Source: Clostridia bacterium (lineage in GTDB: Bacteria; Bacillota; Clostridia; Christensenellales; UBA1242). Taken from it: DNA of 64,000 bases. Below, in pieces: positions 1 through 64,000 of this stretch. The DNA is taken from positions 802 to 64,801 of the forward strand of contig JAEEMI010000025.1 of the NCBI GenBank assembly GCA_016283155.1. The letters are read 5' to 3'. The translations under genes were made by a program, and so were the position numbers. The notes under the pieces were generated by a model, which saw nothing but the letters and a program-made list of their open reading frames with translations, ran no database searches and had not been told where the DNA came from. Every line of letters starts with the position of its first letter. The first letter of the stretch is position 1.

Positions 1-39
1 CATTAAAAGCAGTTTTCAACAAGAAGAATATCTTTAAGT

Positions 40-702
40 TTATTTTTGCTTAAGTTTGAATTTCTCGGTAACATCAGCACTGGCTTCGTCTTTCCATTTT
101 TGGATTGCAGCGTGATTACCCGAAAACAAAACTTCTGGCACCGCCATTCCATTCCAAACACGCGGGCGCGTATACTGTGGATATTCCAATTTACCATCGA
201 CATAACTTTCCATTATTAGACTGTCTTGATTAATTACACCGCTCACATAACGCGATACGGCATCGACCAAAACCATAGCGGGAATTTCGCCACCGGTTAA
301 AACAAATTCACCAATTGAAATCACTTCATCAAAACAAGCGTCAATTACGCGTTGGTCTACGCCTTCATAATGCCCGCACAAAATAATAATGTGTTCATAT
401 TGTGATAATTCAACAACACGGTTTTGCGTTAAAATCGGTGCGGCTGGCGTCATAAAGATACGATGTGCCTTATGTTCTGGGTCAATCGCTTGTAAACAAT
501 CATAAATCGGCTGACACGATAAAACTAACCCGGCGCCTGGTGAATAAGAATTATCATCAACCTTACGATGTTTATCTGTTGAATAATCGCGGAAATTAAC
601 TAATTCAATTTGTAATTTACCGGCTTTAGTCGCACGTCCCAAAATGCTTGTTTGCAACGGCGTAAACATTTCCGGAAATAAAGTTAAGATTGTCCAACGC
701 AT
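40..702 (-). CDS. trmD: tRNA (guanine37-N1)-methyltransferase
   Basis: Motifs TLFPEMF, DDNSY..GAG, LCGHYEGVDQRV, SIGEFVLTGGE, EYPQYTRP; TAATG overlap with rimM. Confidence 0.97.
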   Translation of the reverse strand: MRWTILTLFPEMFTPLQTSILGRATKAGKLQIELVNFRDYSTDKHRKVDDNSYSPGAGLVLSCQPIYDCLQAIDPEHKAHRIFMTPAAPILTQNRVVELSQYEHIIILCGHYEGVDQRVIDACFDEVISIGEFVLTGGEIPAMVLVDAVSRYVSGVINQDSLIMESYVDGKLEYPQYTRPRVWNGMAVPEVLFSGNHAAIQKWKDEASADVTEKFKLKQK

Positions 703-1193
703 TAGACCAACTCCGATTCAAGCGCATTCGCCGTTAAAACCAACGTATGCGTAATCATATTAGTTTCAGCGATAAAATCGTCTTCATTGGGGATTAAAAC
801 AAAACCTTGACCATCAACCGCAATTTCGAAAAAATCACCTGCTCCATAATTTTCGACCGATGCCACTGTACCAATTTTTTTACCCTTATGCACTACTTCA
901 AAGCCAATAATTTGGCTGGAAAGAATTTCGTCGGCTTGCAAATGTAAAGCACTGTCCTCCACCATCACAATTTGGTTACGCAACTTCTCGGCTTTCTCAA
1001 CAGTTTCAACTCCTCTCAAGCGCAAATAAGCAAAACCATTCTGCACACTACCACGCAATACTTCATAAGTATGTTTTCCTAACGACACAGCTTTCAAATC
1101 ATTAAAAACCGCGGGGCGATTGTAAGTGATACCGACTTTCAGTTCACCTTGCAAACCCCGTGGTTTCAGAACTGTGCCAATGGCAACCAACAT
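702..1193 (-). CDS. rimM: 16S rRNA processing protein RimM
   Basis: IGTVLKPRGLQGELKV N-terminus, PRC-barrel with YGAGD; directly upstream of trmD. Confidence 0.93.
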   Translation of the reverse strand: MLVAIGTVLKPRGLQGELKVGITYNRPAVFNDLKAVSLGKHTYEVLRGSVQNGFAYLRLRGVETVEKAEKLRNQIVMVEDSALHLQADEILSSQIIGFEVVHKGKKIGTVASVENYGAGDFFEIAVDGQGFVLIPNEDDFIAETNMITHTLVLTANALESELV

Positions 1194-2929
1194 TAGTTAA
1201 ATTCCTTCACTTGTTTGTGAACCATCGCAATAAAGTCTTCAATGGACATTTGGCCTAAATCTTGACCTTCACGCGTACGTACAGCTACTTTATTTGCTTC
1301 AGCTTCTTTCGCACCGATAATTAAACAATAAGGAATTTTTTTCAAAGTTGCTTCACGAATTTTCAAGCCAATCTTTTCGTTACGCAAATCAGTTGCAGTA
1401 CGAATATCAGCAGCCAACAAAGCACGTTTTACTTGTTCACAATATTCATCTTGAGCATTCGTAATGTTCAAAACACGAACTTGAGTTGGTGATAACCAAA
1501 CCGGCAAAGCACCCATAGTTTTTTCAATTAACATTGCTAACGTACGTTCATAGCAACCAATTGAAGAACGGTGAATTAAATATGGTTTAGCTTTTTTACC
1601 ATTTTCATCAATGTAGGTCAAACCGAAACGTTCAGACAAAGCAAAGTCTAATTGAATCGTAAACAAAGTATCTTCTTTGCCGTACGTATTCTTGGCTTGA
1701 ATATCAATCTTGGGTCCGTAGAATGCCGCTTCACCATCGGCTTCAACGAATTTTAATTTGTGTGCCTTTAATGCATTACGAATTTCATTTTGACTCCATT
1801 CCCAAGCATCAGGTAAATCAATATACTTTGCTTTGTTGTTTGGATCCCATTTTGACAAACGGATAGAAACATCATCTTCCATTTTCAAAACTTGCAAGAA
1901 ATATTTGGTTAAATCCATACATTCATCAATGACTTGTTGAATTTGATCCGGACGAACAATAATGTGTCCATCACTTAAAGTATATTCACGTAAACGAATC
2001 AAGCCGTGCATTTCACCACTATTTTCATTACGGAATTGTTTAGCGGTTTCAGCAAAACGCATTGGTAAATCTTTATAAGAACGTAATTCGCTACGATACA
2101 ACAAAATGTGCATTGGGCAAGTCATCGGACGTAACGCCATTACGTTATCGTTCAAAACTTCATCACCAATCAAGAACATTGAATCTTTATAATGTTGCCA
2201 ATGTCCACTAACTTTGTATAAATCACTCTTAGCGAACGAAGGAGTTTTAACGTGCAAATAGCCACGACGAATTTCTTCGTCTTCAACAAAACGTTGCATA
2301 ATACGCAAGATGGTTGAACCTTCGGGAGTAAACAATGGCAAACCTTGTCCAACCAATTCAGAGGAAGTATAATAACCTAATTCACGGCAAATGCGATTAT
2401 GATCGCGTTTTTTAACTTCTTCTTGCCACGCATTATACGCATCTAATTCGCTTTTCTTGGCGAAAGCGACACCGTAGATGCGAGTCAACATTTTATTCTT
2501 TTCATCACCACGCCAATAAGCGCCAGTAATTTGTGTCAACTTAAAAGCTTTGATTTTGCTCAAACGATCCACGTGTGGACCAGCACACAAATCGGTAAAA
2601 TTACCCATTGTGTACATTGAAATAGTTTCACCACGTGGAATATCGTGTAACAATTCAACTTTGTAAATTTCTTTGTTCTTGTTGATAATACGCGATGCTT
2701 CGGCACGTGTAACTTCTTTACGTTCGACCGTAAAATCTTCTTTAATAATACGTGCCATTTCTGCTTCAATTTTTGGCAAGTCTTCATCTTTGATTGGTGT
2801 TGTAAAATCAAAGTCATAATAAAAGCCCGAATCAGTTGCTGGACCAATTGCCAATTTGGTGTTCGGGTAAATGTTTTTTACAGCATATGCTAAAACGTGT
2901 GCTGCAGTATGATTTAGTATTTTATCCAT
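1193..2929 (-). CDS. thrS: Threonine--tRNA ligase, short form without N-terminal TGS domain
   Basis: HTAAHVLA, DLCAGPH, GAYWRGD, LRPMTCP, FRNE.SG, GEAAFYGPKID; start moved from 2971 to ATG 2929, which lies 7 nt after a TATAAT box. Confidence 0.97.
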   Translation of the reverse strand: MDKILNHTAAHVLAYAVKNIYPNTKLAIGPATDSGFYYDFDFTTPIKDEDLPKIEAEMARIIKEDFTVERKEVTRAEASRIINKNKEIYKVELLHDIPRGETISMYTMGNFTDLCAGPHVDRLSKIKAFKLTQITGAYWRGDEKNKMLTRIYGVAFAKKSELDAYNAWQEEVKKRDHNRICRELGYYTSSELVGQGLPLFTPEGSTILRIMQRFVEDEEIRRGYLHVKTPSFAKSDLYKVSGHWQHYKDSMFLIGDEVLNDNVMALRPMTCPMHILLYRSELRSYKDLPMRFAETAKQFRNENSGEMHGLIRLREYTLSDGHIIVRPDQIQQVIDECMDLTKYFLQVLKMEDDVSIRLSKWDPNNKAKYIDLPDAWEWSQNEIRNALKAHKLKFVEADGEAAFYGPKIDIQAKNTYGKEDTLFTIQLDFALSERFGLTYIDENGKKAKPYLIHRSSIGCYERTLAMLIEKTMGALPVWLSPTQVRVLNITNAQDEYCEQVKRALLAADIRTATDLRNEKIGLKIREATLKKIPYCLIIGAKEAEANKVAVRTREGQDLGQMSIEDFIAMVHKQVKEFN

Positions 2930-2936
2930 AGCATCA

Positions 2937-2964
2937 ATTATAACACAATGTCGAAATAAATCAA
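2937..2964 (-). promoter_or_regulatory. sigma-A promoter of thrS, leaderless geometry
   Basis: TTGATT-16-TATAAT with TGTG extension, 7 nt before ATG, no SD. Confidence 0.7.
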
Positions 2965-2996
2965 ATACCAAAAATTATTAATTACTACGACAATGA

Positions 2997-3004
2997 CATA
3001 AACT
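2997..3004 (+). promoter_or_regulatory. sigma-E-like -10 element of ytxC-like gene
   Basis: CATAAACT (cATAcanT-like) 6 nt before ATG 3011, no SD. Confidence 0.4.
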
Positions 3005-3010
3005 ATTGTT

Positions 3011-3682
3011 ATGAAAATTTCTACTGATGAACGTTTCAAATCTTGCATTGAACATTTGGCATTAAAATTTCACGGAAAAATAATCATAGTAAATGAGCGT
3101 TATGTTTTAACCTTAAAACCAACCGTTGACCGTTACAAATTATTTGACAGCATTATTAACCAAATTGTTACTACAATGAAGGCCCATTATTTGCGCAATA
3201 AAATCCGCATAAAGAATGACACGCTCATCAAAGTCTTAATTAACTATGACAAAAAATCTGACACAGTAATTGCTGGATCATTGTTTCAATTATCAACCCA
3301 AATATTATTAGATTCCATTTATGATTTCGCATTAAGCCGCCTGAAATGCCGCTGGGATGAAGTTATTCAATTGGTCAATGAAAATCACAGACAATTAACT
3401 CAAACCGTTTTATTCAATGAGTTATTACGCTTTCTAATTCTGAATATGGATTATCGCATTCCTGAAGTTCACATAATGGTAATTAATAAACATATGACAA
3501 TATGCGACCAAAAATTACAACCACTACCCCAACTTGATGAAGACATAATTAATGCTTTAATTGAAATTGCGCCAAGACAAATTTTTATTCACACTGATAC
3601 AAATTTAGCACGTGATGTCATTGAACGCATTGAAACATTATTTCCAAACTGCGTTTGCATAGAATACAACGCAGTGTTATAA
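3011..3682 (+). CDS. YtxC-like sporulation protein
   Basis: C-terminal DIINALIEIAPRQIFIH...IETLF and F.L.RL...W.E..........NE.LRFL patterns; next to thrS as ytxC is in Bacillota. Confidence 0.65.
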   Translation: MKISTDERFKSCIEHLALKFHGKIIIVNERYVLTLKPTVDRYKLFDSIINQIVTTMKAHYLRNKIRIKNDTLIKVLINYDKKSDTVIAGSLFQLSTQILLDSIYDFALSRLKCRWDEVIQLVNENHRQLTQTVLFNELLRFLILNMDYRIPEVHIMVINKHMTICDQKLQPLPQLDEDIINALIEIAPRQIFIHTDTNLARDVIERIETLFPNCVCIEYNAVL

Positions 3683-3683
3683 T
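3655..3683 (+). promoter_or_regulatory. sigma-A promoter of ricT/yaaT, leaderless geometry
   Basis: TTGCAT-17-TATAAT, 7 nt before ATG 3691; -10 overlaps the upstream stop codon. Confidence 0.75.
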
Positions 3684-3690
3684 TAAAATT

Positions 3691-4317
3691 ATGCGTACTT
3701 ATAATGTTAGAGTTTTTAACGAAACACAAACAACTAAATTTGATAGTGACATTGCTGATTTAAAAGCAAATGAATATGTTATTGTAGAAACAGAAACTGG
3801 TGCTGAATGGGGTGTGGTCGCTGATGAAGGTGTTGAAAAGAAAAAACACGAACCAAACCACGCACAAATTTTTCGTCGTGCAACGACCAAAGATCAAAGC
3901 CAAATTAACTTGTTATTAAAGTCAGCGGAATTTGCCAAAGAAAAAGCCACAACGATGGCAGAACAATTAAAGTTGGATATGCGTGTAATGACAGCTCACT
4001 ATACATTTGATGCCAGTAAGGTTGTCATCAATTTCTCGGCTGAACAGCGCGTTGATTTCCGCGAATTAGTTCGTAATCTTGCCAGTGCCTTACATACGCG
4101 CATTGAACTACACCAAGTTGGAGCACGTGATGAAGTTAAAGCCATTGGGGCGTTAGGACCTTGCGGTCAAGAATGTTGTTGTAAACGTTTCTGTCATAAC
4201 TACCCTGATGTTTCAATCAAAATGGCCAAGGAACAGAACCTATCATTAACTCCTGATAAAATTAACGGCATTTGTGGAAGGTTAAAATGTTGCTTGTCAT
4301 ACGAGTGTAAAAAATGA
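3691..4317 (+). CDS. yaaT: PSP1-domain protein RicT/YaaT (stage 0 sporulation family)
   Basis: RVDFRELV, RIEL.QVGARDE, GPCGQECCC, KMAKEQNLSL.P.KI.G.CGRLKCCL.YE. Confidence 0.9.
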   Translation: MRTYNVRVFNETQTTKFDSDIADLKANEYVIVETETGAEWGVVADEGVEKKKHEPNHAQIFRRATTKDQSQINLLLKSAEFAKEKATTMAEQLKLDMRVMTAHYTFDASKVVINFSAEQRVDFRELVRNLASALHTRIELHQVGARDEVKAIGALGPCGQECCCKRFCHNYPDVSIKMAKEQNLSLTPDKINGICGRLKCCLSYECKK

Positions 4318-4359
4318 TAAACTTTAATAGATAAATTAAAAGCAAAGGAGCATAAAAAT

Positions 4360-4836
4360 ATGAGATGTCCAAACTGTGGTTCACACGATAATAAAGTTGT
4401 TGATAGTCGTACTAATGATAATTCTAATTCAATTCGTCGCCGTCGCGAGTGTATTAAATGTGGTAAACGTTTTACCAGTTACGAAACTATTGAGCGTGTA
4501 TCACTATTAGTTATCAAACGCGATGGCAGCCGCCAATCATTTGATGCACAAAAAATTAAAAACAGTATTATCGCTGCTACTGGTAAACGTCCAGTTTCAA
4601 TGAAACAAATTGACAACATCGTTGAAAGTATTGAAATGCAAATTGCCAATGCCGCCATTGGTGATCAACAAGAAATTGCATCCAGTGTCATTGGTGATAT
4701 GGTAATGGAAGAACTAAAAAAGATTGATGAAGTGGCATATATCCGCTTTGCGGCCGTCTATCGTCAATTCAAAGACGTTTCAACCTTTGTTAACTTCGTA
4801 AAAAACTTTGAACAAGAAATTTCTAAGAAAATTTAA
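4360..4836 (+). CDS. nrdR: Transcriptional repressor NrdR
   Basis: MRCPNC..KVVDSR..IRRRREC..CGKRFT.YE zinc ribbon plus ATP cone, VAYIRFA.VY; SD AAGGAG. Confidence 0.96.
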   Translation: MRCPNCGSHDNKVVDSRTNDNSNSIRRRRECIKCGKRFTSYETIERVSLLVIKRDGSRQSFDAQKIKNSIIAATGKRPVSMKQIDNIVESIEMQIANAAIGDQQEIASSVIGDMVMEELKKIDEVAYIRFAAVYRQFKDVSTFVNFVKNFEQEISKKI

Positions 4837-5876
4837 GCTTGAGTTTTTAACTCTGCCATACGTAAAGCATCAACCATATCGGTAATCTCACCATCAACAA
4901 ACTTGGTAAGATTGTATTCTGTACGATTAATGCGATGGTCAGTCACGCGACCTTGGGGATAATTATATGTTCGAATACGTTCACTTCGGTCGCCGGTACC
5001 AACTTGCGAATGACGTTCAGACGCATATTTTTCGTCTTCTAAACTTTGGTAATAATGTGCTAATTTAGACACCAAAACCGTCATGGCTTTTTCGCGGTTA
5101 GCCAGTTGGCTACGTCCATCCTGACACGTTACAACCATATTGGTAGGTAAATGGGTAATTCGGATTGCGCTCTCAGTTTTATTAATGTGTTGCCCACCTG
5201 CCCCAGAAGCGCGATAAACATCGATGCGTAAATCTTTTTCATCAATTTGAAAATCAACTGTTGTGGCTTCCGGCAAAACTGCCACGGTTGCCGTTGAAGT
5301 GTGGATGCGTCCTTGTGATTCAGTTTCTGGAACACGTTGCACACGATGTACACCGCTCTCGTATTTAAATTTAGAATATGCACCTGAGCCTTTAACTATA
5401 AAAGTAACGTTTTTTACCCCACCAATTCCATTCTCTTCAATATCGGTAATCTCCACCGTAAAACCGTTAGCATTAGCATATAACGTATACATTCGTAATA
5501 GTACTGCAGCAAATAGACAAGCTTCATCGCCACCTGCTGCTGGACGAATTTCAATAATTACATTAGCATCATCACGCTCATCTTTTGGCATTAATAAAAC
5601 TCGTAACTCTTGCTCAGTTTTTTCCAATAAAACTTGGTTCTCGGCAATTTCTTCTTTAGCTAATTCTGCTAACTCAGGATCAGTGATTTCTTGTGCAGAG
5701 GCAATGTCCTTGTTTAATTTTTGATATTTTTGATACGCTTCAATTGTTGGTGCTAATTTTGATACTTCTTTTGAAATCTGTGAATAGCGTGCCACATCAT
5801 TAAAAACTTCAGGCAAAGTTAACTGTTCAATCAGTTGCCCATACTTAATTACTAAAGCACTTAATTCTTCAAACAT
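4833..5876 (-). CDS. prfA: Peptide chain release factor 1
   Basis: GGQ motif (GAGGQHIN), PET recognition motif (RVPETESQGRIHTS), follows prmC. Confidence 0.97.
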   Translation of the reverse strand: MFEELSALVIKYGQLIEQLTLPEVFNDVARYSQISKEVSKLAPTIEAYQKYQKLNKDIASAQEITDPELAELAKEEIAENQVLLEKTEQELRVLLMPKDERDDANVIIEIRPAAGGDEACLFAAVLLRMYTLYANANGFTVEITDIEENGIGGVKNVTFIVKGSGAYSKFKYESGVHRVQRVPETESQGRIHTSTATVAVLPEATTVDFQIDEKDLRIDVYRASGAGGQHINKTESAIRITHLPTNMVVTCQDGRSQLANREKAMTVLVSKLAHYYQSLEDEKYASERHSQVGTGDRSERIRTYNYPQGRVTDHRINRTEYNLTKFVDGEITDMVDALRMAELKTQA

Positions 5877-6718
5877 TATACCCTTATTGTAACCACTCTA
5901 TCGCGATTTGCCAAATCTTTATAAACCTTTACACTGTGATATCCATATTCCAAAGCAATTTGTTCGACTGCAATTGCTTGGTCATAACCAATTTCAAAAA
6001 TAATCATTCCATTTGAATGTAAATGTTTTTTAGCATCAGTTAAAATTCGACGGTAAAAATAAAGTCCATCAATTCCACCATCCAAAGCAATTCGTGGTTC
6101 TTGTAAGGTCCATTGGTCTTCGACCCCAATCTCGGCAGTACGCACATAGGGTGGATTGCAAACAATTAAATCAAATTTTCCGCGCACATCTTCAAATAAA
6201 TCACTTTTAATAAAATTAATATCCGCACGATGCAATGCTGCATTTTCGACTGCAACAGATAATGCTGCTTCACTACAGTCAACAGCGGTGATTTCATACT
6301 TTAACTCACTTTCTCGACTATGTAACCAATCACACAAATAAGATAACGAAATGCCTATAATTCCTGAACCACAACACAAATCTAAAATTCGATAAGGTGT
6401 GTGTTCGTTGCCAATTAAAGAATCAGCGATAATTTTCTTTTCAGTTAATTCGACTAGAACTTCGGTATCGTGGCGTGGAACTAAAACATCCGGCGTAACC
6501 AAAAACTTACGATTATAAAAATAAGTACTCCCCAGTAAATAAGCCAGAGGAATACCTTTTTTATATTGATTAATAATTTCAATTGCCTTTTTAGCAATTG
6601 ACTCACTAATATCTTTCACTAAAAAAACATTGGTACGTTTAGCTTCCAATAAATGGCACAAAACTTGGATTACCGCTTCGTGCTCTCCGGTTTGTGCAAT
6701 TAGTTGTGCTAACTTCAT
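5876..6718 (-). CDS. prmC: Release factor glutamine methyltransferase
   Basis: [34 protein letters not shown]. Confidence 0.95.
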
Positions 6719-6924
6719 TTTGAATTTGCGTAACGTTTATTAAATTTGTCAACACGACCAGCAGTATCTACAATCTTTTGTTTGCCAGTGTAAAACGGAT
6801 GACATTTGGAGCAAATATCAATTTTTACAACATTACCTTCTTTGGTAGTTCCGCAAGTGAATTTGTTACCGCAAGCACATTCAAATTCGGCTTCGTGATA
6901 ATTAGGATGAATATTTTCTTTCAT
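6715..6924 (-). CDS. rpmE: 50S ribosomal protein L31 (Zn-binding type)
   Basis: [35 protein letters not shown]. Confidence 0.97.
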
Positions 6925-6931
6925 AACGATG

Positions 6932-6960
6932 ATGATATCATATCATATAAAACTTGTCAA
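6932..6960 (-). promoter_or_regulatory. sigma-A promoter of rpmE-prmC-prfA, leaderless geometry
   Basis: TTGACA-17-TATCAT with TG extension, 7 nt before ATG; -35 overlaps the murC stop. Confidence 0.8.
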
Positions 6961-8294
6961 TCAAATGTCACGAAACTACTCTGACGCAAAAATTCACCAT
7001 TTACCACATCGCCCGCTCCACATAAAATGATAGCATCGTATTCTACCGCGTGTTGGGTTAAATATTCTGTTAATGCTTGTGGTGTCGCAAGATATTTAAC
7101 TTTTAATTGGCGGCTTAAATCTAAGGCCCGTCCTCCAATAATTGTTTTACCCCGTGCTGCAAAGGTTTTGTACAATACAAGATTAGGAACAGTCGATAAT
7201 ACTTTTACAAAGTCATCCCATAATGAGATTGTGCGTGTATAAGTGTGTGGCTGAAAAATCATTAAATATTTGGAATATAAATTTTTCGCAGTTTGTATTG
7301 TTGTTAAAATCTCACGTGGATGATGAGCATAATCTAAAATCACTGGTGTTTTAACAAATCGTGCAAAGTGTTGAAAACGACGTGCAATACCTCGATAATC
7401 CGCGATTGCTCGACAACTTGAATCGAAATCAATTTTACACACCAAAGCACAAGTAATGGCAGCTAAAGCGTTTGCAACGTTATGCAATCCAGGGACATTA
7501 GTCACAAAACGTGGAATTTGATAAAACACACCAAAAATTTGGGGATTCAAAACAATTTCAAATTCATAGTTACCACTAACCAATCGTTGTATGTTTTTTG
7601 CATGTACATCTCCATAGTCAATACCAAAAGTTATCGTGCGTTGCTTACCAAATAAATCTGCACTGTTTTCATCATTGGCATTTTTAATGACAATGTTACT
7701 TTTTGCAGCAAATTTTTTGAAATACTGTTTAATTTTGGAGAGGTTTTTATAACAATCTAAATGGTCAGCATCAACATTAGTAATTACCGCAATTTGTGGT
7801 TTTAATTTCAAAAAACTTTTTCTAAATTCGCACGCTTCGGTAATAAACCATTGCTTACCACCAATCTGTAAATTGTCTTGTGCCCCATTATGTACGGTTG
7901 GTTCTCGTCCAGCTTGTTGAAAAATTGAACCAATCATTGCTGTAGTTGAACTCTTACCGTGACAACCGGCAATGGCAATCACTTGCCGATAATGGTGTGC
8001 AATTTGTGCCAATAAAGTTTCACGATAAATAATTTTTATTCCGTTTTGTCGAGCATATAATAATTCAGGATTATCATCTGAAATTGCCCCATTAATAACT
8101 AAATAATGTACTGGTTCGTGTTGCAAATTATTTGCGGAATGACCAATGTAAACGGAAATACCCAATGCAGATAACTCGCGTGTATTAGCAGACTCAACTA
8201 CATCACTACCTGCAACCTGTTTTCCCTGTTTAAATAGTAATTTTGCCAACGCTGACATTGATACTCCACCGATGCCAACAAAAAAATAACGCAC
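6957..8294 (-). CDS. murC: UDP-N-acetylmuramate--L-alanine ligase
   Basis: FVGIGGVSMSALA, AG.HGKSSTT, EACEF, NVDADHLD, DYAHHP.E, FQPHTYTRT, GAGD. Confidence 0.92.
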   Translation of the reverse strand: MRYFFVGIGGVSMSALAKLLFKQGKQVAGSDVVESANTRELSALGISVYIGHSANNLQHEPVHYLVINGAISDDNPELLYARQNGIKIIYRETLLAQIAHHYRQVIAIAGCHGKSSTTAMIGSIFQQAGREPTVHNGAQDNLQIGGKQWFITEACEFRKSFLKLKPQIAVITNVDADHLDCYKNLSKIKQYFKKFAAKSNIVIKNANDENSADLFGKQRTITFGIDYGDVHAKNIQRLVSGNYEFEIVLNPQIFGVFYQIPRFVTNVPGLHNVANALAAITCALVCKIDFDSSCRAIADYRGIARRFQHFARFVKTPVILDYAHHPREILTTIQTAKNLYSKYLMIFQPHTYTRTISLWDDFVKVLSTVPNLVLYKTFAARGKTIIGGRALDLSRQLKVKYLATPQALTEYLTQHAVEYDAIILCGAGDVVNGEFLRQSSFVTFD

Positions 8295-8347
8295 AGTATC
8301 ATATATGCGTTATTTTTTTATCCTGTTATAAAATTATAAAACGTGGA

Positions 8348-8668
8348 TTACAATAAACCCATATTTTTCGCAACCTTAACAGCACGTGCTAATTCACGTT
8401 GGTGAGCAGCACATAAACCAGTTTGACGGCGCGGGAAAATCTTACCACCTTCAGAAATATATTTCTTTAAGCGTGGGTCTTTATAATCGATATACAACGG
8501 ACGTTTAGCTTCATCTTTTTCCATACAGAATGGGCAAACACGACGTTTTTGGCGTGGAACACGTTTTTCTTTGCGTTCTTCAGCGTTTTCTGCTGCATTC
8601 TTTTTCGCTTTGTTTTCTTGACGATTTAATTCTTCAATCACTTCGCGAGTCGATAAATTTTCTCCCAT
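8348..8668 (-). CDS. rpsR: 30S ribosomal protein S18 with charged N-terminal extension
   Basis: RRVCPFC..IDYKD..L.KYISE.GKI.PRR.TG.CA.HQR; SD AAAGGAG. Confidence 0.95.
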
Positions 8669-8683
8669 AATCTCTCCTTTTAA

Positions 8684-9073
8684 TTAAAATGGTAACGAAT
8701 CATCAGCAATTGGTTTCATTTCGACATTATTAGTTTGATCGTATGAATTGCTCGGATTGTCATCTTTACGATTCAAGAATTCGACATCAGTTGCCGTAAC
8801 TTCGACTGACGTACGTTTGTTACCTTCTTTGTCTTCGTAATTGCGGATTTGAATATCACCGCAAATAGCTACTTTGCTACCTTTCTTAATAAATTTAGCA
8901 CAATTTTCACCTAACGCACGCCAAGCAGTAATGTTATAAAAATCAGCTTCTTGGTTTCCGCCAACACGACGATTGACAGCGATCGAAAAACGGCAAACGC
9001 TAGCGTTATTAGCACCAACGGTTGACAATTCTGGATCACGAGTTAAGTTACCTACTAAAAAAACTTTATTCAT
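8684..9073 (-). CDS. ssb: Single-stranded DNA-binding protein
   Basis: MNKVFLVGNLTRDPEL, acidic DDSLPF tail, rpsF-ssb-rpsR order. Confidence 0.97.
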   Translation of the reverse strand: MNKVFLVGNLTRDPELSTVGANNASVCRFSIAVNRRVGGNQEADFYNITAWRALGENCAKFIKKGSKVAICGDIQIRNYEDKEGNKRTSVEVTATDVEFLNRKDDNPSNSYDQTNNVEMKPIADDSLPF

Positions 9074-9079
9074 AGCAAA

Positions 9080-9460
9080 TTATTCTCCTTCTTTAACTTC
9101 TTTGGAATCTTTTGATTCTTTTTCACGCAATTCTTTCTTGGCCAAGTATTCCTCGCGTGCTTTAGCACGATTTTGTTTGCGGATTACATCTTGAGCTAAC
9201 ATAATGTCAGTTTTTGCAATGAACAAATGACGGTTAATACCTTCGGTAATGTTCATCAAAGCTGTCATTTTTGCAGGAACTTCCGGAGCGGCACTAAAAT
9301 TTAACAGGTAATAAAAACCATATTTCTTTTGGCCTAATTTTTCTACTGTAGTTTGTTCACCTGCCATTTTTTTGAAACCAGCGATTAATTCATCGCGCTT
9401 AGCTTCGGCTAGTTTTGCATCCACAACAATCATACATTCATATGATTTCTTGTTTTCCAT
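9080..9460 (-). CDS. rpsF: 30S ribosomal protein S6, atypical (internal deletion, C-terminal extension)
   Basis: YECMIVV, G.YYLLNF, I.EGI.RHL; first gene of rpsF-ssb-rpsR; SD AAAGGAGGT. Confidence 0.88.
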   Translation of the reverse strand: MENKKSYECMIVVDAKLAEAKRDELIAGFKKMAGEQTTVEKLGQKKYGFYYLLNFSAAPEVPAKMTALMNITEGINRHLFIAKTDIMLAQDVIRKQNRAKAREEYLAKKELREKESKDSKEVKEGE

Positions 9461-9465
9461 ATTTT

Positions 9466-9515
9466 ACCTCCTTTTATGGTCTAACGCCTGCACCATTGCG
9501 ATGCAGGAAAAAGAT
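9466..9515 (-). promoter_or_regulatory. Probable S6:S18-binding leader RNA
   Basis: CCTGCATC-GCAAT-GGTGCAGG hairpin, TCTTTT able to pair with AAAAGG of the SD, and TTAGACCA (CCR) just before the SD, as in Bacillota rpsF leaders. Confidence 0.55.
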
Positions 9516-9523
9516 ATGTTGTT

Positions 9524-9552
9524 ATCATACAACATAACAGCAAAAAAAGCAA
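9524..9552 (-). promoter_or_regulatory. sigma-A promoter of rpsF operon
   Basis: TTGCTT-17-TATGAT. Confidence 0.65.
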
Positions 9553-9563
9553 CCATAAATATC

Positions 9564-9592
9564 TTGCGTTAATTCAAGAAGTTTGTTATAGT
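9564..9592 (+). promoter_or_regulatory. sigma-A promoter of tRNA-Met
   Basis: TTGCGT-17-TATAGT with TG extension, 8 nt before tRNA +1. Confidence 0.7.
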
Positions 9593-9600
9593 ATCTATAC

Positions 9601-9676
9601 GGCGATGTAGCACAGCGGCTAATGCACCGAGTTCATACCCCGGGTATCGCTGGTTCGATTCCAGCCATCGCCACCA
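9601..9676 (+). tRNA. tRNA-Met(CAT), probably elongator
   Basis: Cloverleaf GGCGATG/CATCGCC acceptor, TTCATAC anticodon loop, GGTTCGATTCC T-arm, encoded CCA; paired G1-C72 argues against initiator; Ile2 not fully excluded. Confidence 0.92.
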
Positions 9677-9677
9677 A

Positions 9678-9707
9678 AAAAACTCAATCAATTAAGGTTG
9701 AGTTTTT
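9678..9707. terminator. Bidirectional intrinsic terminator
   Basis: AAAAACTCAATC-AATTAA-GGTTGAGTTTTT between convergent tRNA-Met and NUDIX gene. Confidence 0.75.
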
Positions 9708-10257
9708 ATTTGCAAATAATTTCATCTAAAAGGTTAAATAATTTTTGATACTCAGCATTCCAAGAAAAAACGACTTCACTACTATTATTTTTTACCATTT
9801 CTTTCAATTTGTTATAATCAAGATATAATACTTCGGATAATTCTTCTTTTTGTATTTTCAATTCATTAATTGGAATATATTGTAAAATATAATAATGATG
9901 TGAAAAACAATAATTGTTAGGTTCGGTTCTTTTAATTGTTACTATTTTTTTTACTCCATATTGTTTAATATCAACACCAATTTCTTCTTTTGCTTCTTTT
10001 TGCAACGCAACTAACAAAGTTTCGTTTCCTACTACATGTCCAGCACATAAAGCAAGTTTATTAGGGTTTTGTTTCTTATTTGGACTTCGTCTTTGCAGTA
10101 AAACTCTCTGATTCGCTTTATCAATAACCCACAATGCAACTTCATTATGGTACATTTTATTAGCGTGAACAATGCTACGCTTTTCAAACCTACCAGTGGG
10201 TTCACCATTTTCATTAAGCACTTCTAAAAGTTCATCATCTTTATCGGCAATTAGCAT
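9706..10257 (-). CDS. NUDIX hydrolase, IPP-isomerase-like subfamily
   Basis: LLQRRS..K..NP, Nudix box GHVVGNE..VALQKEAKEEIG, QKEELSEV; start set to ATG 10257 after AGAGGT SD. Confidence 0.8.
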   Translation of the reverse strand: MLIADKDDELLEVLNENGEPTGRFEKRSIVHANKMYHNEVALWVIDKANQRVLLQRRSPNKKQNPNKLALCAGHVVGNETLLVALQKEAKEEIGVDIKQYGVKKIVTIKRTEPNNYCFSHHYYILQYIPINELKIQKEELSEVLYLDYNKLKEMVKNNSSEVVFSWNAEYQKLFNLLDEIICK

Positions 10258-10292
10258 AACTAAACCTCTATTTTTAGCATAGCATATTAATT

Positions 10293-11099
10293 TTAATTTG
10301 AAAAAGATTTTGTTTTTATGTCTAGATAACATTTCGACAACGTCGTATTTGACGAACATTCCAACAACCACTGTTCCAAATCGGATTCGTAAAAAATTTG
10401 GTTGTTTTTATCGGTAATCACAAATTCGGTTGGATGTTTCTTATTAATCATTTTATAAGCATTAAACAAAGTGGTATTTGATAGAACAGCACAACGCACA
10501 AATTGACCGGTTTTTGATTGATTACGATAAGTAAATTTATCAAAATATAATGATTGTTTATATTCCCAATTGATTTGAATCAAAATCATTATCGCAAAAC
10601 ATGTCCACCACCAATTTTGTAAAAAAAGTGCCACAATTAAAATAAACGCAAACACAATATCTGACCATAGAAATATAATCTTCGCTTGAATATATTGTGC
10701 CAAAATTTTACCACCATCCAGTGGATAAATCGGTAATAAATTAATCACACCAACAAGAAAATTAGCCGCCACTAAATATTCAAGATAACCAAAGATTACT
10801 GGAAAAAGCCAAACCATGACGCCAAACAACAAACTAAATAATAAACTAACAACTGGACCAGTTAAATAAATTACACACTTTTGCTGAGACGTAAGAATTC
10901 TAGTTTGTATTTTTAATGCTCCTCCGAACGGCGTCAATGTAATACGTGATACAACTGCTCCGTAATGTTTTGCCATCATCGCGTGTCCAAGTTCGTGTAA
11001 AATGACAGCGGAAATTAGTGCCAATAAAAAATCCGTAGCAGTAAAAACAATCGCAACAATAACAGTTAGAATAAACAATGGATGAATTAACAGACGCAC
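10293..11099 (-). CDS. spoIVFB: M50 intramembrane metalloprotease, SpoIVFB-like
   Basis: IHPLF, HELGH, PFGG, GP, NLLPIYPLDGG. Confidence 0.75.
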   Translation of the reverse strand: MRLLIHPLFILTVIVAIVFTATDFLLALISAVILHELGHAMMAKHYGAVVSRITLTPFGGALKIQTRILTSQQKCVIYLTGPVVSLLFSLLFGVMVWLFPVIFGYLEYLVAANFLVGVINLLPIYPLDGGKILAQYIQAKIIFLWSDIVFAFILIVALFLQNWWWTCFAIMILIQINWEYKQSLYFDKFTYRNQSKTGQFVRCAVLSNTTLFNAYKMINKKHPTEFVITDKNNQIFYESDLEQWLLECSSNTTLSKCYLDIKTKSFSN

Positions 11100-11108
11100 A
11101 ACAAAAAT

Positions 11109-11933
11109 TTATGCATTTTGCGTTAAATTTAGAAATAGTTGTGGATTTTCCAACAAAGTACCAGCACCTAACAATGTTGCATTTTCTTCGTCATTAGCAA
11201 TCATCGTTTGCAGTTGTAAACTCCAATAAACGGCTTCAGTTAAACCACGAATTTTGGCACCAGTTCCACCAAATAAAACTCCAGTATTTAAAATTTGACG
11301 CATAACTTCAGCACTAGCCTGCGGTAACAAGTGATTAATTGCACCAATAATCTGCGCATAAAGAGGATAAATAACTTCGCGAATTTGTTCGGCTTTTAAA
11401 ATAAATTCAGGGAATTTAGCAAAGCGTGTATCATTTTTCAGTAATGATGCAACTTCATTGAATATACCATAAGCAGTTTCATAGCTGATTTCAATATTAA
11501 ATTTTTCGGCAACCAAATTCATAATAGCTTCAATACAATTATCAACACCAACATCAAGGATTCCGCTATACAAGATTTTTTCACCTAAAATAATTGCTAA
11601 GTCCGTAGAAGTGTCACCGATTACTACCGACATAACCGGAATTTGTTCAGTAAAAGGATAACCGAAATATGATGCCAGCGCAATTGTTGGTTGAATATAA
11701 ACCAAATCCGAGAATCCAGCATCATACAAAATCGCTTTTTCACAAGCAACACGTTCTTCAGTTTCACCAGGTGCACCGACAACAGCAATCTTTTTTTGTT
11801 CCTGATCGTTTAGAATTTTTTTAATCTTACTTTTTAAATTATCGTCGATTTCTTCATTAAAAATAATCCCCAAGCCGCGTTTGTACAGCCGAAGATTATC
11901 GTGATTAAAATCTGCAACAATTTCAATAGGCAC
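11109..11933 (-). CDS. Degenerate MreB/Mbl-like actin-fold protein
   Basis: AP..TEERVA..KAI..AG, VVIGDTSTDLAII, I...V.EKFNI.I..ETA, GVLFGGTGAKIRGL, LLGAG..LE. Confidence 0.65.
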   Translation of the reverse strand: MPIEIVADFNHDNLRLYKRGLGIIFNEEIDDNLKSKIKKILNDQEQKKIAVVGAPGETEERVACEKAILYDAGFSDLVYIQPTIALASYFGYPFTEQIPVMSVVIGDTSTDLAIILGEKILYSGILDVGVDNCIEAIMNLVAEKFNIEISYETAYGIFNEVASLLKNDTRFAKFPEFILKAEQIREVIYPLYAQIIGAINHLLPQASAEVMRQILNTGVLFGGTGAKIRGLTEAVYWSLQLQTMIANDEENATLLGAGTLLENPQLFLNLTQNA

Positions 11934-11939
11934 AAAACT

Positions 11940-11968
11940 ATTATAACTAAATATTTGATAAATTGCAA
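11940..11968 (-). promoter_or_regulatory. sigma-A promoter of mreB-like gene, leaderless geometry
   Basis: TTGCAA-17-TATAAT, 6 nt before GTG. Confidence 0.8.
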
Positions 11969-11969
11969 A

Positions 11970-12374
11970 TTATCTTTTTGAGAATTGCGGAGCACGACGT
12001 GCTTTTTTCAAACCATATTTCTTACGTTCTTTCATACGTGGATCACGTGTCAAGAAACCAGCCTTTTTCAATTCTGCTTTAAAGTTAGCATCTTCTTTAA
12101 CCAAAGCACGAGCAATACCGTGACGGATGGCACCAGCTTGACCAGATAAACCACCGCCATTAACGTTAACAATTGCATCAAAAGTTTTTACATCCAACAA
12201 TGCAAATGGTTGGTTAACAGTTAAACGCATAAAACCATCACCAAAATAATCTTCCAAAGATTTATCGTTGATGATTACTTTACCTGTACCTTTAACCAAA
12301 CGTACACGAGCAACACTGGATTTACGACGACCAGTGCCCAAAGTTTGTGCTGCTGCATTTTTCTTTACTGCCAT
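11970..12374 (-). CDS. rpsI: 30S ribosomal protein S9
   Basis: [41 protein letters not shown]. Confidence 0.98.
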
Positions 12375-12376
12375 AA

Positions 12377-12829
12377 TTAGTTTGCCTTCCCTTTAATATC
12401 AATTTTGCGTGGTTTTTGTGCTTCATGTGGATGTTCCGCATTATTATATACTTTTAATTTTTTGAACATTTCACGTCCCAAAGAATTCTTTGGCAACATA
12501 CCTTTAATTGCGTGTTCAATTACCCAAGCAGGATTTTTGGCCATTGCTTCTTTTGCTTGAGTATATTTATCACCACCAACATAACCACTATAACGGAAGA
12601 AATATTTATCGGTCATTTTCTTACCGGTAAAGATTGCCTTTTCCGCATTAACAATAATTACATAATCACCAGCATCACTGTGTGGTGTGTAAGTTGGTTT
12701 GTGTTTGCCGCGCAAAATTAAAGCGACACGGCTGCAAAGACGACCAACTGGCATACCAGCAGCGTCTACCAATAACCATTCACGTTTGGTATTTTGTTTG
12801 TCTGCAAAAAATGTTTTTTGTGCTATCAT
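12377..12829 (-). CDS. rplM: 50S ribosomal protein L13
   Basis: W.LVDA...[30 protein letters not shown]; start set to ATG 12829. Confidence 0.97.
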
Positions 12830-12837
12830 ATTTGATA

Positions 12838-12866
12838 AGTATAGACACTCATGCACATTTTGTCAA
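12838..12866 (-). promoter_or_regulatory. sigma-A promoter of rplM-rpsI, leaderless geometry
   Basis: TTGACA-17-TATACT, 8 nt before ATG, no SD. Confidence 0.8.
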
Positions 12867-12873
12867 ATACTAT

Positions 12874-15800
12874 TTATTTTACGATACGACTCTTTTTGTG
12901 CACTCTTTCTTCCTTAAACATACTTAAATTAATAGGTTTAATACGTCGACGCATGGTAATGTAAACAGCTAATGAAGCAAATGTAGCGATGACACCAGCA
13001 CCTAAGATAACGAACATTGTCATATATTCAGTCCAAGTATTAACCTTGCCAATTTTGTCTTCTTTTTCTGTTGGTTTTTCTTCAACAGTTTTTGCACCAA
13101 GTCCATAAGTCATCATTCCAGTTGGGGTCATTGTTAATGTCTTGTTGCCATATTCTTGCACCCATTCGTTATAGCCTTCACGATAACTATTAATTGTTGC
13201 TGTATCCATACCAGACAATGCCATATATGCTTTAGCTCCAACGGCAACCATACCTGAATTATTAATAGTATTACCCTTGTCGTCCTGGAATACGCACTGA
13301 ATACCTTTATCGGTTTGACTTGCCAAAATAGCAACAAATATTACATCGCGGGTTGCAGTCATATTTAAATCGTATTCACGGTCTTTCCATTGTTCACCAT
13401 TGATACCATCATCTAATGTCCAATCAACCTTTGCAGCATACCAACCTTTAATATAATAATTACCAAATAACGTTGACCAGAATTGATTATGATGTTCGTC
13501 TTCAATTACTTGTGGCAAAGTAATCAACGCATTTTGTGCAACAAACGCACCTGTTTCACGGTTTTCATAATTTGCAGCATTGAACCATTGTCCTTTATCA
13601 CGAGCCATACGATAGATTGTCATACCGTCAGTGATTACCCAATCAACGATAAATTTAACATCTTTTGTAGTGAAGAAATTAGCATAGAAAGTCTTTGATG
13701 AGTTTTCACGATAATATGCACCACTTGGATAATTGTCGCCATTGTTCGAATTCCAACCATTTGCAACTAATGGTTCATTATTATCTGACATTTTTTGATA
13801 AACATTTTCTTCTAACAAATAATCGACACCGTGCCACTTCCAGTAATCTGATGGAGCACTTACATTTGCTGGAAGTGTTGCGCCATTACCACTATATTGA
13901 ATGTGATAAACTTCATATAGCCATACTGTCATTTCGTGTTCAGCCAATCCACGATAATAATAAACATAGTTTTCTTCTTCTAACCAATCAACTTCAATAT
14001 TTTTACGGTTTTCCAAGTTAACATAATAAGCATCAACACTTCTGTAGTAACGACTGTTGTTAGTATTAATAGTTTGAATACGAAGTACAGCACCACCATT
14101 AAGACCAGTTGAATTAACATCGTCAAAAACACAGAATAAACCATCACCACTATTATTAACCCAACCCTCGTGTCTGAATTGTTCTGGCGTATCATCATAA
14201 AGCATTGTACCTGTAAAATCGATCCAAGCACGAACATATGGCAAAGCGCTATAGCTATTTTCAGGCATTATAATATAAACGGAACGATCCTCTGTAATTT
14301 GTACTTCATCATAAGCACCATCTTGAGTATATGGATAGAAATTTGGATCCAAGTTTTCACTATCTTGAACAATAACCCTAAACTGATATGTACCCAAAGT
14401 TAAGATTTGATTATTCCACGTACGCCAAACTTCATTACGGTTATAATTATCAAACATACGATATTCAAATCTTGAGTGTTCAGTAAACTCAGTTTTTAAA
14501 TCGTCAGAATATTCATCACTGATTTCCACCGAAACACGGTTAGTTTGTTGATTATAGACAGCACGAACTGCGCCTGAATGCAAGGAAATTGCTCCAATTG
14601 TAACAGTAAATGAACCAGTTTCAGGAATATTACCAGCAAAATCAAATATTTTTGAATTATAGCACAAACGATAATAAATCGTATATTCACCTCGATCTTT
14701 TGCTTGAATATTATCCCTTACCCAATTTTCTTGCCCTGCGATGCAATATTCAAAATATGGGATATTTTCTTCATTAAAACCATCATAGAAGTCAACAGAT
14801 GTAGTAGGTGTATTAATCAAGTTTAGTGGTTCTGCTTTATACATTAAATTATACATCGCACTAGGTGCCGTACGAATTGATAAAACGTGTTTTTCCACTA
14901 GAACTTCCAAACGTGTACCCATTGATGGATCATTATTTTGTGGTCCGGTGAACACGTTATTATCATCAACAAACACATAATAGTAAACATCCCACAAACC
15001 AACTGCATCCACAATTGGAATATCTTCATCCCAATAACGGCCCAAAGTACCTGGAATTTCAGTTGTATAATAAACACAAACGCCTAAACCATTTTCAACA
15101 TTCAAACGACCAGATACTAAAGCTACAGCTTCGTAACCAATACCATCATAACGTAAACCATAACGTGATTTTGGTGTTTCTTCCCACCAAATCTTACGTT
15201 TAGCAATTTCAATCGTTAAAGTATTATCAATGGTATATTGTGCAGTAGATGTATGGTAGTTACCGGAATAATTTTCACTTTGTGTATCGACCCTAACTTC
15301 ATATTGAATGTAATATATACCAGCATTGATGCGTCCTGGTAATTTTTCACTCTCACCACCTTTCCAGGTGTATTTACCCAATCTAGTATCATAATAATAG
15401 AAATATTTACCAGTTAATGCATCTCCGTTTGCATCTACATACCAGAATGCAATTTCAACACCTTCTAATGCTGTACCATTACCATTTTCGAAAGTGAATA
15501 ATTGACCATATGAAATCAAATCTTGTTCTTTTTCGTTATAAATTAGGTTTAATTTAGCCGCAGGTTTTCTCTGTAAACCATAATTTGAATCGCTAGCATC
15601 CCGAGGATCAATATAAACATTAATTTGTTCAATGTACTGTTCCCAATCCCAATTTTCGTCTGGTAAAACACTGTAATATACATTATAACCAGTCGCATCC
15701 ATACCAGTAATTGTACCGACGAAATCCAAAATGCCCCATTCACTATTCCATTCACCAAAGCCGTAACGATATTGGATTGTTGTACCAATTGCATCATAGT

Positions 15801-18800
15801 ATTCACCTGTCCATTGTTTATTGATTGAATTGAAATATGTTTCAGAATAATAGTAACCAGTTGGATGAAATTTAACTACCGGAGCACTATATAACAAATC
15901 TTGCGCAGCACCAGTATAAATTCGACGCGCTTGAACATTATCACCATAATATCCTGGATTAACTGTATATGCAAGTTCTGCCTTGGCAATTGTAATTTTG
16001 CCATAATAACCAAAATATTCGTTAATGTTATCACTACCTGATACGTTAAGCCACAAATAGTAATCACCTGCATTCATACCTTGCACATTGATATCGCTTA
16101 AGTCATTAGTCCAATTCGTTGGTCGGTCATTACGTGTAGCACCTGTACCCAATCCCCAAAGAACAACAATATTTTCGTTTAAAGAACTGATGTTAACATC
16201 TTCCACACCATTATTAATTTTAATTGTTAATTTGCCTTCACTATTCGGTGTTCTTAAATCAGCCAAAACTTGATTTTGCGCAATGTATGATAATCCTTCG
16301 TGCAACACGATACCAGAGAAATCATTACGATTATCATTCTTCAATAATGTTGCTTTGCTAATAATTGCAAATTCAGTTGATGAATAACATTTAATATAGT
16401 CAGCAACATTACCAGTACCCTCAACTTTAACCCAAATATAATAATCATTAGCATTGATTGCTTTTAAATTCGCTAAATCATCTTCATCAATCCAGGTTAA
16501 TGGAGCCACTGTTGCATCATTAGAATATCCATATTGAATTTTAGTATAATCAGTGCCTACAACAAGTTGTGCACCATTAGTGCCATTAGTGTTCTTAAAA
16601 TGTTGAATAAGTTTTTTAAACTCACCACCATTCTTTTCAATTAAAGTGTATGCAGAACCGTTATAGTCATTAGCTGTAAAAGTTAATCCACTTAAATTTA
16701 TACCATTAATACCAGCTTGAGCAATTGTTACTGAACCGACATAACGTGGGTTAACTTTGGTATGACTACGGCCCTCAGCAAATTTAACCCATACATAGTA
16801 TGTATCAGCGTATGTTTGTTTTAATTGATCTTTATTAGTATTCCAATCTTCATCTGCTACAGCATTAATATCAATCATATCTGGTGCCAGTAAACTAATA
16901 TAGTAAGATGCTGTTCCTTTTGGCAGTTCAAGATCTAAAGTTGTATTATTGGTACGCAATTTAATAATTGCACTGGTTTTAATTAAAGTCTGCGCAGTGC
17001 CATTATATGTTCTATCATAGAAAGTTGGCATTTCAATCACAATGTTTTGTTCATCAGCAAGAGTAATTTCCGCATTATTAAACAATTCATAAATTAAACC
17101 ATCAGCAACAATGTTGTTCGATGAAACAACCAATTTTACTTCTAATTTATAGATACCAACTGATTTTGCCTTGGTTTCAGCAAAGGTATTCCATTCATTT
17201 GGATTTTCACCTTCTTTAGTGAGGCGGTATTTGACTTCATTCCAATTAATTTCATTTGAAAGATTGTAACGATTATTTTTAATGGCAACAGTTAAATCAC
17301 CAACTGCTAGCGTTTGGTAATCACCGTTATACATTTTAGTTAACTTTGAAATTCCAGTAACACTTAAATCACTTGCGGTAGCTTGTTCAATTGCAATGCG
17401 TTCGCCTGATAAACATACAGTAAACGTTTCAAAGTTACTGTCATCATCGCTAACAAACTTAATCCATAAATAATAGTCACCTTTCTGAGTTTTAGCCAAT
17501 GTTAAATAGTTTGTATGCCAATCCGTATTTTCGTCTGGTTCCTCAGTTGCACTATTGGTTAATGCATAATAGATTGTACCGATGTAATCATCTTCATTAC
17601 GTTGATTGTAAGTATTTGAAACCCCGGTTCCCTCTCCATTACGTTTTTGAATTTCAACAACTAGATTTACACTACTTACCAAGTTTTGTTCGAAACCATT
17701 ATAGTGGTAATAATTCCCTTGATTATCTTTTTGGGCGGTATAAGTTGAATTATTTAATCGAACCGAATTTTTACCTGCACGCGTTATCGTAATCTTACAA
17801 TTTGCAAAACATTGTATTTTTGCATTATGGTTATCACCAGCATTAACTTTAATCCAAGGATAATAGGTGCCAATTTGACGAATTTTTACGTCGTGATAAT
17901 CTGATTTCCAATCAGAAGGTTCTTTATTTGGATCTGTCGAAACTGCATATTCAATTGAACCCATATTACCACAAACACTGCTACTGTTGGTAATTGGAGC
18001 ACCACCAAGGGTCAAAACAGTAGTGTCACTGCCGTGTTGTAATAATTTAAAGGAACCATTACCAGTGAAAACATTATAATCTGCTGACTGATAAACGAAA
18101 CTTTTTTCACCCGTTGCTGGTGCATTAATTAAAATCTCTACTTTCTTAATTTCAACTGTAATGCACATTACAGTTGAAGTATCTTCAACAATATTATCAC
18201 CAACATCGCTTAAATCAGGTTTAAAGAACAATGTATAAACACCAACATTGGTTTTGGTAAGATGAGCATCGTTATATTCATAATAAACATCCGGATCAGT
18301 GCCATCCCAACGATAAAGCAATGGAAGTTCAGCAACACCACCGCTAACCAAGGTAACTCTTGCCGACCCCTGCTTGACGATATCATTATTATCTTTGGCC
18401 AAATAATCACTCATATAGATTGGGCTACCGGTATAATAGACATTATTATCGGCTACAGGCATACGATCAGAAGTGATGGTCGCATTGGTTGGACTGATAA
18501 CCACACTGACAAACGGATATGCACTGTCATTCATCGTTTGAGTATTAAAGACACAGACACTATTTTCATCATTATATGCCGCACCACGATAATAAACTTT
18601 ATAGTTACCAGCATCGCGTGCCTTAATCTGACTTGCATCTGTTGTCCAGTTTACTTTTGGTGTAGATTCTCCATCTTTTACTAATTTATATTCGACCAAT
18701 GGAGCAACCTGTGCGCTAGCACTAATCAATACTTGTTCATTGGTATTATCAGTAATTAAGCCCGTGTTTGCAACCGGAGCAATGAGTGCAAACGAAGTTG

Positions 18801-21800
18801 TTGCAATGATTTTTGCCGTATCCAGTTTGATATAATTTGTTGCACTAACATTATCATCATTAATCACCAATTTTAACCATAAATCATATGTTGCAACATT
18901 AGTTTGTTTAGCGGCTTCAATGGAAGTTACCCATCCAGTTGTACTATCGTTTACAGTAGATGCTGTGGTTAATAAATACTGATGTGATTCAATTGAAGAA
19001 TAACTTGCATTTTTAACTTTAACTGTTGGAACTGCATTGGTTTTAAATAATGATTGTTCAACGCCAACATATTTTTTCTGGGTTTCATTAAATGTATATT
19101 TAAATTCATATTGTTTATTAGCATTAATTGATGCAGCCGGTGTGTTGGATAATACAACAGATGAACTATTAACCCCTAGTGTTAATTTAGAAACTGTAAA
19201 ACGTACTTTCTCGTCGGCATTAATTTGATAAACTTTTGAACCAGCTGCAACATTATCATTTCCGTTCCAAATAATCCACAAATAATAAGTTCCAGCAGTT
19301 TTTACTACTAAATTGGCATAATCGGCCATTGTATATTGTGTACCACTCATTGCCGAGCTACTCTTGCAGATACAAATTTTGAAAGAATTTGAGGCTGCAA
19401 AATCTGCTGCAAGGTTTGTAGTTGACGAACCATTAGTTACGCTAACGGTTGGTGCTGCTGTTGCATTAATTACTTTTTGATTAGCATTACTGAATGTAAA
19501 TTTATGTGTTTTATAGCCACTAGCAACGGTAGCAGCAGACTTAGGAGAATTAAAATCAATTCCCGAGAAATATGTTGTACTAAAATTCTTTAATTGTGAA
19601 ATTGTGAAACTACCATAAACACGTCCGGCACTGGCTGCAATGTTAGCGCTTGCTTCCCATTTTACCCACAAATAGTAAGTACCAACATTGGTTTGTTTGC
19701 TTAATGCAGCAACGCTTGATTTCCACTCGTTGGTAACGGTTGGCGCGGTCGAACCATCGGTGTTAACCGCATAAGAAATCGTGCCCAATGCAATATTACT
19801 GGTCAAACTTAATGTACCAGTGGCAACTGCGTGTTCATTGCCATCATAAACCAACGAACTCGTCATAGTAATACCAATTAATTCACTGTTAGTAACTGTA
19901 TAACCAGCCACATTGATTGTGGCAACTTTAAATTCGACAGCATCTGTCAAACTGTTGTGTTGTTTGACTTTAAACCACAAATGCCATTTTCCACTCTTGT
20001 TAACAGTTAAGGCTTTAATTGCATTATTTAAACTAGCGGCCGTATTTGTATCGGTATAAGTTTTTGTTCCATTTTCATAGACAAAACAATAACTAAGTTG
20101 GTTATAATTTCCGTCGTTATTGGACGAAATTCCGTTGAATTCAGTTTCACCATTAATTTTCAAACTAATTGATTGAGTTTTATTAAATGGGCTAGCTTCT
20201 CCACTTGTGCCATTAATTGTGATTGATTGAGTGTCCCCAGTGAATTCTAAGCCGGTAACTTCAATTCCAGTAGTTGAACTTGATTTAGCAATGATAAATG
20301 CTGAGATCAAGGTTTTTGCTGATGTTTTAGAATTAATTTGTGCAGAATTCTTGTTAGGTGCCCAAGTTGCTGTCAATGTATAAGTACCCGCATCTAATGC
20401 TAAATTAACTTTAGTATAATCGGTGTTTTCTGTCGTTTTTGTCGTACCATTGAATCCAACGTAACTTAACTTATATGTTACAGTAATCCATTCTGGAAGT
20501 GCGGTAGAATCCGAGGCAATAATCGGAGTACCCGCAAAAATTTGGTGAGCAACACCATCATACGTCGGACTAACGTTTTCTTTCACGGTAACATCGTAAG
20601 TGGCTTTTGCAATTTTTGCCAAAATATTACCAGCCTTAGTCCAACCTTTAGCAGCAAAAGAAGTGGTAGCTTCAGAACGATAATACAAGTAATAACCACA
20701 TTGTGTTGTGCCATTACTATAGTAAGCATTTTTTCCAGTTAAAGTACTGATATCGGTATTACCAACAGCTTCAACACCGTTTTCGTCATTACCATTCCAG
20801 TTGTTTGATGTCGAAACATAATAGTAAATTGTTGCGGTTTCAACACCACCATTGGTTTGTCCTTTACCAGTAAATAATTGCATTGGACTTCCGGTATACA
20901 CCAAACCAGTTTTTGCTGCTAAACTACCTATTGCTAAAGTACCATCAGCTTTACCAATGGTCACTACGAAACTTGCGACTTCAGTACTGGAATAACAATC
21001 ATCAGTTCCGTCAATGTACCAACTAATGGTATAGGAATCAACGGCTTTAGCTTTTAATGCATCTGGCATTGTGGTAACTTCCTTCCATTCGCCACTATTT
21101 AATCTGTATTTTAAGACACCATATTGCGCATTAACCGAACCAAGGTCGAATAATGTCAATAAAGCACCAGTATATTTTAACCCAGTCTTTGCCCTGGGCG
21201 CAGTGTAACTTTCTGCCGGAATTACTTGCAAGCTGATTGAGACTGGCGATTGTAAGGTATAACGTTCAGTATCGGCAAAACTCTTGTTACCGGCAGCATC
21301 CACACCACCCAAAACATAATATTCGATTACATATGAATGACCACCGTTTAAGCCCCTAATCGCATTGGGGTCACTGGTCCATTTACCATTATTATCCGCT
21401 ACTCCATTGTCGTTGAAACGTACGTTTGGATGGTCAGCATCAACTGTGGTTGGGTTAGTTAATGGCGTACCATTAGCACTACACGGGTCAAGGTATGAAC
21501 TGCTGAATGCATCTTTAACGCGGTATAAAATTGTACCACCATAACTTTGTCCGCCTTTTTTAATTAATGTTTGGTACGTACCATCATAAACCAAATTAGG
21601 TTCACCGGTCGGTTCTCCATTATCAAGAATTTTCGCCGTAGCAGTGGTAATGCTTGCCGTGAAATATCCCGCCGGATCAAGATCGTTATAACCGGCAGCA
21701 CCAACAACTTTATATTCAATTGTATAGGTACCGATATTGGTCGCCACAATTGTTGTGGCATCGTTAGTCCAATTACCACCGACAAATCGGTACCACAACG

Positions 21801-24800
21801 TACCCATTACAGTGTTAGTGTTAGGATTATTATTAACATTACCGGCATTAATTAATTGTAACGACTCACCGGTATAAATTACTGCATCACCAGTTTTTGC
21901 GGTCGGTCTTGTATATGTTGGAGTACCTTTAATCACAGAAAAAGTAAGAAATGATTCTGAAGAATCTTCATAGTATTCATTTCCAAAGACTTGATAAATA
22001 ACTCGATAATTACCAACATCCCTTATGTTAAAATACTGCCAACCACCTGAAATCCAACCAGTTTCAGTGTGGTTTGCCGTTCCACCTTCCCGACGGAACA
22101 CGGTGATTTGTTCATTAGTATCGTTATTATACAATTTAAACTTAATAGTTCCATTGATACCGGCACCAATATTGGTTAACACCGCCTTATATTTACCATC
22201 ATACGTTAAATCCTTAGCCGCAGGTTTATTAGCATTGTTTAACGTCGCTTGACCATTGGCAATCACAATATCAAATTTAAAGTCAGATGAAATATTATCC
22301 GTATATCCATTATTACCGTGGACCATATATTCAAATTTATATGTACCCGGTAAAGTTGCTACGATATCATCAGGATTTGATGTCCAACCGTCAGCATTAG
22401 TTCCCGTTAAATATGTTGAGTCGCCTGATTTTTTCAAACGGTAATATAATGTACCATTGGCATCTTCAGTCTCGCCATTATCATTCAATAATTTCTTTTC
22501 TTCTGCGTTGTAGATTAATCCGGCCTTAGCAGTTGGTGCTCTTTTTAATTTTGCTGTACTGTCAGAAATTGAGACGTAAATTTCTCCACTACCACCATCT
22601 TTAAAATTATTATTTTTCTTGATTAATTTGTACTCAATTTTATATTCGCCAACATCTTTATGCGTAAGATACTCCGACTTGACCGTCCAACCAGCATCTC
22701 CTGAAAGTGTTACAACATTACTTGATGCAATTGTTTGACCACTTAGATTCGTCAAACTACTGGTAATCACTTCCCAGCTACCGCTACTATTTTTCTTGGA
22801 AACACGGTAATACAAGGTACCAGAATCTGTACCATTAACCGGATGCACAGTACCAACTTTTAACAATAAATTTTGATAACTGTTGTTGTATAACAAACCA
22901 CTTTGACCAGTTACAGGTACATCTAAATACGCCGTAAATGGCTGAATCACAAATGATAACGTATATTCCGGACTACTTTCGTTATTAGTTGTGTCACTAT
23001 TGCTCGGCACCGCCTTATATTTTACTGTATAAGTACCAGCACTTGTTGGCGTTAAATCAGTGGCTTTATATGACTCTACTGGTGCGCCACTATTAACAAT
23101 ATATTGTATTTTACCACCCGTACTGGCAGTAGCACCACTTGCCAATAATTGCTTACTCGTACCGCTATAAGTTAAATCAATTGGATTGGCGGTCGGATGC
23201 TGAGTAACAGTTAATTTACGTATTGTAACACTTACTTTAATTTCATAAACCGCACTGTTGGCATAATTACTGTTAGTACTTTCAAACCAATATTCAATTG
23301 TATAATCACCCTTGTTTGTTTTGGTCAGTCCACTAAGATTACTTGTAGCAGCACTGTCAGCTTGTCCTTGAAATTTATATTTCACCGTACCACGTGCCGT
23401 ACCAGAGCCCCCAAACAAGATGTCCGTACTATTAATTCCGGTTACGGTTGGGGCAGCAGATAATAATTGTCGACCCTGACCATTATAAACCAAATTATTT
23501 TGTGTATTTGGTTTTGGTTGTGAAACCGAAACCGACGCCTTTTCAATTGAGACTTCTATAGGATTGAAAGAAATATTGCCATAACCGACATCACCAATAA
23601 TTGAGTAATAAATTTTATAATTACCGGCATCAACTGCGTGTAAACAATTTGGATCATTTGTCCACTTACCATTACCATCAATACCACCACTATCATTAAA
23701 ACGCTTTGCTGTTTCTAAGGTTGCATCAGTCGGATTTGAAACATTGTTTCCATTAGAGTTATTTGGAATAATTACTGTTGTTCCATCTGCTTTGGTTAAT
23801 TTATAAATTAAATACCCGTGACGAGACGCACCACCACCTTGTTCCGTAAAAAGTGTCTGATAAGTACCATTATAGACGAGATCATTTCGTGTATATAAAG
23901 GCTTTAAAAGTTGTGGACTACTCTGTCCCAATTGAACATTAGGGAGCACTTTTACAGGTGCGCTATCTTTATAATTATCATTTCCTTCAACATAACACCA
24001 AACATCATAAGAAACGCCATATTGACCAATTGTAATTGCTTTATAATTAGATGTCCAATTTGTATTTCCTGCAGAAACAGAAGTTCCTGCCGTAAAAATG
24101 GCATACCTAATTCTCGCACCCATACTCTCATTTGCATTATTTGTTTTTATTGTTCCGCCAGAAGATAAAACCTGAACTGCCTCACCGGTATATTCTAATG
24201 GATCAACTTTCTGTGGATATGTTGCAATTGCCGCTGTTCCTTTAGAAATGGACACAGAATAAAATTCAGTAGAAGGATATTCACCATCCTGATAGTTTAA
24301 TCTAATATCATCAGATGCATTATCTGCGATTGATCCTTTAACATAAATATAATATGTACCAACCGCACTTGCCTTAATATCATTCCAATCAGTACTTTCT
24401 GCAACTTGTGTTCCATCAGACTTTGTTAATTTATACGTTACAGTAACACCAGTAGTCGGAGTTGTAACTACTTTACCACTCTTTAATAGTACTATATTCT
24501 GACCTGTATAAGTCTTCGCATTACCAGTATGTTTTGCATCACTTGCAATTGACGCAGTTACAGCCAATTTACCAGCTGAAAACAATGCTGTATACGCTGG
24601 ATCGCTTTCAGCATAATTTTTACCCATACTATCATCAGCAACCGCGGTAACATAGAATTTCACGCGATAAGTATCCGCATCCTTGATATATATATCACCA
24701 TATGCCGTCGAACTTAAAACATCCGTCCAGCCACCGTTTCCATCGCTTTTTTGCAATACATAATGACGTACATAACTACTTTCCTGAACTTCTTCCGTTT

Positions 24801-27567
24801 CAGCAACTTTATTAACAGTACCATTACCAGCCAGAACATATATATTACTACCAGAATATGTTCCAATAGGGTTTTTCAAAGCGGGTGCATTTACTACTAA
24901 TTTAACCTGACTGATTTTCAAAGTACTAAGCGATGTTTCACTTACATCTTCATAAAGTTGTGTACCTGTTGCTCCGCTCGTACCACCATAACTGATACTA
25001 CCACTACCATCGCCAGTTAAACGTGCCCCCATAATACGGTACTTAACTTCGTACTCTCCGGCAGCATTTCGTTGAAGATTTGCATTAGAATATGTATCCG
25101 TCCATTGACCATTCGAAGTCTGATATTCAATTTTACCGGCAGGTATGTTATCCGTACCTGGAATTGTATTAGTAACACTACCCATACTAGCAAACATATT
25201 TTTAGAAGATGCATCATAAACCCAATCTGCTTGCTTAGTTGGTGCAGTATAAGACAAGCCTGCCTTTGTTACCGTAACGGTAAATTTATCACTTTCAAAG
25301 TAAGCATCCTCATAGTTACCCTTAGTATCTGTAATCATAAAACGCACAGTATAATCGCCAGGATACTTAGCAACTACATCACTAGCTTTCGTATATATAT
25401 AAGCACTATTATTAATACTATATTTAATCGCTATATTATTTTTGTCATAATTAGTTGTATTTACTTCCGGTGTATTACCAATTAAACACTTAGCGGTATT
25501 ATCAAATTTCCAACCACTTGCACTTGTTGGCTTGGTTTTGAACGTCGGCGTTGATTTGTTAATGGTAAAATACACAGTTGCATTGGCAGCATCTGTTACT
25601 ACAAGTGATTCACCACTTCCATAATTAGTTGTATTATTTGACACGGCCTGATATTTGATAATATATGTACCGACATCATATGCACCGACATCCCCATAAC
25701 TATTATAAGTTGCCTCAGGATCGTAGTTATTCTTGTCATTTTTTTTCAGAACCGTATATTTAACAGAGCCACCACCACTATCACTTATAGTCGCTCCATT
25801 CGACATAAATTTATGAAATGTTCCATCATAATTCCACGTAGCACCTTCAAATTCCCATCCGCCGCCTGGGGGGGTTGCACTGAGAGTGCCGGCAACAATT
25901 TTGATTTGTTGAGGCGTGGATTCGTAATCTTCATACCCCGTGGTTCCTGTTACTTTATATTTTACCCAATATGAACCGACTTCCTTTCCCTTCACATCGG
26001 TACTGCTTGTATATTCAACCCAAGTTGCTTTATTGTCTTTACTTAAACAATAAACAATACTTTCAGCACCAGTGCCTTTCGTCGCTTCCTTTGTAATCAA
26101 ATGTTGATCTGCACCTGTATATGATAACGTACCGGCATAGGTCGGAGCAGTTATTGCTGCGGTACCATTAGAAACAACATTCAATTCGACAATTGGTGCG
26201 GTTGTAATTGTATAGTTGTCGTCGTTTGCAGCTTCGCACGGATCGGTATATTTCATACCATATGTCGGTCCAATATCATCAGTATAACCGGAAGCGTAGA
26301 TTACATATTTACTTTCCACTTCAGTAGTACCGATGCTACTACGTTTTGGAACATCTGTAGTCCAATCACTCCAAGTAGTTTCCCCTTTATTACGAGTATG
26401 GAACACCCACGCAACGCGTATACCTAGCTCATCTTCGGAAAATCTATTATAACTAAAAAAATCATCTTCTTGCAATACACGAAATGGAGTCCAACGATCA
26501 TTTGATTGTACATCGAGTTCAGCAGTTTCTCTATATGGAACACTGCTACCCAAAGGATAAGCATCAGTACTAGGATCGATACGATAAAAACCCGCATAAC
26601 TACCACCACTTCCAAAGTACCTTCGATAAACTCTTGAATCACTAGTATTTATTGGATAGCAATTCGGCGTGCATGAACCACCACCACCCCAACCGCATTC
26701 AAAAAAAACACTGGGATAACCACCACCACCAGCATAATATCCTCCTCCTCCTCCACATCCAGTTACTTGTACATTACCACTCGGACCAGATAACGTACGT
26801 GTTACTCCATCTTTTTCTGCGTTACAACGATATGAAACCCCATTAGTACTTTGATTCGCAGGAGTGCCACCATATCTACCGTTAAAACTTTGTCCCGTAA
26901 GAGCTACGATATCAGACACGCACGCCTGCCAAGGAGAAATATTTGGAGAAGACAAACTATATCCTTTAAATGTAGCATCAGTCATCTTTTGGATAGAATT
27001 ACGATAACTTGCGTAATTATCAACTCCACCATAATCGCAAGCGCCACATCCTCCTCCAGCGCCAGCAATAGCTTTGGTGGTTGAATATTGTGAATTATAA
27101 CTACTTCCTGCAGCAGACAAGGCAAAGTTACTTCCAGAAACTGCCATAGCATCACCGCCATTACAACTACCTTGTCCACCTGTCAAATTACCACCCGTGG
27201 TATATGTTGTTATTGTACCATAATTCGCACTATTTGGTACCTTATAAAAAGCGACGCATGTTGCTCCAATTCCAGGAGACCATGCTCCCGAACCCACATA
27301 TTGGCCACCAGAATATTGCGAGGTTTTTCCAATACCCATTTCTCCACGGAATAACAACATGTAAACCCCTTTATCAACTTGGTACGTTTTGTTTTCACCC
27401 ATATAGTGATTTGTTTCACCAGTTAAATCAACTGCACCATTTATGATTACATCTCTTGATGAAATATCAAACCGTTTTAAGACATCATAGGCAACAGTGA
27501 AAAGCGCGACAGCGGAAAAAACCACCGCAAGAATTACAATCAACGCTCTTCTTCTTTTGTTCCCCAT
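12874..27567 (-). CDS. Giant (4,897 aa) repeat-containing surface protein, putative adhesin; paralog 1
   Basis: Uninterrupted ORF; basic+hydrophobic N-terminus; Gly-rich domain; dozens of ~100-aa degenerate repeats (P....L.YnG..q.L....G.i.Y....W......aGtY.v.y.....NY......I.K); InlB-B/Flg_new-like unit near the C-terminus; C-terminal TM helix plus basic tail. Confidence 0.85.
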   Translation of the reverse strand: MGNKRRRALIVILAVVFSAVALFTVAYDVLKRFDISSRDVIINGAVDLTGETNHYMGENKTYQVDKGVYMLLFRGEMGIGKTSQYSGGQYVGSGAWSPGIGATCVAFYKVPNSANYGTITTYTTGGNLTGGQGSCNGGDAMAVSGSNFALSAAGSSYNSQYSTTKAIAGAGGGCGACDYGGVDNYASYRNSIQKMTDATFKGYSLSSPNISPWQACVSDIVALTGQSFNGRYGGTPANQSTNGVSYRCNAEKDGVTRTLSGPSGNVQVTGCGGGGGYYAGGGGYPSVFFECGWGGGGSCTPNCYPINTSDSRVYRRYFGSGGSYAGFYRIDPSTDAYPLGSSVPYRETAELDVQSNDRWTPFRVLQEDDFFSYNRFSEDELGIRVAWVFHTRNKGETTWSDWTTDVPKRSSIGTTEVESKYVIYASGYTDDIGPTYGMKYTDPCEAANDDNYTITTAPIVELNVVSNGTAAITAPTYAGTLSYTGADQHLITKEATKGTGAESIVYCLSKDNKATWVEYTSSTDVKGKEVGSYWVKYKVTGTTGYEDYESTPQQIKIVAGTLSATPPGGGWEFEGATWNYDGTFHKFMSNGATISDSGGGSVKYTVLKKNDKNNYDPEATYNSYGDVGAYDVGTYIIKYQAVSNNTTNYGSGESLVVTDAANATVYFTINKSTPTFKTKPTSASGWKFDNTAKCLIGNTPEVNTTNYDKNNIAIKYSINNSAYIYTKASDVVAKYPGDYTVRFMITDTKGNYEDAYFESDKFTVTVTKAGLSYTAPTKQADWVYDASSKNMFASMGSVTNTIPGTDNIPAGKIEYQTSNGQWTDTYSNANLQRNAAGEYEVKYRIMGARLTGDGSGSISYGGTSGATGTQLYEDVSETSLSTLKISQVKLVVNAPALKNPIGTYSGSNIYVLAGNGTVNKVAETEEVQESSYVRHYVLQKSDGNGGWTDVLSSTAYGDIYIKDADTYRVKFYVTAVADDSMGKNYAESDPAYTALFSAGKLAVTASIASDAKHTGNAKTYTGQNIVLLKSGKVVTTPTTGVTVTYKLTKSDGTQVAESTDWNDIKASAVGTYYIYVKGSIADNASDDIRLNYQDGEYPSTEFYSVSISKGTAAIATYPQKVDPLEYTGEAVQVLSSGGTIKTNNANESMGARIRYAIFTAGTSVSAGNTNWTSNYKAITIGQYGVSYDVWCYVEGNDNYKDSAPVKVLPNVQLGQSSPQLLKPLYTRNDLVYNGTYQTLFTEQGGGASRHGYLIYKLTKADGTTVIIPNNSNGNNVSNPTDATLETAKRFNDSGGIDGNGKWTNDPNCLHAVDAGNYKIYYSIIGDVGYGNISFNPIEVSIEKASVSVSQPKPNTQNNLVYNGQGRQLLSAAPTVTGINSTDILFGGSGTARGTVKYKFQGQADSAATSNLSGLTKTNKGDYTIEYWFESTNSNYANSAVYEIKVSVTIRKLTVTQHPTANPIDLTYSGTSKQLLASGATASTGGKIQYIVNSGAPVESYKATDLTPTSAGTYTVKYKAVPSNSDTTNNESSPEYTLSFVIQPFTAYLDVPVTGQSGLLYNNSYQNLLLKVGTVHPVNGTDSGTLYYRVSKKNSSGSWEVITSSLTNLSGQTIASSNVVTLSGDAGWTVKSEYLTHKDVGEYKIEYKLIKKNNNFKDGGSGEIYVSISDSTAKLKRAPTAKAGLIYNAEEKKLLNDNGETEDANGTLYYRLKKSGDSTYLTGTNADGWTSNPDDIVATLPGTYKFEYMVHGNNGYTDNISSDFKFDIVIANGQATLNNANKPAAKDLTYDGKYKAVLTNIGAGINGTIKFKLYNNDTNEQITVFRREGGTANHTETGWISGGWQYFNIRDVGNYRVIYQVFGNEYYEDSSESFLTFSVIKGTPTYTRPTAKTGDAVIYTGESLQLINAGNVNNNPNTNTVMGTLWYRFVGGNWTNDATTIVATNIGTYTIEYKVVGAAGYNDLDPAGYFTASITTATAKILDNGEPTGEPNLVYDGTYQTLIKKGGQSYGGTILYRVKDAFSSSYLDPCSANGTPLTNPTTVDADHPNVRFNDNGVADNNGKWTSDPNAIRGLNGGHSYVIEYYVLGGVDAAGNKSFADTERYTLQSPVSISLQVIPAESYTAPRAKTGLKYTGALLTLFDLGSVNAQYGVLKYRLNSGEWKEVTTMPDALKAKAVDSYTISWYIDGTDDCYSSTEVASFVVTIGKADGTLAIGSLAAKTGLVYTGSPMQLFTGKGQTNGGVETATIYYYVSTSNNWNGNDENGVEAVGNTDISTLTGKNAYYSNGTTQCGYYLYYRSEATTSFAAKGWTKAGNILAKIAKATYDVTVKENVSPTYDGVAHQIFAGTPIIASDSTALPEWITVTYKLSYVGFNGTTKTTENTDYTKVNLALDAGTYTLTATWAPNKNSAQINSKTSAKTLISAFIIAKSSSTTGIEVTGLEFTGDTQSITINGTSGEASPFNKTQSISLKINGETEFNGISSNNDGNYNQLSYCFVYENGTKTYTDTNTAASLNNAIKALTVNKSGKWHLWFKVKQHNSLTDAVEFKVATINVAGYTVTNSELIGITMTSSLVYDGNEHAVATGTLSLTSNIALGTISYAVNTDGSTAPTVTNEWKSSVAALSKQTNVGTYYLWVKWEASANIAASAGRVYGSFTISQLKNFSTTYFSGIDFNSPKSAATVASGYKTHKFTFSNANQKVINATAAPTVSVTNGSSTTNLAADFAASNSFKICICKSSSAMSGTQYTMADYANLVVKTAGTYYLWIIWNGNDNVAAGSKVYQINADEKVRFTVSKLTLGVNSSSVVLSNTPAASINANKQYEFKYTFNETQKKYVGVEQSLFKTNAVPTVKVKNASYSSIESHQYLLTTASTVNDSTTGWVTSIEAAKQTNVATYDLWLKLVINDDNVSATNYIKLDTAKIIATTSFALIAPVANTGLITDNTNEQVLISASAQVAPLVEYKLVKDGESTPKVNWTTDASQIKARDAGNYKVYYRGAAYNDENSVCVFNTQTMNDSAYPFVSVVISPTNATITSDRMPVADNNVYYTGSPIYMSDYLAKDNNDIVKQGSARVTLVSGGVAELPLLYRWDGTDPDVYYEYNDAHLTKTNVGVYTLFFKPDLSDVGDNIVEDTSTVMCITVEIKKVEILINAPATGEKSFVYQSADYNVFTGNGSFKLLQHGSDTTVLTLGGAPITNSSSVCGNMGSIEYAVSTDPNKEPSDWKSDYHDVKIRQIGTYYPWIKVNAGDNHNAKIQCFANCKITITRAGKNSVRLNNSTYTAQKDNQGNYYHYNGFEQNLVSSVNLVVEIQKRNGEGTGVSNTYNQRNEDDYIGTIYYALTNSATEEPDENTDWHTNYLTLAKTQKGDYYLWIKFVSDDDSNFETFTVCLSGERIAIEQATASDLSVTGISKLTKMYNGDYQTLAVGDLTVAIKNNRYNLSNEINWNEVKYRLTKEGENPNEWNTFAETKAKSVGIYKLEVKLVVSSNNIVADGLIYELFNNAEITLADEQNIVIEMPTFYDRTYNGTAQTLIKTSAIIKLRTNNTTLDLELPKGTASYYISLLAPDMIDINAVADEDWNTNKDQLKQTYADTYYVWVKFAEGRSHTKVNPRYVGSVTIAQAGINGINLSGLTFTANDYNGSAYTLIEKNGGEFKKLIQHFKNTNGTNGAQLVVGTDYTKIQYGYSNDATVAPLTWIDEDDLANLKAINANDYYIWVKVEGTGNVADYIKCYSSTEFAIISKATLLKNDNRNDFSGIVLHEGLSYIAQNQVLADLRTPNSEGKLTIKINNGVEDVNISSLNENIVVLWGLGTGATRNDRPTNWTNDLSDINVQGMNAGDYYLWLNVSGSDNINEYFGYYGKITIAKAELAYTVNPGYYGDNVQARRIYTGAAQDLLYSAPVVKFHPTGYYYSETYFNSINKQWTGEYYDAIGTTIQYRYGFGEWNSEWGILDFVGTITGMDATGYNVYYSVLPDENWDWEQYIEQINVYIDPRDASDSNYGLQRKPAAKLNLIYNEKEQDLISYGQLFTFENGNGTALEGVEIAFWYVDANGDALTGKYFYYYDTRLGKYTWKGGESEKLPGRINAGIYYIQYEVRVDTQSENYSGNYHTSTAQYTIDNTLTIEIAKRKIWWEETPKSRYGLRYDGIGYEAVALVSGRLNVENGLGVCVYYTTEIPGTLGRYWDEDIPIVDAVGLWDVYYYVFVDDNNVFTGPQNNDPSMGTRLEVLVEKHVLSIRTAPSAMYNLMYKAEPLNLINTPTTSVDFYDGFNEENIPYFEYCIAGQENWVRDNIQAKDRGEYTIYYRLCYNSKIFDFAGNIPETGSFTVTIGAISLHSGAVRAVYNQQTNRVSVEISDEYSDDLKTEFTEHSRFEYRMFDNYNRNEVWRTWNNQILTLGTYQFRVIVQDSENLDPNFYPYTQDGAYDEVQITEDRSVYIIMPENSYSALPYVRAWIDFTGTMLYDDTPEQFRHEGWVNNSGDGLFCVFDDVNSTGLNGGAVLRIQTINTNNSRYYRSVDAYYVNLENRKNIEVDWLEEENYVYYYRGLAEHEMTVWLYEVYHIQYSGNGATLPANVSAPSDYWKWHGVDYLLEENVYQKMSDNNEPLVANGWNSNNGDNYPSGAYYRENSSKTFYANFFTTKDVKFIVDWVITDGMTIYRMARDKGQWFNAANYENRETGAFVAQNALITLPQVIEDEHHNQFWSTLFGNYYIKGWYAAKVDWTLDDGINGEQWKDREYDLNMTATRDVIFVAILASQTDKGIQCVFQDDKGNTINNSGMVAVGAKAYMALSGMDTATINSYREGYNEWVQEYGNKTLTMTPTGMMTYGLGAKTVEEKPTEKEDKIGKVNTWTEYMTMFVILGAGVIATFASLAVYITMRRRIKPINLSMFKEERVHKKSRIVK

Positions 27568-27617
27568 TTACTTATATTATTTAACCACGTTATCAAAAAA
27601 ATGTAAAACGATTAATG
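27543..27617. repeat. 75-bp exact direct repeat, copy 1 (50 bp upstream plus first 25 coding nt of giant gene 1)
   Basis: Identical to 42437-42511 by direct comparison. Confidence 0.95.
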
Positions 27618-27620
27618 TTA

Positions 27621-30600
27621 TTATTTAATTGTATAAAGTTTTTTGCGCATTGGTAGGTACACCACTAACGAAGCCACAGTCATTAACAAACCAACACCGA
27701 GGATGACAAACATTGTTACATATTCTTGGAAGGAATCTTTGGTTGTTTCTGGGTTTTCGGTTGGTTTTTCCGGAGTTGAATTTGTTTGTAAAGTGAAGGT
27801 AATGGCATCATCTGGCGTAGCGTTCAAGGCTGATTGACCGTAGGTTTGCATCCATTCTTGGTAACCGTCTTGGTAGGTAGTATAAGTAGCGGTATCCATA
27901 CCCGACAAAGCCAGGTACGATTTAGCGCCGTTTGCGACGATGCCGGATGCACTGATTTGTTTGCCTTGTTGATCTTGGAAAACACATTGGACATCGTCGG
28001 TAGTTTCTTCCAAGTCAGCAACGAAAGTCATATTAGAGGTGGCTTTCATATTGAAATAATATTCAATATTTTTCCAGTGAGGATCATTAATGCCATCATC
28101 GATAGTCCAATCGCCGTCAGTAGTAAACCAACCTTTAATACGGTAATTGTTAAATAACGTGCCAGTCCAGAATTGATTATGGTCTTCGTCTTCAACAATT
28201 TGCGGTAACAAGATTGGCGCGTCTTTTTCGACGTAGACGCCGGTCTCACGACTGCGGTCGTTGTTGACATTAAACCATTTACCGGTTTTCAGAGCAATAC
28301 TGTAAACATCCGTATCGTTCATAATAATCCAATTAATTTTATACTTAACAACATCGGATTTAAAGAAATCAGCATAGAAAATTTGCGACGAATTACCACG
28401 GTAGTATGAACCACTGGGATAGTTATTGCCGTTGCCAGCACGTGCTGTATTCCAGCCATTTGGCGTCAACAATTCGTGCGTATCTGTAGTTTCTTTACGA
28501 TAAATATTTTCTTCCAACAAATAGTCAATACCGTGCCATTTCCAACTTTCATCTGGCGCTACCGTTCCCGTCATTGGAACTGCACCATTACCGCTGTATT
28601 GAATATGATAAACTTCATACAAGTAAACACGTAAATCTGCAGTCGGTAAACCTTTATAATAGGTATCTTTTTCTTCGTTCCATTTGACCAAAGTTTTGCG
28701 GCGTGTTTCTTGATTCAATTCGTCAGCTGTACGGAAATAGTACGCATTATTCAATGTTTGGACACGCAACACTGCTTTGCCTTTAACGCCTGTCGTACTT
28801 AAATCTTTGAAAGTACAGAATAATTTATCGCCGTTAGTATTTGCCCAACCTTCGTAACGATATTGAGTTGGCGCTTCCTCATAAGTCATTGTACCAGTAA
28901 AATCAATCCAAGCACGAACGTATGCCAATGTACTATAGGTATTATTTGGCATAACAATGAACACTTTACGATCTTCTTTGATTTCCACAATTTGGTAAGA
29001 TTCAGTTTGTGTATATGGATTAAAGTTCGGGGTCGGATTAATTTTATCTTCAACAATAATTCTGAATTGATAGGTTCCCATCGGTAATTGTTGACCATCT
29101 TGTTGCCAATCTTCCCAAGTACGATTGAGATTGTATTCATCATAAATACGATATTGGAATTTCGCGTACTGGCTAAATTCATTCTGTAATGCCGTAGAAT
29201 AGCTATCTGCAGCCATTGAGACTGTTTTTGTATTAAGATCATAAGCTGCGGTTACCAAACCTTGCACAATGTACTTAGTGTAAATGACTGCATTAATTTC
29301 ACCTGACATAGGAATTTTACCTGAGAAATCAAAAATGTCATCATTATAATGTAAACGATAGTAAATTAAATAATTTCCACAATCTTTCGCCATAATATTG
29401 TAATCATTCCAAACGTTACAATCAAAGCTGTATTCAAAATATGGCATATCTTCTGGATCGAATACCGAAGCATAATCTGTTGATAATGAATAATAGTAGA
29501 TTAGATTTTGATATTCTGCTGTATATTCCATATAAGTTGATTCAGGTGCGGTACGAATTGATAAAATATGACGTTCAACCAATACTTGTAAAAGTTCGCC
29601 GACTGCTGGATCATTATTCTCTGGACCAATAAAAACATTATTGTGTTTGTTATCGGCATCAAAATCTACGTAGTAATAAATATCCCAAACGCCCGTTTTA
29701 TCAACCTGTGGTAATTCAATACTCCATTCACGATTTTCTGTATACGGTTTTTGTTTTGAATAATAAACTTTAACACTATTATCGTTAATTTCGTGGTTAA
29801 AGTAACCAGCTTCAACAGCAACTTGCATATGGTTATTATATTTCAAACCATAAATTGGTCTTGGGTTGACGTGCCATTTAATTTGACGCTGAGCAATATT
29901 AATTTCCAAACCATAAATTGCTGAATCATAATAATTATGATTATTAGTACCCGCAATAATTTGATATTGGATATAATATGTACCGTGATCCGTACGACCT
30001 GGTAATTTGCCGTTTTCCCAAACATAGTTGCTAGAAGTTTTGTTATAGTAATAATAATATTTATTATTTGGTTGATCAGTATACCAGAATGCAATCTTAG
30101 CACCTTCGTTTGCTGTACCACGATCATTGTCCATTATCGCCAAATGACCATAGGTAATTAATTCGTGTTCATTTTCATCATAGACAATACCAGTTACTGG
30201 ATTAGGATTATTGATCAAACCAAAATTGTAATCGCTAGCATCAATTGGCGCGATGTACACATCAACATATTCGGATTTTTGATTCCAGTTATTACCAGCA
30301 ATAACGTTATATGAAACACGATAACGGGTTCCAATATAAGTATTACTAACTTGATTAAGTATTCCAGCATCAATACCTTTTACATTTATATAATTATTAA
30401 TTGAATTACCATTATTAACCTGATATTGATATTGAACCTCACTGGCCAAATAATATGGTTTTCCACTAACAACTTCATCTGGATCAGTATAATACGTAGT
30501 TGTCGTTGGTGCAAAATACGCTACTGGTTCTCTTACCAATAATGATTGTTCAGCACAGTTATAAGTTAGTTGTGGATTAATACCATCACCGTAATATTGT

Positions 30601-33600
30601 GGTTTAACTAAATATGCAATTTGAGCTTTCGCAATACTAATCTTTGCATAATATCCGGTAAAGTCTTCAATATTATCACTACCCGTCACTTTAACCCATA
30701 AATAATAATCAATTGCATTTTTACCAGTTATCCTACTTAAATCGGTAACCCAAGCATTTGCATTTGTCGGACCTGCGTTAGTTTCACTACCAGTACCTAA
30801 TCCCCAACGCACAACTATGTTCGGATTATAAGTTTCCAGATTAACATCGCCAACACTTGCATTAATTTTAATCGTTAATTTACCTTCAGTATTTGGTGTT
30901 AAGTCAGCCAAAACTTGATTTTTACCAATGTATGATAAACCACTGTGTGTGTTGATACCATAAAAATAACTTTTGGTTAAAATTGCTTTAGTAATTACTG
31001 CTTTTTCATTCGGGTTATCAATGGCATAGCAACGCATATAATCAGCAATGTTATATTGACCATTTTTGGGATTTGGTTTACCAGTAACTTTTACCCAGAT
31101 ATAATAATTGCCAGCATTACGTGCCTTTAAAGCATCAAGATTATTTTCATCAACCCATTCTGCTGGAGCGATGCTAGGATCACTCGAATAGCCATATTCA
31201 ATTTTACTATAATCATTGGTACTATTTAATGTATAACCATTACTAAACTTTTGAACAACAATATTGTAATTATCATTCGTTTTTCCAACCAAGGTATGTT
31301 CTGCCCCATTATAAGTCGATGAAGTGAAAGTCATACCACTTAAAGTGGTCTTACGTAACTCAGATTGCGGATCCGCTTGGGCAATTGTAACTGAACCAAT
31401 GTAGCGAGGTTCTAATGCAGTGTGACTTGTACCTTGATTAAATTTAAGCCAAATATAATAAGTTCCCGCGTGAAGTTGTACTAGGTTGCTACCAGTAATT
31501 GTATAATGCCAAGTATTATCTGATGTCGTACCTGTTTGTGTTCTAACATCAGGGCTACCACTAATGTAATAATATGCCCTACCCATATCACCAACTAGTT
31601 GGTTACCATTCTTCAATCTAACCGTGGCACCAGTCTTAATGATACGTTGATTTTTTCCATTATAGGTTAAGTCATAGAATTCTGGTGCGATAACATCAAG
31701 GTAACGTTCATCAACACGATAAATTTCAGCATAATTCGGAGCTACAAACATCGCATAGATTAACGGAATTGTTCCATCAATATTTTGATAATTATTACCA
31801 GATTTAAGTGCCAACTTAACGTATAATTGATAATTACCAACTGCTAAGGCTTTAGCGGATAAAATTGCTTTCCAAGAATCATCTGTGGCCAATGGAGCTG
31901 ATTCGGTCGTAGTTTTGAAGCAATATTTAACATTACCAATGTCAATCTCGTCAGTAACATCATAACCACCAATTGAAACTTTTAATTCACCCGCAATCAA
32001 GCCATCGTTGTAACCTTGATTTGCTCCATTAAACATTACACTTAAACCAGTAATTCCAGAAATACTTAGTTCAGAATATTCGGCTTTTTCAATTTTAATT
32101 GCATCACGCGTACTACCATCATTAGTAGCATATGTTGTCAAACATTGTCTAATAGTTTCAAAGTTGCTGCCACCATCATCTTCAAACATAATCCACAAAT
32201 AATATGTACCATATTTGGATTTGGTTAAAGTTTCCCAACTTGTATGCCAACCATTTAATGATTTATTACTTGGATCAGGAGAATTAGTACTACTATCATT
32301 CAAAGCATAATAAACATTTCCTTTACGGTCATTTTCCATTGGATTATAACCAGAAACAACATTACCATTGGCATCACGTTTTTGAACTTCGACAACCAAA
32401 TTAAAATCACTAATCATTTGACGTTCTAAACTATTGTAATGATAGGTTTGTCCACTATAAGTCGTTTTTTTCAAACTAATTGAATTTGCATCGGCAGGTT
32501 TAATTGTGATTGTATTTAATTCAAAACAAACTGGATTTAAAGCATTATGGTTATCGCCAGCTTCAACCTTAATCCAAGGATAATAAGTACCTACCTGACG
32601 AATAGTAACATCACTATAATTAGTTTTCCATTCGCTAGGTGCTGGTTCAATTTCTGGATTAGTTGAAACACCATATTTGATTACACCCAAAGCACCATAA
32701 GTAGTGTCTGATTTATGATTAGTATATTTAATCTTAGTAGTACCATTACTTTCTTTTAAATAAATTTTGTTACCATTTACTTCATAATACAAACTATAAT
32801 CCATCTCATTCAAGAAAACTTGATATTCCGATGCTGTATAAATTAAATTATCATTTTCCTCAGTTACTAAATTACTGTTTTCAACCTCAACTTTTTTAAT
32901 TTCAACCGTAATAAATACAGTAGCTGAATCAATCGGACCAACATTATCTCCCATATTACGTGTATCTGGTTTGAAATATAAATGATAAGAACCTGCAGCA
33001 GTTTTTTGGGTCAGATTAGCATACGGAACAAAACTATTTTGTGTATCTTCCCAACTATAAAGCAAATTAATTTCCGTCATTTGATGAGTTGTTTGATTCT
33101 CATATTGAGCCGAACCTTGGTTAAAGAGGTCATCATTACTGATAGCGTGCCCCGTATAATACACGTTGTTTTTCTTTGAAGGCATCGTCTTAATTGAAGC
33201 ATTGGTTTGACTAATTGAAACTTCAACATACGGGTAATTCGTTTGATTCGCCTCTAATGTCAACGCATTAAAGATAGTAACACCATTTTCGGTATATGTA
33301 GCACCGCGATAATAAATACGATAAGTTCCAGCAGCAACTCTCGTTAAAGACGTTGCATTTTCTGTCCAACTAGTACTTACACCTTCTAGCCAGTACTCTA
33401 CCGCTGGTTTTGTTTGTGTACTCTTCGTAATCAATTGATGTGCGGTTTGTGTATCAGTCACCAAGCCAGTAATTTGTTTCGGTGGAATTTGTACAAACGA
33501 CGTTGTCGGAATAATTTCCGCACTGCCAAGATCATAATATTTTACAGCATAAACGCTGGTTGTATTGTTAATTGTAATTTTTAACCATAAATGATAGACA

Positions 33601-36600
33601 CCAATATCTGTTACTTTGGCTGCAGCAATTGTATTTTGCCAACCACCCGTAGTAGCAGCAACAGTAGTTTCATTATCATCTTTAGTTAATAAATATTTAA
33701 AGGTTGTTGAAGACGAATAATTAACACCATTAATTTGAACTACTGGAGTTTCGTCTGCTTCAAATAATTGTTGTTGGACACCTTTAAATTCTATATCAGT
33801 AAAAGTATATTGATACTGATGTTGACTAACTCCACCATAATATTTTGCGACTTTAGATTGGTTAGTTAAACTGACCAAACTACTTGCATCAGAATTTTTC
33901 TTAACTTGGAAACTAATTTTAGTTCCCACAACAGCATTGTTTTGATAGGTATTATTATCAATTTGATAGATTTTAGAACCAGCCGCAACATTGGCACTAC
34001 CCGACCAGCTTATCCATAAATAATACGTATCAACATTTTTTACGACAAGACTGCTGTAATTAGCTAATGTATAATAAGTACCAGTCATCGTTGTTTGATT
34101 ATTGCAAACACCAATTTTAAATGCATTAGATGCAGCAAATGATGTAGTAAGATTGTTAATAGTTGTGGTTGTATCTGTACTTGAACTATTAACCTTAACC
34201 GTCGGCGTCGAAGAAGCCTTAATTACTTTTTGGTTAGTATTACTAAATGTTAAAGAATAAGTTTTATAACCATCTGCAGTAGTGCTTGAAGTTTGTGGTT
34301 CAAAACTAAGGCCAGTAAAATAATAATTAGTAAAGTTTGTTAATTGTGTAATTTTAAAGCTACCATAAACACGTCCCGTCGTTTCAGTTAAGTTATCACT
34401 TTGATTCCATTTAATCCATAAATAATAAGTGCCAACATCAGTTTTTGTCGGTAATTCCGCAACCGTACTTTTCCAATCATTATCGACCGTAGGTGCTGTC
34501 GTTCCGTCAGAATTAATTGCGTATTTGACACCCGAATAGATTAACGATTGATCAAATGATACTGTAGCACCTGATTTTACAATTTTATATGAACTACCCT
34601 TGTAAACACTGCTACCATTTTTAATATCAGCAGAAGTTGATCCAGTAATTGTCAATCCTTTCATTGTCACATTTGTAGCATCATAACGGGTAACATTAAT
34701 TGTGGCAGCTTTAAAGATGACACCATTCTGTAAACTGTTGTGCGATAATACACTAAACCACAAATACCACGTACCTGCTGTACTGGTGCTTAAGTTTTTA
34801 ATTGCCGTATTCAAACTGGATGCAGTTGTACAATCGTTAAACGAACCTAACGCTGATTCATCGCTTTCTTGAGTAAACAAATATCCTAATTGGTTATATT
34901 CAACGTTATTGTTCACATAATTATTACTAGTAATTCCGTTATATTGATTATTGTTAAATACACTTAAATTAATATTTTGATTGGCATTAAATGGTTTTGC
35001 AGAACCATTAGCATTAATTGCCGATGAGGTTAAGGTTAAACCACTAATCGTGATACCACTGATTGAATCAGTTTGTAAAATCTTAAACACAAAACTGGTC
35101 GTACTTCCTGCAATTTGTTTACTGTAAGTTTTTCCGGCTTTTGGTGTACAAGTAAATTGCAAAGTGTATGTACCAGCGTTAGTCACTGAATTATCTGGAG
35201 TTAAATTTTCAGTAGCACCATTATAACCCACATACGTTAATACAGTTTGAACATCTACCCAAGTGTCATCGGTACCACTATTTGATGAAACAACGTATTG
35301 ATTACCAGCATAGATTTTGTGTGGCAAACCATCATAAACAACATCATTGTTTTTACTAATACTTACCGAATATGTGGCTTTACCAATTGTCGTATACAAC
35401 CCAGTACAGCCCCAACCAACTTCATTATATGAGGCTGTGGCATCAGCACGATACCACAAATAATATTTGATTTGATTACCACTGTCATTATATGCTGTGG
35501 TTTTGGTTAAGGCACTAATATCGGTACTTACAACATCTTTGTCACCAGGTGCGACCGTATTTGATTGTGTGATGGCGTAATAAATTGTAGCTTTTTCGTC
35601 TTTTACAGTATCGGTTGATAAATATACTTGACTAGCAGCTCCAGTAAAGAGTTGTTGATCAGCATTGTTATAAATCAAACCACTAATACCATTCAAACTT
35701 CCACGATTAATTCCACCGCCAGTTTTACCAATCGTCACCGTAATGGCTTGAACATAACTATTTTCGTAACCATATACATCCTGTATGTACCAAGAAATGG
35801 TATAAGCAGTGGCTTTGATACCTTTAAATGAATCAGCATTCCACTCGATAAAGCTACTACTATCATTCATTCGGTACATAAACGTACCTGTATATCCCGA
35901 TTTAAACGAACCAGGCGTAATCAAATTTTGTGCTACACCTGTAAACGATAAATTGTTAATTTTTTGTGGTGCTACATAATGTGTTCCTGCTTTCAATTGA
36001 GCTTTGGCAACAGTTAACGAAATGTAGCCCATTCCACTGTCCAAATAATCAGCGTCACCTTGAACGTAATATTCAATGGTGTAATAACCGGGGTCATTAA
36101 CCGTGATATCTTTATAGTTGTATGTAGCAGTAGATACCCAGCCATTTGCGCCACTAATCACATCAGTACCTTTACCAGTAACATTACCATTGGCATCGAT
36201 AATACTTTGGTACATCTCAATTGGTTCACCGGCATTATTAACAACACGGTATTGCATTTTACCGTGTACTGGAACACCGCCAGATTGTAACAACATAATC
36301 GGGGCACCATCTTTATACACCAAGCTAGTACCAGCACTAGCTTTTGGTTCTTGACCAGCACTAATACTTGCGGCCGCCGCACCAATCGTTACATCAAACC
36401 AACTGACATCGGTTTCGTGATAATCATAATATAATCTGACACCACTATCCGTAGCACTGACAAATCGATATTGCACCGTATAGGTACCGGGTAAACCACG
36501 TTTTAACAAATCGGGATATACACCAGTACCCCAGTCATCAAACCAATCGGCATCTGCCCCTTGATTGGCATCACCCTTGATCCGATATTGCAATTTACCA

Positions 36601-39600
36601 ATTGTTTTACCACCTGTATTCGTCTTCAAACTACCTTGATTGAACAACGCCTTTTGCACCGCAGCGCCATTATTACCAGTTGTATAGACTAAATCTGTAC
36701 CGACTTTTGCTGTCGGTTTAGTAATTAATGAAGTCGCCGAGCCTTTATTAATAGTAACGGTAAAGAATTGAACCGGCGTGTCATAATAACATTTATATCC
36801 ACCGACAGTTTTACCTTCAATGTAATATTCAACCTTATACGTATTTGGCAATTCGGCCTCAATTTTTGAACTATCATTGGTAAATGCCACCATTGCATTC
36901 GAAACGCCAACTTTGGATAATTGATACTTTAATGTTCCAGTACTTGTATCACTGGTTCCTGCATTACCTAATAAACTAAGTTTTGTTCCATTATACGCTA
37001 ATGTCGCAGTCGGTGCTGCCGGCTTGTTAGTATCGTTATTACCGTATTTGGCTTGTCCCTGATCAATGGTTACCATAAAGCTGCTTTCGGGGCTATTTTC
37101 ATAACCGGTACTTTTACCCTTTGCGTAGTAGGTGATAGTATATGATCCCGGATACGTTCCAACAATTTTACTGGTATCTGTCGTAAAGCCTACGTTGGTA
37201 CTGGGACCAGTAACTTTATAGTTCATTGTTCCCATTGCATTAGCCACGCCAACTTTTGAAAGTAGCCCTATTGAACTACCAACATAAGATAAACCACTCT
37301 TGCCTACAGGAGCGGTAACAACAGCCGCCTGATTTGACAGAATTGACGCCGAAATAGTACCAAGGTTACTGGTAGAATAATTACTTGATTTTGTAATCAC
37401 TTTAAATTCGATTGTATAATTGGCGACATCCTTTACCTTAATATAAGCTATGTTATTTGTCCATTCACCACTTGCAGTAGGAACGCCCGATACATTAAAT
37501 CGTTTTGCGGTATCAACCGTAGCACCTGATGGATTGGATACGGCAGTACCATTACTGTGTGGTATCACGGCTGAATATGCATTATTGGTTCCCTTTTTCA
37601 ATATGCGATAAATGATAAAACCATCATCAGCGCTAACACCAGCCTCAATTGTACTTAATAGTTGTTGATAACCATTATTAAACAATTTATCTTCCGCACT
37701 TGCCGCTGGCACACTGATTTGCAATTTCTGAATTGTCGCGATAATTGTACCAATCGCACTATTTTCACAATTATCAGTACTGTCAGCGGCAGCACGGTAT
37801 TGAATGTAATAATTCCCCGCGTTGGTACCCTTTAAATTTGCAGGCAACGTACTTGGCAAATCAGTCCACCCATCAGTTGGCCACTCGGGACTACCATTTG
37901 TGTATTTTGTAGGCACACGATATTGCATTTTCCAACCAATACCAACGCTACCATTATCAACTAACAAATTTTTTGACGTACCATCATACACTGATACCGT
38001 ATTTGGTGTTGGCGCAACGACAGTTGGTGTTCCTTTATAAACAGTAATTGAAATACTTTGTGGATCGCTATCAAGATAATTATTATCAGCAGCAACAATT
38101 TTATAATCTAAAATATAGTCACCGGCATTTGAAACAGTCATTTGGTTAATATCAGTATTCCAATTTTTACCAGTAATATATCCATTAACACCGTCACTTT
38201 GTTTTCTTAATTTGTATTGGATTGAACCCATTCTTTCTGTGGTTGAACCAAACTTAAAATTAACACTACCCTTCGTTGAATCTGATAACAATTTATGTGT
38301 CACAATTGTACCATCACTACCATAACTAACAGTGAAAGTTCGCGTTGGATTTGGGTAAGTGTCAATTGTTGCTTTATAAGCCGCAATCGTTACCGTCATT
38401 TCGTATGGAACATGTCCACTAAGCATAAAATATCCATCTGGCCAACCATCTTCACCTACAATATAATACTGGACCGTATAAGTACCGGCCGCCGTAGCCT
38501 TCATCTCATTAATATCAATAGCTGTTTGCCAATTACCAGACGTACCAATGCGGTAGCACACAGTTCCGTGATCCGCCGTACCAGGACTTTCTAATAATTG
38601 TTGAGGACTTCCATTGTAGACAAGACCAGTATAAGGAACCGGTTGTTGTGTTAAACAAGTAACAAGATCACCAACAGCTACTTCTATACTACGTATACCA
38701 GACCGGTTGAAATTTTCGTTACCATCTACGTAAAAATATACTCTATGTTTCCCCGATTCAATTGCTGTGACTGCTGTCCAATCATCTGTCCAACCATTTA
38801 CAAAATCTGTCGTTCCGTTAGATGATGGTATTTCATCAACTACGTAATAAATCTTTGACCCCATTTTGCATTTCACACCATTATTATTCATTACTTCTAT
38901 TATAGTCGCGGGCGACTCAAGTAAACAAAGCGGATCAGATGTATAATTCAAATTTTTAGCACCTGTTGGGTTTGTAGCGCCTGCATTGTTCTTGTTAATT
39001 ACAGCAGTAAAAGAAGTTATCGTCTCAAGGTAGTTTGTTGTTTCAGGAATTTTTGCCCAAACTGTATAATTACCAGCGTCAATGCCATAAATATTACTGT
39101 AGCTCGTATACGTACCGTTTTTATCCAGTGAAAACAATATATTAGTACCCGAATTAGTCTCGTTTGCATATCCAGTACTGCCCAAAAAATGAATCTCATT
39201 GCCATATTGATACTGATATGAATATATATTCGGTTTAGTTGTAAAACTATTCACGGCTTTGTCAATTCTTATCTCACCGTCCGTGTCAGTATTACCACCG
39301 GTCGCCCAAACATCATCGCTTTGTATATAATCATAACCATTAGTACTGTTTTGCGGACAAGCATTACACTTAACTTTGTATACACCTGCCGATTGCTGAC
39401 TGACATTCGATAATGTGTTAGTGGAAGAAGCTGAATTAGTACCAACACGATATGTTGTGTATTTTATATAATAAGCATTCGTAGGTACGTTTGCATTATT
39501 TGCAAGTTTTGTCGTTACACTTCCGCCCGAATCTAATAATTTTTGACTGTTTTTATTATAAATAATTGACGTACTTTTCAAAACAGGAGCACTGGCCGAA

Positions 39601-42461
39601 AGTTTCAATGGTTTAATTGCTTCTTCAACAGTGTAAGTATACGTATATTCATTCCAATAAGCACTGGCTGCAACTTTAATATCAATACGATAAGTGCCTG
39701 CATGTGTCCCTCTTATATTATTTATATCGGGAGTAAACGAATTATTCCAAGAAGTAGTTGTACCACCAGCCGTATAATTTTTAAGACAGTAACTAATATC
39801 ACCATAACTGCCGCCAAATAATTTAGCATCACTTGCTAATAACTCATGGGATTGACCATCATAAGTTAAATCATAGACATCAGGAAGAGTAAGATCATTA
39901 ACAGTTAACGTTAATTTTCTTATACTGAAACATTCATAAACCTCTGAACTAGTAGTATAATTTTCATTATTAGCTTCGGCCCAACAATATACATAATAAG
40001 TCCCCGGTTCTGTGGCTGTTTGATTAACATCATCTTCACCATAATCTCGATTCTCGTAGGTAAAACGATAATGTATCGTATAATTACTACTGTCAACCCC
40101 GGAATTATTCAGCGTAGCTGGTGTGTCTATAATTTTATATGCAGTATTTAATGCCCAAGTCTGATTAGAGTTTAGTTTCGGTTTGTTCATATATAACCGT
40201 ACAGCATAAATGGTTAAATCATCAGATTGAGTGTATCTACTATCTGTATATAATGTTGGATTTAAAGATACTGCTCGTACTCCCAACCGATATGTACCAG
40301 CCTCTGCTACCTTACAATTTGCTTGAACGGTCTGATCAGTGGTTTCTGGTGAATACTCAACCCAATCACCCGACGATGTTTTCTTGAACAATGTATATTT
40401 AACGACAAAATCTTGATTTAGAACGGCACCAACACCTCCCGACCTAACCGACGAACTGTAAGAATTGAAATACGTGCTTGCATAATAACCATCCCAATAT
40501 GGAGTATGATATTCCCCAGAATAATTCCAAGAAATATCATCAGTTCTTGCATACCAATCAATAATATCCAACTGCCCTACGCCAATCGTTCCCCTTAATG
40601 GTTCATCCGGTATATAATCTGTACACCCCGGAAGAGTTAACTTCCAAAAAACACAGTATTCACCAGGATTACAAGCAACGACATTTGTTGCATTATCGGT
40701 CCATCCTTCATTACCATCAAGATCCTGTCCGTTAGTTAAAACATTACCGGAACTATCAACCGCTTTAAACCAAATACGTCCTCCATTAGAATTTCGGACG
40801 GTAGATCCATTTTCAAAGCGATATCCATAAATGCAATCATACTCAAAAACTAGTTGCTGATTTTTAGAATTATATCGCAAATCTGTTAGAAAAGCCGGAA
40901 TATTTTTTGGAACAACAGTTCCCATAGGATTCAATGTCAAAGTAATCGTTTTTGTTAGAATTGTATAATCGTAATCAGTTGCCGCATTTACAGGATCAGA
41001 GTAATACATATTATACGCAGGCGGTAATTTACCATCTGCATTCGCCACCGTTGAACCAGTTGCATATAACACATAACGGCATTCAACTTGCACCCTGTTA
41101 GCCGTACCACCAGGGCCAAGAGTTTTTAATTTAATTGATGAAGCATCAGTTGTCCATTCGTTTGTCCACGGATTTTTATAAACCCAAGCAGCGCCAACCC
41201 CAGTACTAACAGCACCATTAGTCAAATTTAAGGCAGCGGAATCAGGAGTCCATCTTGTTTCGCTGCTATTGCCAAACGCATTTTCTACCGTAACACCAGG
41301 GAAAGTATAACTATTTTCGTAAACACCCGTTACATCCTGCGGTAAAGAACTGGGATCAATTCGATAAAACCATACTGCACCATGTCCGTCACCATCAAGG
41401 CATTTGGCACCATTTACGGAATCACTAGAATACAATGGATAAACCCACGGTGAACACGAACCCCCGCCTCCAATTGGAAATCTTTTATCGACCTCTGTAT
41501 ATCCAACACCATTAGAACTAGGGGCACCACCACCACCCTTTCTATAACCACCACCACCACCGGCTCCGTTAACGTACGTAGAACCATTTGCGCCTTGAGT
41601 ATAAACAGTCACCGAACGTTTATAACCATTACAATTTACCTCATCAGGACCATATCCAGAACCGTCAACACAGCGGAAACCGTCACTATCCTGCGTTGCT
41701 GGCATACCTGGACAGTCTTGATTAAAAGCATTAGGATTACCATTATTAGTAGTAACTCCTAAATAACGCGCAACATCTACCCAGTCCTCTCCACTGTATC
41801 CTTTAAAAGTTGCATCGGCGGCATTACGCCAGGCTAACTGGGGAGAATCAGATGATTGAATAATATATCCAAAACCACCACCACCACCAGCACGTGAATA
41901 ACCACCTATATGTGAAGAACTAGTGCTGTAATTACTAGCCAAATATATATATCTTTCCATATTTTGTCTTTCTTCCATTAAAGATCCGCCTGGAGTCGCA
42001 AAGTTTGTATCAACTTCGGTACATCCATACCCATCCATACCATAAGCATTATCCGAACCATTCCCAGTTCCACCAGGAATACCAATTCTTATGGTTTGAC
42101 CATTACCTTTATAAAAACCGAAGCAGACAGCACCACGTCCTGATCCATTATTTGTATATGCTTCAGTACCTCCCTTTCCAGCAAAAAAAACAATATACGT
42201 ACCATTATCAAAGTTTAAAGTCGTTTGCTCCATTCTAGTTGCGGAATCACCACCAACAACATAAAAAGATGTTTTCCCGGTGGCATCTATTTCACCGCCA
42301 CCCATATATTGCGTACCAGAGCTTCCTGCTTCAACCGTATTTTCTTCCACAGAAGAAACATTGAACCGTTTTAAGATGTCATAAGCAACAACGAAAAGCG
42401 CGACAGCGGAAAATACTACCGCAAGAATTACTATCGACGCTCTTCTTCTTTTGTTCCCCAT
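27621..42461 (-). CDS. Giant (4,946 aa) repeat-containing surface protein, putative adhesin; paralog 2
   Basis: Same architecture as 12874-27567, near-identical N-terminal 30 aa, collinear C-terminal motifs (YVRAWIDFTG, WKWHG.DYLLEEN, ALSGMDTAT). Confidence 0.85.
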   Translation of the reverse strand: MGNKRRRASIVILAVVFSAVALFVVAYDILKRFNVSSVEENTVEAGSSGTQYMGGGEIDATGKTSFYVVGGDSATRMEQTTLNFDNGTYIVFFAGKGGTEAYTNNGSGRGAVCFGFYKGNGQTIRIGIPGGTGNGSDNAYGMDGYGCTEVDTNFATPGGSLMEERQNMERYIYLASNYSTSSSHIGGYSRAGGGGGFGYIIQSSDSPQLAWRNAADATFKGYSGEDWVDVARYLGVTTNNGNPNAFNQDCPGMPATQDSDGFRCVDGSGYGPDEVNCNGYKRSVTVYTQGANGSTYVNGAGGGGGYRKGGGGAPSSNGVGYTEVDKRFPIGGGGSCSPWVYPLYSSDSVNGAKCLDGDGHGAVWFYRIDPSSLPQDVTGVYENSYTFPGVTVENAFGNSSETRWTPDSAALNLTNGAVSTGVGAAWVYKNPWTNEWTTDASSIKLKTLGPGGTANRVQVECRYVLYATGSTVANADGKLPPAYNMYYSDPVNAATDYDYTILTKTITLTLNPMGTVVPKNIPAFLTDLRYNSKNQQLVFEYDCIYGYRFENGSTVRNSNGGRIWFKAVDSSGNVLTNGQDLDGNEGWTDNATNVVACNPGEYCVFWKLTLPGCTDYIPDEPLRGTIGVGQLDIIDWYARTDDISWNYSGEYHTPYWDGYYASTYFNSYSSSVRSGGVGAVLNQDFVVKYTLFKKTSSGDWVEYSPETTDQTVQANCKVAEAGTYRLGVRAVSLNPTLYTDSRYTQSDDLTIYAVRLYMNKPKLNSNQTWALNTAYKIIDTPATLNNSGVDSSNYTIHYRFTYENRDYGEDDVNQTATEPGTYYVYCWAEANNENYTTSSEVYECFSIRKLTLTVNDLTLPDVYDLTYDGQSHELLASDAKLFGGSYGDISYCLKNYTAGGTTTSWNNSFTPDINNIRGTHAGTYRIDIKVAASAYWNEYTYTYTVEEAIKPLKLSASAPVLKSTSIIYNKNSQKLLDSGGSVTTKLANNANVPTNAYYIKYTTYRVGTNSASSTNTLSNVSQQSAGVYKVKCNACPQNSTNGYDYIQSDDVWATGGNTDTDGEIRIDKAVNSFTTKPNIYSYQYQYGNEIHFLGSTGYANETNSGTNILFSLDKNGTYTSYSNIYGIDAGNYTVWAKIPETTNYLETITSFTAVINKNNAGATNPTGAKNLNYTSDPLCLLESPATIIEVMNNNGVKCKMGSKIYYVVDEIPSSNGTTDFVNGWTDDWTAVTAIESGKHRVYFYVDGNENFNRSGIRSIEVAVGDLVTCLTQQPVPYTGLVYNGSPQQLLESPGTADHGTVCYRIGTSGNWQTAIDINEMKATAAGTYTVQYYIVGEDGWPDGYFMLSGHVPYEMTVTIAAYKATIDTYPNPTRTFTVSYGSDGTIVTHKLLSDSTKGSVNFKFGSTTERMGSIQYKLRKQSDGVNGYITGKNWNTDINQMTVSNAGDYILDYKIVAADNNYLDSDPQSISITVYKGTPTVVAPTPNTVSVYDGTSKNLLVDNGSVGIGWKMQYRVPTKYTNGSPEWPTDGWTDLPSTLPANLKGTNAGNYYIQYRAAADSTDNCENSAIGTIIATIQKLQISVPAASAEDKLFNNGYQQLLSTIEAGVSADDGFIIYRILKKGTNNAYSAVIPHSNGTAVSNPSGATVDTAKRFNVSGVPTASGEWTNNIAYIKVKDVANYTIEFKVITKSSNYSTSNLGTISASILSNQAAVVTAPVGKSGLSYVGSSIGLLSKVGVANAMGTMNYKVTGPSTNVGFTTDTSKIVGTYPGSYTITYYAKGKSTGYENSPESSFMVTIDQGQAKYGNNDTNKPAAPTATLAYNGTKLSLLGNAGTSDTSTGTLKYQLSKVGVSNAMVAFTNDSSKIEAELPNTYKVEYYIEGKTVGGYKCYYDTPVQFFTVTINKGSATSLITKPTAKVGTDLVYTTGNNGAAVQKALFNQGSLKTNTGGKTIGKLQYRIKGDANQGADADWFDDWGTGVYPDLLKRGLPGTYTVQYRFVSATDSGVRLYYDYHETDVSWFDVTIGAAAASISAGQEPKASAGTSLVYKDGAPIMLLQSGGVPVHGKMQYRVVNNAGEPIEMYQSIIDANGNVTGKGTDVISGANGWVSTATYNYKDITVNDPGYYTIEYYVQGDADYLDSGMGYISLTVAKAQLKAGTHYVAPQKINNLSFTGVAQNLITPGSFKSGYTGTFMYRMNDSSSFIEWNADSFKGIKATAYTISWYIQDVYGYENSYVQAITVTIGKTGGGINRGSLNGISGLIYNNADQQLFTGAASQVYLSTDTVKDEKATIYYAITQSNTVAPGDKDVVSTDISALTKTTAYNDSGNQIKYYLWYRADATASYNEVGWGCTGLYTTIGKATYSVSISKNNDVVYDGLPHKIYAGNQYVVSSNSGTDDTWVDVQTVLTYVGYNGATENLTPDNSVTNAGTYTLQFTCTPKAGKTYSKQIAGSTTSFVFKILQTDSISGITISGLTLTSSAINANGSAKPFNANQNINLSVFNNNQYNGITSNNYVNNNVEYNQLGYLFTQESDESALGSFNDCTTASSLNTAIKNLSTSTAGTWYLWFSVLSHNSLQNGVIFKAATINVTRYDATNVTMKGLTITGSTSADIKNGSSVYKGSSYKIVKSGATVSFDQSLIYSGVKYAINSDGTTAPTVDNDWKSTVAELPTKTDVGTYYLWIKWNQSDNLTETTGRVYGSFKITQLTNFTNYYFTGLSFEPQTSSTTADGYKTYSLTFSNTNQKVIKASSTPTVKVNSSSTDTTTTINNLTTSFAASNAFKIGVCNNQTTMTGTYYTLANYSSLVVKNVDTYYLWISWSGSANVAAGSKIYQIDNNTYQNNAVVGTKISFQVKKNSDASSLVSLTNQSKVAKYYGGVSQHQYQYTFTDIEFKGVQQQLFEADETPVVQINGVNYSSSTTFKYLLTKDDNETTVAATTGGWQNTIAAAKVTDIGVYHLWLKITINNTTSVYAVKYYDLGSAEIIPTTSFVQIPPKQITGLVTDTQTAHQLITKSTQTKPAVEYWLEGVSTSWTENATSLTRVAAGTYRIYYRGATYTENGVTIFNALTLEANQTNYPYVEVSISQTNASIKTMPSKKNNVYYTGHAISNDDLFNQGSAQYENQTTHQMTEINLLYSWEDTQNSFVPYANLTQKTAAGSYHLYFKPDTRNMGDNVGPIDSATVFITVEIKKVEVENSNLVTEENDNLIYTASEYQVFLNEMDYSLYYEVNGNKIYLKESNGTTKIKYTNHKSDTTYGALGVIKYGVSTNPEIEPAPSEWKTNYSDVTIRQVGTYYPWIKVEAGDNHNALNPVCFELNTITIKPADANSISLKKTTYSGQTYHYNSLERQMISDFNLVVEVQKRDANGNVVSGYNPMENDRKGNVYYALNDSSTNSPDPSNKSLNGWHTSWETLTKSKYGTYYLWIMFEDDGGSNFETIRQCLTTYATNDGSTRDAIKIEKAEYSELSISGITGLSVMFNGANQGYNDGLIAGELKVSIGGYDVTDEIDIGNVKYCFKTTTESAPLATDDSWKAILSAKALAVGNYQLYVKLALKSGNNYQNIDGTIPLIYAMFVAPNYAEIYRVDERYLDVIAPEFYDLTYNGKNQRIIKTGATVRLKNGNQLVGDMGRAYYYISGSPDVRTQTGTTSDNTWHYTITGSNLVQLHAGTYYIWLKFNQGTSHTALEPRYIGSVTIAQADPQSELRKTTLSGMTFTSSTYNGAEHTLVGKTNDNYNIVVQKFSNGYTLNSTNDYSKIEYGYSSDPSIAPAEWVDENNLDALKARNAGNYYIWVKVTGKPNPKNGQYNIADYMRCYAIDNPNEKAVITKAILTKSYFYGINTHSGLSYIGKNQVLADLTPNTEGKLTIKINASVGDVNLETYNPNIVVRWGLGTGSETNAGPTNANAWVTDLSRITGKNAIDYYLWVKVTGSDNIEDFTGYYAKISIAKAQIAYLVKPQYYGDGINPQLTYNCAEQSLLVREPVAYFAPTTTTYYTDPDEVVSGKPYYLASEVQYQYQVNNGNSINNYINVKGIDAGILNQVSNTYIGTRYRVSYNVIAGNNWNQKSEYVDVYIAPIDASDYNFGLINNPNPVTGIVYDENEHELITYGHLAIMDNDRGTANEGAKIAFWYTDQPNNKYYYYYNKTSSNYVWENGKLPGRTDHGTYYIQYQIIAGTNNHNYYDSAIYGLEINIAQRQIKWHVNPRPIYGLKYNNHMQVAVEAGYFNHEINDNSVKVYYSKQKPYTENREWSIELPQVDKTGVWDIYYYVDFDADNKHNNVFIGPENNDPAVGELLQVLVERHILSIRTAPESTYMEYTAEYQNLIYYYSLSTDYASVFDPEDMPYFEYSFDCNVWNDYNIMAKDCGNYLIYYRLHYNDDIFDFSGKIPMSGEINAVIYTKYIVQGLVTAAYDLNTKTVSMAADSYSTALQNEFSQYAKFQYRIYDEYNLNRTWEDWQQDGQQLPMGTYQFRIIVEDKINPTPNFNPYTQTESYQIVEIKEDRKVFIVMPNNTYSTLAYVRAWIDFTGTMTYEEAPTQYRYEGWANTNGDKLFCTFKDLSTTGVKGKAVLRVQTLNNAYYFRTADELNQETRRKTLVKWNEEKDTYYKGLPTADLRVYLYEVYHIQYSGNGAVPMTGTVAPDESWKWHGIDYLLEENIYRKETTDTHELLTPNGWNTARAGNGNNYPSGSYYRGNSSQIFYADFFKSDVVKYKINWIIMNDTDVYSIALKTGKWFNVNNDRSRETGVYVEKDAPILLPQIVEDEDHNQFWTGTLFNNYRIKGWFTTDGDWTIDDGINDPHWKNIEYYFNMKATSNMTFVADLEETTDDVQCVFQDQQGKQISASGIVANGAKSYLALSGMDTATYTTYQDGYQEWMQTYGQSALNATPDDAITFTLQTNSTPEKPTENPETTKDSFQEYVTMFVILGVGLLMTVASLVVYLPMRKKLYTIK

Positions 42462-42511
42462 TTACTTATATTATTTAACCACGTTATCAAAAAAATGTAA
42501 AACGATTAATG
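42437..42511. repeat. 75-bp exact direct repeat, copy 2
   Basis: Identical to 27543-27617, offset 14,894 bp. Confidence 0.95.
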
Positions 42512-42516
42512 GAGTT

Positions 42517-43545
42517 TTACTCGACACCAAACGCGATTTTTTTAACCTGTTCAACGCGTGCCGTTACAATAGAATTTTGAATCAACGGCAACTCTGCAGC
42601 AGGTGTCCCAATGCGTGGTGAATACGGAAAAATGTGGATTTTATCCAAACGTAATTTTTGTAAATATGACAATGTTGTCTGAAATGCGGCATCAGTTTCA
42701 GTGGGAAAACCAACAATTAAATCCGTACCAAAAGTTGCATCAGGAAAAGCCGCACGTAATGCTTGAATAATATCGGCATATTCTTGCGTTGTGTAATGGC
42801 GGTTCATTGCGCGCAAAACTTCATCACAACCCGACTGTAAACAGATATGAAAATGCGGAACAAAGTTATGACATTGGCGCAAAGTATCAATTAAATTAGC
42901 AGTCATCATTGGTGGCTCTAAACTGGAGATTTCCCATTGAATACCACACGCATCAACCGCACGACATAGCGCCGCAAAATCTGGATAATAACACAAATTA
43001 ATTCCACATAAAACTACGGAGGTAACATATGAACTTTGCGCCTTAATCTCTGTTATAACGTCATCAATTGGACGGTATTCAATTTTATTCCTAATATGCG
43101 GAATTATACAGTACGTACAGAAGTTCTGACAGCCATCTTGAATTTTAATGAATGCTTTTTCTCTTTGGTGGCGAACCACTACCCCAGTGGTTGAAATTAC
43201 TGATGTTTTTTTATCATTTATCTGCAATAAATCTGCGACTTCCAGTGCCACCATTTCGGCGGTCTTACGACCAAATGCGCACCCCATTGTAACGATGTGA
43301 GCTTGTGGATGGTAGCGTTTAATTTTAGAAACTCCGTAACGTGATTTCTTTTCTGCCATACTGGTAACCGCACACGAGTTAATCACAAAAACAGCTGCTG
43401 ATGGCAAGTGTGAAATTGCGCCATCCGCAACCATTTGATTAACAATTCCCATTGCATTCAAATTACTGGCTACGGCTTCACTTTCGTAATAGTTCACCTT
43501 GCAACCATAAGTAATAATGTACACCATCGGTGCTTGACTTTGCAT
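42517..43545 (-). CDS. mtaB: Radical SAM methylthiotransferase, MtaB-like, no TRAM domain
   Basis: TYGCKVN.YES, INSCAVT..AEKKSR, FIKIQDGCQNFCTYC, LQSG.D.VL.AMNRHY, D.IVGFP.ET, HIFPYSPR.GTPAA. Confidence 0.8.
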   Translation of the reverse strand: MQSQAPMVYIITYGCKVNYYESEAVASNLNAMGIVNQMVADGAISHLPSAAVFVINSCAVTSMAEKKSRYGVSKIKRYHPQAHIVTMGCAFGRKTAEMVALEVADLLQINDKKTSVISTTGVVVRHQREKAFIKIQDGCQNFCTYCIIPHIRNKIEYRPIDDVITEIKAQSSYVTSVVLCGINLCYYPDFAALCRAVDACGIQWEISSLEPPMMTANLIDTLRQCHNFVPHFHICLQSGCDEVLRAMNRHYTTQEYADIIQALRAAFPDATFGTDLIVGFPTETDAAFQTTLSYLQKLRLDKIHIFPYSPRIGTPAAELPLIQNSIVTARVEQVKKIAFGVE

Positions 43546-43581
43546 TGACCTTATTATATAATCCTTACATTATTTTGTAAA
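43534..43581. promoter_or_regulatory. Bidirectional sigma-A promoter for mtaB (-) and rpsU (+)
   Basis: Plus: TTGACT-17-TATAAT (43534-43562); minus: TTTACA-17-TATAAT (43581-43553); both -10 boxes lie in palindrome ATTATATAAT. Confidence 0.75.
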
Positions 43582-43602
43582 TTAAAAGCGGGGTGAGAAA
43601 CA

Positions 43603-43806
43603 GTGAGTCAAGTCATCGTTGGTGAAAACGAAAGTTTGGAAAATGCTTTGAAACGTTTCAAACGCAAAGTCCAAAAAGACGGCATTTTAGCAGATATGAA
43701 ACGCAAAGAAGAATGGGTCAAACCAAGTGTTGCCCGTAAATTAAAAAGTGCTAATGCCCGTAAACGTGCACGCAAAGAAGCACGCGGCGCTAAAACCGCA
43801 CTTTAA
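43603..43806 (+). CDS. rpsU: 30S ribosomal protein S21
   Basis: [16 protein letters not shown]....GIL...KR.E...KPSV.RK.KS..ARKR; SD GGGGTGA. Confidence 0.95.
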
Positions 43807-43825
43807 TTTAATTACTTCATTAAAC

Positions 43826-43857
43826 AAAAAAAAGGACTACCGTAGTAGTCTTTTTTT
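43826..43857. terminator. Bidirectional intrinsic terminator
   Basis: A8-GGACTAC-CGTA-GTAGTC-T7 between convergent rpsU and rny. Confidence 0.85.
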
Positions 43858-43874
43858 ATAGCTTTTTTTCAGTT

Positions 43875-45437
43875 TTATTTAGCCAACTCAGTCGCACGTG
43901 TCTCACGAATTACATTAACTTTAATTTGACCTGGGTATTGCAATTTTGCTTCAATTTCTTTTGCAATATCTTTTGCCATAAAGACAGCATCAGCATCAGT
44001 AACTTGTTCGGGTTTAACGATAACACGTACTTCACGACCTGCCGAAATAGCATAGCATTTGTCTACACCAGTTTTGGCTTTGCAGATGTCTTCTAAATCG
44101 TGTAAACGTTTAATGTAATTTTCTAGATTTTCGCGGCGAGCACCAGGACGTGACGAACTAATTGCATCGGCAACTTGGACGATAATTGCTTCTACAGAAT
44201 GATACGGAACATCTCCGTGGTGAGCTTCAATACAGTGAATTACTGCTTCTGATTCTTTACATCGTTTAGCCAATTCAACACCAATTGAAACGTGGGTTCC
44301 ATCAACCTCGTGGTCAGTAGCTTTACCAATATCGTGTAATAAACCACCACGACGGCAAACTTGCTCATTAGCACCTAGTTCAATCGCCAACAAACCGGCC
44401 AATTGAGAAACTTCAACACTATGTTTCAAAACGTTTTGACCATAACTGTAACGGTATTTCAAACGACCTAATTGTTTGATAATTTCCATTGGTAAGCCGT
44501 TAACACGAGCATCATAGGCCGCGTGTTCACCAACATTTTTACATTGTTGTTCCATTTCTTTTTTAGTGCGCTCAACAATCTCTTCAATTCTTGCAGGATT
44601 AACACGTCCATCCATAATTAATTTTTCTAGGGACAAACGAGCAATCTCACGACGATACGGATCAAACGAAGAAACCGTAATCACATCTGGTGTATCATCA
44701 ATAATTAAGTCAACACCAGTTGCAGCTTCAATTGAACGAATATTACGTCCTTCTTTACCAATCAAGCGACCTTTAATTTCATCGCCAGAAATATTAACTG
44801 TTGAAGTTGTAATTTCATTACTGGTATCAGTTGACAAACGTTGCACAGCGTTCGTGATAATTTCACGTGCCTTTGTGTCCGCGTTCTCTTTAGCATCTTC
44901 TTCAATTTCGTGAATCAATTTTACAGCATCGGCTTTAGCTTCTTCGGTTAAGTTATCAATAATTAATTTCTTCGCTTCTGCCTTAGTTAAACCCGAAACT
45001 TTTTCCAGCTGAGTAATCGCTTCAGCTTTAGTCTTTTCTGCTGATGCCAAATTATCTTCAGTTTGTTTTTTTGTAGTTTCAATTTGTGAACGCAATTTAT
45101 CCAATGCTAATTCTTTGTTTTCCAAATTTTCTTCACGTTTACCAAGTTGCTCTTCACGCGTTAAGATACGAGCTTCCATTCGTTGAATTTCCGTACGACG
45201 CTCTCGAATTTCATTATCGCATTCGACTTTTAATTTGTGAATTTCTTCTTTTGCTTCTAACAGTGATTCCTTTTTCATCGTGGCAGCATCGTTAATCGCT
45301 TTTTTGGCTAATTCGCTGGCAGCTTGTCGATCTTTTTTCATTTTGCTTGATTGAAGGAACGAGCACAGTAACCATCCTCCACCCAAGCCAATTAACAGAG
45401 CCACGATAATGAGGAAAATTGCTAATCCAACATTCAT
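43875..45437 (-). CDS. rny: Ribonuclease Y
   Basis: N-terminal TM, coiled coil, KH (KGRLIGKEGRNIR), HD (LLHDIGKA), SRPGARRE; start set to ATG 45437 after AAAGGAG. Confidence 0.97.
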   Translation of the reverse strand: MNVGLAIFLIIVALLIGLGGGWLLCSFLQSSKMKKDRQAASELAKKAINDAATMKKESLLEAKEEIHKLKVECDNEIRERRTEIQRMEARILTREEQLGKREENLENKELALDKLRSQIETTKKQTEDNLASAEKTKAEAITQLEKVSGLTKAEAKKLIIDNLTEEAKADAVKLIHEIEEDAKENADTKAREIITNAVQRLSTDTSNEITTSTVNISGDEIKGRLIGKEGRNIRSIEAATGVDLIIDDTPDVITVSSFDPYRREIARLSLEKLIMDGRVNPARIEEIVERTKKEMEQQCKNVGEHAAYDARVNGLPMEIIKQLGRLKYRYSYGQNVLKHSVEVSQLAGLLAIELGANEQVCRRGGLLHDIGKATDHEVDGTHVSIGVELAKRCKESEAVIHCIEAHHGDVPYHSVEAIIVQVADAISSSRPGARRENLENYIKRLHDLEDICKAKTGVDKCYAISAGREVRVIVKPEQVTDADAVFMAKDIAKEIEAKLQYPGQIKVNVIRETRATELAK

Positions 45438-45474
45438 CGTTATTTTCTCCTTTACTTTTTTTTGGGTATGCTTC

Positions 45475-45503
45475 ATTATACCTTTTAGAGGTGCTTATGT
45501 CAA
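45475..45503 (-). promoter_or_regulatory. Consensus sigma-A promoter of rny overlapping pgsA RBS and start
   Basis: TTGACA-17-TATAAT. Confidence 0.85.
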
Positions 45504-46078
45504 AACATATTCCCAATATCATTACTACCGCACGAATTGCATTATTGCCATTTGTGTATTTGTTTTATTTAACGAATTGGTTTCCTTACAGTCAATACGT
45601 TGCGATTGCAGTTTTTATTATTGCCGCAGTAACTGATTTTTTAGACGGCAAAATTGCTCGCAAATACAACTTAGTTTCAAACATTGGTAAAATGCTTGAT
45701 CCAATTGCTGATAAGATGCTGTATTACACAGGTTTATTCTTGATTATTGTAACAGGTATTTTACCAACATGGGCTGCCGCAATCATTTATGTAATTAACC
45801 TTTGTCGTGATTTTGCAATCGATTGCTTACGAATGATTGCCGCAACTAAAGGCTCAGTTTTAGCTGCAAATATTTATGGTAAAATCAAGACAATGATTGC
45901 CTTTGTCGCTTTACCCTGGTTATTATTACAAGGTTGTTTACCAACCGATTGGAACGGTTTATTAATTTTCCAGATTATCGGTTACATCTTAATCGGTTTA
46001 CAAACATTCTTCTGTTTATTGTCTGGTTTAATTTATTTGGTTAAAAACCGTCAAGTTTTAGTTGATGTTAAAGCGTAG
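45497..46078 (+). CDS. pgsA: CDP-diacylglycerol--glycerol-3-phosphate 3-phosphatidyltransferase
   Basis: IPNIIT.ARI, TDFLDGKIARKYN.VS..GK.LDP.ADK, GKIKT; SD GAGGTG before ATG 45497. Confidence 0.93.
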   Translation: MSKHIPNIITTARIALLPFVYLFYLTNWFPYSQYVAIAVFIIAAVTDFLDGKIARKYNLVSNIGKMLDPIADKMLYYTGLFLIIVTGILPTWAAAIIYVINLCRDFAIDCLRMIAATKGSVLAANIYGKIKTMIAFVALPWLLLQGCLPTDWNGLLIFQIIGYILIGLQTFFCLLSGLIYLVKNRQVLVDVKA

Positions 46079-48158
46079 TATCCACACTGATATTTACTTC
46101 TAATTTTACTGGTAAGTTAACCACGCCTTCCATATGACGTTTAACGATTTCGCTAACGACGTTAATTTCTTCAGGTACACAGTCAAACACTAACTCATCG
46201 TGAATTTGTAAAACCATTAAACTCTTCAAACCACGTTCAGTCATTTCGTGATCAATCTTAACCATTGCTTGCTTAATAATATCTGCGGCACTACCTTGCA
46301 TTGGCATATTCATCGCAGCACGCGTAGCAAACGCAACCACATTATTATCTTTTGCATATAACTCGCGAATATAGCGACGGCGACCAAACATTGTTGAAAT
46401 ATAACCATTTTGTTTAGCACTGGATACACAAAGATCTAAGAACTCTTTTACCTTGGGAAACGTGCGGAAATAATTCTTAATTACATTAGAAGCTTCATAC
46501 AAGCCGCAGTTTAAATCCTTTGCTAAACCGAAAGATGAAATACCATAGATAATACCAAAGTTCACTGTCTTAGCATCACGACGTCGTTCCGGATCTCCAA
46601 ACATTTTTAAAGCCGTTTCGCGATGAATATCGACACCACGATTAAAAGCATCAATTAACCCCGGTTCACCAGATAAAGCTGCCAACAAACGTAATTCAAT
46701 TTGCGAATAATCTGCCGATAAAATTTTGCCATTGGGAAAACGCGAAACAAAAATTTGGCGAAAACGATCACTATCAACTTTACGTTGTGGAATATTCTGT
46801 AAATTTGGTTCACTAGATGACAAACGACCTGTGGCTGTCTTGTCAATGTTAAATGTGGTATGAATCAGCCCTTCTAAATCGACAGCATTACCATAACCGC
46901 GCACATAAGTTGAATACAATTTATATTTGCCACGATATTCCAAGACCTTAGCCGCTAAAGGCACGGTAGGTGCTAAACGCGTTAAAACTTCTTCATTAGT
47001 CGAATAGCGAGTTTTGGTTTTAGTCTTTTTATTTAAGGTAACACCTAATTTACGTTGCAAAACATCAATCAACTCCTGTGATGATTTAATGTTAAATGTT
47101 TCACCTGCTAATTCGAAAATTTCAGATTCTAAAGTTGCAATATCTTTTTCTAAAGCGGTACCTAAAGCATCTAAAGCCACCATATCGACTTTAACACCAT
47201 TAGCTGACATTTTATGTAAAACAGGTACCACCGCATCATCGATAGTTTTACTTTCGTCTTTTACATCAGCAAACAAAGGTGCAATTGGCTGCACTACGGT
47301 CGAACCACTAACCCAAAGATTACGACGTAATAAACTTTTAAAACCTGCCTTTTCAAATTTATGTTTAACATTATCATCAAATGGAAAAATGAATGGACAA
47401 TCTTTTAATGCAAAGTTAATTGGCACTTGACAATTAATTTCTGCCAATTTTTTCGATAATTTAACCATTGCGACACTATCGTTAACTTTCTTGTTAACAC
47501 CAGCTTCAATTACGGCTTCAACGGAACCATAATTTTGGACTAATGTTACCGCAGTTTTTTCGCCAACACCAGTAGCACCTGGAATATTATCACTCTTATC
47601 ACCCATTAATGCTTTAACATCAATTAACTGACGTGGTGATAATCCATATTCTTTTTGAATTCTATCAACCGTCCATACGTCCAAGTTTGTAACACCAGTT
47701 TTAGTTAAATGTAATTCAACATTGGGAGCAACTAATTGTAATCCATCACGATCCGCCGTTAAATTAATCACGTTAACATTTTTAGCTTGTCTCGCAATTG
47801 TACCAATAATATCATCAGCCTCATAGCCAGGACATTGATAGATTTTAACTTGCATTGTTTTTAAGATGTCTTTTAACTGGTCAAATTGCACCGCTAAATC
47901 TTCAGGCATTTTGTGACGATTAGCCTTATATCCTTGAAACATTTGGTGACGGAAAGTCGGTTGCCTCATATCAAAAGCAACACAAACATATTTTACTTTT
48001 AAATCAGTTGCGGCTTTAATAAACATATTTAAAAATCCATAAACCGCATTTGTCGGTATTCCACCGAAACTTAGTTCTCCAACATCGCCACGCCCGCCGA
48101 AAGCATAATACGCACGATTCAGTAAACTGTTACCATCAATGACTAAAAATTTATCCAC
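46068..48158 (-). CDS. polA: DNA polymerase I, compact (696 aa)
   Basis: 5'-3' exonuclease (IDGNSL..RAYY, YEADD, GDKSDNIPG) and family A polymerase motifs (TATGRLSS..PNLQNIP, ADYSQIELR, AK.VNFGIIYG, QIHDEL). Confidence 0.96.
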   Translation of the reverse strand: MDKFLVIDGNSLLNRAYYAFGGRGDVGELSFGGIPTNAVYGFLNMFIKAATDLKVKYVCVAFDMRQPTFRHQMFQGYKANRHKMPEDLAVQFDQLKDILKTMQVKIYQCPGYEADDIIGTIARQAKNVNVINLTADRDGLQLVAPNVELHLTKTGVTNLDVWTVDRIQKEYGLSPRQLIDVKALMGDKSDNIPGATGVGEKTAVTLVQNYGSVEAVIEAGVNKKVNDSVAMVKLSKKLAEINCQVPINFALKDCPFIFPFDDNVKHKFEKAGFKSLLRRNLWVSGSTVVQPIAPLFADVKDESKTIDDAVVPVLHKMSANGVKVDMVALDALGTALEKDIATLESEIFELAGETFNIKSSQELIDVLQRKLGVTLNKKTKTKTRYSTNEEVLTRLAPTVPLAAKVLEYRGKYKLYSTYVRGYGNAVDLEGLIHTTFNIDKTATGRLSSSEPNLQNIPQRKVDSDRFRQIFVSRFPNGKILSADYSQIELRLLAALSGEPGLIDAFNRGVDIHRETALKMFGDPERRRDAKTVNFGIIYGISSFGLAKDLNCGLYEASNVIKNYFRTFPKVKEFLDLCVSSAKQNGYISTMFGRRRYIRELYAKDNNVVAFATRAAMNMPMQGSAADIIKQAMVKIDHEMTERGLKSLMVLQIHDELVFDCVPEEINVVSEIVKRHMEGVVNLPVKLEVNISVDTTL

Positions 48159-48164
48159 AAATTA

Positions 48165-48175
48165 ATTATAACATA
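48165..48175 (-). promoter_or_regulatory. Extended -10 promoter of polA, leaderless geometry
   Basis: TATGtTATAAT 6 nt before GTG, weak -35. Confidence 0.65.
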
Positions 48176-48176
48176 A

Positions 48177-48551
48177 TTAAGCAACTTCAACATCTTTATT
48201 TCGTAAACGTAAAATTACCGCTGAAATCAGACCAATCAACGTTTGGAAGACCAAATCGCTGAAAGTGTTCAACCCTAAATTCAAATTACCATCAACCAAT
48301 GCAAAAATTAAAAATGTTAAAACCATATACAACAGACCGACCAAAGCACCAAACAACCAACCTTTACTTTTGGCAGGTTTAATAGCAATCGCAACAGCCA
48401 TAAAGATACAAACGACTTTCACAATTTGCATCACTGGCGAAATCACATTGTTGTTTAATCCGGTCAGTTGCAAAATTAATGCAAAACCTAAAATAAAAAG
48501 AAGTGTTGCAATTACTGCACACAACACTCCTTTACAAATACTTTTAATCAT
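48177..48551 (-). CDS. Four-TM membrane protein, TIGR04086/YrzE-like
   Basis: Four hydrophobic helices, KGWLFGALVGLLY motif; start set to ATG 48551. Confidence 0.7.
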   Translation of the reverse strand: MIKSICKGVLCAVIATLLFILGFALILQLTGLNNNVISPVMQIVKVVCIFMAVAIAIKPAKSKGWLFGALVGLLYMVLTFLIFALVDGNLNLGLNTFSDLVFQTLIGLISAVILRLRNKDVEVA

Positions 48552-48579
48552 AGCCAAATATATGGCTAAAACCCGTTAA

Positions 48580-48828
48580 TTATTCTACTGAACAGAATTT
48601 TTTGTTATTAGCTTTACGTGTGAACTTAACTGTTCCTTCTTTTAAAGCAAACAAAGTATGATCGTGTCCACAACCAACATTGTCACCTGGTTTTACATCA
48701 GTACCGCGTTGACGCACAATAATTGCGCCTGCCTTAGCCATTTGACCATCGGCAATTTTTACGCCTAAACGTTTTGAATTACTATCTCTTCCATTGGCGG
48801 TTGAGCCGCCACCTTTATGGTGTGCCAT
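48580..48828 (-). CDS. rpmA: 50S ribosomal protein L27, no N-terminal extension
   Basis: [38 protein letters not shown]. Confidence 0.97.
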
Positions 48829-48830
48829 TC

Positions 48831-49121
48831 TTAGTTACTTCCTCCAATTTTAATTTTTGTATAAGGTTGACGATGTCCGTATTTTTTACGTACGTTATTT
48901 TTTGGTTTATATTTAAAACCATTAATTTTGTCACCTTTACCGTGTTCCACGATGGTGGCAGTTACTTTTCCTGGTTTGGTATCAATTTTACCATTGTCAT
49001 AAGACATCACAGTTGCAACTTCAACTTTGTCGCCAACGTTGCCGTCGATCTTTTCGACCACGACTTCATCGCCTGGTTGAACGTGATATTGTTTGCCACC
49101 TTGCATAATGATTGCGTTCAT
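48831..49121 (-). CDS. rplU: 50S ribosomal protein L21
   Basis: AII..GGKQY.V..GD...VEK, KYKPK...RKK.GHRQPYT; start set to ATG 49121. Confidence 0.96.
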
Positions 49122-49128
49122 AACGTCT

Positions 49129-49157
49129 ATGATAAAATAATTTCCTGCTTTTGTCAA
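49129..49157 (-). promoter_or_regulatory. sigma-A promoter of rplU-rpmA, leaderless geometry
   Basis: TTGACA-17-TATCAT, 7 nt before ATG, no SD. Confidence 0.8.
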
Positions 49158-49182
49158 TCATTAATTAACACTGTTACAACAT

Positions 49183-49920
49183 TCAAATAACATCTTTACC
49201 AAACGACATATATGTTCTCATTTCACGTAATACCTTTTGTTCGATTCGACTAACTTGTACCTGTGAAAGCTGTAAACAGCGTGCAACTTCACTTTGTGTT
49301 GCATTACGATAATACCTCAACAAAATCACTTGCCGTTCACGTGTTGGCAATTTTGCTAACATATTTTTAATCATTACGTGGTCAAGAAATGCACTGTCAT
49401 CACTAGCCACAAATTTATCAGCCAAACAAATTGTTTCATCATTGTCGTCGTTGTTTACATTACAAGCAAATAATGGCACTGGTAAATGCGATGCTTCCAT
49501 CGCAAAAATTACTTCTTCTTTTGTCACACCAAATTCTGTTGCAATTTCATCCACAGTTGGTGGTTCTATATCACCACTTTTTAATAATAAATATTTTTTA
49601 ATTTTAACATACAAAGTCTTAACTGAACGACTAACTTTAATTGCACCATCATCACGTAAAAAACGTTTAATTTCACCAATAATTAACGGCGTAGCATACG
49701 TGGTAAATTTTACTTGATACTTAGGATCAAACTTATTAATTGCTTTAACAAAGCCTAAACAACCCAATTGATATAAATCATCATATTCTACTCCCTTACC
49801 AAGATATCTTTTCAACAAGGATTTAATTAGCGGTTGGTTTTGTTGAACCAATAAGTTTTTAGCTTGTTCATCGCCACCTTTGGCACGTAAGACCAAATCA
49901 ATAATTGTATCTTTTTGCAT
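49183..49920 (-). CDS. sigF: Sporulation sigma factor SigF
   Basis: DDLYQLG..G.VKAI.KFD, TYA.P.I.GEIKRFLRDDG.IKVSRS.K, SQVQVSRIE; third gene of spoIIA operon. Confidence 0.9.
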   Translation of the reverse strand: MQKDTIIDLVLRAKGGDEQAKNLLVQQNQPLIKSLLKRYLGKGVEYDDLYQLGCLGFVKAINKFDPKYQVKFTTYATPLIIGEIKRFLRDDGAIKVSRSVKTLYVKIKKYLLLKSGDIEPPTVDEIATEFGVTKEEVIFAMEASHLPVPLFACNVNNDDNDETICLADKFVASDDSAFLDHVMIKNMLAKLPTRERQVILLRYYRNATQSEVARCLQLSQVQVSRIEQKVLREMRTYMSFGKDVI

Positions 49921-49925
49921 CGGGG

Positions 49926-50387
49926 TTATTCCCCGCTGACTTGTGCTTTTTCCTTTGTAAAATGTTTTCGCATTGTTACCACTGTTCCGCCTCCATTGCG
50001 ATTATTGACCGAAATTGAATCCATAAAACTCTGCATTACCGTAAAACCCATACCACTACGTTCATTATCAGGTTCAGTCGTATAAAATGGTTCCATTGCC
50101 TGTTTGATGTTAGAAATTCCCACACCACAATCACTGATTGTAACTTCTAACATCTGTGGAAACAATTTACATTCAATCGTAATTAAGTCATCTTTACTTT
50201 GTCGCTTTTGATATGCGTGCACAACACAATTAGTTACGGCCTCGCTAACCGCCGTCTTAATATCACTTACCTCATCAATGGTAGGATTTAACCCAACACA
50301 AAAAGCTGCCACAACTGCACGTGCAAAAGATTCGTTTTCACTCTTGGCAGGAATTTGCATCGACATTGTATTGATTATTTCATTCAT
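49926..50387 (-). CDS. spoIIAB: Anti-sigma F factor
   Basis: SENESFAR..VAAF, DIKTAVSEAVTN...HAY, ERSGMGFTVMQSFMD. Confidence 0.96.
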   Translation of the reverse strand: MNEIINTMSMQIPAKSENESFARAVVAAFCVGLNPTIDEVSDIKTAVSEAVTNCVVHAYQKRQSKDDLITIECKLFPQMLEVTISDCGVGISNIKQAMEPFYTTEPDNERSGMGFTVMQSFMDSISVNNRNGGGTVVTMRKHFTKEKAQVSGE

Positions 50388-50704
50388 AAATTCGCCCCCT
50401 TTAATTTTGGCATAATTTGATATAACCCAGTCATTTGAAAAATACGCTCCGCCTGTATAGACGGATTGGCAATATAAATTGGCACACCACGATCTTTCAT
50501 CTTTTTATAGCGTCCCAACAATACACCGATTCCAGTTGAGTCCATAAATGATAAATTTGCCAAATCAATAACAATTCGATTGGCTTTAGCATTTAACATT
50601 ACTTGCTCTAATGCTAAACGTGTGTATTCCGCCGTCTTTTCATCTAGTTCACCATTTAACGAAATGTACAGCACATTATGGTGTGTCCGTGTTAAAACAT
50701 TCAT
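50384..50704 (-). CDS. spoIIAA: Anti-sigma F factor antagonist
   Basis: L.GELDE, FMDSTGIGVLLGRYK; start set to ATG 50704 after AAAGGAGG. Confidence 0.93.
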   Translation of the reverse strand: MNVLTRTHHNVLYISLNGELDEKTAEYTRLALEQVMLNAKANRIVIDLANLSFMDSTGIGVLLGRYKKMKDRGVPIYIANPSIQAERIFQMTGLYQIMPKLKGANL

Positions 50705-50843
50705 TGCTCCTCCTTTATGTATCAAGCATAAAGAAAATGTAATGTTAAATAATGACGGATTTTATTTTTTTATTAAGAAAATTGTCGTAATGACAGTAAC
50801 GATTACAAAACCAATTCCGACACAAACATCAACCAACAAACAA

Positions 50844-51770
50844 TCAAGCAAGTAACGACTCCATAATTTGGATGGCATTAGTAGCGGCACCTTTGCGTAA
50901 ATTATCACTGACTGTCCATAGATTAATTGTGTTGCGATGTGACGCATCTAAACGCACACGACCAACGTAGACTTCATCGTGCCCTGATACTTGAGTCGGT
51001 ACAGCGTAATCATCGCAATAAACCACACTTGGCGCTTGCGATAAAATTTGTTTTACACGTACCAAATCAGGACGATGATAAAATTCAACGTTAATCGCAA
51101 CACAATGACAATTTGCAACCGGAACACGGACCGCGGTAGCCGAAATTTCAATTTCATTACGTCCTAAAATTTTCCGTGTTTCTTTAATCATTTTGTTTTC
51201 CTCTTTTGTATTGCCATCTGGCATTCGTACGTCAATATCTGGTAAAACATTATTTACAATAGAATATTTAAAGCTGGGATTACGACCTGCACCGCTGATT
51301 GCTTGATATGTTGAATAAACAATACGTTTAATTTTATAAACACGATCTAATGGTGCTAATGCCACCACAGCGCCAATTGTGGAACAATTTGGGTTTGCAA
51401 TCAGCTTACTTTCTCCGATACTGGATAAATTAATTTCTGGTACAACTAAAGGCACTTCTGGTTGCATTCGAAAAAAACTACTATTATCAATGACAGTAGT
51501 TCCCGCTGCTACAAACCTGGGGACCCATTCACGTGCAACATCAGCGCCAGCCGCAAACAATGCATAGTCAGCTTTAATTTCTGCAACACGTGTTGTCGTT
51601 AAAGTTTCAATTATATATTCCTCGCCATTGATTATCAGCTTTTCGCCTGCGTGATTTTGACTGGCGAATAGAAAATATTCACCGTTGATGTGACGTTCAT
51701 TTAAAACCTGTAACATTGTTTGTCCGACGAAACCAGTCACACCAATCACAGCAATTTTAGTTGTTTTCAT
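50844..51770 (-). CDS. asd: Aspartate-semialdehyde dehydrogenase
   Basis: GVTG.VG, IDNSS.FR....VPLVVPEIN, ANPNCSTI, TYQA.SGAG, DNLRKGAA.NA. Confidence 0.94.
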   Translation of the reverse strand: MKTTKIAVIGVTGFVGQTMLQVLNERHINGEYFLFASQNHAGEKLIINGEEYIIETLTTTRVAEIKADYALFAAGADVAREWVPRFVAAGTTVIDNSSFFRMQPEVPLVVPEINLSSIGESKLIANPNCSTIGAVVALAPLDRVYKIKRIVYSTYQAISGAGRNPSFKYSIVNNVLPDIDVRMPDGNTKEENKMIKETRKILGRNEIEISATAVRVPVANCHCVAINVEFYHRPDLVRVKQILSQAPSVVYCDDYAVPTQVSGHDEVYVGRVRLDASHRNTINLWTVSDNLRKGAATNAIQIMESLLA

Positions 51771-51815
51771 AGCATTTATATATTAAAATATGTTTAAACT
51801 TGTGATGGGGGAAAT

Positions 51816-53348
51816 ATGTTGTTTAGCTATGAAATGAAAAAAATTTGGCGACGCGTTTCACCACTTATTGTTCTAATTACCTTGTCGGCGACAGTGATTA
51901 TTACATTGATTTTAACAATGGTATTACCCTTTAAAATTAGTTACACACCAATTGAATATAAAAATGTTGATACTGCTTATGCCGCACTTGAAACCAAAAT
52001 TCAAAATTGGAACACGACAAATATCCGTGAACAATTTTCTATTGCTTTTGATACTTTTTACAATGACTACGAAATTATGAATGCTAGTACCTTATATGAT
52101 ACAGATCATATTGTGGATAAATATCACGAAGCCCAAACAACTTTTAATCAATTTTATTTAGATTATTATCTTCATCCGACTTACGGAATTTATAGTCACT
52201 ATGCTGATTATTTATTAGTGCGTAGCGAATACAATGAAAAATTTAGCGAGATATTATCTACACTTAATGAATTTTTTACTAATAATTATTCTGACAGAAA
52301 TGACATCGTTCGCAATTTAAGTTCTACTAATCCAACTTGGGAAGACGCCAGTCTAAAAACAATTTTAGAAAATCTCTTTTATGTACAAAAAATTAAATCT
52401 GAAGATTTAGCCGAGTTGAAAGCATTTTTCAACACCCACCCTGCTGGTCAGGTTGGTTATGATTATACTGATGCTTATGACTATGCGATTAACCGTTTCT
52501 ATATAGCGGTAAATACGGGTTCAACTTATGTTGGTAAATTGTCACAATATGCGGGATTTGAAGATTACCGGGACACTATGACGTCTACGCGTGCTTGTAA
52601 TTTGGCTGAATACCGTATAGAACACGCTGACGAAGACTTTGCAATTCCATTTGAATTTGGAAACATCTACAATAATTCCAATCAAATTAGTTTGTTCGAT
52701 TTTGTATTTACTAATTTAGAAATGGCGATGATTCCAATTTCATTATTGGTAATGGTTTGGGCAGCGTGCACCTTCTTTACTGATAATAATCAAAATACTT
52801 TAATTACACCAGTTACTGCAGGCAAACATCGTTCAACAATTATTCTAACAAAGACCGCTGTAATTTTACTTTTAATGGTAATGTCCCTACTAATCCTAAC
52901 AGGCATTTATATCACAATTGGTTTATTATTTTTCCGTGCATACGTCAGTCCGGATATTTTATTCTTGTTTAATGGTACTACACCAATAGCAATGTCATCC
53001 GCCAATTATTTTGCCGTTTACTTTCTCAATCTGGTTTTCAAATTATTACCGTTGATCGCACTTTGTGGGTTATTCTCATTTATTAAAAGCCGACCTTTTG
53101 TTATTGTTGGTTTCACCGCCTTGATTTACGTTGGAATCATACTTTGTAATCAACTTTTAGGTTGGTTCTGGTTCTATCAATTTGTTCCATTAATGGGTTT
53201 AGATCCAATGCGCTATTTTGGTGCTAAATTACTCTTTGCTCCAATGCCAAGCACTTATAACCTGTGGTATACATTTCCCATTGTCGTGTGTGGTACCGCA
53301 GCAATGTACTGGACATTGATTCATATTTTCCGTCATCACGATTTCTAA
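51816..53348 (+). CDS. ABC-2-type permease-like membrane protein with large extracellular loop
   Basis: YEMKKIW N-terminus, one TM, ~260-aa soluble loop, T....TLI.P....RS.IILTK pattern, five or more C-terminal TMs. Confidence 0.6.
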   Translation: MLFSYEMKKIWRRVSPLIVLITLSATVIITLILTMVLPFKISYTPIEYKNVDTAYAALETKIQNWNTTNIREQFSIAFDTFYNDYEIMNASTLYDTDHIVDKYHEAQTTFNQFYLDYYLHPTYGIYSHYADYLLVRSEYNEKFSEILSTLNEFFTNNYSDRNDIVRNLSSTNPTWEDASLKTILENLFYVQKIKSEDLAELKAFFNTHPAGQVGYDYTDAYDYAINRFYIAVNTGSTYVGKLSQYAGFEDYRDTMTSTRACNLAEYRIEHADEDFAIPFEFGNIYNNSNQISLFDFVFTNLEMAMIPISLLVMVWAACTFFTDNNQNTLITPVTAGKHRSTIILTKTAVILLLMVMSLLILTGIYITIGLLFFRAYVSPDILFLFNGTTPIAMSSANYFAVYFLNLVFKLLPLIALCGLFSFIKSRPFVIVGFTALIYVGIILCNQLLGWFWFYQFVPLMGLDPMRYFGAKLLFAPMPSTYNLWYTFPIVVCGTAAMYWTLIHIFRHHDF

Positions 53349-53378
53349 TTGCCAAGATAAAACCAGTCACATTATAAT
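53349..53378 (+). promoter_or_regulatory. sigma-A promoter of rnhA, leaderless geometry
   Basis: TTGCCA-18-TATAAT, 6 nt before ATG. Confidence 0.75.
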
Positions 53379-53384
53379 AAACCA

Positions 53385-53828
53385 ATGGAAAATACCATCG
53401 CAGTTTATACAGACGGTGCTTGTAGTGGCAATCCCGGACCAGGCGGTTGGGGTTCTGTATTACTTTACCAAGGCAAAGAAAAAGAGTTGTCTGGATATGA
53501 TGCCAACACAACCAACAACCGAATGGAATTAACCGCAGTAATTCAAGGTTTATCTGCGCTTAAAACTACCACATTACCAGTTACACTTTATACTGACAGT
53601 AAATATATTGTTGATGCAATCAATCAACATTGGTTAGAGAACTGGCAAACAAAAGGTTGGCAAAATACTGCCAAGAAACCTGTAGCCAACCGTGACCTTT
53701 GGGAACAAATTATTAAATTAAACCAAATTTATCATCCCACCTACGTATGGGTTAAGGGACACAGCACCAATGCCTATAATAATCGTTGTGATGCTTTGGC
53801 AGTTCAAGCCATTCAAGATCATAAATAA
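53385..53828 (+). CDS. rnhA: Ribonuclease HI
   Basis: YTDGACSGNPGPGGWG, TTNNRMEL.A, TDSKY, V.NRDLW, WVKGH, N.RCD.LA. Confidence 0.97.
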   Translation: MENTIAVYTDGACSGNPGPGGWGSVLLYQGKEKELSGYDANTTNNRMELTAVIQGLSALKTTTLPVTLYTDSKYIVDAINQHWLENWQTKGWQNTAKKPVANRDLWEQIIKLNQIYHPTYVWVKGHSTNAYNNRCDALAVQAIQDHK

Positions 53829-53834
53829 TATAAC

Positions 53835-54461
53835 TCATTCAACTTTATTGTCTTTTTCCCAGCGACCTTTTTCCGTTGTACCATCAGCATATAAATAAAC
53901 GCCTTGACCATTTTTTTGATTATTTTTCCATTCACCAACGAATTGTTCACCATTAGCAAAAACTTGACGCCCTTTACCACTACGCTGGTCATTGGCCCAA
54001 CCACCTTCGTAACCGTTACCATCACCATAATTAAGTACGCCTTGTCCTTGACGTTTACCGTTTACCCAATCGCCAGCATAGCGGCCACCATCAGCATAAA
54101 TCAATACGCCTTTACCATTTTGATGTCCATTTTGAAAGTCGCCCTGATAAATATTACCATTATGGTAACGATACGTTCCTTTACCGTGAAATTGGTTATC
54201 AACCACTTCCCCTTCATATTGGTCATCATTTTTAAAACGATACGCAACTTTTCCTTGTAAAATGTCATTTTCCCAATTAGCTACCATTACATCACCATTG
54301 GTAAAATAATAGATACCTCGTCCGTGTCGATGATCACCGTGGAATTGACCTTCATAGCGTGCACCACTTTTGTATGTATAAGCTCCGATACCTTCTTTTT
54401 TATTATTTTCAATTTGACCCGCATAGGTATCACCATTAGGATAATTAATAACCTTTTCCAT
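53835..54461 (-). CDS. MORN-repeat protein
   Basis: About eight 23-aa Y.G.w..g...G.G.y.y.nG repeats; start set to ATG 54461 after GAAGGAG. Confidence 0.9.
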   Translation of the reverse strand: MEKVINYPNGDTYAGQIENNKKEGIGAYTYKSGARYEGQFHGDHRHGRGIYYFTNGDVMVANWENDILQGKVAYRFKNDDQYEGEVVDNQFHGKGTYRYHNGNIYQGDFQNGHQNGKGVLIYADGGRYAGDWVNGKRQGQGVLNYGDGNGYEGGWANDQRSGKGRQVFANGEQFVGEWKNNQKNGQGVYLYADGTTEKGRWEKDNKVE

Positions 54462-55542
54462 TTTCTTCTCCTTCATCAGTATAAGGACTAGTTGGTCGTA
54501 GCGGTAACGATGTTAAAGGTGTTAACTCTCCGTTTGATTGTGAAACACTATAAAAATAGATTGGTTTCGCTGTACCTTCAACGACTTCAGGGGTAATTGT
54601 AATCCGTTTTAAATTCTTTTCATTTGGAATATCAAACATAATGCGCGTCATAAAACGTTCACAAATTGTACGTAAACCACGCGCACCAGTTTGTAACTTC
54701 TCAGCCATTTCTGCAATCTTATCAATACTTGCTTCATTAAATTCAATTTCCACCTGTTCCACATCGAGCATCTTTTTATATTGTGAAATTAATGAATTTT
54801 TGGGTTTAACCAAAGCTTCTTTCAAGGCAGCCCGATTTAAAGCCTCCAAAACAACAACGACAGGAAAACGACCACAGAATTCAGGAATCATACCGAACGT
54901 GGCGAAGTCTTCTGCAACAACCTGTTTTAAAATCTCAAAATCACTTAATAAGATTGTATCACGTTCACCCATACGTGTACGAATAATACCTGGTAAATCA
55001 ACAAATGCTCCACCGCAAATAAATAAGATGTTATTAGTATCCATCTTAACGGTTTGCCCTTTGTATTCAACCTCGGCGATGGTACCCTCAACGATTTTCA
55101 ACATAATTTGTTGAATACTTTCACCTTTCATTCGGTTAACACCAGTTACCAACTTATCAATTTCATCCAAGAAAACAATACCCATTTCAGCAGCTCGTAC
55201 ATCGCCATTGGTTTTATCCAGCAACTTAACTAACATCTTATTAATTTCTTCACCGACATTATCCGATGCGACAATTGCGGTTGCATCTGCCACAACAAAA
55301 GTTGTATTTAAAATTTTAGCCAACGAAGTAACTTGCAAAGTTTTACCAGAACCTGTTGGTCCCAGCATCATTACGTTACTTTTCTTAACTTCAACGCCAT
55401 CGCTTTCGCCCGCCTGTGCAAATTTAACGCGTTTGTAATGGTTGTAAACCGCCACAGCCAAAACACGTTTCGCGTCATCTTGCCCGATAACATATTCATC
55501 GAGTTTGGCAACAATTTCAGCGGGAGTAAAAAGATTAATCAC
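54445..55542 (-). CDS. ClpX-like AAA+ ATPase, atypical
   Basis: LDEYVIGQ..AK.VLAVAVYNHYKR, Walker A GPTGSGKT, Walker B FLDEIDK, NILFICGGAF, GARGLR; no ZBD, GYVG, RKH or IGF. Confidence 0.85.
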   Translation of the reverse strand: MINLFTPAEIVAKLDEYVIGQDDAKRVLAVAVYNHYKRVKFAQAGESDGVEVKKSNVMMLGPTGSGKTLQVTSLAKILNTTFVVADATAIVASDNVGEEINKMLVKLLDKTNGDVRAAEMGIVFLDEIDKLVTGVNRMKGESIQQIMLKIVEGTIAEVEYKGQTVKMDTNNILFICGGAFVDLPGIIRTRMGERDTILLSDFEILKQVVAEDFATFGMIPEFCGRFPVVVVLEALNRAALKEALVKPKNSLISQYKKMLDVEQVEIEFNEASIDKIAEMAEKLQTGARGLRTICERFMTRIMFDIPNEKNLKRITITPEVVEGTAKPIYFYSVSQSNGELTPLTSLPLRPTSPYTDEGEENGKGY

Positions 55543-55548
55543 AATATA

Positions 55549-55577
55549 ATGATAGCCGAAAACTACAATAAAACCAA
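55549..55577 (-). promoter_or_regulatory. sigma-A promoter of clpX-like/MORN operon, leaderless geometry
   Basis: TTGGTT-17-TATCAT, 6 nt before GTG. Confidence 0.6.
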
Positions 55578-55597
55578 ATCAATTTTGGTGGTAAGTA

Positions 55598-55626
55598 TTT
55601 ACTTTAAAAATTTGGTAAGTTATACT
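55598..55626 (+). promoter_or_regulatory. sigma-A promoter, leaderless geometry
   Basis: TTTACT-17-TATACT, 6 nt before ATG 55633. Confidence 0.7.
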
Positions 55627-55632
55627 TCCGCT

Positions 55633-56385
55633 ATGGAAAGTGGAAAAAGGATGATGAACAGTGAATCACTTCTTCAACCTGATTCAATTGATATTCACGA
55701 AGAACGAGTTCAACACATCATCAGCAAACTTTATCAGATCTTTCAAGATGGCTATCGTCCCGCCCGAGGATTTGAACCATATAATTTTCAATTAGATAAT
55801 AAAAGAAAAGTATCAAAATTAGTTAACTGCTTTGGACACGTACTAAATTTACGCAACGCACAGTTTAATGATTATAAAATTGGACCTTACCAAATTTATG
55901 GTTATTTCCCAAATATTTGTTCTGATACCGACCAACAAGCCGCACAACGAATGTTTGATTTTCTCAAAGAAATTGGTCTAAAAATTGAAGAATGTGCACC
56001 TGATAAAACGATTGAAGATTTTCGGTCTTGGAAGATTGCACTTTACTTTGAAAACACGAACCGATTACACAAAGATTTTCATTTCATTTTAGAAGAGAGT
56101 CCTGACCTTTGGTCTAGTAAACTTGGGTTTTCTCCCAATATTGAACACCTGCGTGAGAAAAATCCACCAGAAGTATATCAAAACCTATTAACCGATGAAT
56201 TTAACTACGAAAGATATGGCGCATTTATAATTACTAACCCCAAAGCCGATGAAAACAATCCTTATATTAAAGGATTAGAACAACGAAAACGAAGCTTAAT
56301 AATTAAGCCAAATCATACGATCATAAAGAAACAATATCTTTTTGAAAGTTGTCCAAAACCAATTACTAAAGATTTATCAAAATAA
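55633..56385 (+). CDS. Hypothetical protein with NC..H / DFH / WSSKLG motifs, paralog A
   Basis: Paralogous to 56449-57195; start set to ATG 55633 because the longer ORF overlaps the clpX-like gene. Confidence 0.8.
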   Translation: MESGKRMMNSESLLQPDSIDIHEERVQHIISKLYQIFQDGYRPARGFEPYNFQLDNKRKVSKLVNCFGHVLNLRNAQFNDYKIGPYQIYGYFPNICSDTDQQAAQRMFDFLKEIGLKIEECAPDKTIEDFRSWKIALYFENTNRLHKDFHFILEESPDLWSSKLGFSPNIEHLREKNPPEVYQNLLTDEFNYERYGAFIITNPKADENNPYIKGLEQRKRSLIIKPNHTIIKKQYLFESCPKPITKDLSK

Positions 56386-56448
56386 TTAAACAAACTTGTT
56401 GTTTAGTATTTACATTACAAATTCAAAGTTATATATTACTACCAAACA

Positions 56449-57195
56449 ATGGATCACGACCAAATTATCAAAGAATACGAAGAACATATCAGACAATATA
56501 TGTTAAGTCATAATGTACCCCAAACGCAACAAACCGAACATATAATTAGAAAATTATGGCAAGTTTGGCGTGACGGTTATCGTCCAGCCCGTGGTAATGA
56601 ATCTTATGAATATAGGTTAAAAAACAAAGCATTAGCATCAACAATAGTTAATTGTATGGGACACATTTTTAATTTACGTAATCAACAACTTGATGACTAT
56701 GATTTTGGTCCATTCCAAATCTTTAATGATTTTCCATCCATCAATCAAGACCCCTACGAAAAAACCGTCAAACAGATGTTTGATTTCATTAAAGAAACTG
56801 GTTTAAAAATTGAAGAATGTGCACCAGATAAAACCATTGACGATTTTCGATCTTGGAAAATTGCCCTTTATTTTGAAAATAAAATTATTAATTGTGGCAA
56901 CCAAAATATTTATCGGCGCGATTTTCATTATCAATTGGAAGAGGGTCCGCAATTATGGTCCAGCAAACTTGGTTTTACCCCTAGTGTTGAATATATAAAT
57001 ACAAAAGAACCACCCCAAGTTTTTCAAAGTTCAATTAGTGAATTTGAACCAACAGTTTATAACCTTTATGGCACCTATCAATTGACTAATCCATACGCTG
57101 ATGAAAATAACCGCTATTTAAAGCACTTAAATATTAATACATCGTGTGGTTTAAAAAAGGCTCCAGAACTAGACATTACGTTACTGAAGTCTTAA
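56449..57195 (+). CDS. Hypothetical protein with NC..H / DFH / WSSKLG motifs, paralog B
   Basis: Shares DGYRPARG, GLKIEECAPDKTI.DFRSWKIALYFEN and WSSKLGF with paralog A. Confidence 0.8.
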   Translation: MDHDQIIKEYEEHIRQYMLSHNVPQTQQTEHIIRKLWQVWRDGYRPARGNESYEYRLKNKALASTIVNCMGHIFNLRNQQLDDYDFGPFQIFNDFPSINQDPYEKTVKQMFDFIKETGLKIEECAPDKTIDDFRSWKIALYFENKIINCGNQNIYRRDFHYQLEEGPQLWSSKLGFTPSVEYINTKEPPQVFQSSISEFEPTVYNLYGTYQLTNPYADENNRYLKHLNINTSCGLKKAPELDITLLKS

Positions 57196-57282
57196 ATAAC
57201 ATTAAATTTTCCAGAATTAAAAGTCAATCTAAACTAAAAGTTACTGACACAAGTTAAACCTCCAGTAATGAAAATTCATAAT

Positions 57283-57311
57283 TTGACATTTAACCATAAA
57301 TTGGTTATTAT
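57283..57311 (+). promoter_or_regulatory. sigma-A promoter of tRNA-Trp
   Basis: TTGACA-17-TATTAT. Confidence 0.75.
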
Positions 57312-57325
57312 ATCTTGTTAACCGT

Positions 57326-57399
57326 AGGGGGTTAATTTAATGGTAGAATGGCGGTCTCCAAAACCGCTCATAAGGGTTCAATTCCTTTACCCCCTGCCA
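57326..57399 (+). tRNA. tRNA-Trp(CCA)
   Basis: AGGGGGT/ACCCCCT acceptor, GCGGT-CTCCAAA-ACCGC anticodon arm, GGTTCAATTCC, encoded CCA. Confidence 0.95.
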
Positions 57400-57413
57400 G
57401 AATACAACTAATG

Positions 57414-58394
57414 TTAAACCAACTTTAACCAAATTTGATTGAGAACTTTTAAACCTGCTTCTGTCGCGATAATGTTGGTTGGTGTTAATCTAATTAAACC
57501 ATACTCTTGTAGCAATTTAATCTCCGTTTCTTTGTTATGTAATAAATCACGCGCCACACCACTTCGTAATCTTAATCCCAACATAATTTGTTCTTCACGA
57601 ATTACTTCGGGAGTGCGTTCAATACCTGGTTCGCGGTGATATGTTAAAATATCATTACTATTACAAAAACGCTGATTATTTAATAGCGAATGTGCACCCG
57701 CACCAAAACCGATATACTCACCACCCGTCCAATAAACCAAATTGTGTTTTGACTCGTAACCTTTCCGTGCATAGTTACTTACTTCGTAACGAATAAAATC
57801 AGCGGGTAAATTAACTGGTTCATCAGTTTCCAACACGCAATGGTCATCTTTAGTTAAAGCATAAATTGAAATATGTTGAATCATTGCCAAAACATCGGCT
57901 GGTGGCGTTACAAACGGGTGATTAGGGATATCCTTAATTAAATCGATGGAAACATTATCGAAATACTTATGAGCCGTTTTAATTGCATCAATTGCCTGTT
58001 TAACGTCGTGTAACCGCCCTAAATCGCGTAAAGTAGCCAAATCAAAAGATTGTACCCCAATACTGATACGGTTAATACCTAAACGACGATAAGCCGCACA
58101 TTTTACATCAGTTAATGAATTTGGATTGGCTTCAATTGTGACTTCACCATTGCAAGGTGGTAAACATTTAAACAAAGTTTCTAACTGTTCTGGAGTTAAT
58201 AAACTGGGAGTTCCGCCACCTAAATAAATAGTTTTGACTTGATAATCTTGGAAATTAAAGTTTTTGATTTCGGCACAGATATGTTGCAGATATTTATCAA
58301 TTTGATTAAGCGCCGTACACGACACGAAATCACAATAACCACACCGCCTTTCACAAAATGGGATATGTACATAAACCGACAACGGCTTTTTCAT
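57414..58394 (-). CDS. hemW: Radical SAM HemW/HemN-like protein, shortened
   Basis: YVHIPFC..RCGYCDF, TIYLGGGTPS, EANP, NRISIGVQSF, YEVSNYA, HN.VYW; follows lepA. Confidence 0.85.
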   Translation of the reverse strand: MKKPLSVYVHIPFCERRCGYCDFVSCTALNQIDKYLQHICAEIKNFNFQDYQVKTIYLGGGTPSLLTPEQLETLFKCLPPCNGEVTIEANPNSLTDVKCAAYRRLGINRISIGVQSFDLATLRDLGRLHDVKQAIDAIKTAHKYFDNVSIDLIKDIPNHPFVTPPADVLAMIQHISIYALTKDDHCVLETDEPVNLPADFIRYEVSNYARKGYESKHNLVYWTGGEYIGFGAGAHSLLNNQRFCNSNDILTYHREPGIERTPEVIREEQIMLGLRLRSGVARDLLHNKETEIKLLQEYGLIRLTPTNIIATEAGLKVLNQIWLKLV

Positions 58395-60175
58395 CAGATT
58401 TTTAAAATCTCCACAAAAGCTTCACTTGGAATTTCGACATTACCTAACATTCGCATTTTCTTTTTACCTGCTCTTTGTTTTTCCAACAACTTCATTTTAC
58501 GCGTAATATCACCACCATAACATTTTGCTAAAACATCTTTACGTAATGCTTTAACGGTTTCGCGGGCAATAATTTTACCACCGATTGCAGCTTGAATTGG
58601 AACTTCAAACATTTGTCTAGGAATAATATCTTTTAAACGTTCAGCTAATGCTTTACCTTTTTGATATGCCACAGATTCGTGGACAATCAACGATAAAGCA
58701 TCACAAATCTTACCATTTAGTAAAATATCCATTTTAACTAATTCAGCACGCTGATATCCTGCAGCTTCATAATCCAAACTTGCATAACCGTGGCTGCAAC
58801 TTTTCATTCGATCGAAGAAGTCATAAACAATTTCGTTTAGTGGAATTTTGAAATTTAATAACGTGCGATTATTATCTAAATGTTGCATATCAACAAACAC
58901 ACCACGTTTATTAGTAGCTAAATCCATCAAAGCACCGATATATTCGGGTGGCGTCCACATTTTTAATGCCACAATTGGTTCTTCGTAATAATCAATCTCA
59001 ACGGCTTTTGGTAAATTACTTGGGTTAGATACATTTAATGTTCGACCATCATTAGTATGCACTATATAATTAACACTTGGTGCTGTTGTAATGATATCCA
59101 AATTAAATTCACGTTCCAACCGTTCTGTGATGATTTCCATATGTAATAATCCTAAAAAGCCAACACGAAAACCAAAACCCAAAGCCGTACTAGTTTCTTT
59201 AGTAAATTCCAAACTAGCATCGTTTAATTTTAATTTTTCCAATGCATCTTTTAGTTCTCCATACTTATCACCAGCAATCGGATAAATTCCGGTAAAAACC
59301 ACTGGCAAAACTTCTTTATAACCAGGTAATGGTTCGCAAGGCATTTCAGCCGAAGTAATCGTATCACCGATTTTAATTTCACTGACAGTTTTAATACTGG
59401 CACAAATATAACCAACATCACCAGCACTTAATATTTCACACGGCGTTTGTTTAGGAGTAAAAAAGCCAACTTCGGTAACTTCAAATTCTTTATTCGTCGC
59501 TAACATTTTAATCTTGTCGCCAACTTTAACTTGTCCATCGAATAGACGCACTAAACAAACTGCGCCCAAGAAATTATTATAATAACAATCAAATAATAAA
59601 GCTTTTAACGGCTGATTTTCGTCGCCAGTTGGTGCTGGTAACAATTCAATGATTTGCTCTAATACTTGGTCAATGTTAGTCCCATTTTTAGCAGAAATTG
59701 CCGGAGCTAAACCCGCGGGAATACCAATCACTTGTTCAATTTCAGTACGTACACGTTCTACATCGGCAGCTGGCAAATCGATTTTATTAATTACGGGTAA
59801 AATTTCCAAATGATTATCAATCGCTAAATAAGCATTCGAAAGTGTTTGTGCTTCCACTCCTTGGGTTGCATCAACAATCAAGATTGCTCCTTCACAAGCC
59901 GCTAAAGAACGTGAAACTTCGTAAGTAAAATCGACGTGTCCGGGCGTATCTATTAAGTTTAAAACATATTCTTCGCCTTTATAATTATATAACATTCGCG
60001 TTGGTGTTAATTTAATTGTGATACCACGTTCGCGTTCTAAATCCATACTGTCTAACAATTGGGCTTCCATATCGCGTTTAGCCACCGTCCCTGTAATTTC
60101 CAATAAACGATCGGCCAACGTTGATTTACCGTGGTCAATATGTGCGACAATACAAAAGTTGCGAATTCGCTTCAC
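58394..60175 (-). CDS. lepA: Elongation factor 4
   Basis: [52 protein letters not shown]. Confidence 0.98.
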
Positions 60176-60181
60176 AATTAT

Positions 60182-60210
60182 ATCTTAACGTTTTTTTTGA
60201 TCTAATGCAA
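60182..60210 (-). promoter_or_regulatory. sigma-A promoter of lepA-hemW, leaderless geometry
   Basis: TTGCAT-17-TAAGAT, 6 nt before GTG. Confidence 0.7.
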
Positions 60211-60280
60211 TGTAAAGATTGTAATATCCAATTTCGCCCGTTGCAGTAAACAATTGCCATAACACATCTTTCAGTTCCAT
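60185..60280 (-). CDS. YqzL-like small protein (31 aa, below the ORF-track cutoff)
   Basis: Manual translation MELKDVLWQLFTATGEIGYYNLYIALDQKKR; W..F..TG.I..Y.LY pattern and adjacency to recO fit YqzL. Confidence 0.7.
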   Translation of the reverse strand: MELKDVLWQLFTATGEIGYYNLYIALDQKKR

Positions 60281-60303
60281 ATTTATATTATTTACGCTAA
60301 ACT
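60275..60303 (+). promoter_or_regulatory. sigma-A promoter of recO, leaderless geometry
   Basis: TTCCAT-17-TAAACT, 8 nt before ATG, no SD. Confidence 0.55.
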
Positions 60304-60311
60304 ATAGTTGT

Positions 60312-60875
60312 ATGCGTGAAACATTTGTCGAACTGGGAATTATCGTTAAAATTGTACGTAGTGGTGATTACGACGCGCGCTTGGCAGTTTTTACGGCAAC
60401 GGGTTTGCAATGGCGTTCAATCAAAGGTGTTTTTCGTCCCAAAGCAAAATTCGCTGCGGCCTGTGGATTATTTACTGTCGCCGAATTTACAATTTCGGGA
60501 CAATCTGTTACCAACATCAATGTTTTAGTTGCCCCTTACACTTTAGCCAAAGATATAAACCGTTATTATTTAGCATCCAGTTTTGCCGATGCTTTATTAC
60601 ATTTAGAATTCGTAGAACAAGCCCCAACAGCACTTATCACGGCAGTCAATGCTTACACCGCTTTAGCCACAACAAATGAAAGTTGCTACCCAATTTTTTT
60701 AGATTTTTATCAACAAATGCTAGAAACTCTCGGTTATCACATTGAGTTAGATTTTAACCGCGAACATTTAACCCATAGTGTTGCAAAAAAGTTGGTTCAA
60801 CAAACAATTGATGCTTATCTTAATTTTGTTGATTATCAAATTAAATTTTGCGAAAATTTATATTTAAACGTTTGA
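60312..60875 (+). CDS. recO: DNA repair protein RecO, shortened
   Basis: GIIVK....GDYD..L.VFT..G......KGV.RPKAKF....LF...EF OB-fold; L..LGY; no C-terminal Cys cluster. Confidence 0.8.
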   Translation: MRETFVELGIIVKIVRSGDYDARLAVFTATGLQWRSIKGVFRPKAKFAAACGLFTVAEFTISGQSVTNINVLVAPYTLAKDINRYYLASSFADALLHLEFVEQAPTALITAVNAYTALATTNESCYPIFLDFYQQMLETLGYHIELDFNREHLTHSVAKKLVQQTIDAYLNFVDYQIKFCENLYLNV

Positions 60876-61634
60876 TTTTTCTTGCGTAATAACATACTTG
60901 AATGCCTCAAAGAGACCAAATTTATTTCCTGCATCAAAACGTTTGGCTTTGGTAGTAATGATATTCTTTGTAGGAATTTGGTTTAGTGCGGCAACAATAT
61001 CTGTTCCTAAAGTTTGACAAAAACCTGACGGTAATAAATAGCGACCGACCGCAACCAAATTACTGGTTGGCTGTGCCGGTTTTTCAATAATTTGTCCATC
61101 TTTAGTAATCACACCATAACAATGTGCATTCTCCCAAGGTACAGTTGCTGTAATAATGGCGGGCTGTTGTGTTTTTTGATAAGCACTTAACATTTCTGCA
61201 GTTGGATTGCCATCAAAAAATACGTCATCGCAATATGCTAACACAAATGGTTCGTTGCCAACAAAACTGCTGGCGTGTTTCACACAATCTGCCACACCTT
61301 GTGGTAAAGCGACACGACGAAAATATAAATTCATATCGCTAAAAAAATTAGTGTTTTTTTCTACTGATACGGCATCCGGTGTTTCAGCGACCCGTCGTGC
61401 CAAGTAATCATCAACCTCGTAATTCTTATCCAAATAATTCATTAAACATTCACGTCCACGGCCAATTAACAATAAAACGTCTTTAATTCCGGCGGCCTGT
61501 AATTCTTCCAGAATATAATGAATTACTGGTTTATCACCTAATGGTAACATTTCTTTAGGAACAGCTTTGGTAATCGGTAAAAACCGTGTAGCATATCCAC
61601 CAGCGGTAATTATAGCCTTGGTAATAGTTGTCAT
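60864..61634 (-). CDS. galU: UTP--glucose-1-phosphate uridylyltransferase, GalU-like
   Basis: KAII.AGG.ATRFLPITKAVPKEMLP..DKP.I.YI.EE, EKP, GRY, RFDAG.K.G; start set to ATG 61634. Confidence 0.8.
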   Translation of the reverse strand: MTTITKAIITAGGYATRFLPITKAVPKEMLPLGDKPVIHYILEELQAAGIKDVLLLIGRGRECLMNYLDKNYEVDDYLARRVAETPDAVSVEKNTNFFSDMNLYFRRVALPQGVADCVKHASSFVGNEPFVLAYCDDVFFDGNPTAEMLSAYQKTQQPAIITATVPWENAHCYGVITKDGQIIEKPAQPTSNLVAVGRYLLPSGFCQTLGTDIVAALNQIPTKNIITTKAKRFDAGNKFGLFEAFKYVITQEKSNV

Positions 61635-61652
61635 ATTGCTATATATGACAAC

Positions 61653-61680
61653 AAAAAACACGACGTGACCGTCGTGTTTT
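61653..61680 (-). terminator. Intrinsic terminator of the pilin-like gene
   Basis: AAAACACGAC-GGTCAC-GTCGTGTTTTTT on the minus strand. Confidence 0.85.
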
Positions 61681-61701
61681 AATTGATTTTTGTATTTTCG
61701 A

Positions 61702-62028
61702 TTAGAACATAAACATTGATGTTTTAGAACCAGCTTGTTTAGTAACCAAATCAACGATTTGAGGAACGAAAATCAACACAGCAACCAACGCAACAATACC
61801 AATGATAGCATAAATTAATTGTGCCTTCGCATTTTTACGTTTAGTCTCATCACTTGCCGTGAAGAATTTGTATGCCAAAACGACTGCTAAGATAACCGCA
61901 CCAACGGTTAATAAGCCGAACAAGGCAAACATGACATTTTTTACACTATCAACAATTTTGGTTATGTTAGAAGTGTTAACAGTATTTAATGTTTCTGTAG
62001 TACTCATCAAACTTTTAAAGAAATTCAT
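61702..62028 (-). CDS. VirB2/TrbC-like pilin-family small membrane protein
   Basis: Two hydrophobic helices joined by AYKFFTASDETKRKNAK.QL.YAIIG, typical of conjugal-pilin-like proteins; SD AAAAGGAG. Confidence 0.7.
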   Translation of the reverse strand: MNFFKSLMSTTETLNTVNTSNITKIVDSVKNVMFALFGLLTVGAVILAVVLAYKFFTASDETKRKNAKAQLIYAIIGIVALVAVLIFVPQIVDLVTKQAGSKTSMFMF

Positions 62029-62071
62029 TTTTTATTTTTTCTCCTTTTTATTGTTATTTTTAACTATTTGA

Positions 62072-62100
62072 ATTTTATTATACCATAATAAAGTTGTCAA
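62072..62100 (-). promoter_or_regulatory. Strong sigma-A promoter of the pilin-like gene
   Basis: TTGACA-17-TAAAAT plus overlapping TGGTATAAT. Confidence 0.75.
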
Positions 62101-62118
62101 ACGATTTTTCACACTTTT

Positions 62119-63759
62119 TTATGAGTTTTTAAAACGCAAATAATCGTATTTTTGGTCGGTATGAAACAACCGAATTTGTTTAGTATCTTGAACAAAAATC
62201 AAGGAATCACCGGTATTACCTTGTGGTTGATACAAGACCGCAACTGGTAAAGCAATATCCGTTTTGTTTTCCGTACTATCAGTATCTTCGTCGTTATTTT
62301 CATTTTCATCGGTACTGGTACTGGTGTTTGTAGAAATCGTATCCATTGTACCATTCTTATTAACTTTATAAATTGTACTGCCAGATTGGACATAGATATC
62401 ATCACCCATTACCGCTAACACTGAATCAACGGTAACTGATGATGCCAACTTTTTAGCTTCACCATTTTCTTGATCAAGTACAATCCGATCGCCTGCAATA
62501 CTGTAATGATATAATTTATTATCAATCGTACAGAAATTATTGGCATAAATACCAATGGTAAAGTCTTTTTTGACCCACGTACTTTGAATCGGATTTTGAT
62601 AACTGTAATTTAAATAATTTTGATTAGTAATGACACATAAATCTTTTTCAATCGTCGAAACGTTTTGGCTGGAGACTGAAATAGCAAAAACAAACTGTGC
62701 ACTGGCGTGGGCGGCTTCAGTATCAACCGGTGTTACCGCCATCGGTGTAAACGTTGTTCCCTCTTCCGCGCTGCCAGAATTACCAATTTCCTCAACTTTA
62801 CCGCCATTAATAGAACAACGATACATTATATTGCCACGTGCCGTTGCATTTTCACCACGAGTTTTTGTGTAATAGACATAGCCCATCACTCCACCATAAA
62901 CTTGTGCTAAACTTTCGTTTTGTTTACCATATTGTGTTGCGGTCGGTAAAACTACATTAGAAACACTACGATCTAAAACGTCAATTTTTTGAGTTATGAC
63001 ATTGATTTTTTTAATTTTAGTTTCTGGTTTGTCATTTTTGTTATCGGTTTCATTAACGATTAAATAAATATTTTCTCTAGAATCTGCCCAAACGGTAAAA
63101 TTCTTAGTAGTTAAATCTGTACTATCCGTCGTATAAATCAAAGTATGATTTTTACCATCCAAATCGACACGAAAGAAATCTAAATAATCAGACATTAGGT
63201 TACCGCGATTGTCATAACGGTTATGCGGTGTAACATAAATTAAATATTTACCAAAAACCCACATCGCAGTTTTATCGTGACCAGCGATTTTTGGTACGAC
63301 TGCTTCAATACCATTATTTTTCTTGCCAATACTTTCCCAATCTTTGACACCAACGACTACAGAATTATATTCCGCATCACCAACTTGCCATTCTTTTTTT
63401 TCGTTAGTATTTTCGTCAATATAACTATTATCATATTGATAGTCAAGTACCGGCTTATTATTCGTACCAATCTTCACACGGAAAATACCAGCATCTGGCA
63501 TCACACCTTTGGCATAATATTCATTATCACCATAAGAAAGATCAGAGATCTTAACACTATCACCGACGAAATATAAATAGTCATCCACCATTACAGAAGC
63601 TGTACCATTACCGGATACATAATTTGCCGCTGGAATTGCATTAATACCAGAACGAAATTTAGGTGTAAGATTTGCCACGATTGCCCAAATAATTCCACTC
63701 AAGGCAACAACGGAAACCAAGATAATTAAACAGACTTTTTTGGTAAAAAATTTAGCCAT
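62119..63759 (-). CDS. Membrane-anchored extracellular protein, possible beta-propeller (DUF5050-like)
   Basis: N-terminal TM, repeated D.Y.YF / F.RVDLDG / YVYY / MYR.SING blade-like motifs; start set to ATG 63759. Confidence 0.6.
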   Translation of the reverse strand: MAKFFTKKVCLIILVSVVALSGIIWAIVANLTPKFRSGINAIPAANYVSGNGTASVMVDDYLYFVGDSVKISDLSYGDNEYYAKGVMPDAGIFRVKIGTNNKPVLDYQYDNSYIDENTNEKKEWQVGDAEYNSVVVGVKDWESIGKKNNGIEAVVPKIAGHDKTAMWVFGKYLIYVTPHNRYDNRGNLMSDYLDFFRVDLDGKNHTLIYTTDSTDLTTKNFTVWADSRENIYLIVNETDNKNDKPETKIKKINVITQKIDVLDRSVSNVVLPTATQYGKQNESLAQVYGGVMGYVYYTKTRGENATARGNIMYRCSINGGKVEEIGNSGSAEEGTTFTPMAVTPVDTEAAHASAQFVFAISVSSQNVSTIEKDLCVITNQNYLNYSYQNPIQSTWVKKDFTIGIYANNFCTIDNKLYHYSIAGDRIVLDQENGEAKKLASSVTVDSVLAVMGDDIYVQSGSTIYKVNKNGTMDTISTNTSTSTDENENNDEDTDSTENKTDIALPVAVLYQPQGNTGDSLIFVQDTKQIRLFHTDQKYDYLRFKNS

Positions 63760-63766
63760 ATCAATT

Positions 63767-63795
63767 AGTATATCAATTATCACCCATAAAAGCAA
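63767..63795 (-). promoter_or_regulatory. sigma-A promoter, leaderless geometry
   Basis: TTGCTT-17-TATACT with TG extension, 7 nt before ATG. Confidence 0.7.
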
Positions 63796-63821
63796 ATTTT
63801 ATTTATTTTATAAAATTAAGA

Positions 63822-64000
63822 TTAACGTAAAGCAACGAAACGTTTTTTGGTTTTATCATCGATCCGAAATGATTCTTTAATTTTGGAAATTGTTTTGCGC
63901 TTCAAATGATCTGCAACCCCACTTTTAAGAAACTGATACACTGCATCGGGATAACAAATTGCCACCGTTGCCAATAACCACGCTTGTCCCATATAAACCA
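63822..64000 (-). CDS. DNA alkylation repair protein (AlkD-like), 3' fragment at window edge
   Basis: Manual translation ...VYMGQAWLLATVAICYPDAVYQFL...KRKTISKIKESFRIDDKTKKRFVALR*. Confidence 0.6.
   Translation of the reverse strand, partial: VYMGQAWLLATVAICYPDAVYQFLKSGVADHLKRKTISKIKESFRIDDKTKKRFVALR

Follow-up and report, generated by a model that had tools for sequence, protein, structure and literature searches.

Ordinary sigma-A promoters in the genome of an uncultured Clostridia bacterium probably abut start codons and give rise to leaderless mRNAs, and this layout appears to have arisen or expanded in one clade. The genome (∼1 Mb, 36% GC, assembly 88% complete) includes the window, the 64,000-nt stretch of DNA analyzed here, in which a sequence-only reading had listed 14 transcription-unit starts with a −10 box close to the start codon and no Shine–Dalgarno (SD) motif. 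The host had been taken for a spore-forming member of the Bacillota, and it is indeed of Clostridia type, with a spoIIAA/spoIIAB/sigF-like operon. Starts were called leaderless-type (LL) or SD and counted at posterior P > 0.9, using a mixture model trained on the whole genome with starts chosen with coding potential; every LL call is read from promoter geometry (−35, −10, and spacer to the start codon).

The proposed geometry was borne out at the listed sites. A TANNNT box lies 6–8 nt ahead of the start codon at 14/14 sites, the whole-genome model called 13/14 as LL at P > 0.9, and none of the 13 model-evaluated sites had an appreciable SD posterior. The spacer is 6 nt at six sites (mreB-like, polA, rnhA, clpX-like, 55633, and lepA), 7 nt at six (thrS, yaaT/ricT, rpmE, mtaB, rplU, and 63759), and 8 nt at two (rplM and 60312). 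All four GTG starts in this set have the 6-nt spacer, as had been noticed, a spacing found in only 10 of the 20 GTG leaderless calls genome-wide. The best −35 is spaced at the usual 17 bp in 9/14 sites and 1 bp off that (16 or 18 bp) in the other 5/14, with at least four of six TTGACA matches at 9/14. Weak boxes were seen at lepA (TAAGAT, −35 3/6), at 60312 (TAAACT, −35 3/6), and at polA, whose 2/6 −35 is accompanied by a TG extension; the −35 is also weak at clpX-like and 63759 (3/6 each).

Three ribosomal-protein units belong to the LL set, as claimed. The rpmE gene (L31; 6922–6960, minus strand) has −35 TTGACA, 17 bp, a TG-extended −10 TATCAT (6932–6937), and a 7-nt spacer to ATG 6924 (P(LL) = 1.0; L31 profile 1–68 vs. 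protein 1–68). The rplM (L13)–rpsI unit (12827–12866, minus) has TTGACA, 17 bp, TATACT (12838–12843), and 8 nt to ATG 12829 (L13 profile 4–140 vs. protein 8–144), and its next gene downstream, at 12374, is SD-led. The rplU (L21) unit (49119–49157, minus) is built likewise, with TTGACA, 17 bp, TATCAT (49129–49134), and 7 nt to ATG 49121 (L21 profile 1 vs. protein 1), followed by an SD-led rpmA at 48828.

Among the other named genes, thrS (2927–2964, minus) combines TTGATT (2959–2964), 16 bp, a TG-extended TATAAT (2937–2942), and 7 nt to ATG 2929 (P(LL) = 0.99; TIGR00418 profile 2–564 vs. protein 7–573), and ricT/yaaT (3654–3693, plus) combines TTTGCA, 18 bp, a TG-extended TATAAT (3678–3683), and 7 nt to ATG 3691 (P(LL) = 1.0; RicT family match), with the putative promoter inside the 3′ end of the upstream ORF. 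At polA (48156–48192, minus), a TG-extended TATAAT (48165–48170) stands 6 nt before GTG 48158, and the upstream ORF ends just 18 nt before (P(LL) = 0.95; 5′–3′ exonuclease profile 1 vs. protein 1). For rnhA (53349–53387, plus), the elements are TTGCCA, 18 bp, TATAAT (53373–53378), and 6 nt to ATG 53385 (P(LL) = 1.0; RNase HI profile 2 vs. protein 2); for lepA (60173–60210, minus), they are TTGCAT, 17 bp, TAAGAT (60182–60187), and 6 nt to GTG 60175 (P(LL) = 0.99; LepA profile 1–594 vs. protein 2–593), a box-to-start arrangement present in several other genera too. The names of these eight genes, from rpmE to lepA, were confirmed by profile matches.

Other names fared less well. The mtaB-like gene (43543–43581, minus; TTTACA, 17 bp, TATAAT at 43553–43558, 7 nt to ATG 43545; P(LL) = 1.0) matches the MiaB/RimO family (profile 2 vs. 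protein 8) and scores under its own equivalog cut-off. The clpX-like gene (55540–55577, minus; TTGGTT, 17 bp, TATCAT at 55549–55554, 6 nt to GTG 55542; P(LL) = 1.0) exceeds the cut-off of one of two ClpX equivalog models, with the match starting at profile position 58 and the N-terminal part missing. The mreB-like ORF (11931–11968, minus; TTGCAA, 17 bp, TATAAT at 11940–11945, 6 nt to GTG 11933; P(LL) = 1.0) has weak MreB matches from profile position ∼80 on. The 187-aa ORF that had been named recO (60276–60314, plus; TAAACT at 60298–60303, 8 nt to ATG 60312; P(LL) = 0.96) matched no NCBIfam family at E ≤ 1 × 10⁻⁵, and the same holds for a 546-aa ORF (63757–63795, minus; TTGCTT, 17 bp, TG-extended TATACT at 63767–63772, 7 nt to ATG 63759; P(LL) = 1.0) and a 250-aa ORF (55598–55635, plus; TTTACT, 17 bp, TATACT at 55621–55626, 6 nt to ATG 55633), whose start the model passed over for a signal-less ATG at 55549. 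Two candidates lie outside the earlier list: a 223-aa ORF divergent from thrS (2975–3013, plus; TAAACT, 6 nt to ATG 3011; P(LL) = 0.84, under the 0.9 cut) and a 248-aa ORF (56409–56451, plus; TTTACA, 17 bp, TATATT, 11 nt to ATG 56449; P(LL) = 0.96), with a predicted leader of ∼4 nt if the promoter is used.

The start codons themselves are right, judging from profile and ortholog alignments. NCBIfam profiles for L31, L21, L13, RNase HI, PolA, ThrRS, MtaB-like, and LepA begin within eight residues of the proposed N terminus, and when LL genes are aligned with their SD-led orthologs (66 pairs), the offset between the two alignment starts is zero in 29 and at most three residues in 44. TTG starts are nearly absent from the LL set (1/248 vs. 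34/637 others; Fisher P = 1.7 × 10⁻⁴), which fits a purine transcription start and codon-dependent leaderless initiation.

The signal extends across the genome. With ORFs blindly begun at their first start codon, the predicted TANNNT peak appeared at −12 (89/818 genes vs. 18–38 at offsets −45 to −18), exact TATAAT occurred eight to 19 times at offsets −14 to −11 versus zero to four times at −45 to −15, and TTGAC-like words peaked at −35 to −37. The box excess is confined to first-in-operon contexts: 44/222 divergently oriented genes carried a start-proximal box (vs. 4–8 at mock offsets), as did 19/131 and 20/103 genes in two other first-in-operon contexts (mock offsets across contexts, 1–8), against 16/336 genes with an upstream neighbor <25 nt away. 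Scanning from promoters instead, we found that the distance to the first in-frame start codon was 5–8 nt for 89 of 273 strong −35/−10 pairs (exactly 6 nt for 42), whereas each spacer of 12–39 nt accounted for five or fewer. The model learned a −10 of TATAAT (T 0.87, A 0.96, final T 0.93), a −35 of TTGACA, a gap of 17 bp (weight 0.72), and a start spacer of 6 (0.34) or 7 (0.23), all in line with the claim that the boxes act like sigma-A promoters positioned for leaderless transcripts; 104 of the 248 LL calls had a TG extension and 186 had a −35 with at least 4/6 matches.

Because a free mixture model still placed a weight of 0.32 on a degenerate LL component when given shuffled upstream DNA, mixture weights alone are unreliable and we relied on counts at P > 0.9 against three shuffles, which preserved the mononucleotide content of 60-nt stretches and nothing more. 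In first-in-operon genes there were 203/542 LL calls (17–24 in shuffles) and 123/542 SD calls (10–16 in shuffles); in all genes, 248/885 LL (∼28%; ∼26–32 calls in shuffles) and 366/885 SD. Since 271/885 genes were unclassified at this threshold, including 216/542 first genes (193 ambiguous and 23 with no signal), we give the LL share as a range, about 37%–47% of first genes. When applied to 100 kb of megaplasmid DNA from Deinococcus radiodurans, a species known to be leaderless-rich (GC 0.63), the pipeline found no LL signal; it therefore stands without positive-control validation, and counts of zero in G028, G033, and G029, all high-GC relatives, weigh little.

Leaderless starts had been described as the default. 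At the head of transcription units, no other class is as common, by the above counts and by mixture weights (LL 0.47, SD 0.33, none 0.20), but across all genes SD starts are commoner. Nor do SD genes form a smaller set within the window (17 SD vs. 16 leaderless model calls), and a shift of most housekeeping genes is too strong a statement: Between one-fourth and one-third of first genes retain an SD, among them rpsF, rpsU, rny, and nrdR, and nearly all internal genes are SD-led or overlap-coupled. The rpsF unit (9458–9480, minus) has the SD leader AAAGGAGGT with a 6-nt spacer to ATG 9460 (P(SD) = 1.0); rpsU (S21; 43585–43605, plus) has GGGGTGA before GTG 43603 (P(SD) = 0.95; TIGR00030); the spoIIAA-like gene heading the spoIIAA/spoIIAB/sigF-like unit (50702–50725, minus) has AAGGAGG before ATG 50704 (P(SD) = 1.0); and rny (RNase Y; 45435–45490, minus) has TATAAT ∼40 nt ahead of ATG 45437, then a short leader with AAAGGAG (P(SD) = 0.95; TIGR03319). 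The 16S anti-SD, inspected in a same-genus genome, is intact, as is the IF3 gene in the window's own genome; no multi-domain S1 gene was found in the 88%-complete assembly.

The trait peaks in one clade of the family, narrower than the lineage that had been proposed, and it characterizes neither the whole family nor the order. In the same pipeline, LL calls numbered 16/65, 24/62, and 41/72 within the clade (G009, G023, and G020); in the composition-matched relatives G030 (GC 0.36), G026 (GC 0.37), G022, and G019, they numbered just 1/61, 1/80, 1/66, and 2/96. Orthologs of the LL genes were LL in 36/53 cases within the clade, spanning three genera, and in one of 84 outside it (66 SD, 17 other), close relatives carrying ordinary ribosome-binding sites at the same genes.

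Could the promoters be real but minor or conditional, with working mRNAs that are leadered, SD-less, and made from upstream promoters or by read-through? We consider this unlikely. Read-through is plausible at some loci, as 34/174 same-strand genes with a gap of 0–24 nt were called LL and the ricT and polA promoters lie within or just past an upstream ORF, but the excess is greatest at divergent genes, where read-through is impossible. Moreover, an SD would be expected on leadered mRNAs where the cell uses SDs, yet the LL genes have none, and the layout is preserved gene by gene over three genera.

A still less probable reading, which we would place well behind the previous one, takes the A/T-rich hexamer as a non-SD ribosome-binding or unstructured enhancer element on leadered mRNA. 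The presence of a TTGACA-like word at a fixed 17 bp and of TG extensions, which are RNA polymerase features, speaks against it, as do the lack of the hexamer ahead of internal genes and of a multi-domain S1 gene in the assembly, even though the region is AT-rich and comparable elements are described in other phyla, such as the A-rich contexts of Bacteroidota and S1-dependent AU-rich sites (PMC6847099, PMC5397173). Least credible of all is the idea that AT-rich intergenic DNA, upstream TAA stops, and misplaced starts create the pattern, an explanation that the controls largely refute: The enrichment of exact TATAAT is limited to −14 to −11 and does not extend to −17, −8, or −5, offsets that would put TAA in frame just as well; the pattern does not recur at mock offsets, in shuffles, or in relatives that are just as AT-rich; and the alignments back the starts. 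Its appeal is that TANNNT is common at 36% GC (at these offsets, it precedes ∼11% of internal ATGs picked at random), that the definition of ORF starts enriches TA at in-frame offsets −6, −9, and −12, and that background climbs sharply once many candidate starts are allowed.

We thus favor promoters abutting start codons. The boxes would be housekeeping sigma-A-type promoters (TTGACA, 17-bp gap, TATAAT, frequently TG-extended) that end 5–8 nt, mostly 6–7 nt, before ATG or GTG. RNA polymerase normally starts ∼7 nt past the −10 box, so transcription is predicted to begin at the first base of the start codon or 1–2 nt before it, yielding mRNAs with neither leader nor SD. By analogy with Escherichia coli, mycobacteria, and Deinococcus, ribosomes with initiator tRNA would recognize the 5′-terminal start codon, and both modes would run in the cell, since the rest of the genome is SD-led with an intact anti-SD. 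The layout probably arose, or became far more common, within a single clade of an uncultured Clostridia family with genomes of 0.6–1.4 Mb. Where relatives have a promoter followed by a short SD leader, the clade has, at the same genes, a promoter directly against the start codon, the likely route being loss of short SD leaders.

The leaderless layout is known from Actinobacteria and Deinococcus and is rare in Clostridia. As described for group C of GeneMarkS-2 (type cases Mycobacterium, Streptomyces, Corynebacterium, and Deinococcus), a Pribnow box lies 6–8 nt before first-gene starts, 25%–50% of operons are predicted leaderless, and ribosome-binding sites are retained in internal and remaining first genes (PMC6028130); the window genome resembles this group in its leaderless share of first genes and dual LL/SD pattern. 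Unlike the type cases, it is a low-GC, ∼1-Mb uncultured member of Clostridia, and that account places only 36/1064 Firmicutes (3.4%) in group C (PMC6028130). Its full TATAAT, clear −35, and TG extension differ from the TANNNT core given for high-GC groups and recall the predicted leaderless genes of the low-GC Lactobacillales and Mycoplasma, with a TAtAAT-type box and TG peak ∼10 nt before the start (PMC3160421). Leaderless shares in Firmicutes are put there at 2.4%–16.6% of genes (mean 4.2%; 56/209 genomes), versus ∼28% here, although the methods differ and the figures are not strictly comparable; the searched text of that source does not mention Clostridia (PMC3160421). Cultured solventogenic Clostridium shares with our genome its class, sigma-A promoter consensus, and anti-SD; mapped transcription starts there are reported to give ∼2%–3% leaderless transcripts and a 5′ UTR peak near 32 nt (PMC9045289). 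In pooled Clostridium, Bacillus, and Paenibacillus loci, the SD weight was 0.80, with no promoter-like LL motif. The type of genome architecture is thus already known, as group C; the lineage is new.

All 14 start codons that the sequence-only reading had flagged for an adjoining promoter have a TANNNT hexamer ending 6–8 nt 5' of the codon, and 12 of these hexamers match TATAAT at five or six positions. A −35 box had been said to lie usually at 17 bp; the best −35 is at exactly this distance at nine of the 14 sites and not at the others, with perfect TTGACA boxes for rpmE, rplM and rplU. Five sites carry a TG extension, and the 6-nt spacer reported for all four GTG starts in the set is present at each. 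The start model described below classed 13 of the 14 sites as leaderless-type, having taken at the remaining one (55633) an upstream ATG without signal instead. The site starts are not arbitrary, since for L31, L21, L13, RNase HI, PolA, ThrRS, the MtaB-like protein and LepA the NCBIfam profile match begins no more than 8 residues from the proposed N-terminus. The gene at 60312, called recO in that reading, matched no NCBIfam family. Two of the genes, clpX-like (54445–55542, minus strand) and an MreB-like ORF (11109–11933, minus strand; profile match from about position 80), are N-terminally short forms whose starts both sit at leaderless-type promoters; the ClpX homolog aligns only from profile position 58 and is therefore without the zinc-binding N-domain.

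We asked whether the signal exceeds chance in the window's own genome (G000) using blind starts, with every long ORF taken from its earliest ATG, GTG or TTG, so that the motif had no role in start choice. Among 818 genes, the expected TANNNT peak appeared at −12 (89 genes, compared with 18–38 at offsets −45 to −18). Exact TATAAT was counted 13, 8, 19 and 10 times at −14 to −11 and zero to four times at −45 to −15, and TTGAC-like words peaked at −35 to −37. The ORF definition does not account for this pattern, because exact TATAAT showed no rise at −17, −8 or −5, offsets that also put its internal TAA in frame. When we required a box matching at five or more of six positions plus a −35 matching at three or more, at spacers of 5–8 nt, and compared the counts with five mock offsets, divergent genes gave 44 of 222 (mock offsets 4–8), and same-strand genes gave 19 of 131 at gaps of at least 80 nt (4–5), 20 of 103 at gaps of 25–79 nt (1–6) and 16 of 336 at gaps under 25 nt (0–6). 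Scanning from the promoter side, the first in-frame start codon lay 5–8 nt away in 89 of 273 strong −35/−10 pairs and at exactly 6 nt in 42, while each spacer of 12–39 nt accounted for at most five pairs.

Simple consensus scoring of all candidate starts had too high a background and was replaced by a probabilistic mixture model akin to GeneMarkS-2, in which candidate starts are weighed by coding potential, start codon and upstream class (none, leaderless-type or Shine-Dalgarno [SD]). The gene list was built on coding potential; length-greedy selection with a floor of 90 aa had lost rpmE and rplU and let a spurious ORF through. The model learned a TATAAT −10 box (T 0.87, A 0.96, final T 0.93), a TTGACA −35 box, a gap between them of 16 bp (0.06), 17 bp (0.72) or 18 bp (0.20), a leaderless-type spacer favoring 6 nt (0.34) and 7 nt (0.23), and AGGAGG as the SD. 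Mixture weights for no signal, leaderless-type and SD were 0.20, 0.47 and 0.33 for first-in-operon genes and 0.05, 0.17 and 0.78 for internal genes. These weights are unsafe alone, because a free model on shuffled upstream DNA still placed 0.32 on a degenerate, flat-spaced "leaderless" component; we therefore counted confident calls (posterior >0.9) under a fixed model and compared them with three shuffles.

At this cutoff, the signal in first genes (n = 542) went well beyond shuffled DNA, with 203 leaderless-type calls (shuffles 17–24) and 123 SD calls (10–16); internal genes (n = 343) had 45 (8–10) and 243 (71–80), respectively. Of first genes, about 37%–47% have leaderless-type starts; over the whole gene set the share is about a quarter. 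The window itself has 13 leaderless-type, nine SD and eight other starts among first genes, and three, eight and four among internal genes. The sequence-only reading had taken leaderless mRNAs to be the default. They are predicted to be the most frequent mode at the operon starts of one clade, where this mode stands beside a fully working SD system, but they are not a lineage-wide default, and SD starts are commoner overall (366 vs. 248 of 885 genes, with 271 unclassified). The overlap coupling it described is also present across the genome (48 ATGA-type and 35 one-base overlaps), mostly with an SD too. GeneMarkS-2 places leaderless-rich genomes in its group C, and the three marks of that group were found here: a Pribnow-type box about 6–8 nt 5' of operon-first starts, roughly 25%–50% of operons of this type (by our own mixture model), and ribosome-binding sites on internal and remaining first genes. 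The chosen start differed from the longest-ORF start in 90 of the 248 leaderless-type calls; SD-assuming gene callers will misplace starts in such genomes.

The promoters of the leaderless-type genes have the features of sigma-A (sigma-70 type) promoters, namely TTGACA, a gap of 17 ± 1 bp, TATAAT and a frequent TG extension (104 of 248 calls; a −35 matching at four or more of six positions in 186). The mechanism is probably one of standard promoters positioned to give leaderless mRNAs. ATG starts had spacers of 5 nt (25 genes), 6 nt (86), 7 nt (58) and 8 nt (29), and GTG starts had spacers of 5 nt (five), 6 nt (10), 7 nt (three), 8 nt (one) and 9 nt (one), so across the genome the 6-nt spacer at GTG starts is the mode and not a rule. 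All calls but one (247 of 248) started with ATG or GTG; TTG was used once, compared with 34 of 637 genes elsewhere (P = 1.7 × 10^−4). Such scarcity would be expected if transcription starts on the start-codon purine and initiation needs codon–anticodon pairing. No RNA run was listed for positions 3001–13000 of the window, and four RNA runs with the same species label gave zero reads on positions 1–13500.

We ran this pipeline on 60–100 kb from each of 35 related genomes, keeping the G000 motifs fixed and counting first genes at posterior >0.9. Leaderless-type calls were frequent in G009, of the same genus (16/65; SD 15), and in two other genera of the family, G023 (24/62; SD 21) and G020 (41/72; SD 8). 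Other family members were intermediate (G066 12/38, G048 9/32, G047 11/48, G044 8/34, G045 8/37, G061 7/34, G059 5/29 and G021 10/60) or low (G019 2/96, G022 1/66, G024 2/57, G070 0/31, G073 0/18, G068 1/52, G055 1/44 and eight more at 5%–12%). The order's other families ranged from none or one call (G030 1/61, G026 1/80, G028 0/81, G033 0/70 and G029 0/56) to a few (G040 3/41, G031 3/52, G039 4/63 and G036 8/58). The low-GC negatives G030, G026, G022, G019 and G024 are matched in composition and therefore valid controls; the high-GC negatives are not. A 100-kb stretch of the megaplasmid of Deinococcus radiodurans, a species with known leaderless genes, gave 0 of 62 with fixed motifs and a meaningless motif with free ones; neither the gene caller nor the motifs carry over to a GC content of 0.63. 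In a LepA tree, a single-marker quick search of 31 rows with SH-aLRT support only, drawn from partial genomes whose kin are not independent, G000, G009, G023 and G020 formed one clade (support 99), and a second clade (G044, G047, G058, G066 and G045) had intermediate leaderless values.

For individual genes, we paired G000 with the sampled stretches by reciprocal best hits. Leaderless-type genes of G000 had leaderless-type orthologs in 11 of 17 cases in G009, 10 of 13 in G023 and 15 of 23 in G020, a clade total of 36 of 53 (SD 6 of 53). Pooled orthologs from G021, G024, G022, G019, G036, G026 and G030 were SD in 66 of 84 cases, leaderless-type in one and other in 17. The protein alignments of the 66 leaderless-to-SD pairs begin close together (29 at an identical residue, 44 no more than three residues apart and 57 no more than six), so that the leaderless starts are the N-termini that relatives reach via an SD. 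At lepA, G055, G046, G042, G022 and others have a promoter, a leader of about 12–25 nt and GGAG, and G009, G023, G047, G048, G059, G044 and G073 have the −10 box 6–9 nt from the start. SD leaders may have been lost through deletion in the leaderless-type genes. Many Clostridium genomes (L010–L023) have a terminator-like hairpin 5' of lepA followed by TTAAGATAT or TTTAATATAT adjoining the ATG, with no obvious SD, an unusual context in otherwise SD-type genomes.

The anti-SD (CCUCC) is intact in the 16S rRNA of G005, of the same genus, and of G020, the most leaderless-rich genus, which share the 3' end GGATCACCTCCTTT; these two were used because the G000 assembly has no 16S gene. The IF3 gene is present in G000, and no multi-domain S1-like gene was found in this 88%-complete genome. 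Such a gene (about 350 aa, with four S1 repeats by profile span) occurs in 14 of 41 family genomes, and S1 loss seems frequent in the family. We rejected S1 loss as the cause of the leaderless trait, since presence across these 41 genomes does not track it: the gene is absent from leaderless-rich G000 and G020 and from SD-type G019, G022 and G024, and present in leaderless-rich G023. From work on leaderless mRNAs in E. coli and mycobacteria, SD-independent initiation (70S or IF2-dependent) would be predicted on the terminal start codon in G000.

The G000 assembly (962,603 bp in 32 contigs, about 36% GC), of which the window covers contig C3 from 802 to 64801, uses TGA, TAA and TAG as stops and has a tRNA-Trp with anticodon CCA. 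The nearest named LepA records are metagenome-assembled genomes labeled Clostridia bacterium, uncultured Clostridia or Eubacteriales, or Christensenella sp. In the genome collection, the family of G000 has at least 57 genera with genomes of 0.6–1.4 Mb, mostly 90%–100% complete; genomes in the remaining families of the order are 1.3–3.2 Mb. The description of the host as a Clostridia-type Bacillota with sporulation-sigma genes is right, given the operon at 49183–50725 (minus strand) with profile matches to spoIIAA-like (92.5 bits, under the equivalog cutoff), spoIIAB (187.8 bits, over the cutoff) and a SigF/SigG-family sigma factor. On the same contig, a 205-aa ORF (C3:112403–112810) aligns with Spo0A over the C-terminal half only (161.8 bits, under the cutoff). 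Two tandem giant ORFs on the minus strand, at 12874–27567 (4897 aa) and 27621–42461 (4946 aa), take up 46% of the window; they are 36% identical end to end, do not differ in the 48 nt upstream or in their first codons, and have a hydrophobic stretch at the N-terminus. The first has a T-, G-, N- and S-rich composition and matched no Pfam family at E ≤ 1e-4. The "pilin" ORF (61702–62028, minus strand) matches the Mbov_0395 pilin-like conjugal transfer family of Mollicutes ICEs at 39.7 bits (cutoff 40), a hint of a conjugative element close by.

We hold it somewhat likelier than an even chance that a single clade in a family of gut-type Clostridia with reduced genomes, comprising the window's genus and two sampled genera, gave a large share of its operon-first genes leaderless promoters in place of short leaders with an SD, with no visible change in the anti-SD, IF3 kept in G000 and S1 loss not tracking the switch. 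If so, the ribosomes of the family would already have been able to translate leaderless mRNA, the switch would lie on the DNA side, with short leaders deleted gene by gene, and sister genera in which 0%–30% of first genes are leaderless would represent living intermediates. The clade and the sister genera with SD leaders on the same genes form a natural comparison set, which could show how a genome swaps its main mode of translation start and any ribosome or factor changes needed.

Leaderless initiation at high frequency is textbook knowledge for Actinobacteria, Deinococcus and archaea, and not for Clostridia; the predicted leaderless frequency of the clade is similar to that of Actinobacteria. 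The same pattern defines GeneMarkS-2 group C, which in the excerpted text of that study takes in 90% of Actinobacteria, 97% of Deinococcus-Thermus and 36 of 1064 Firmicutes (PMC6028130). Excerpts of a Firmicutes survey give leaderless genes in 56 of 209 genomes, at 2.4%–16.6% of genes and mainly in Lactobacillales and Mycoplasma (PMC3160421). Our literature search returned no leaderless-rich Clostridia lineage and no leaderless Christensenellales, and the 36 Firmicutes of group C may include a relative. Mapped transcript starts in three solventogenic clostridia give 2%–3% leaderless transcripts (PMC9045289). What the clade adds to the known leaderless-rich genomes is its close sister genera of SD type.
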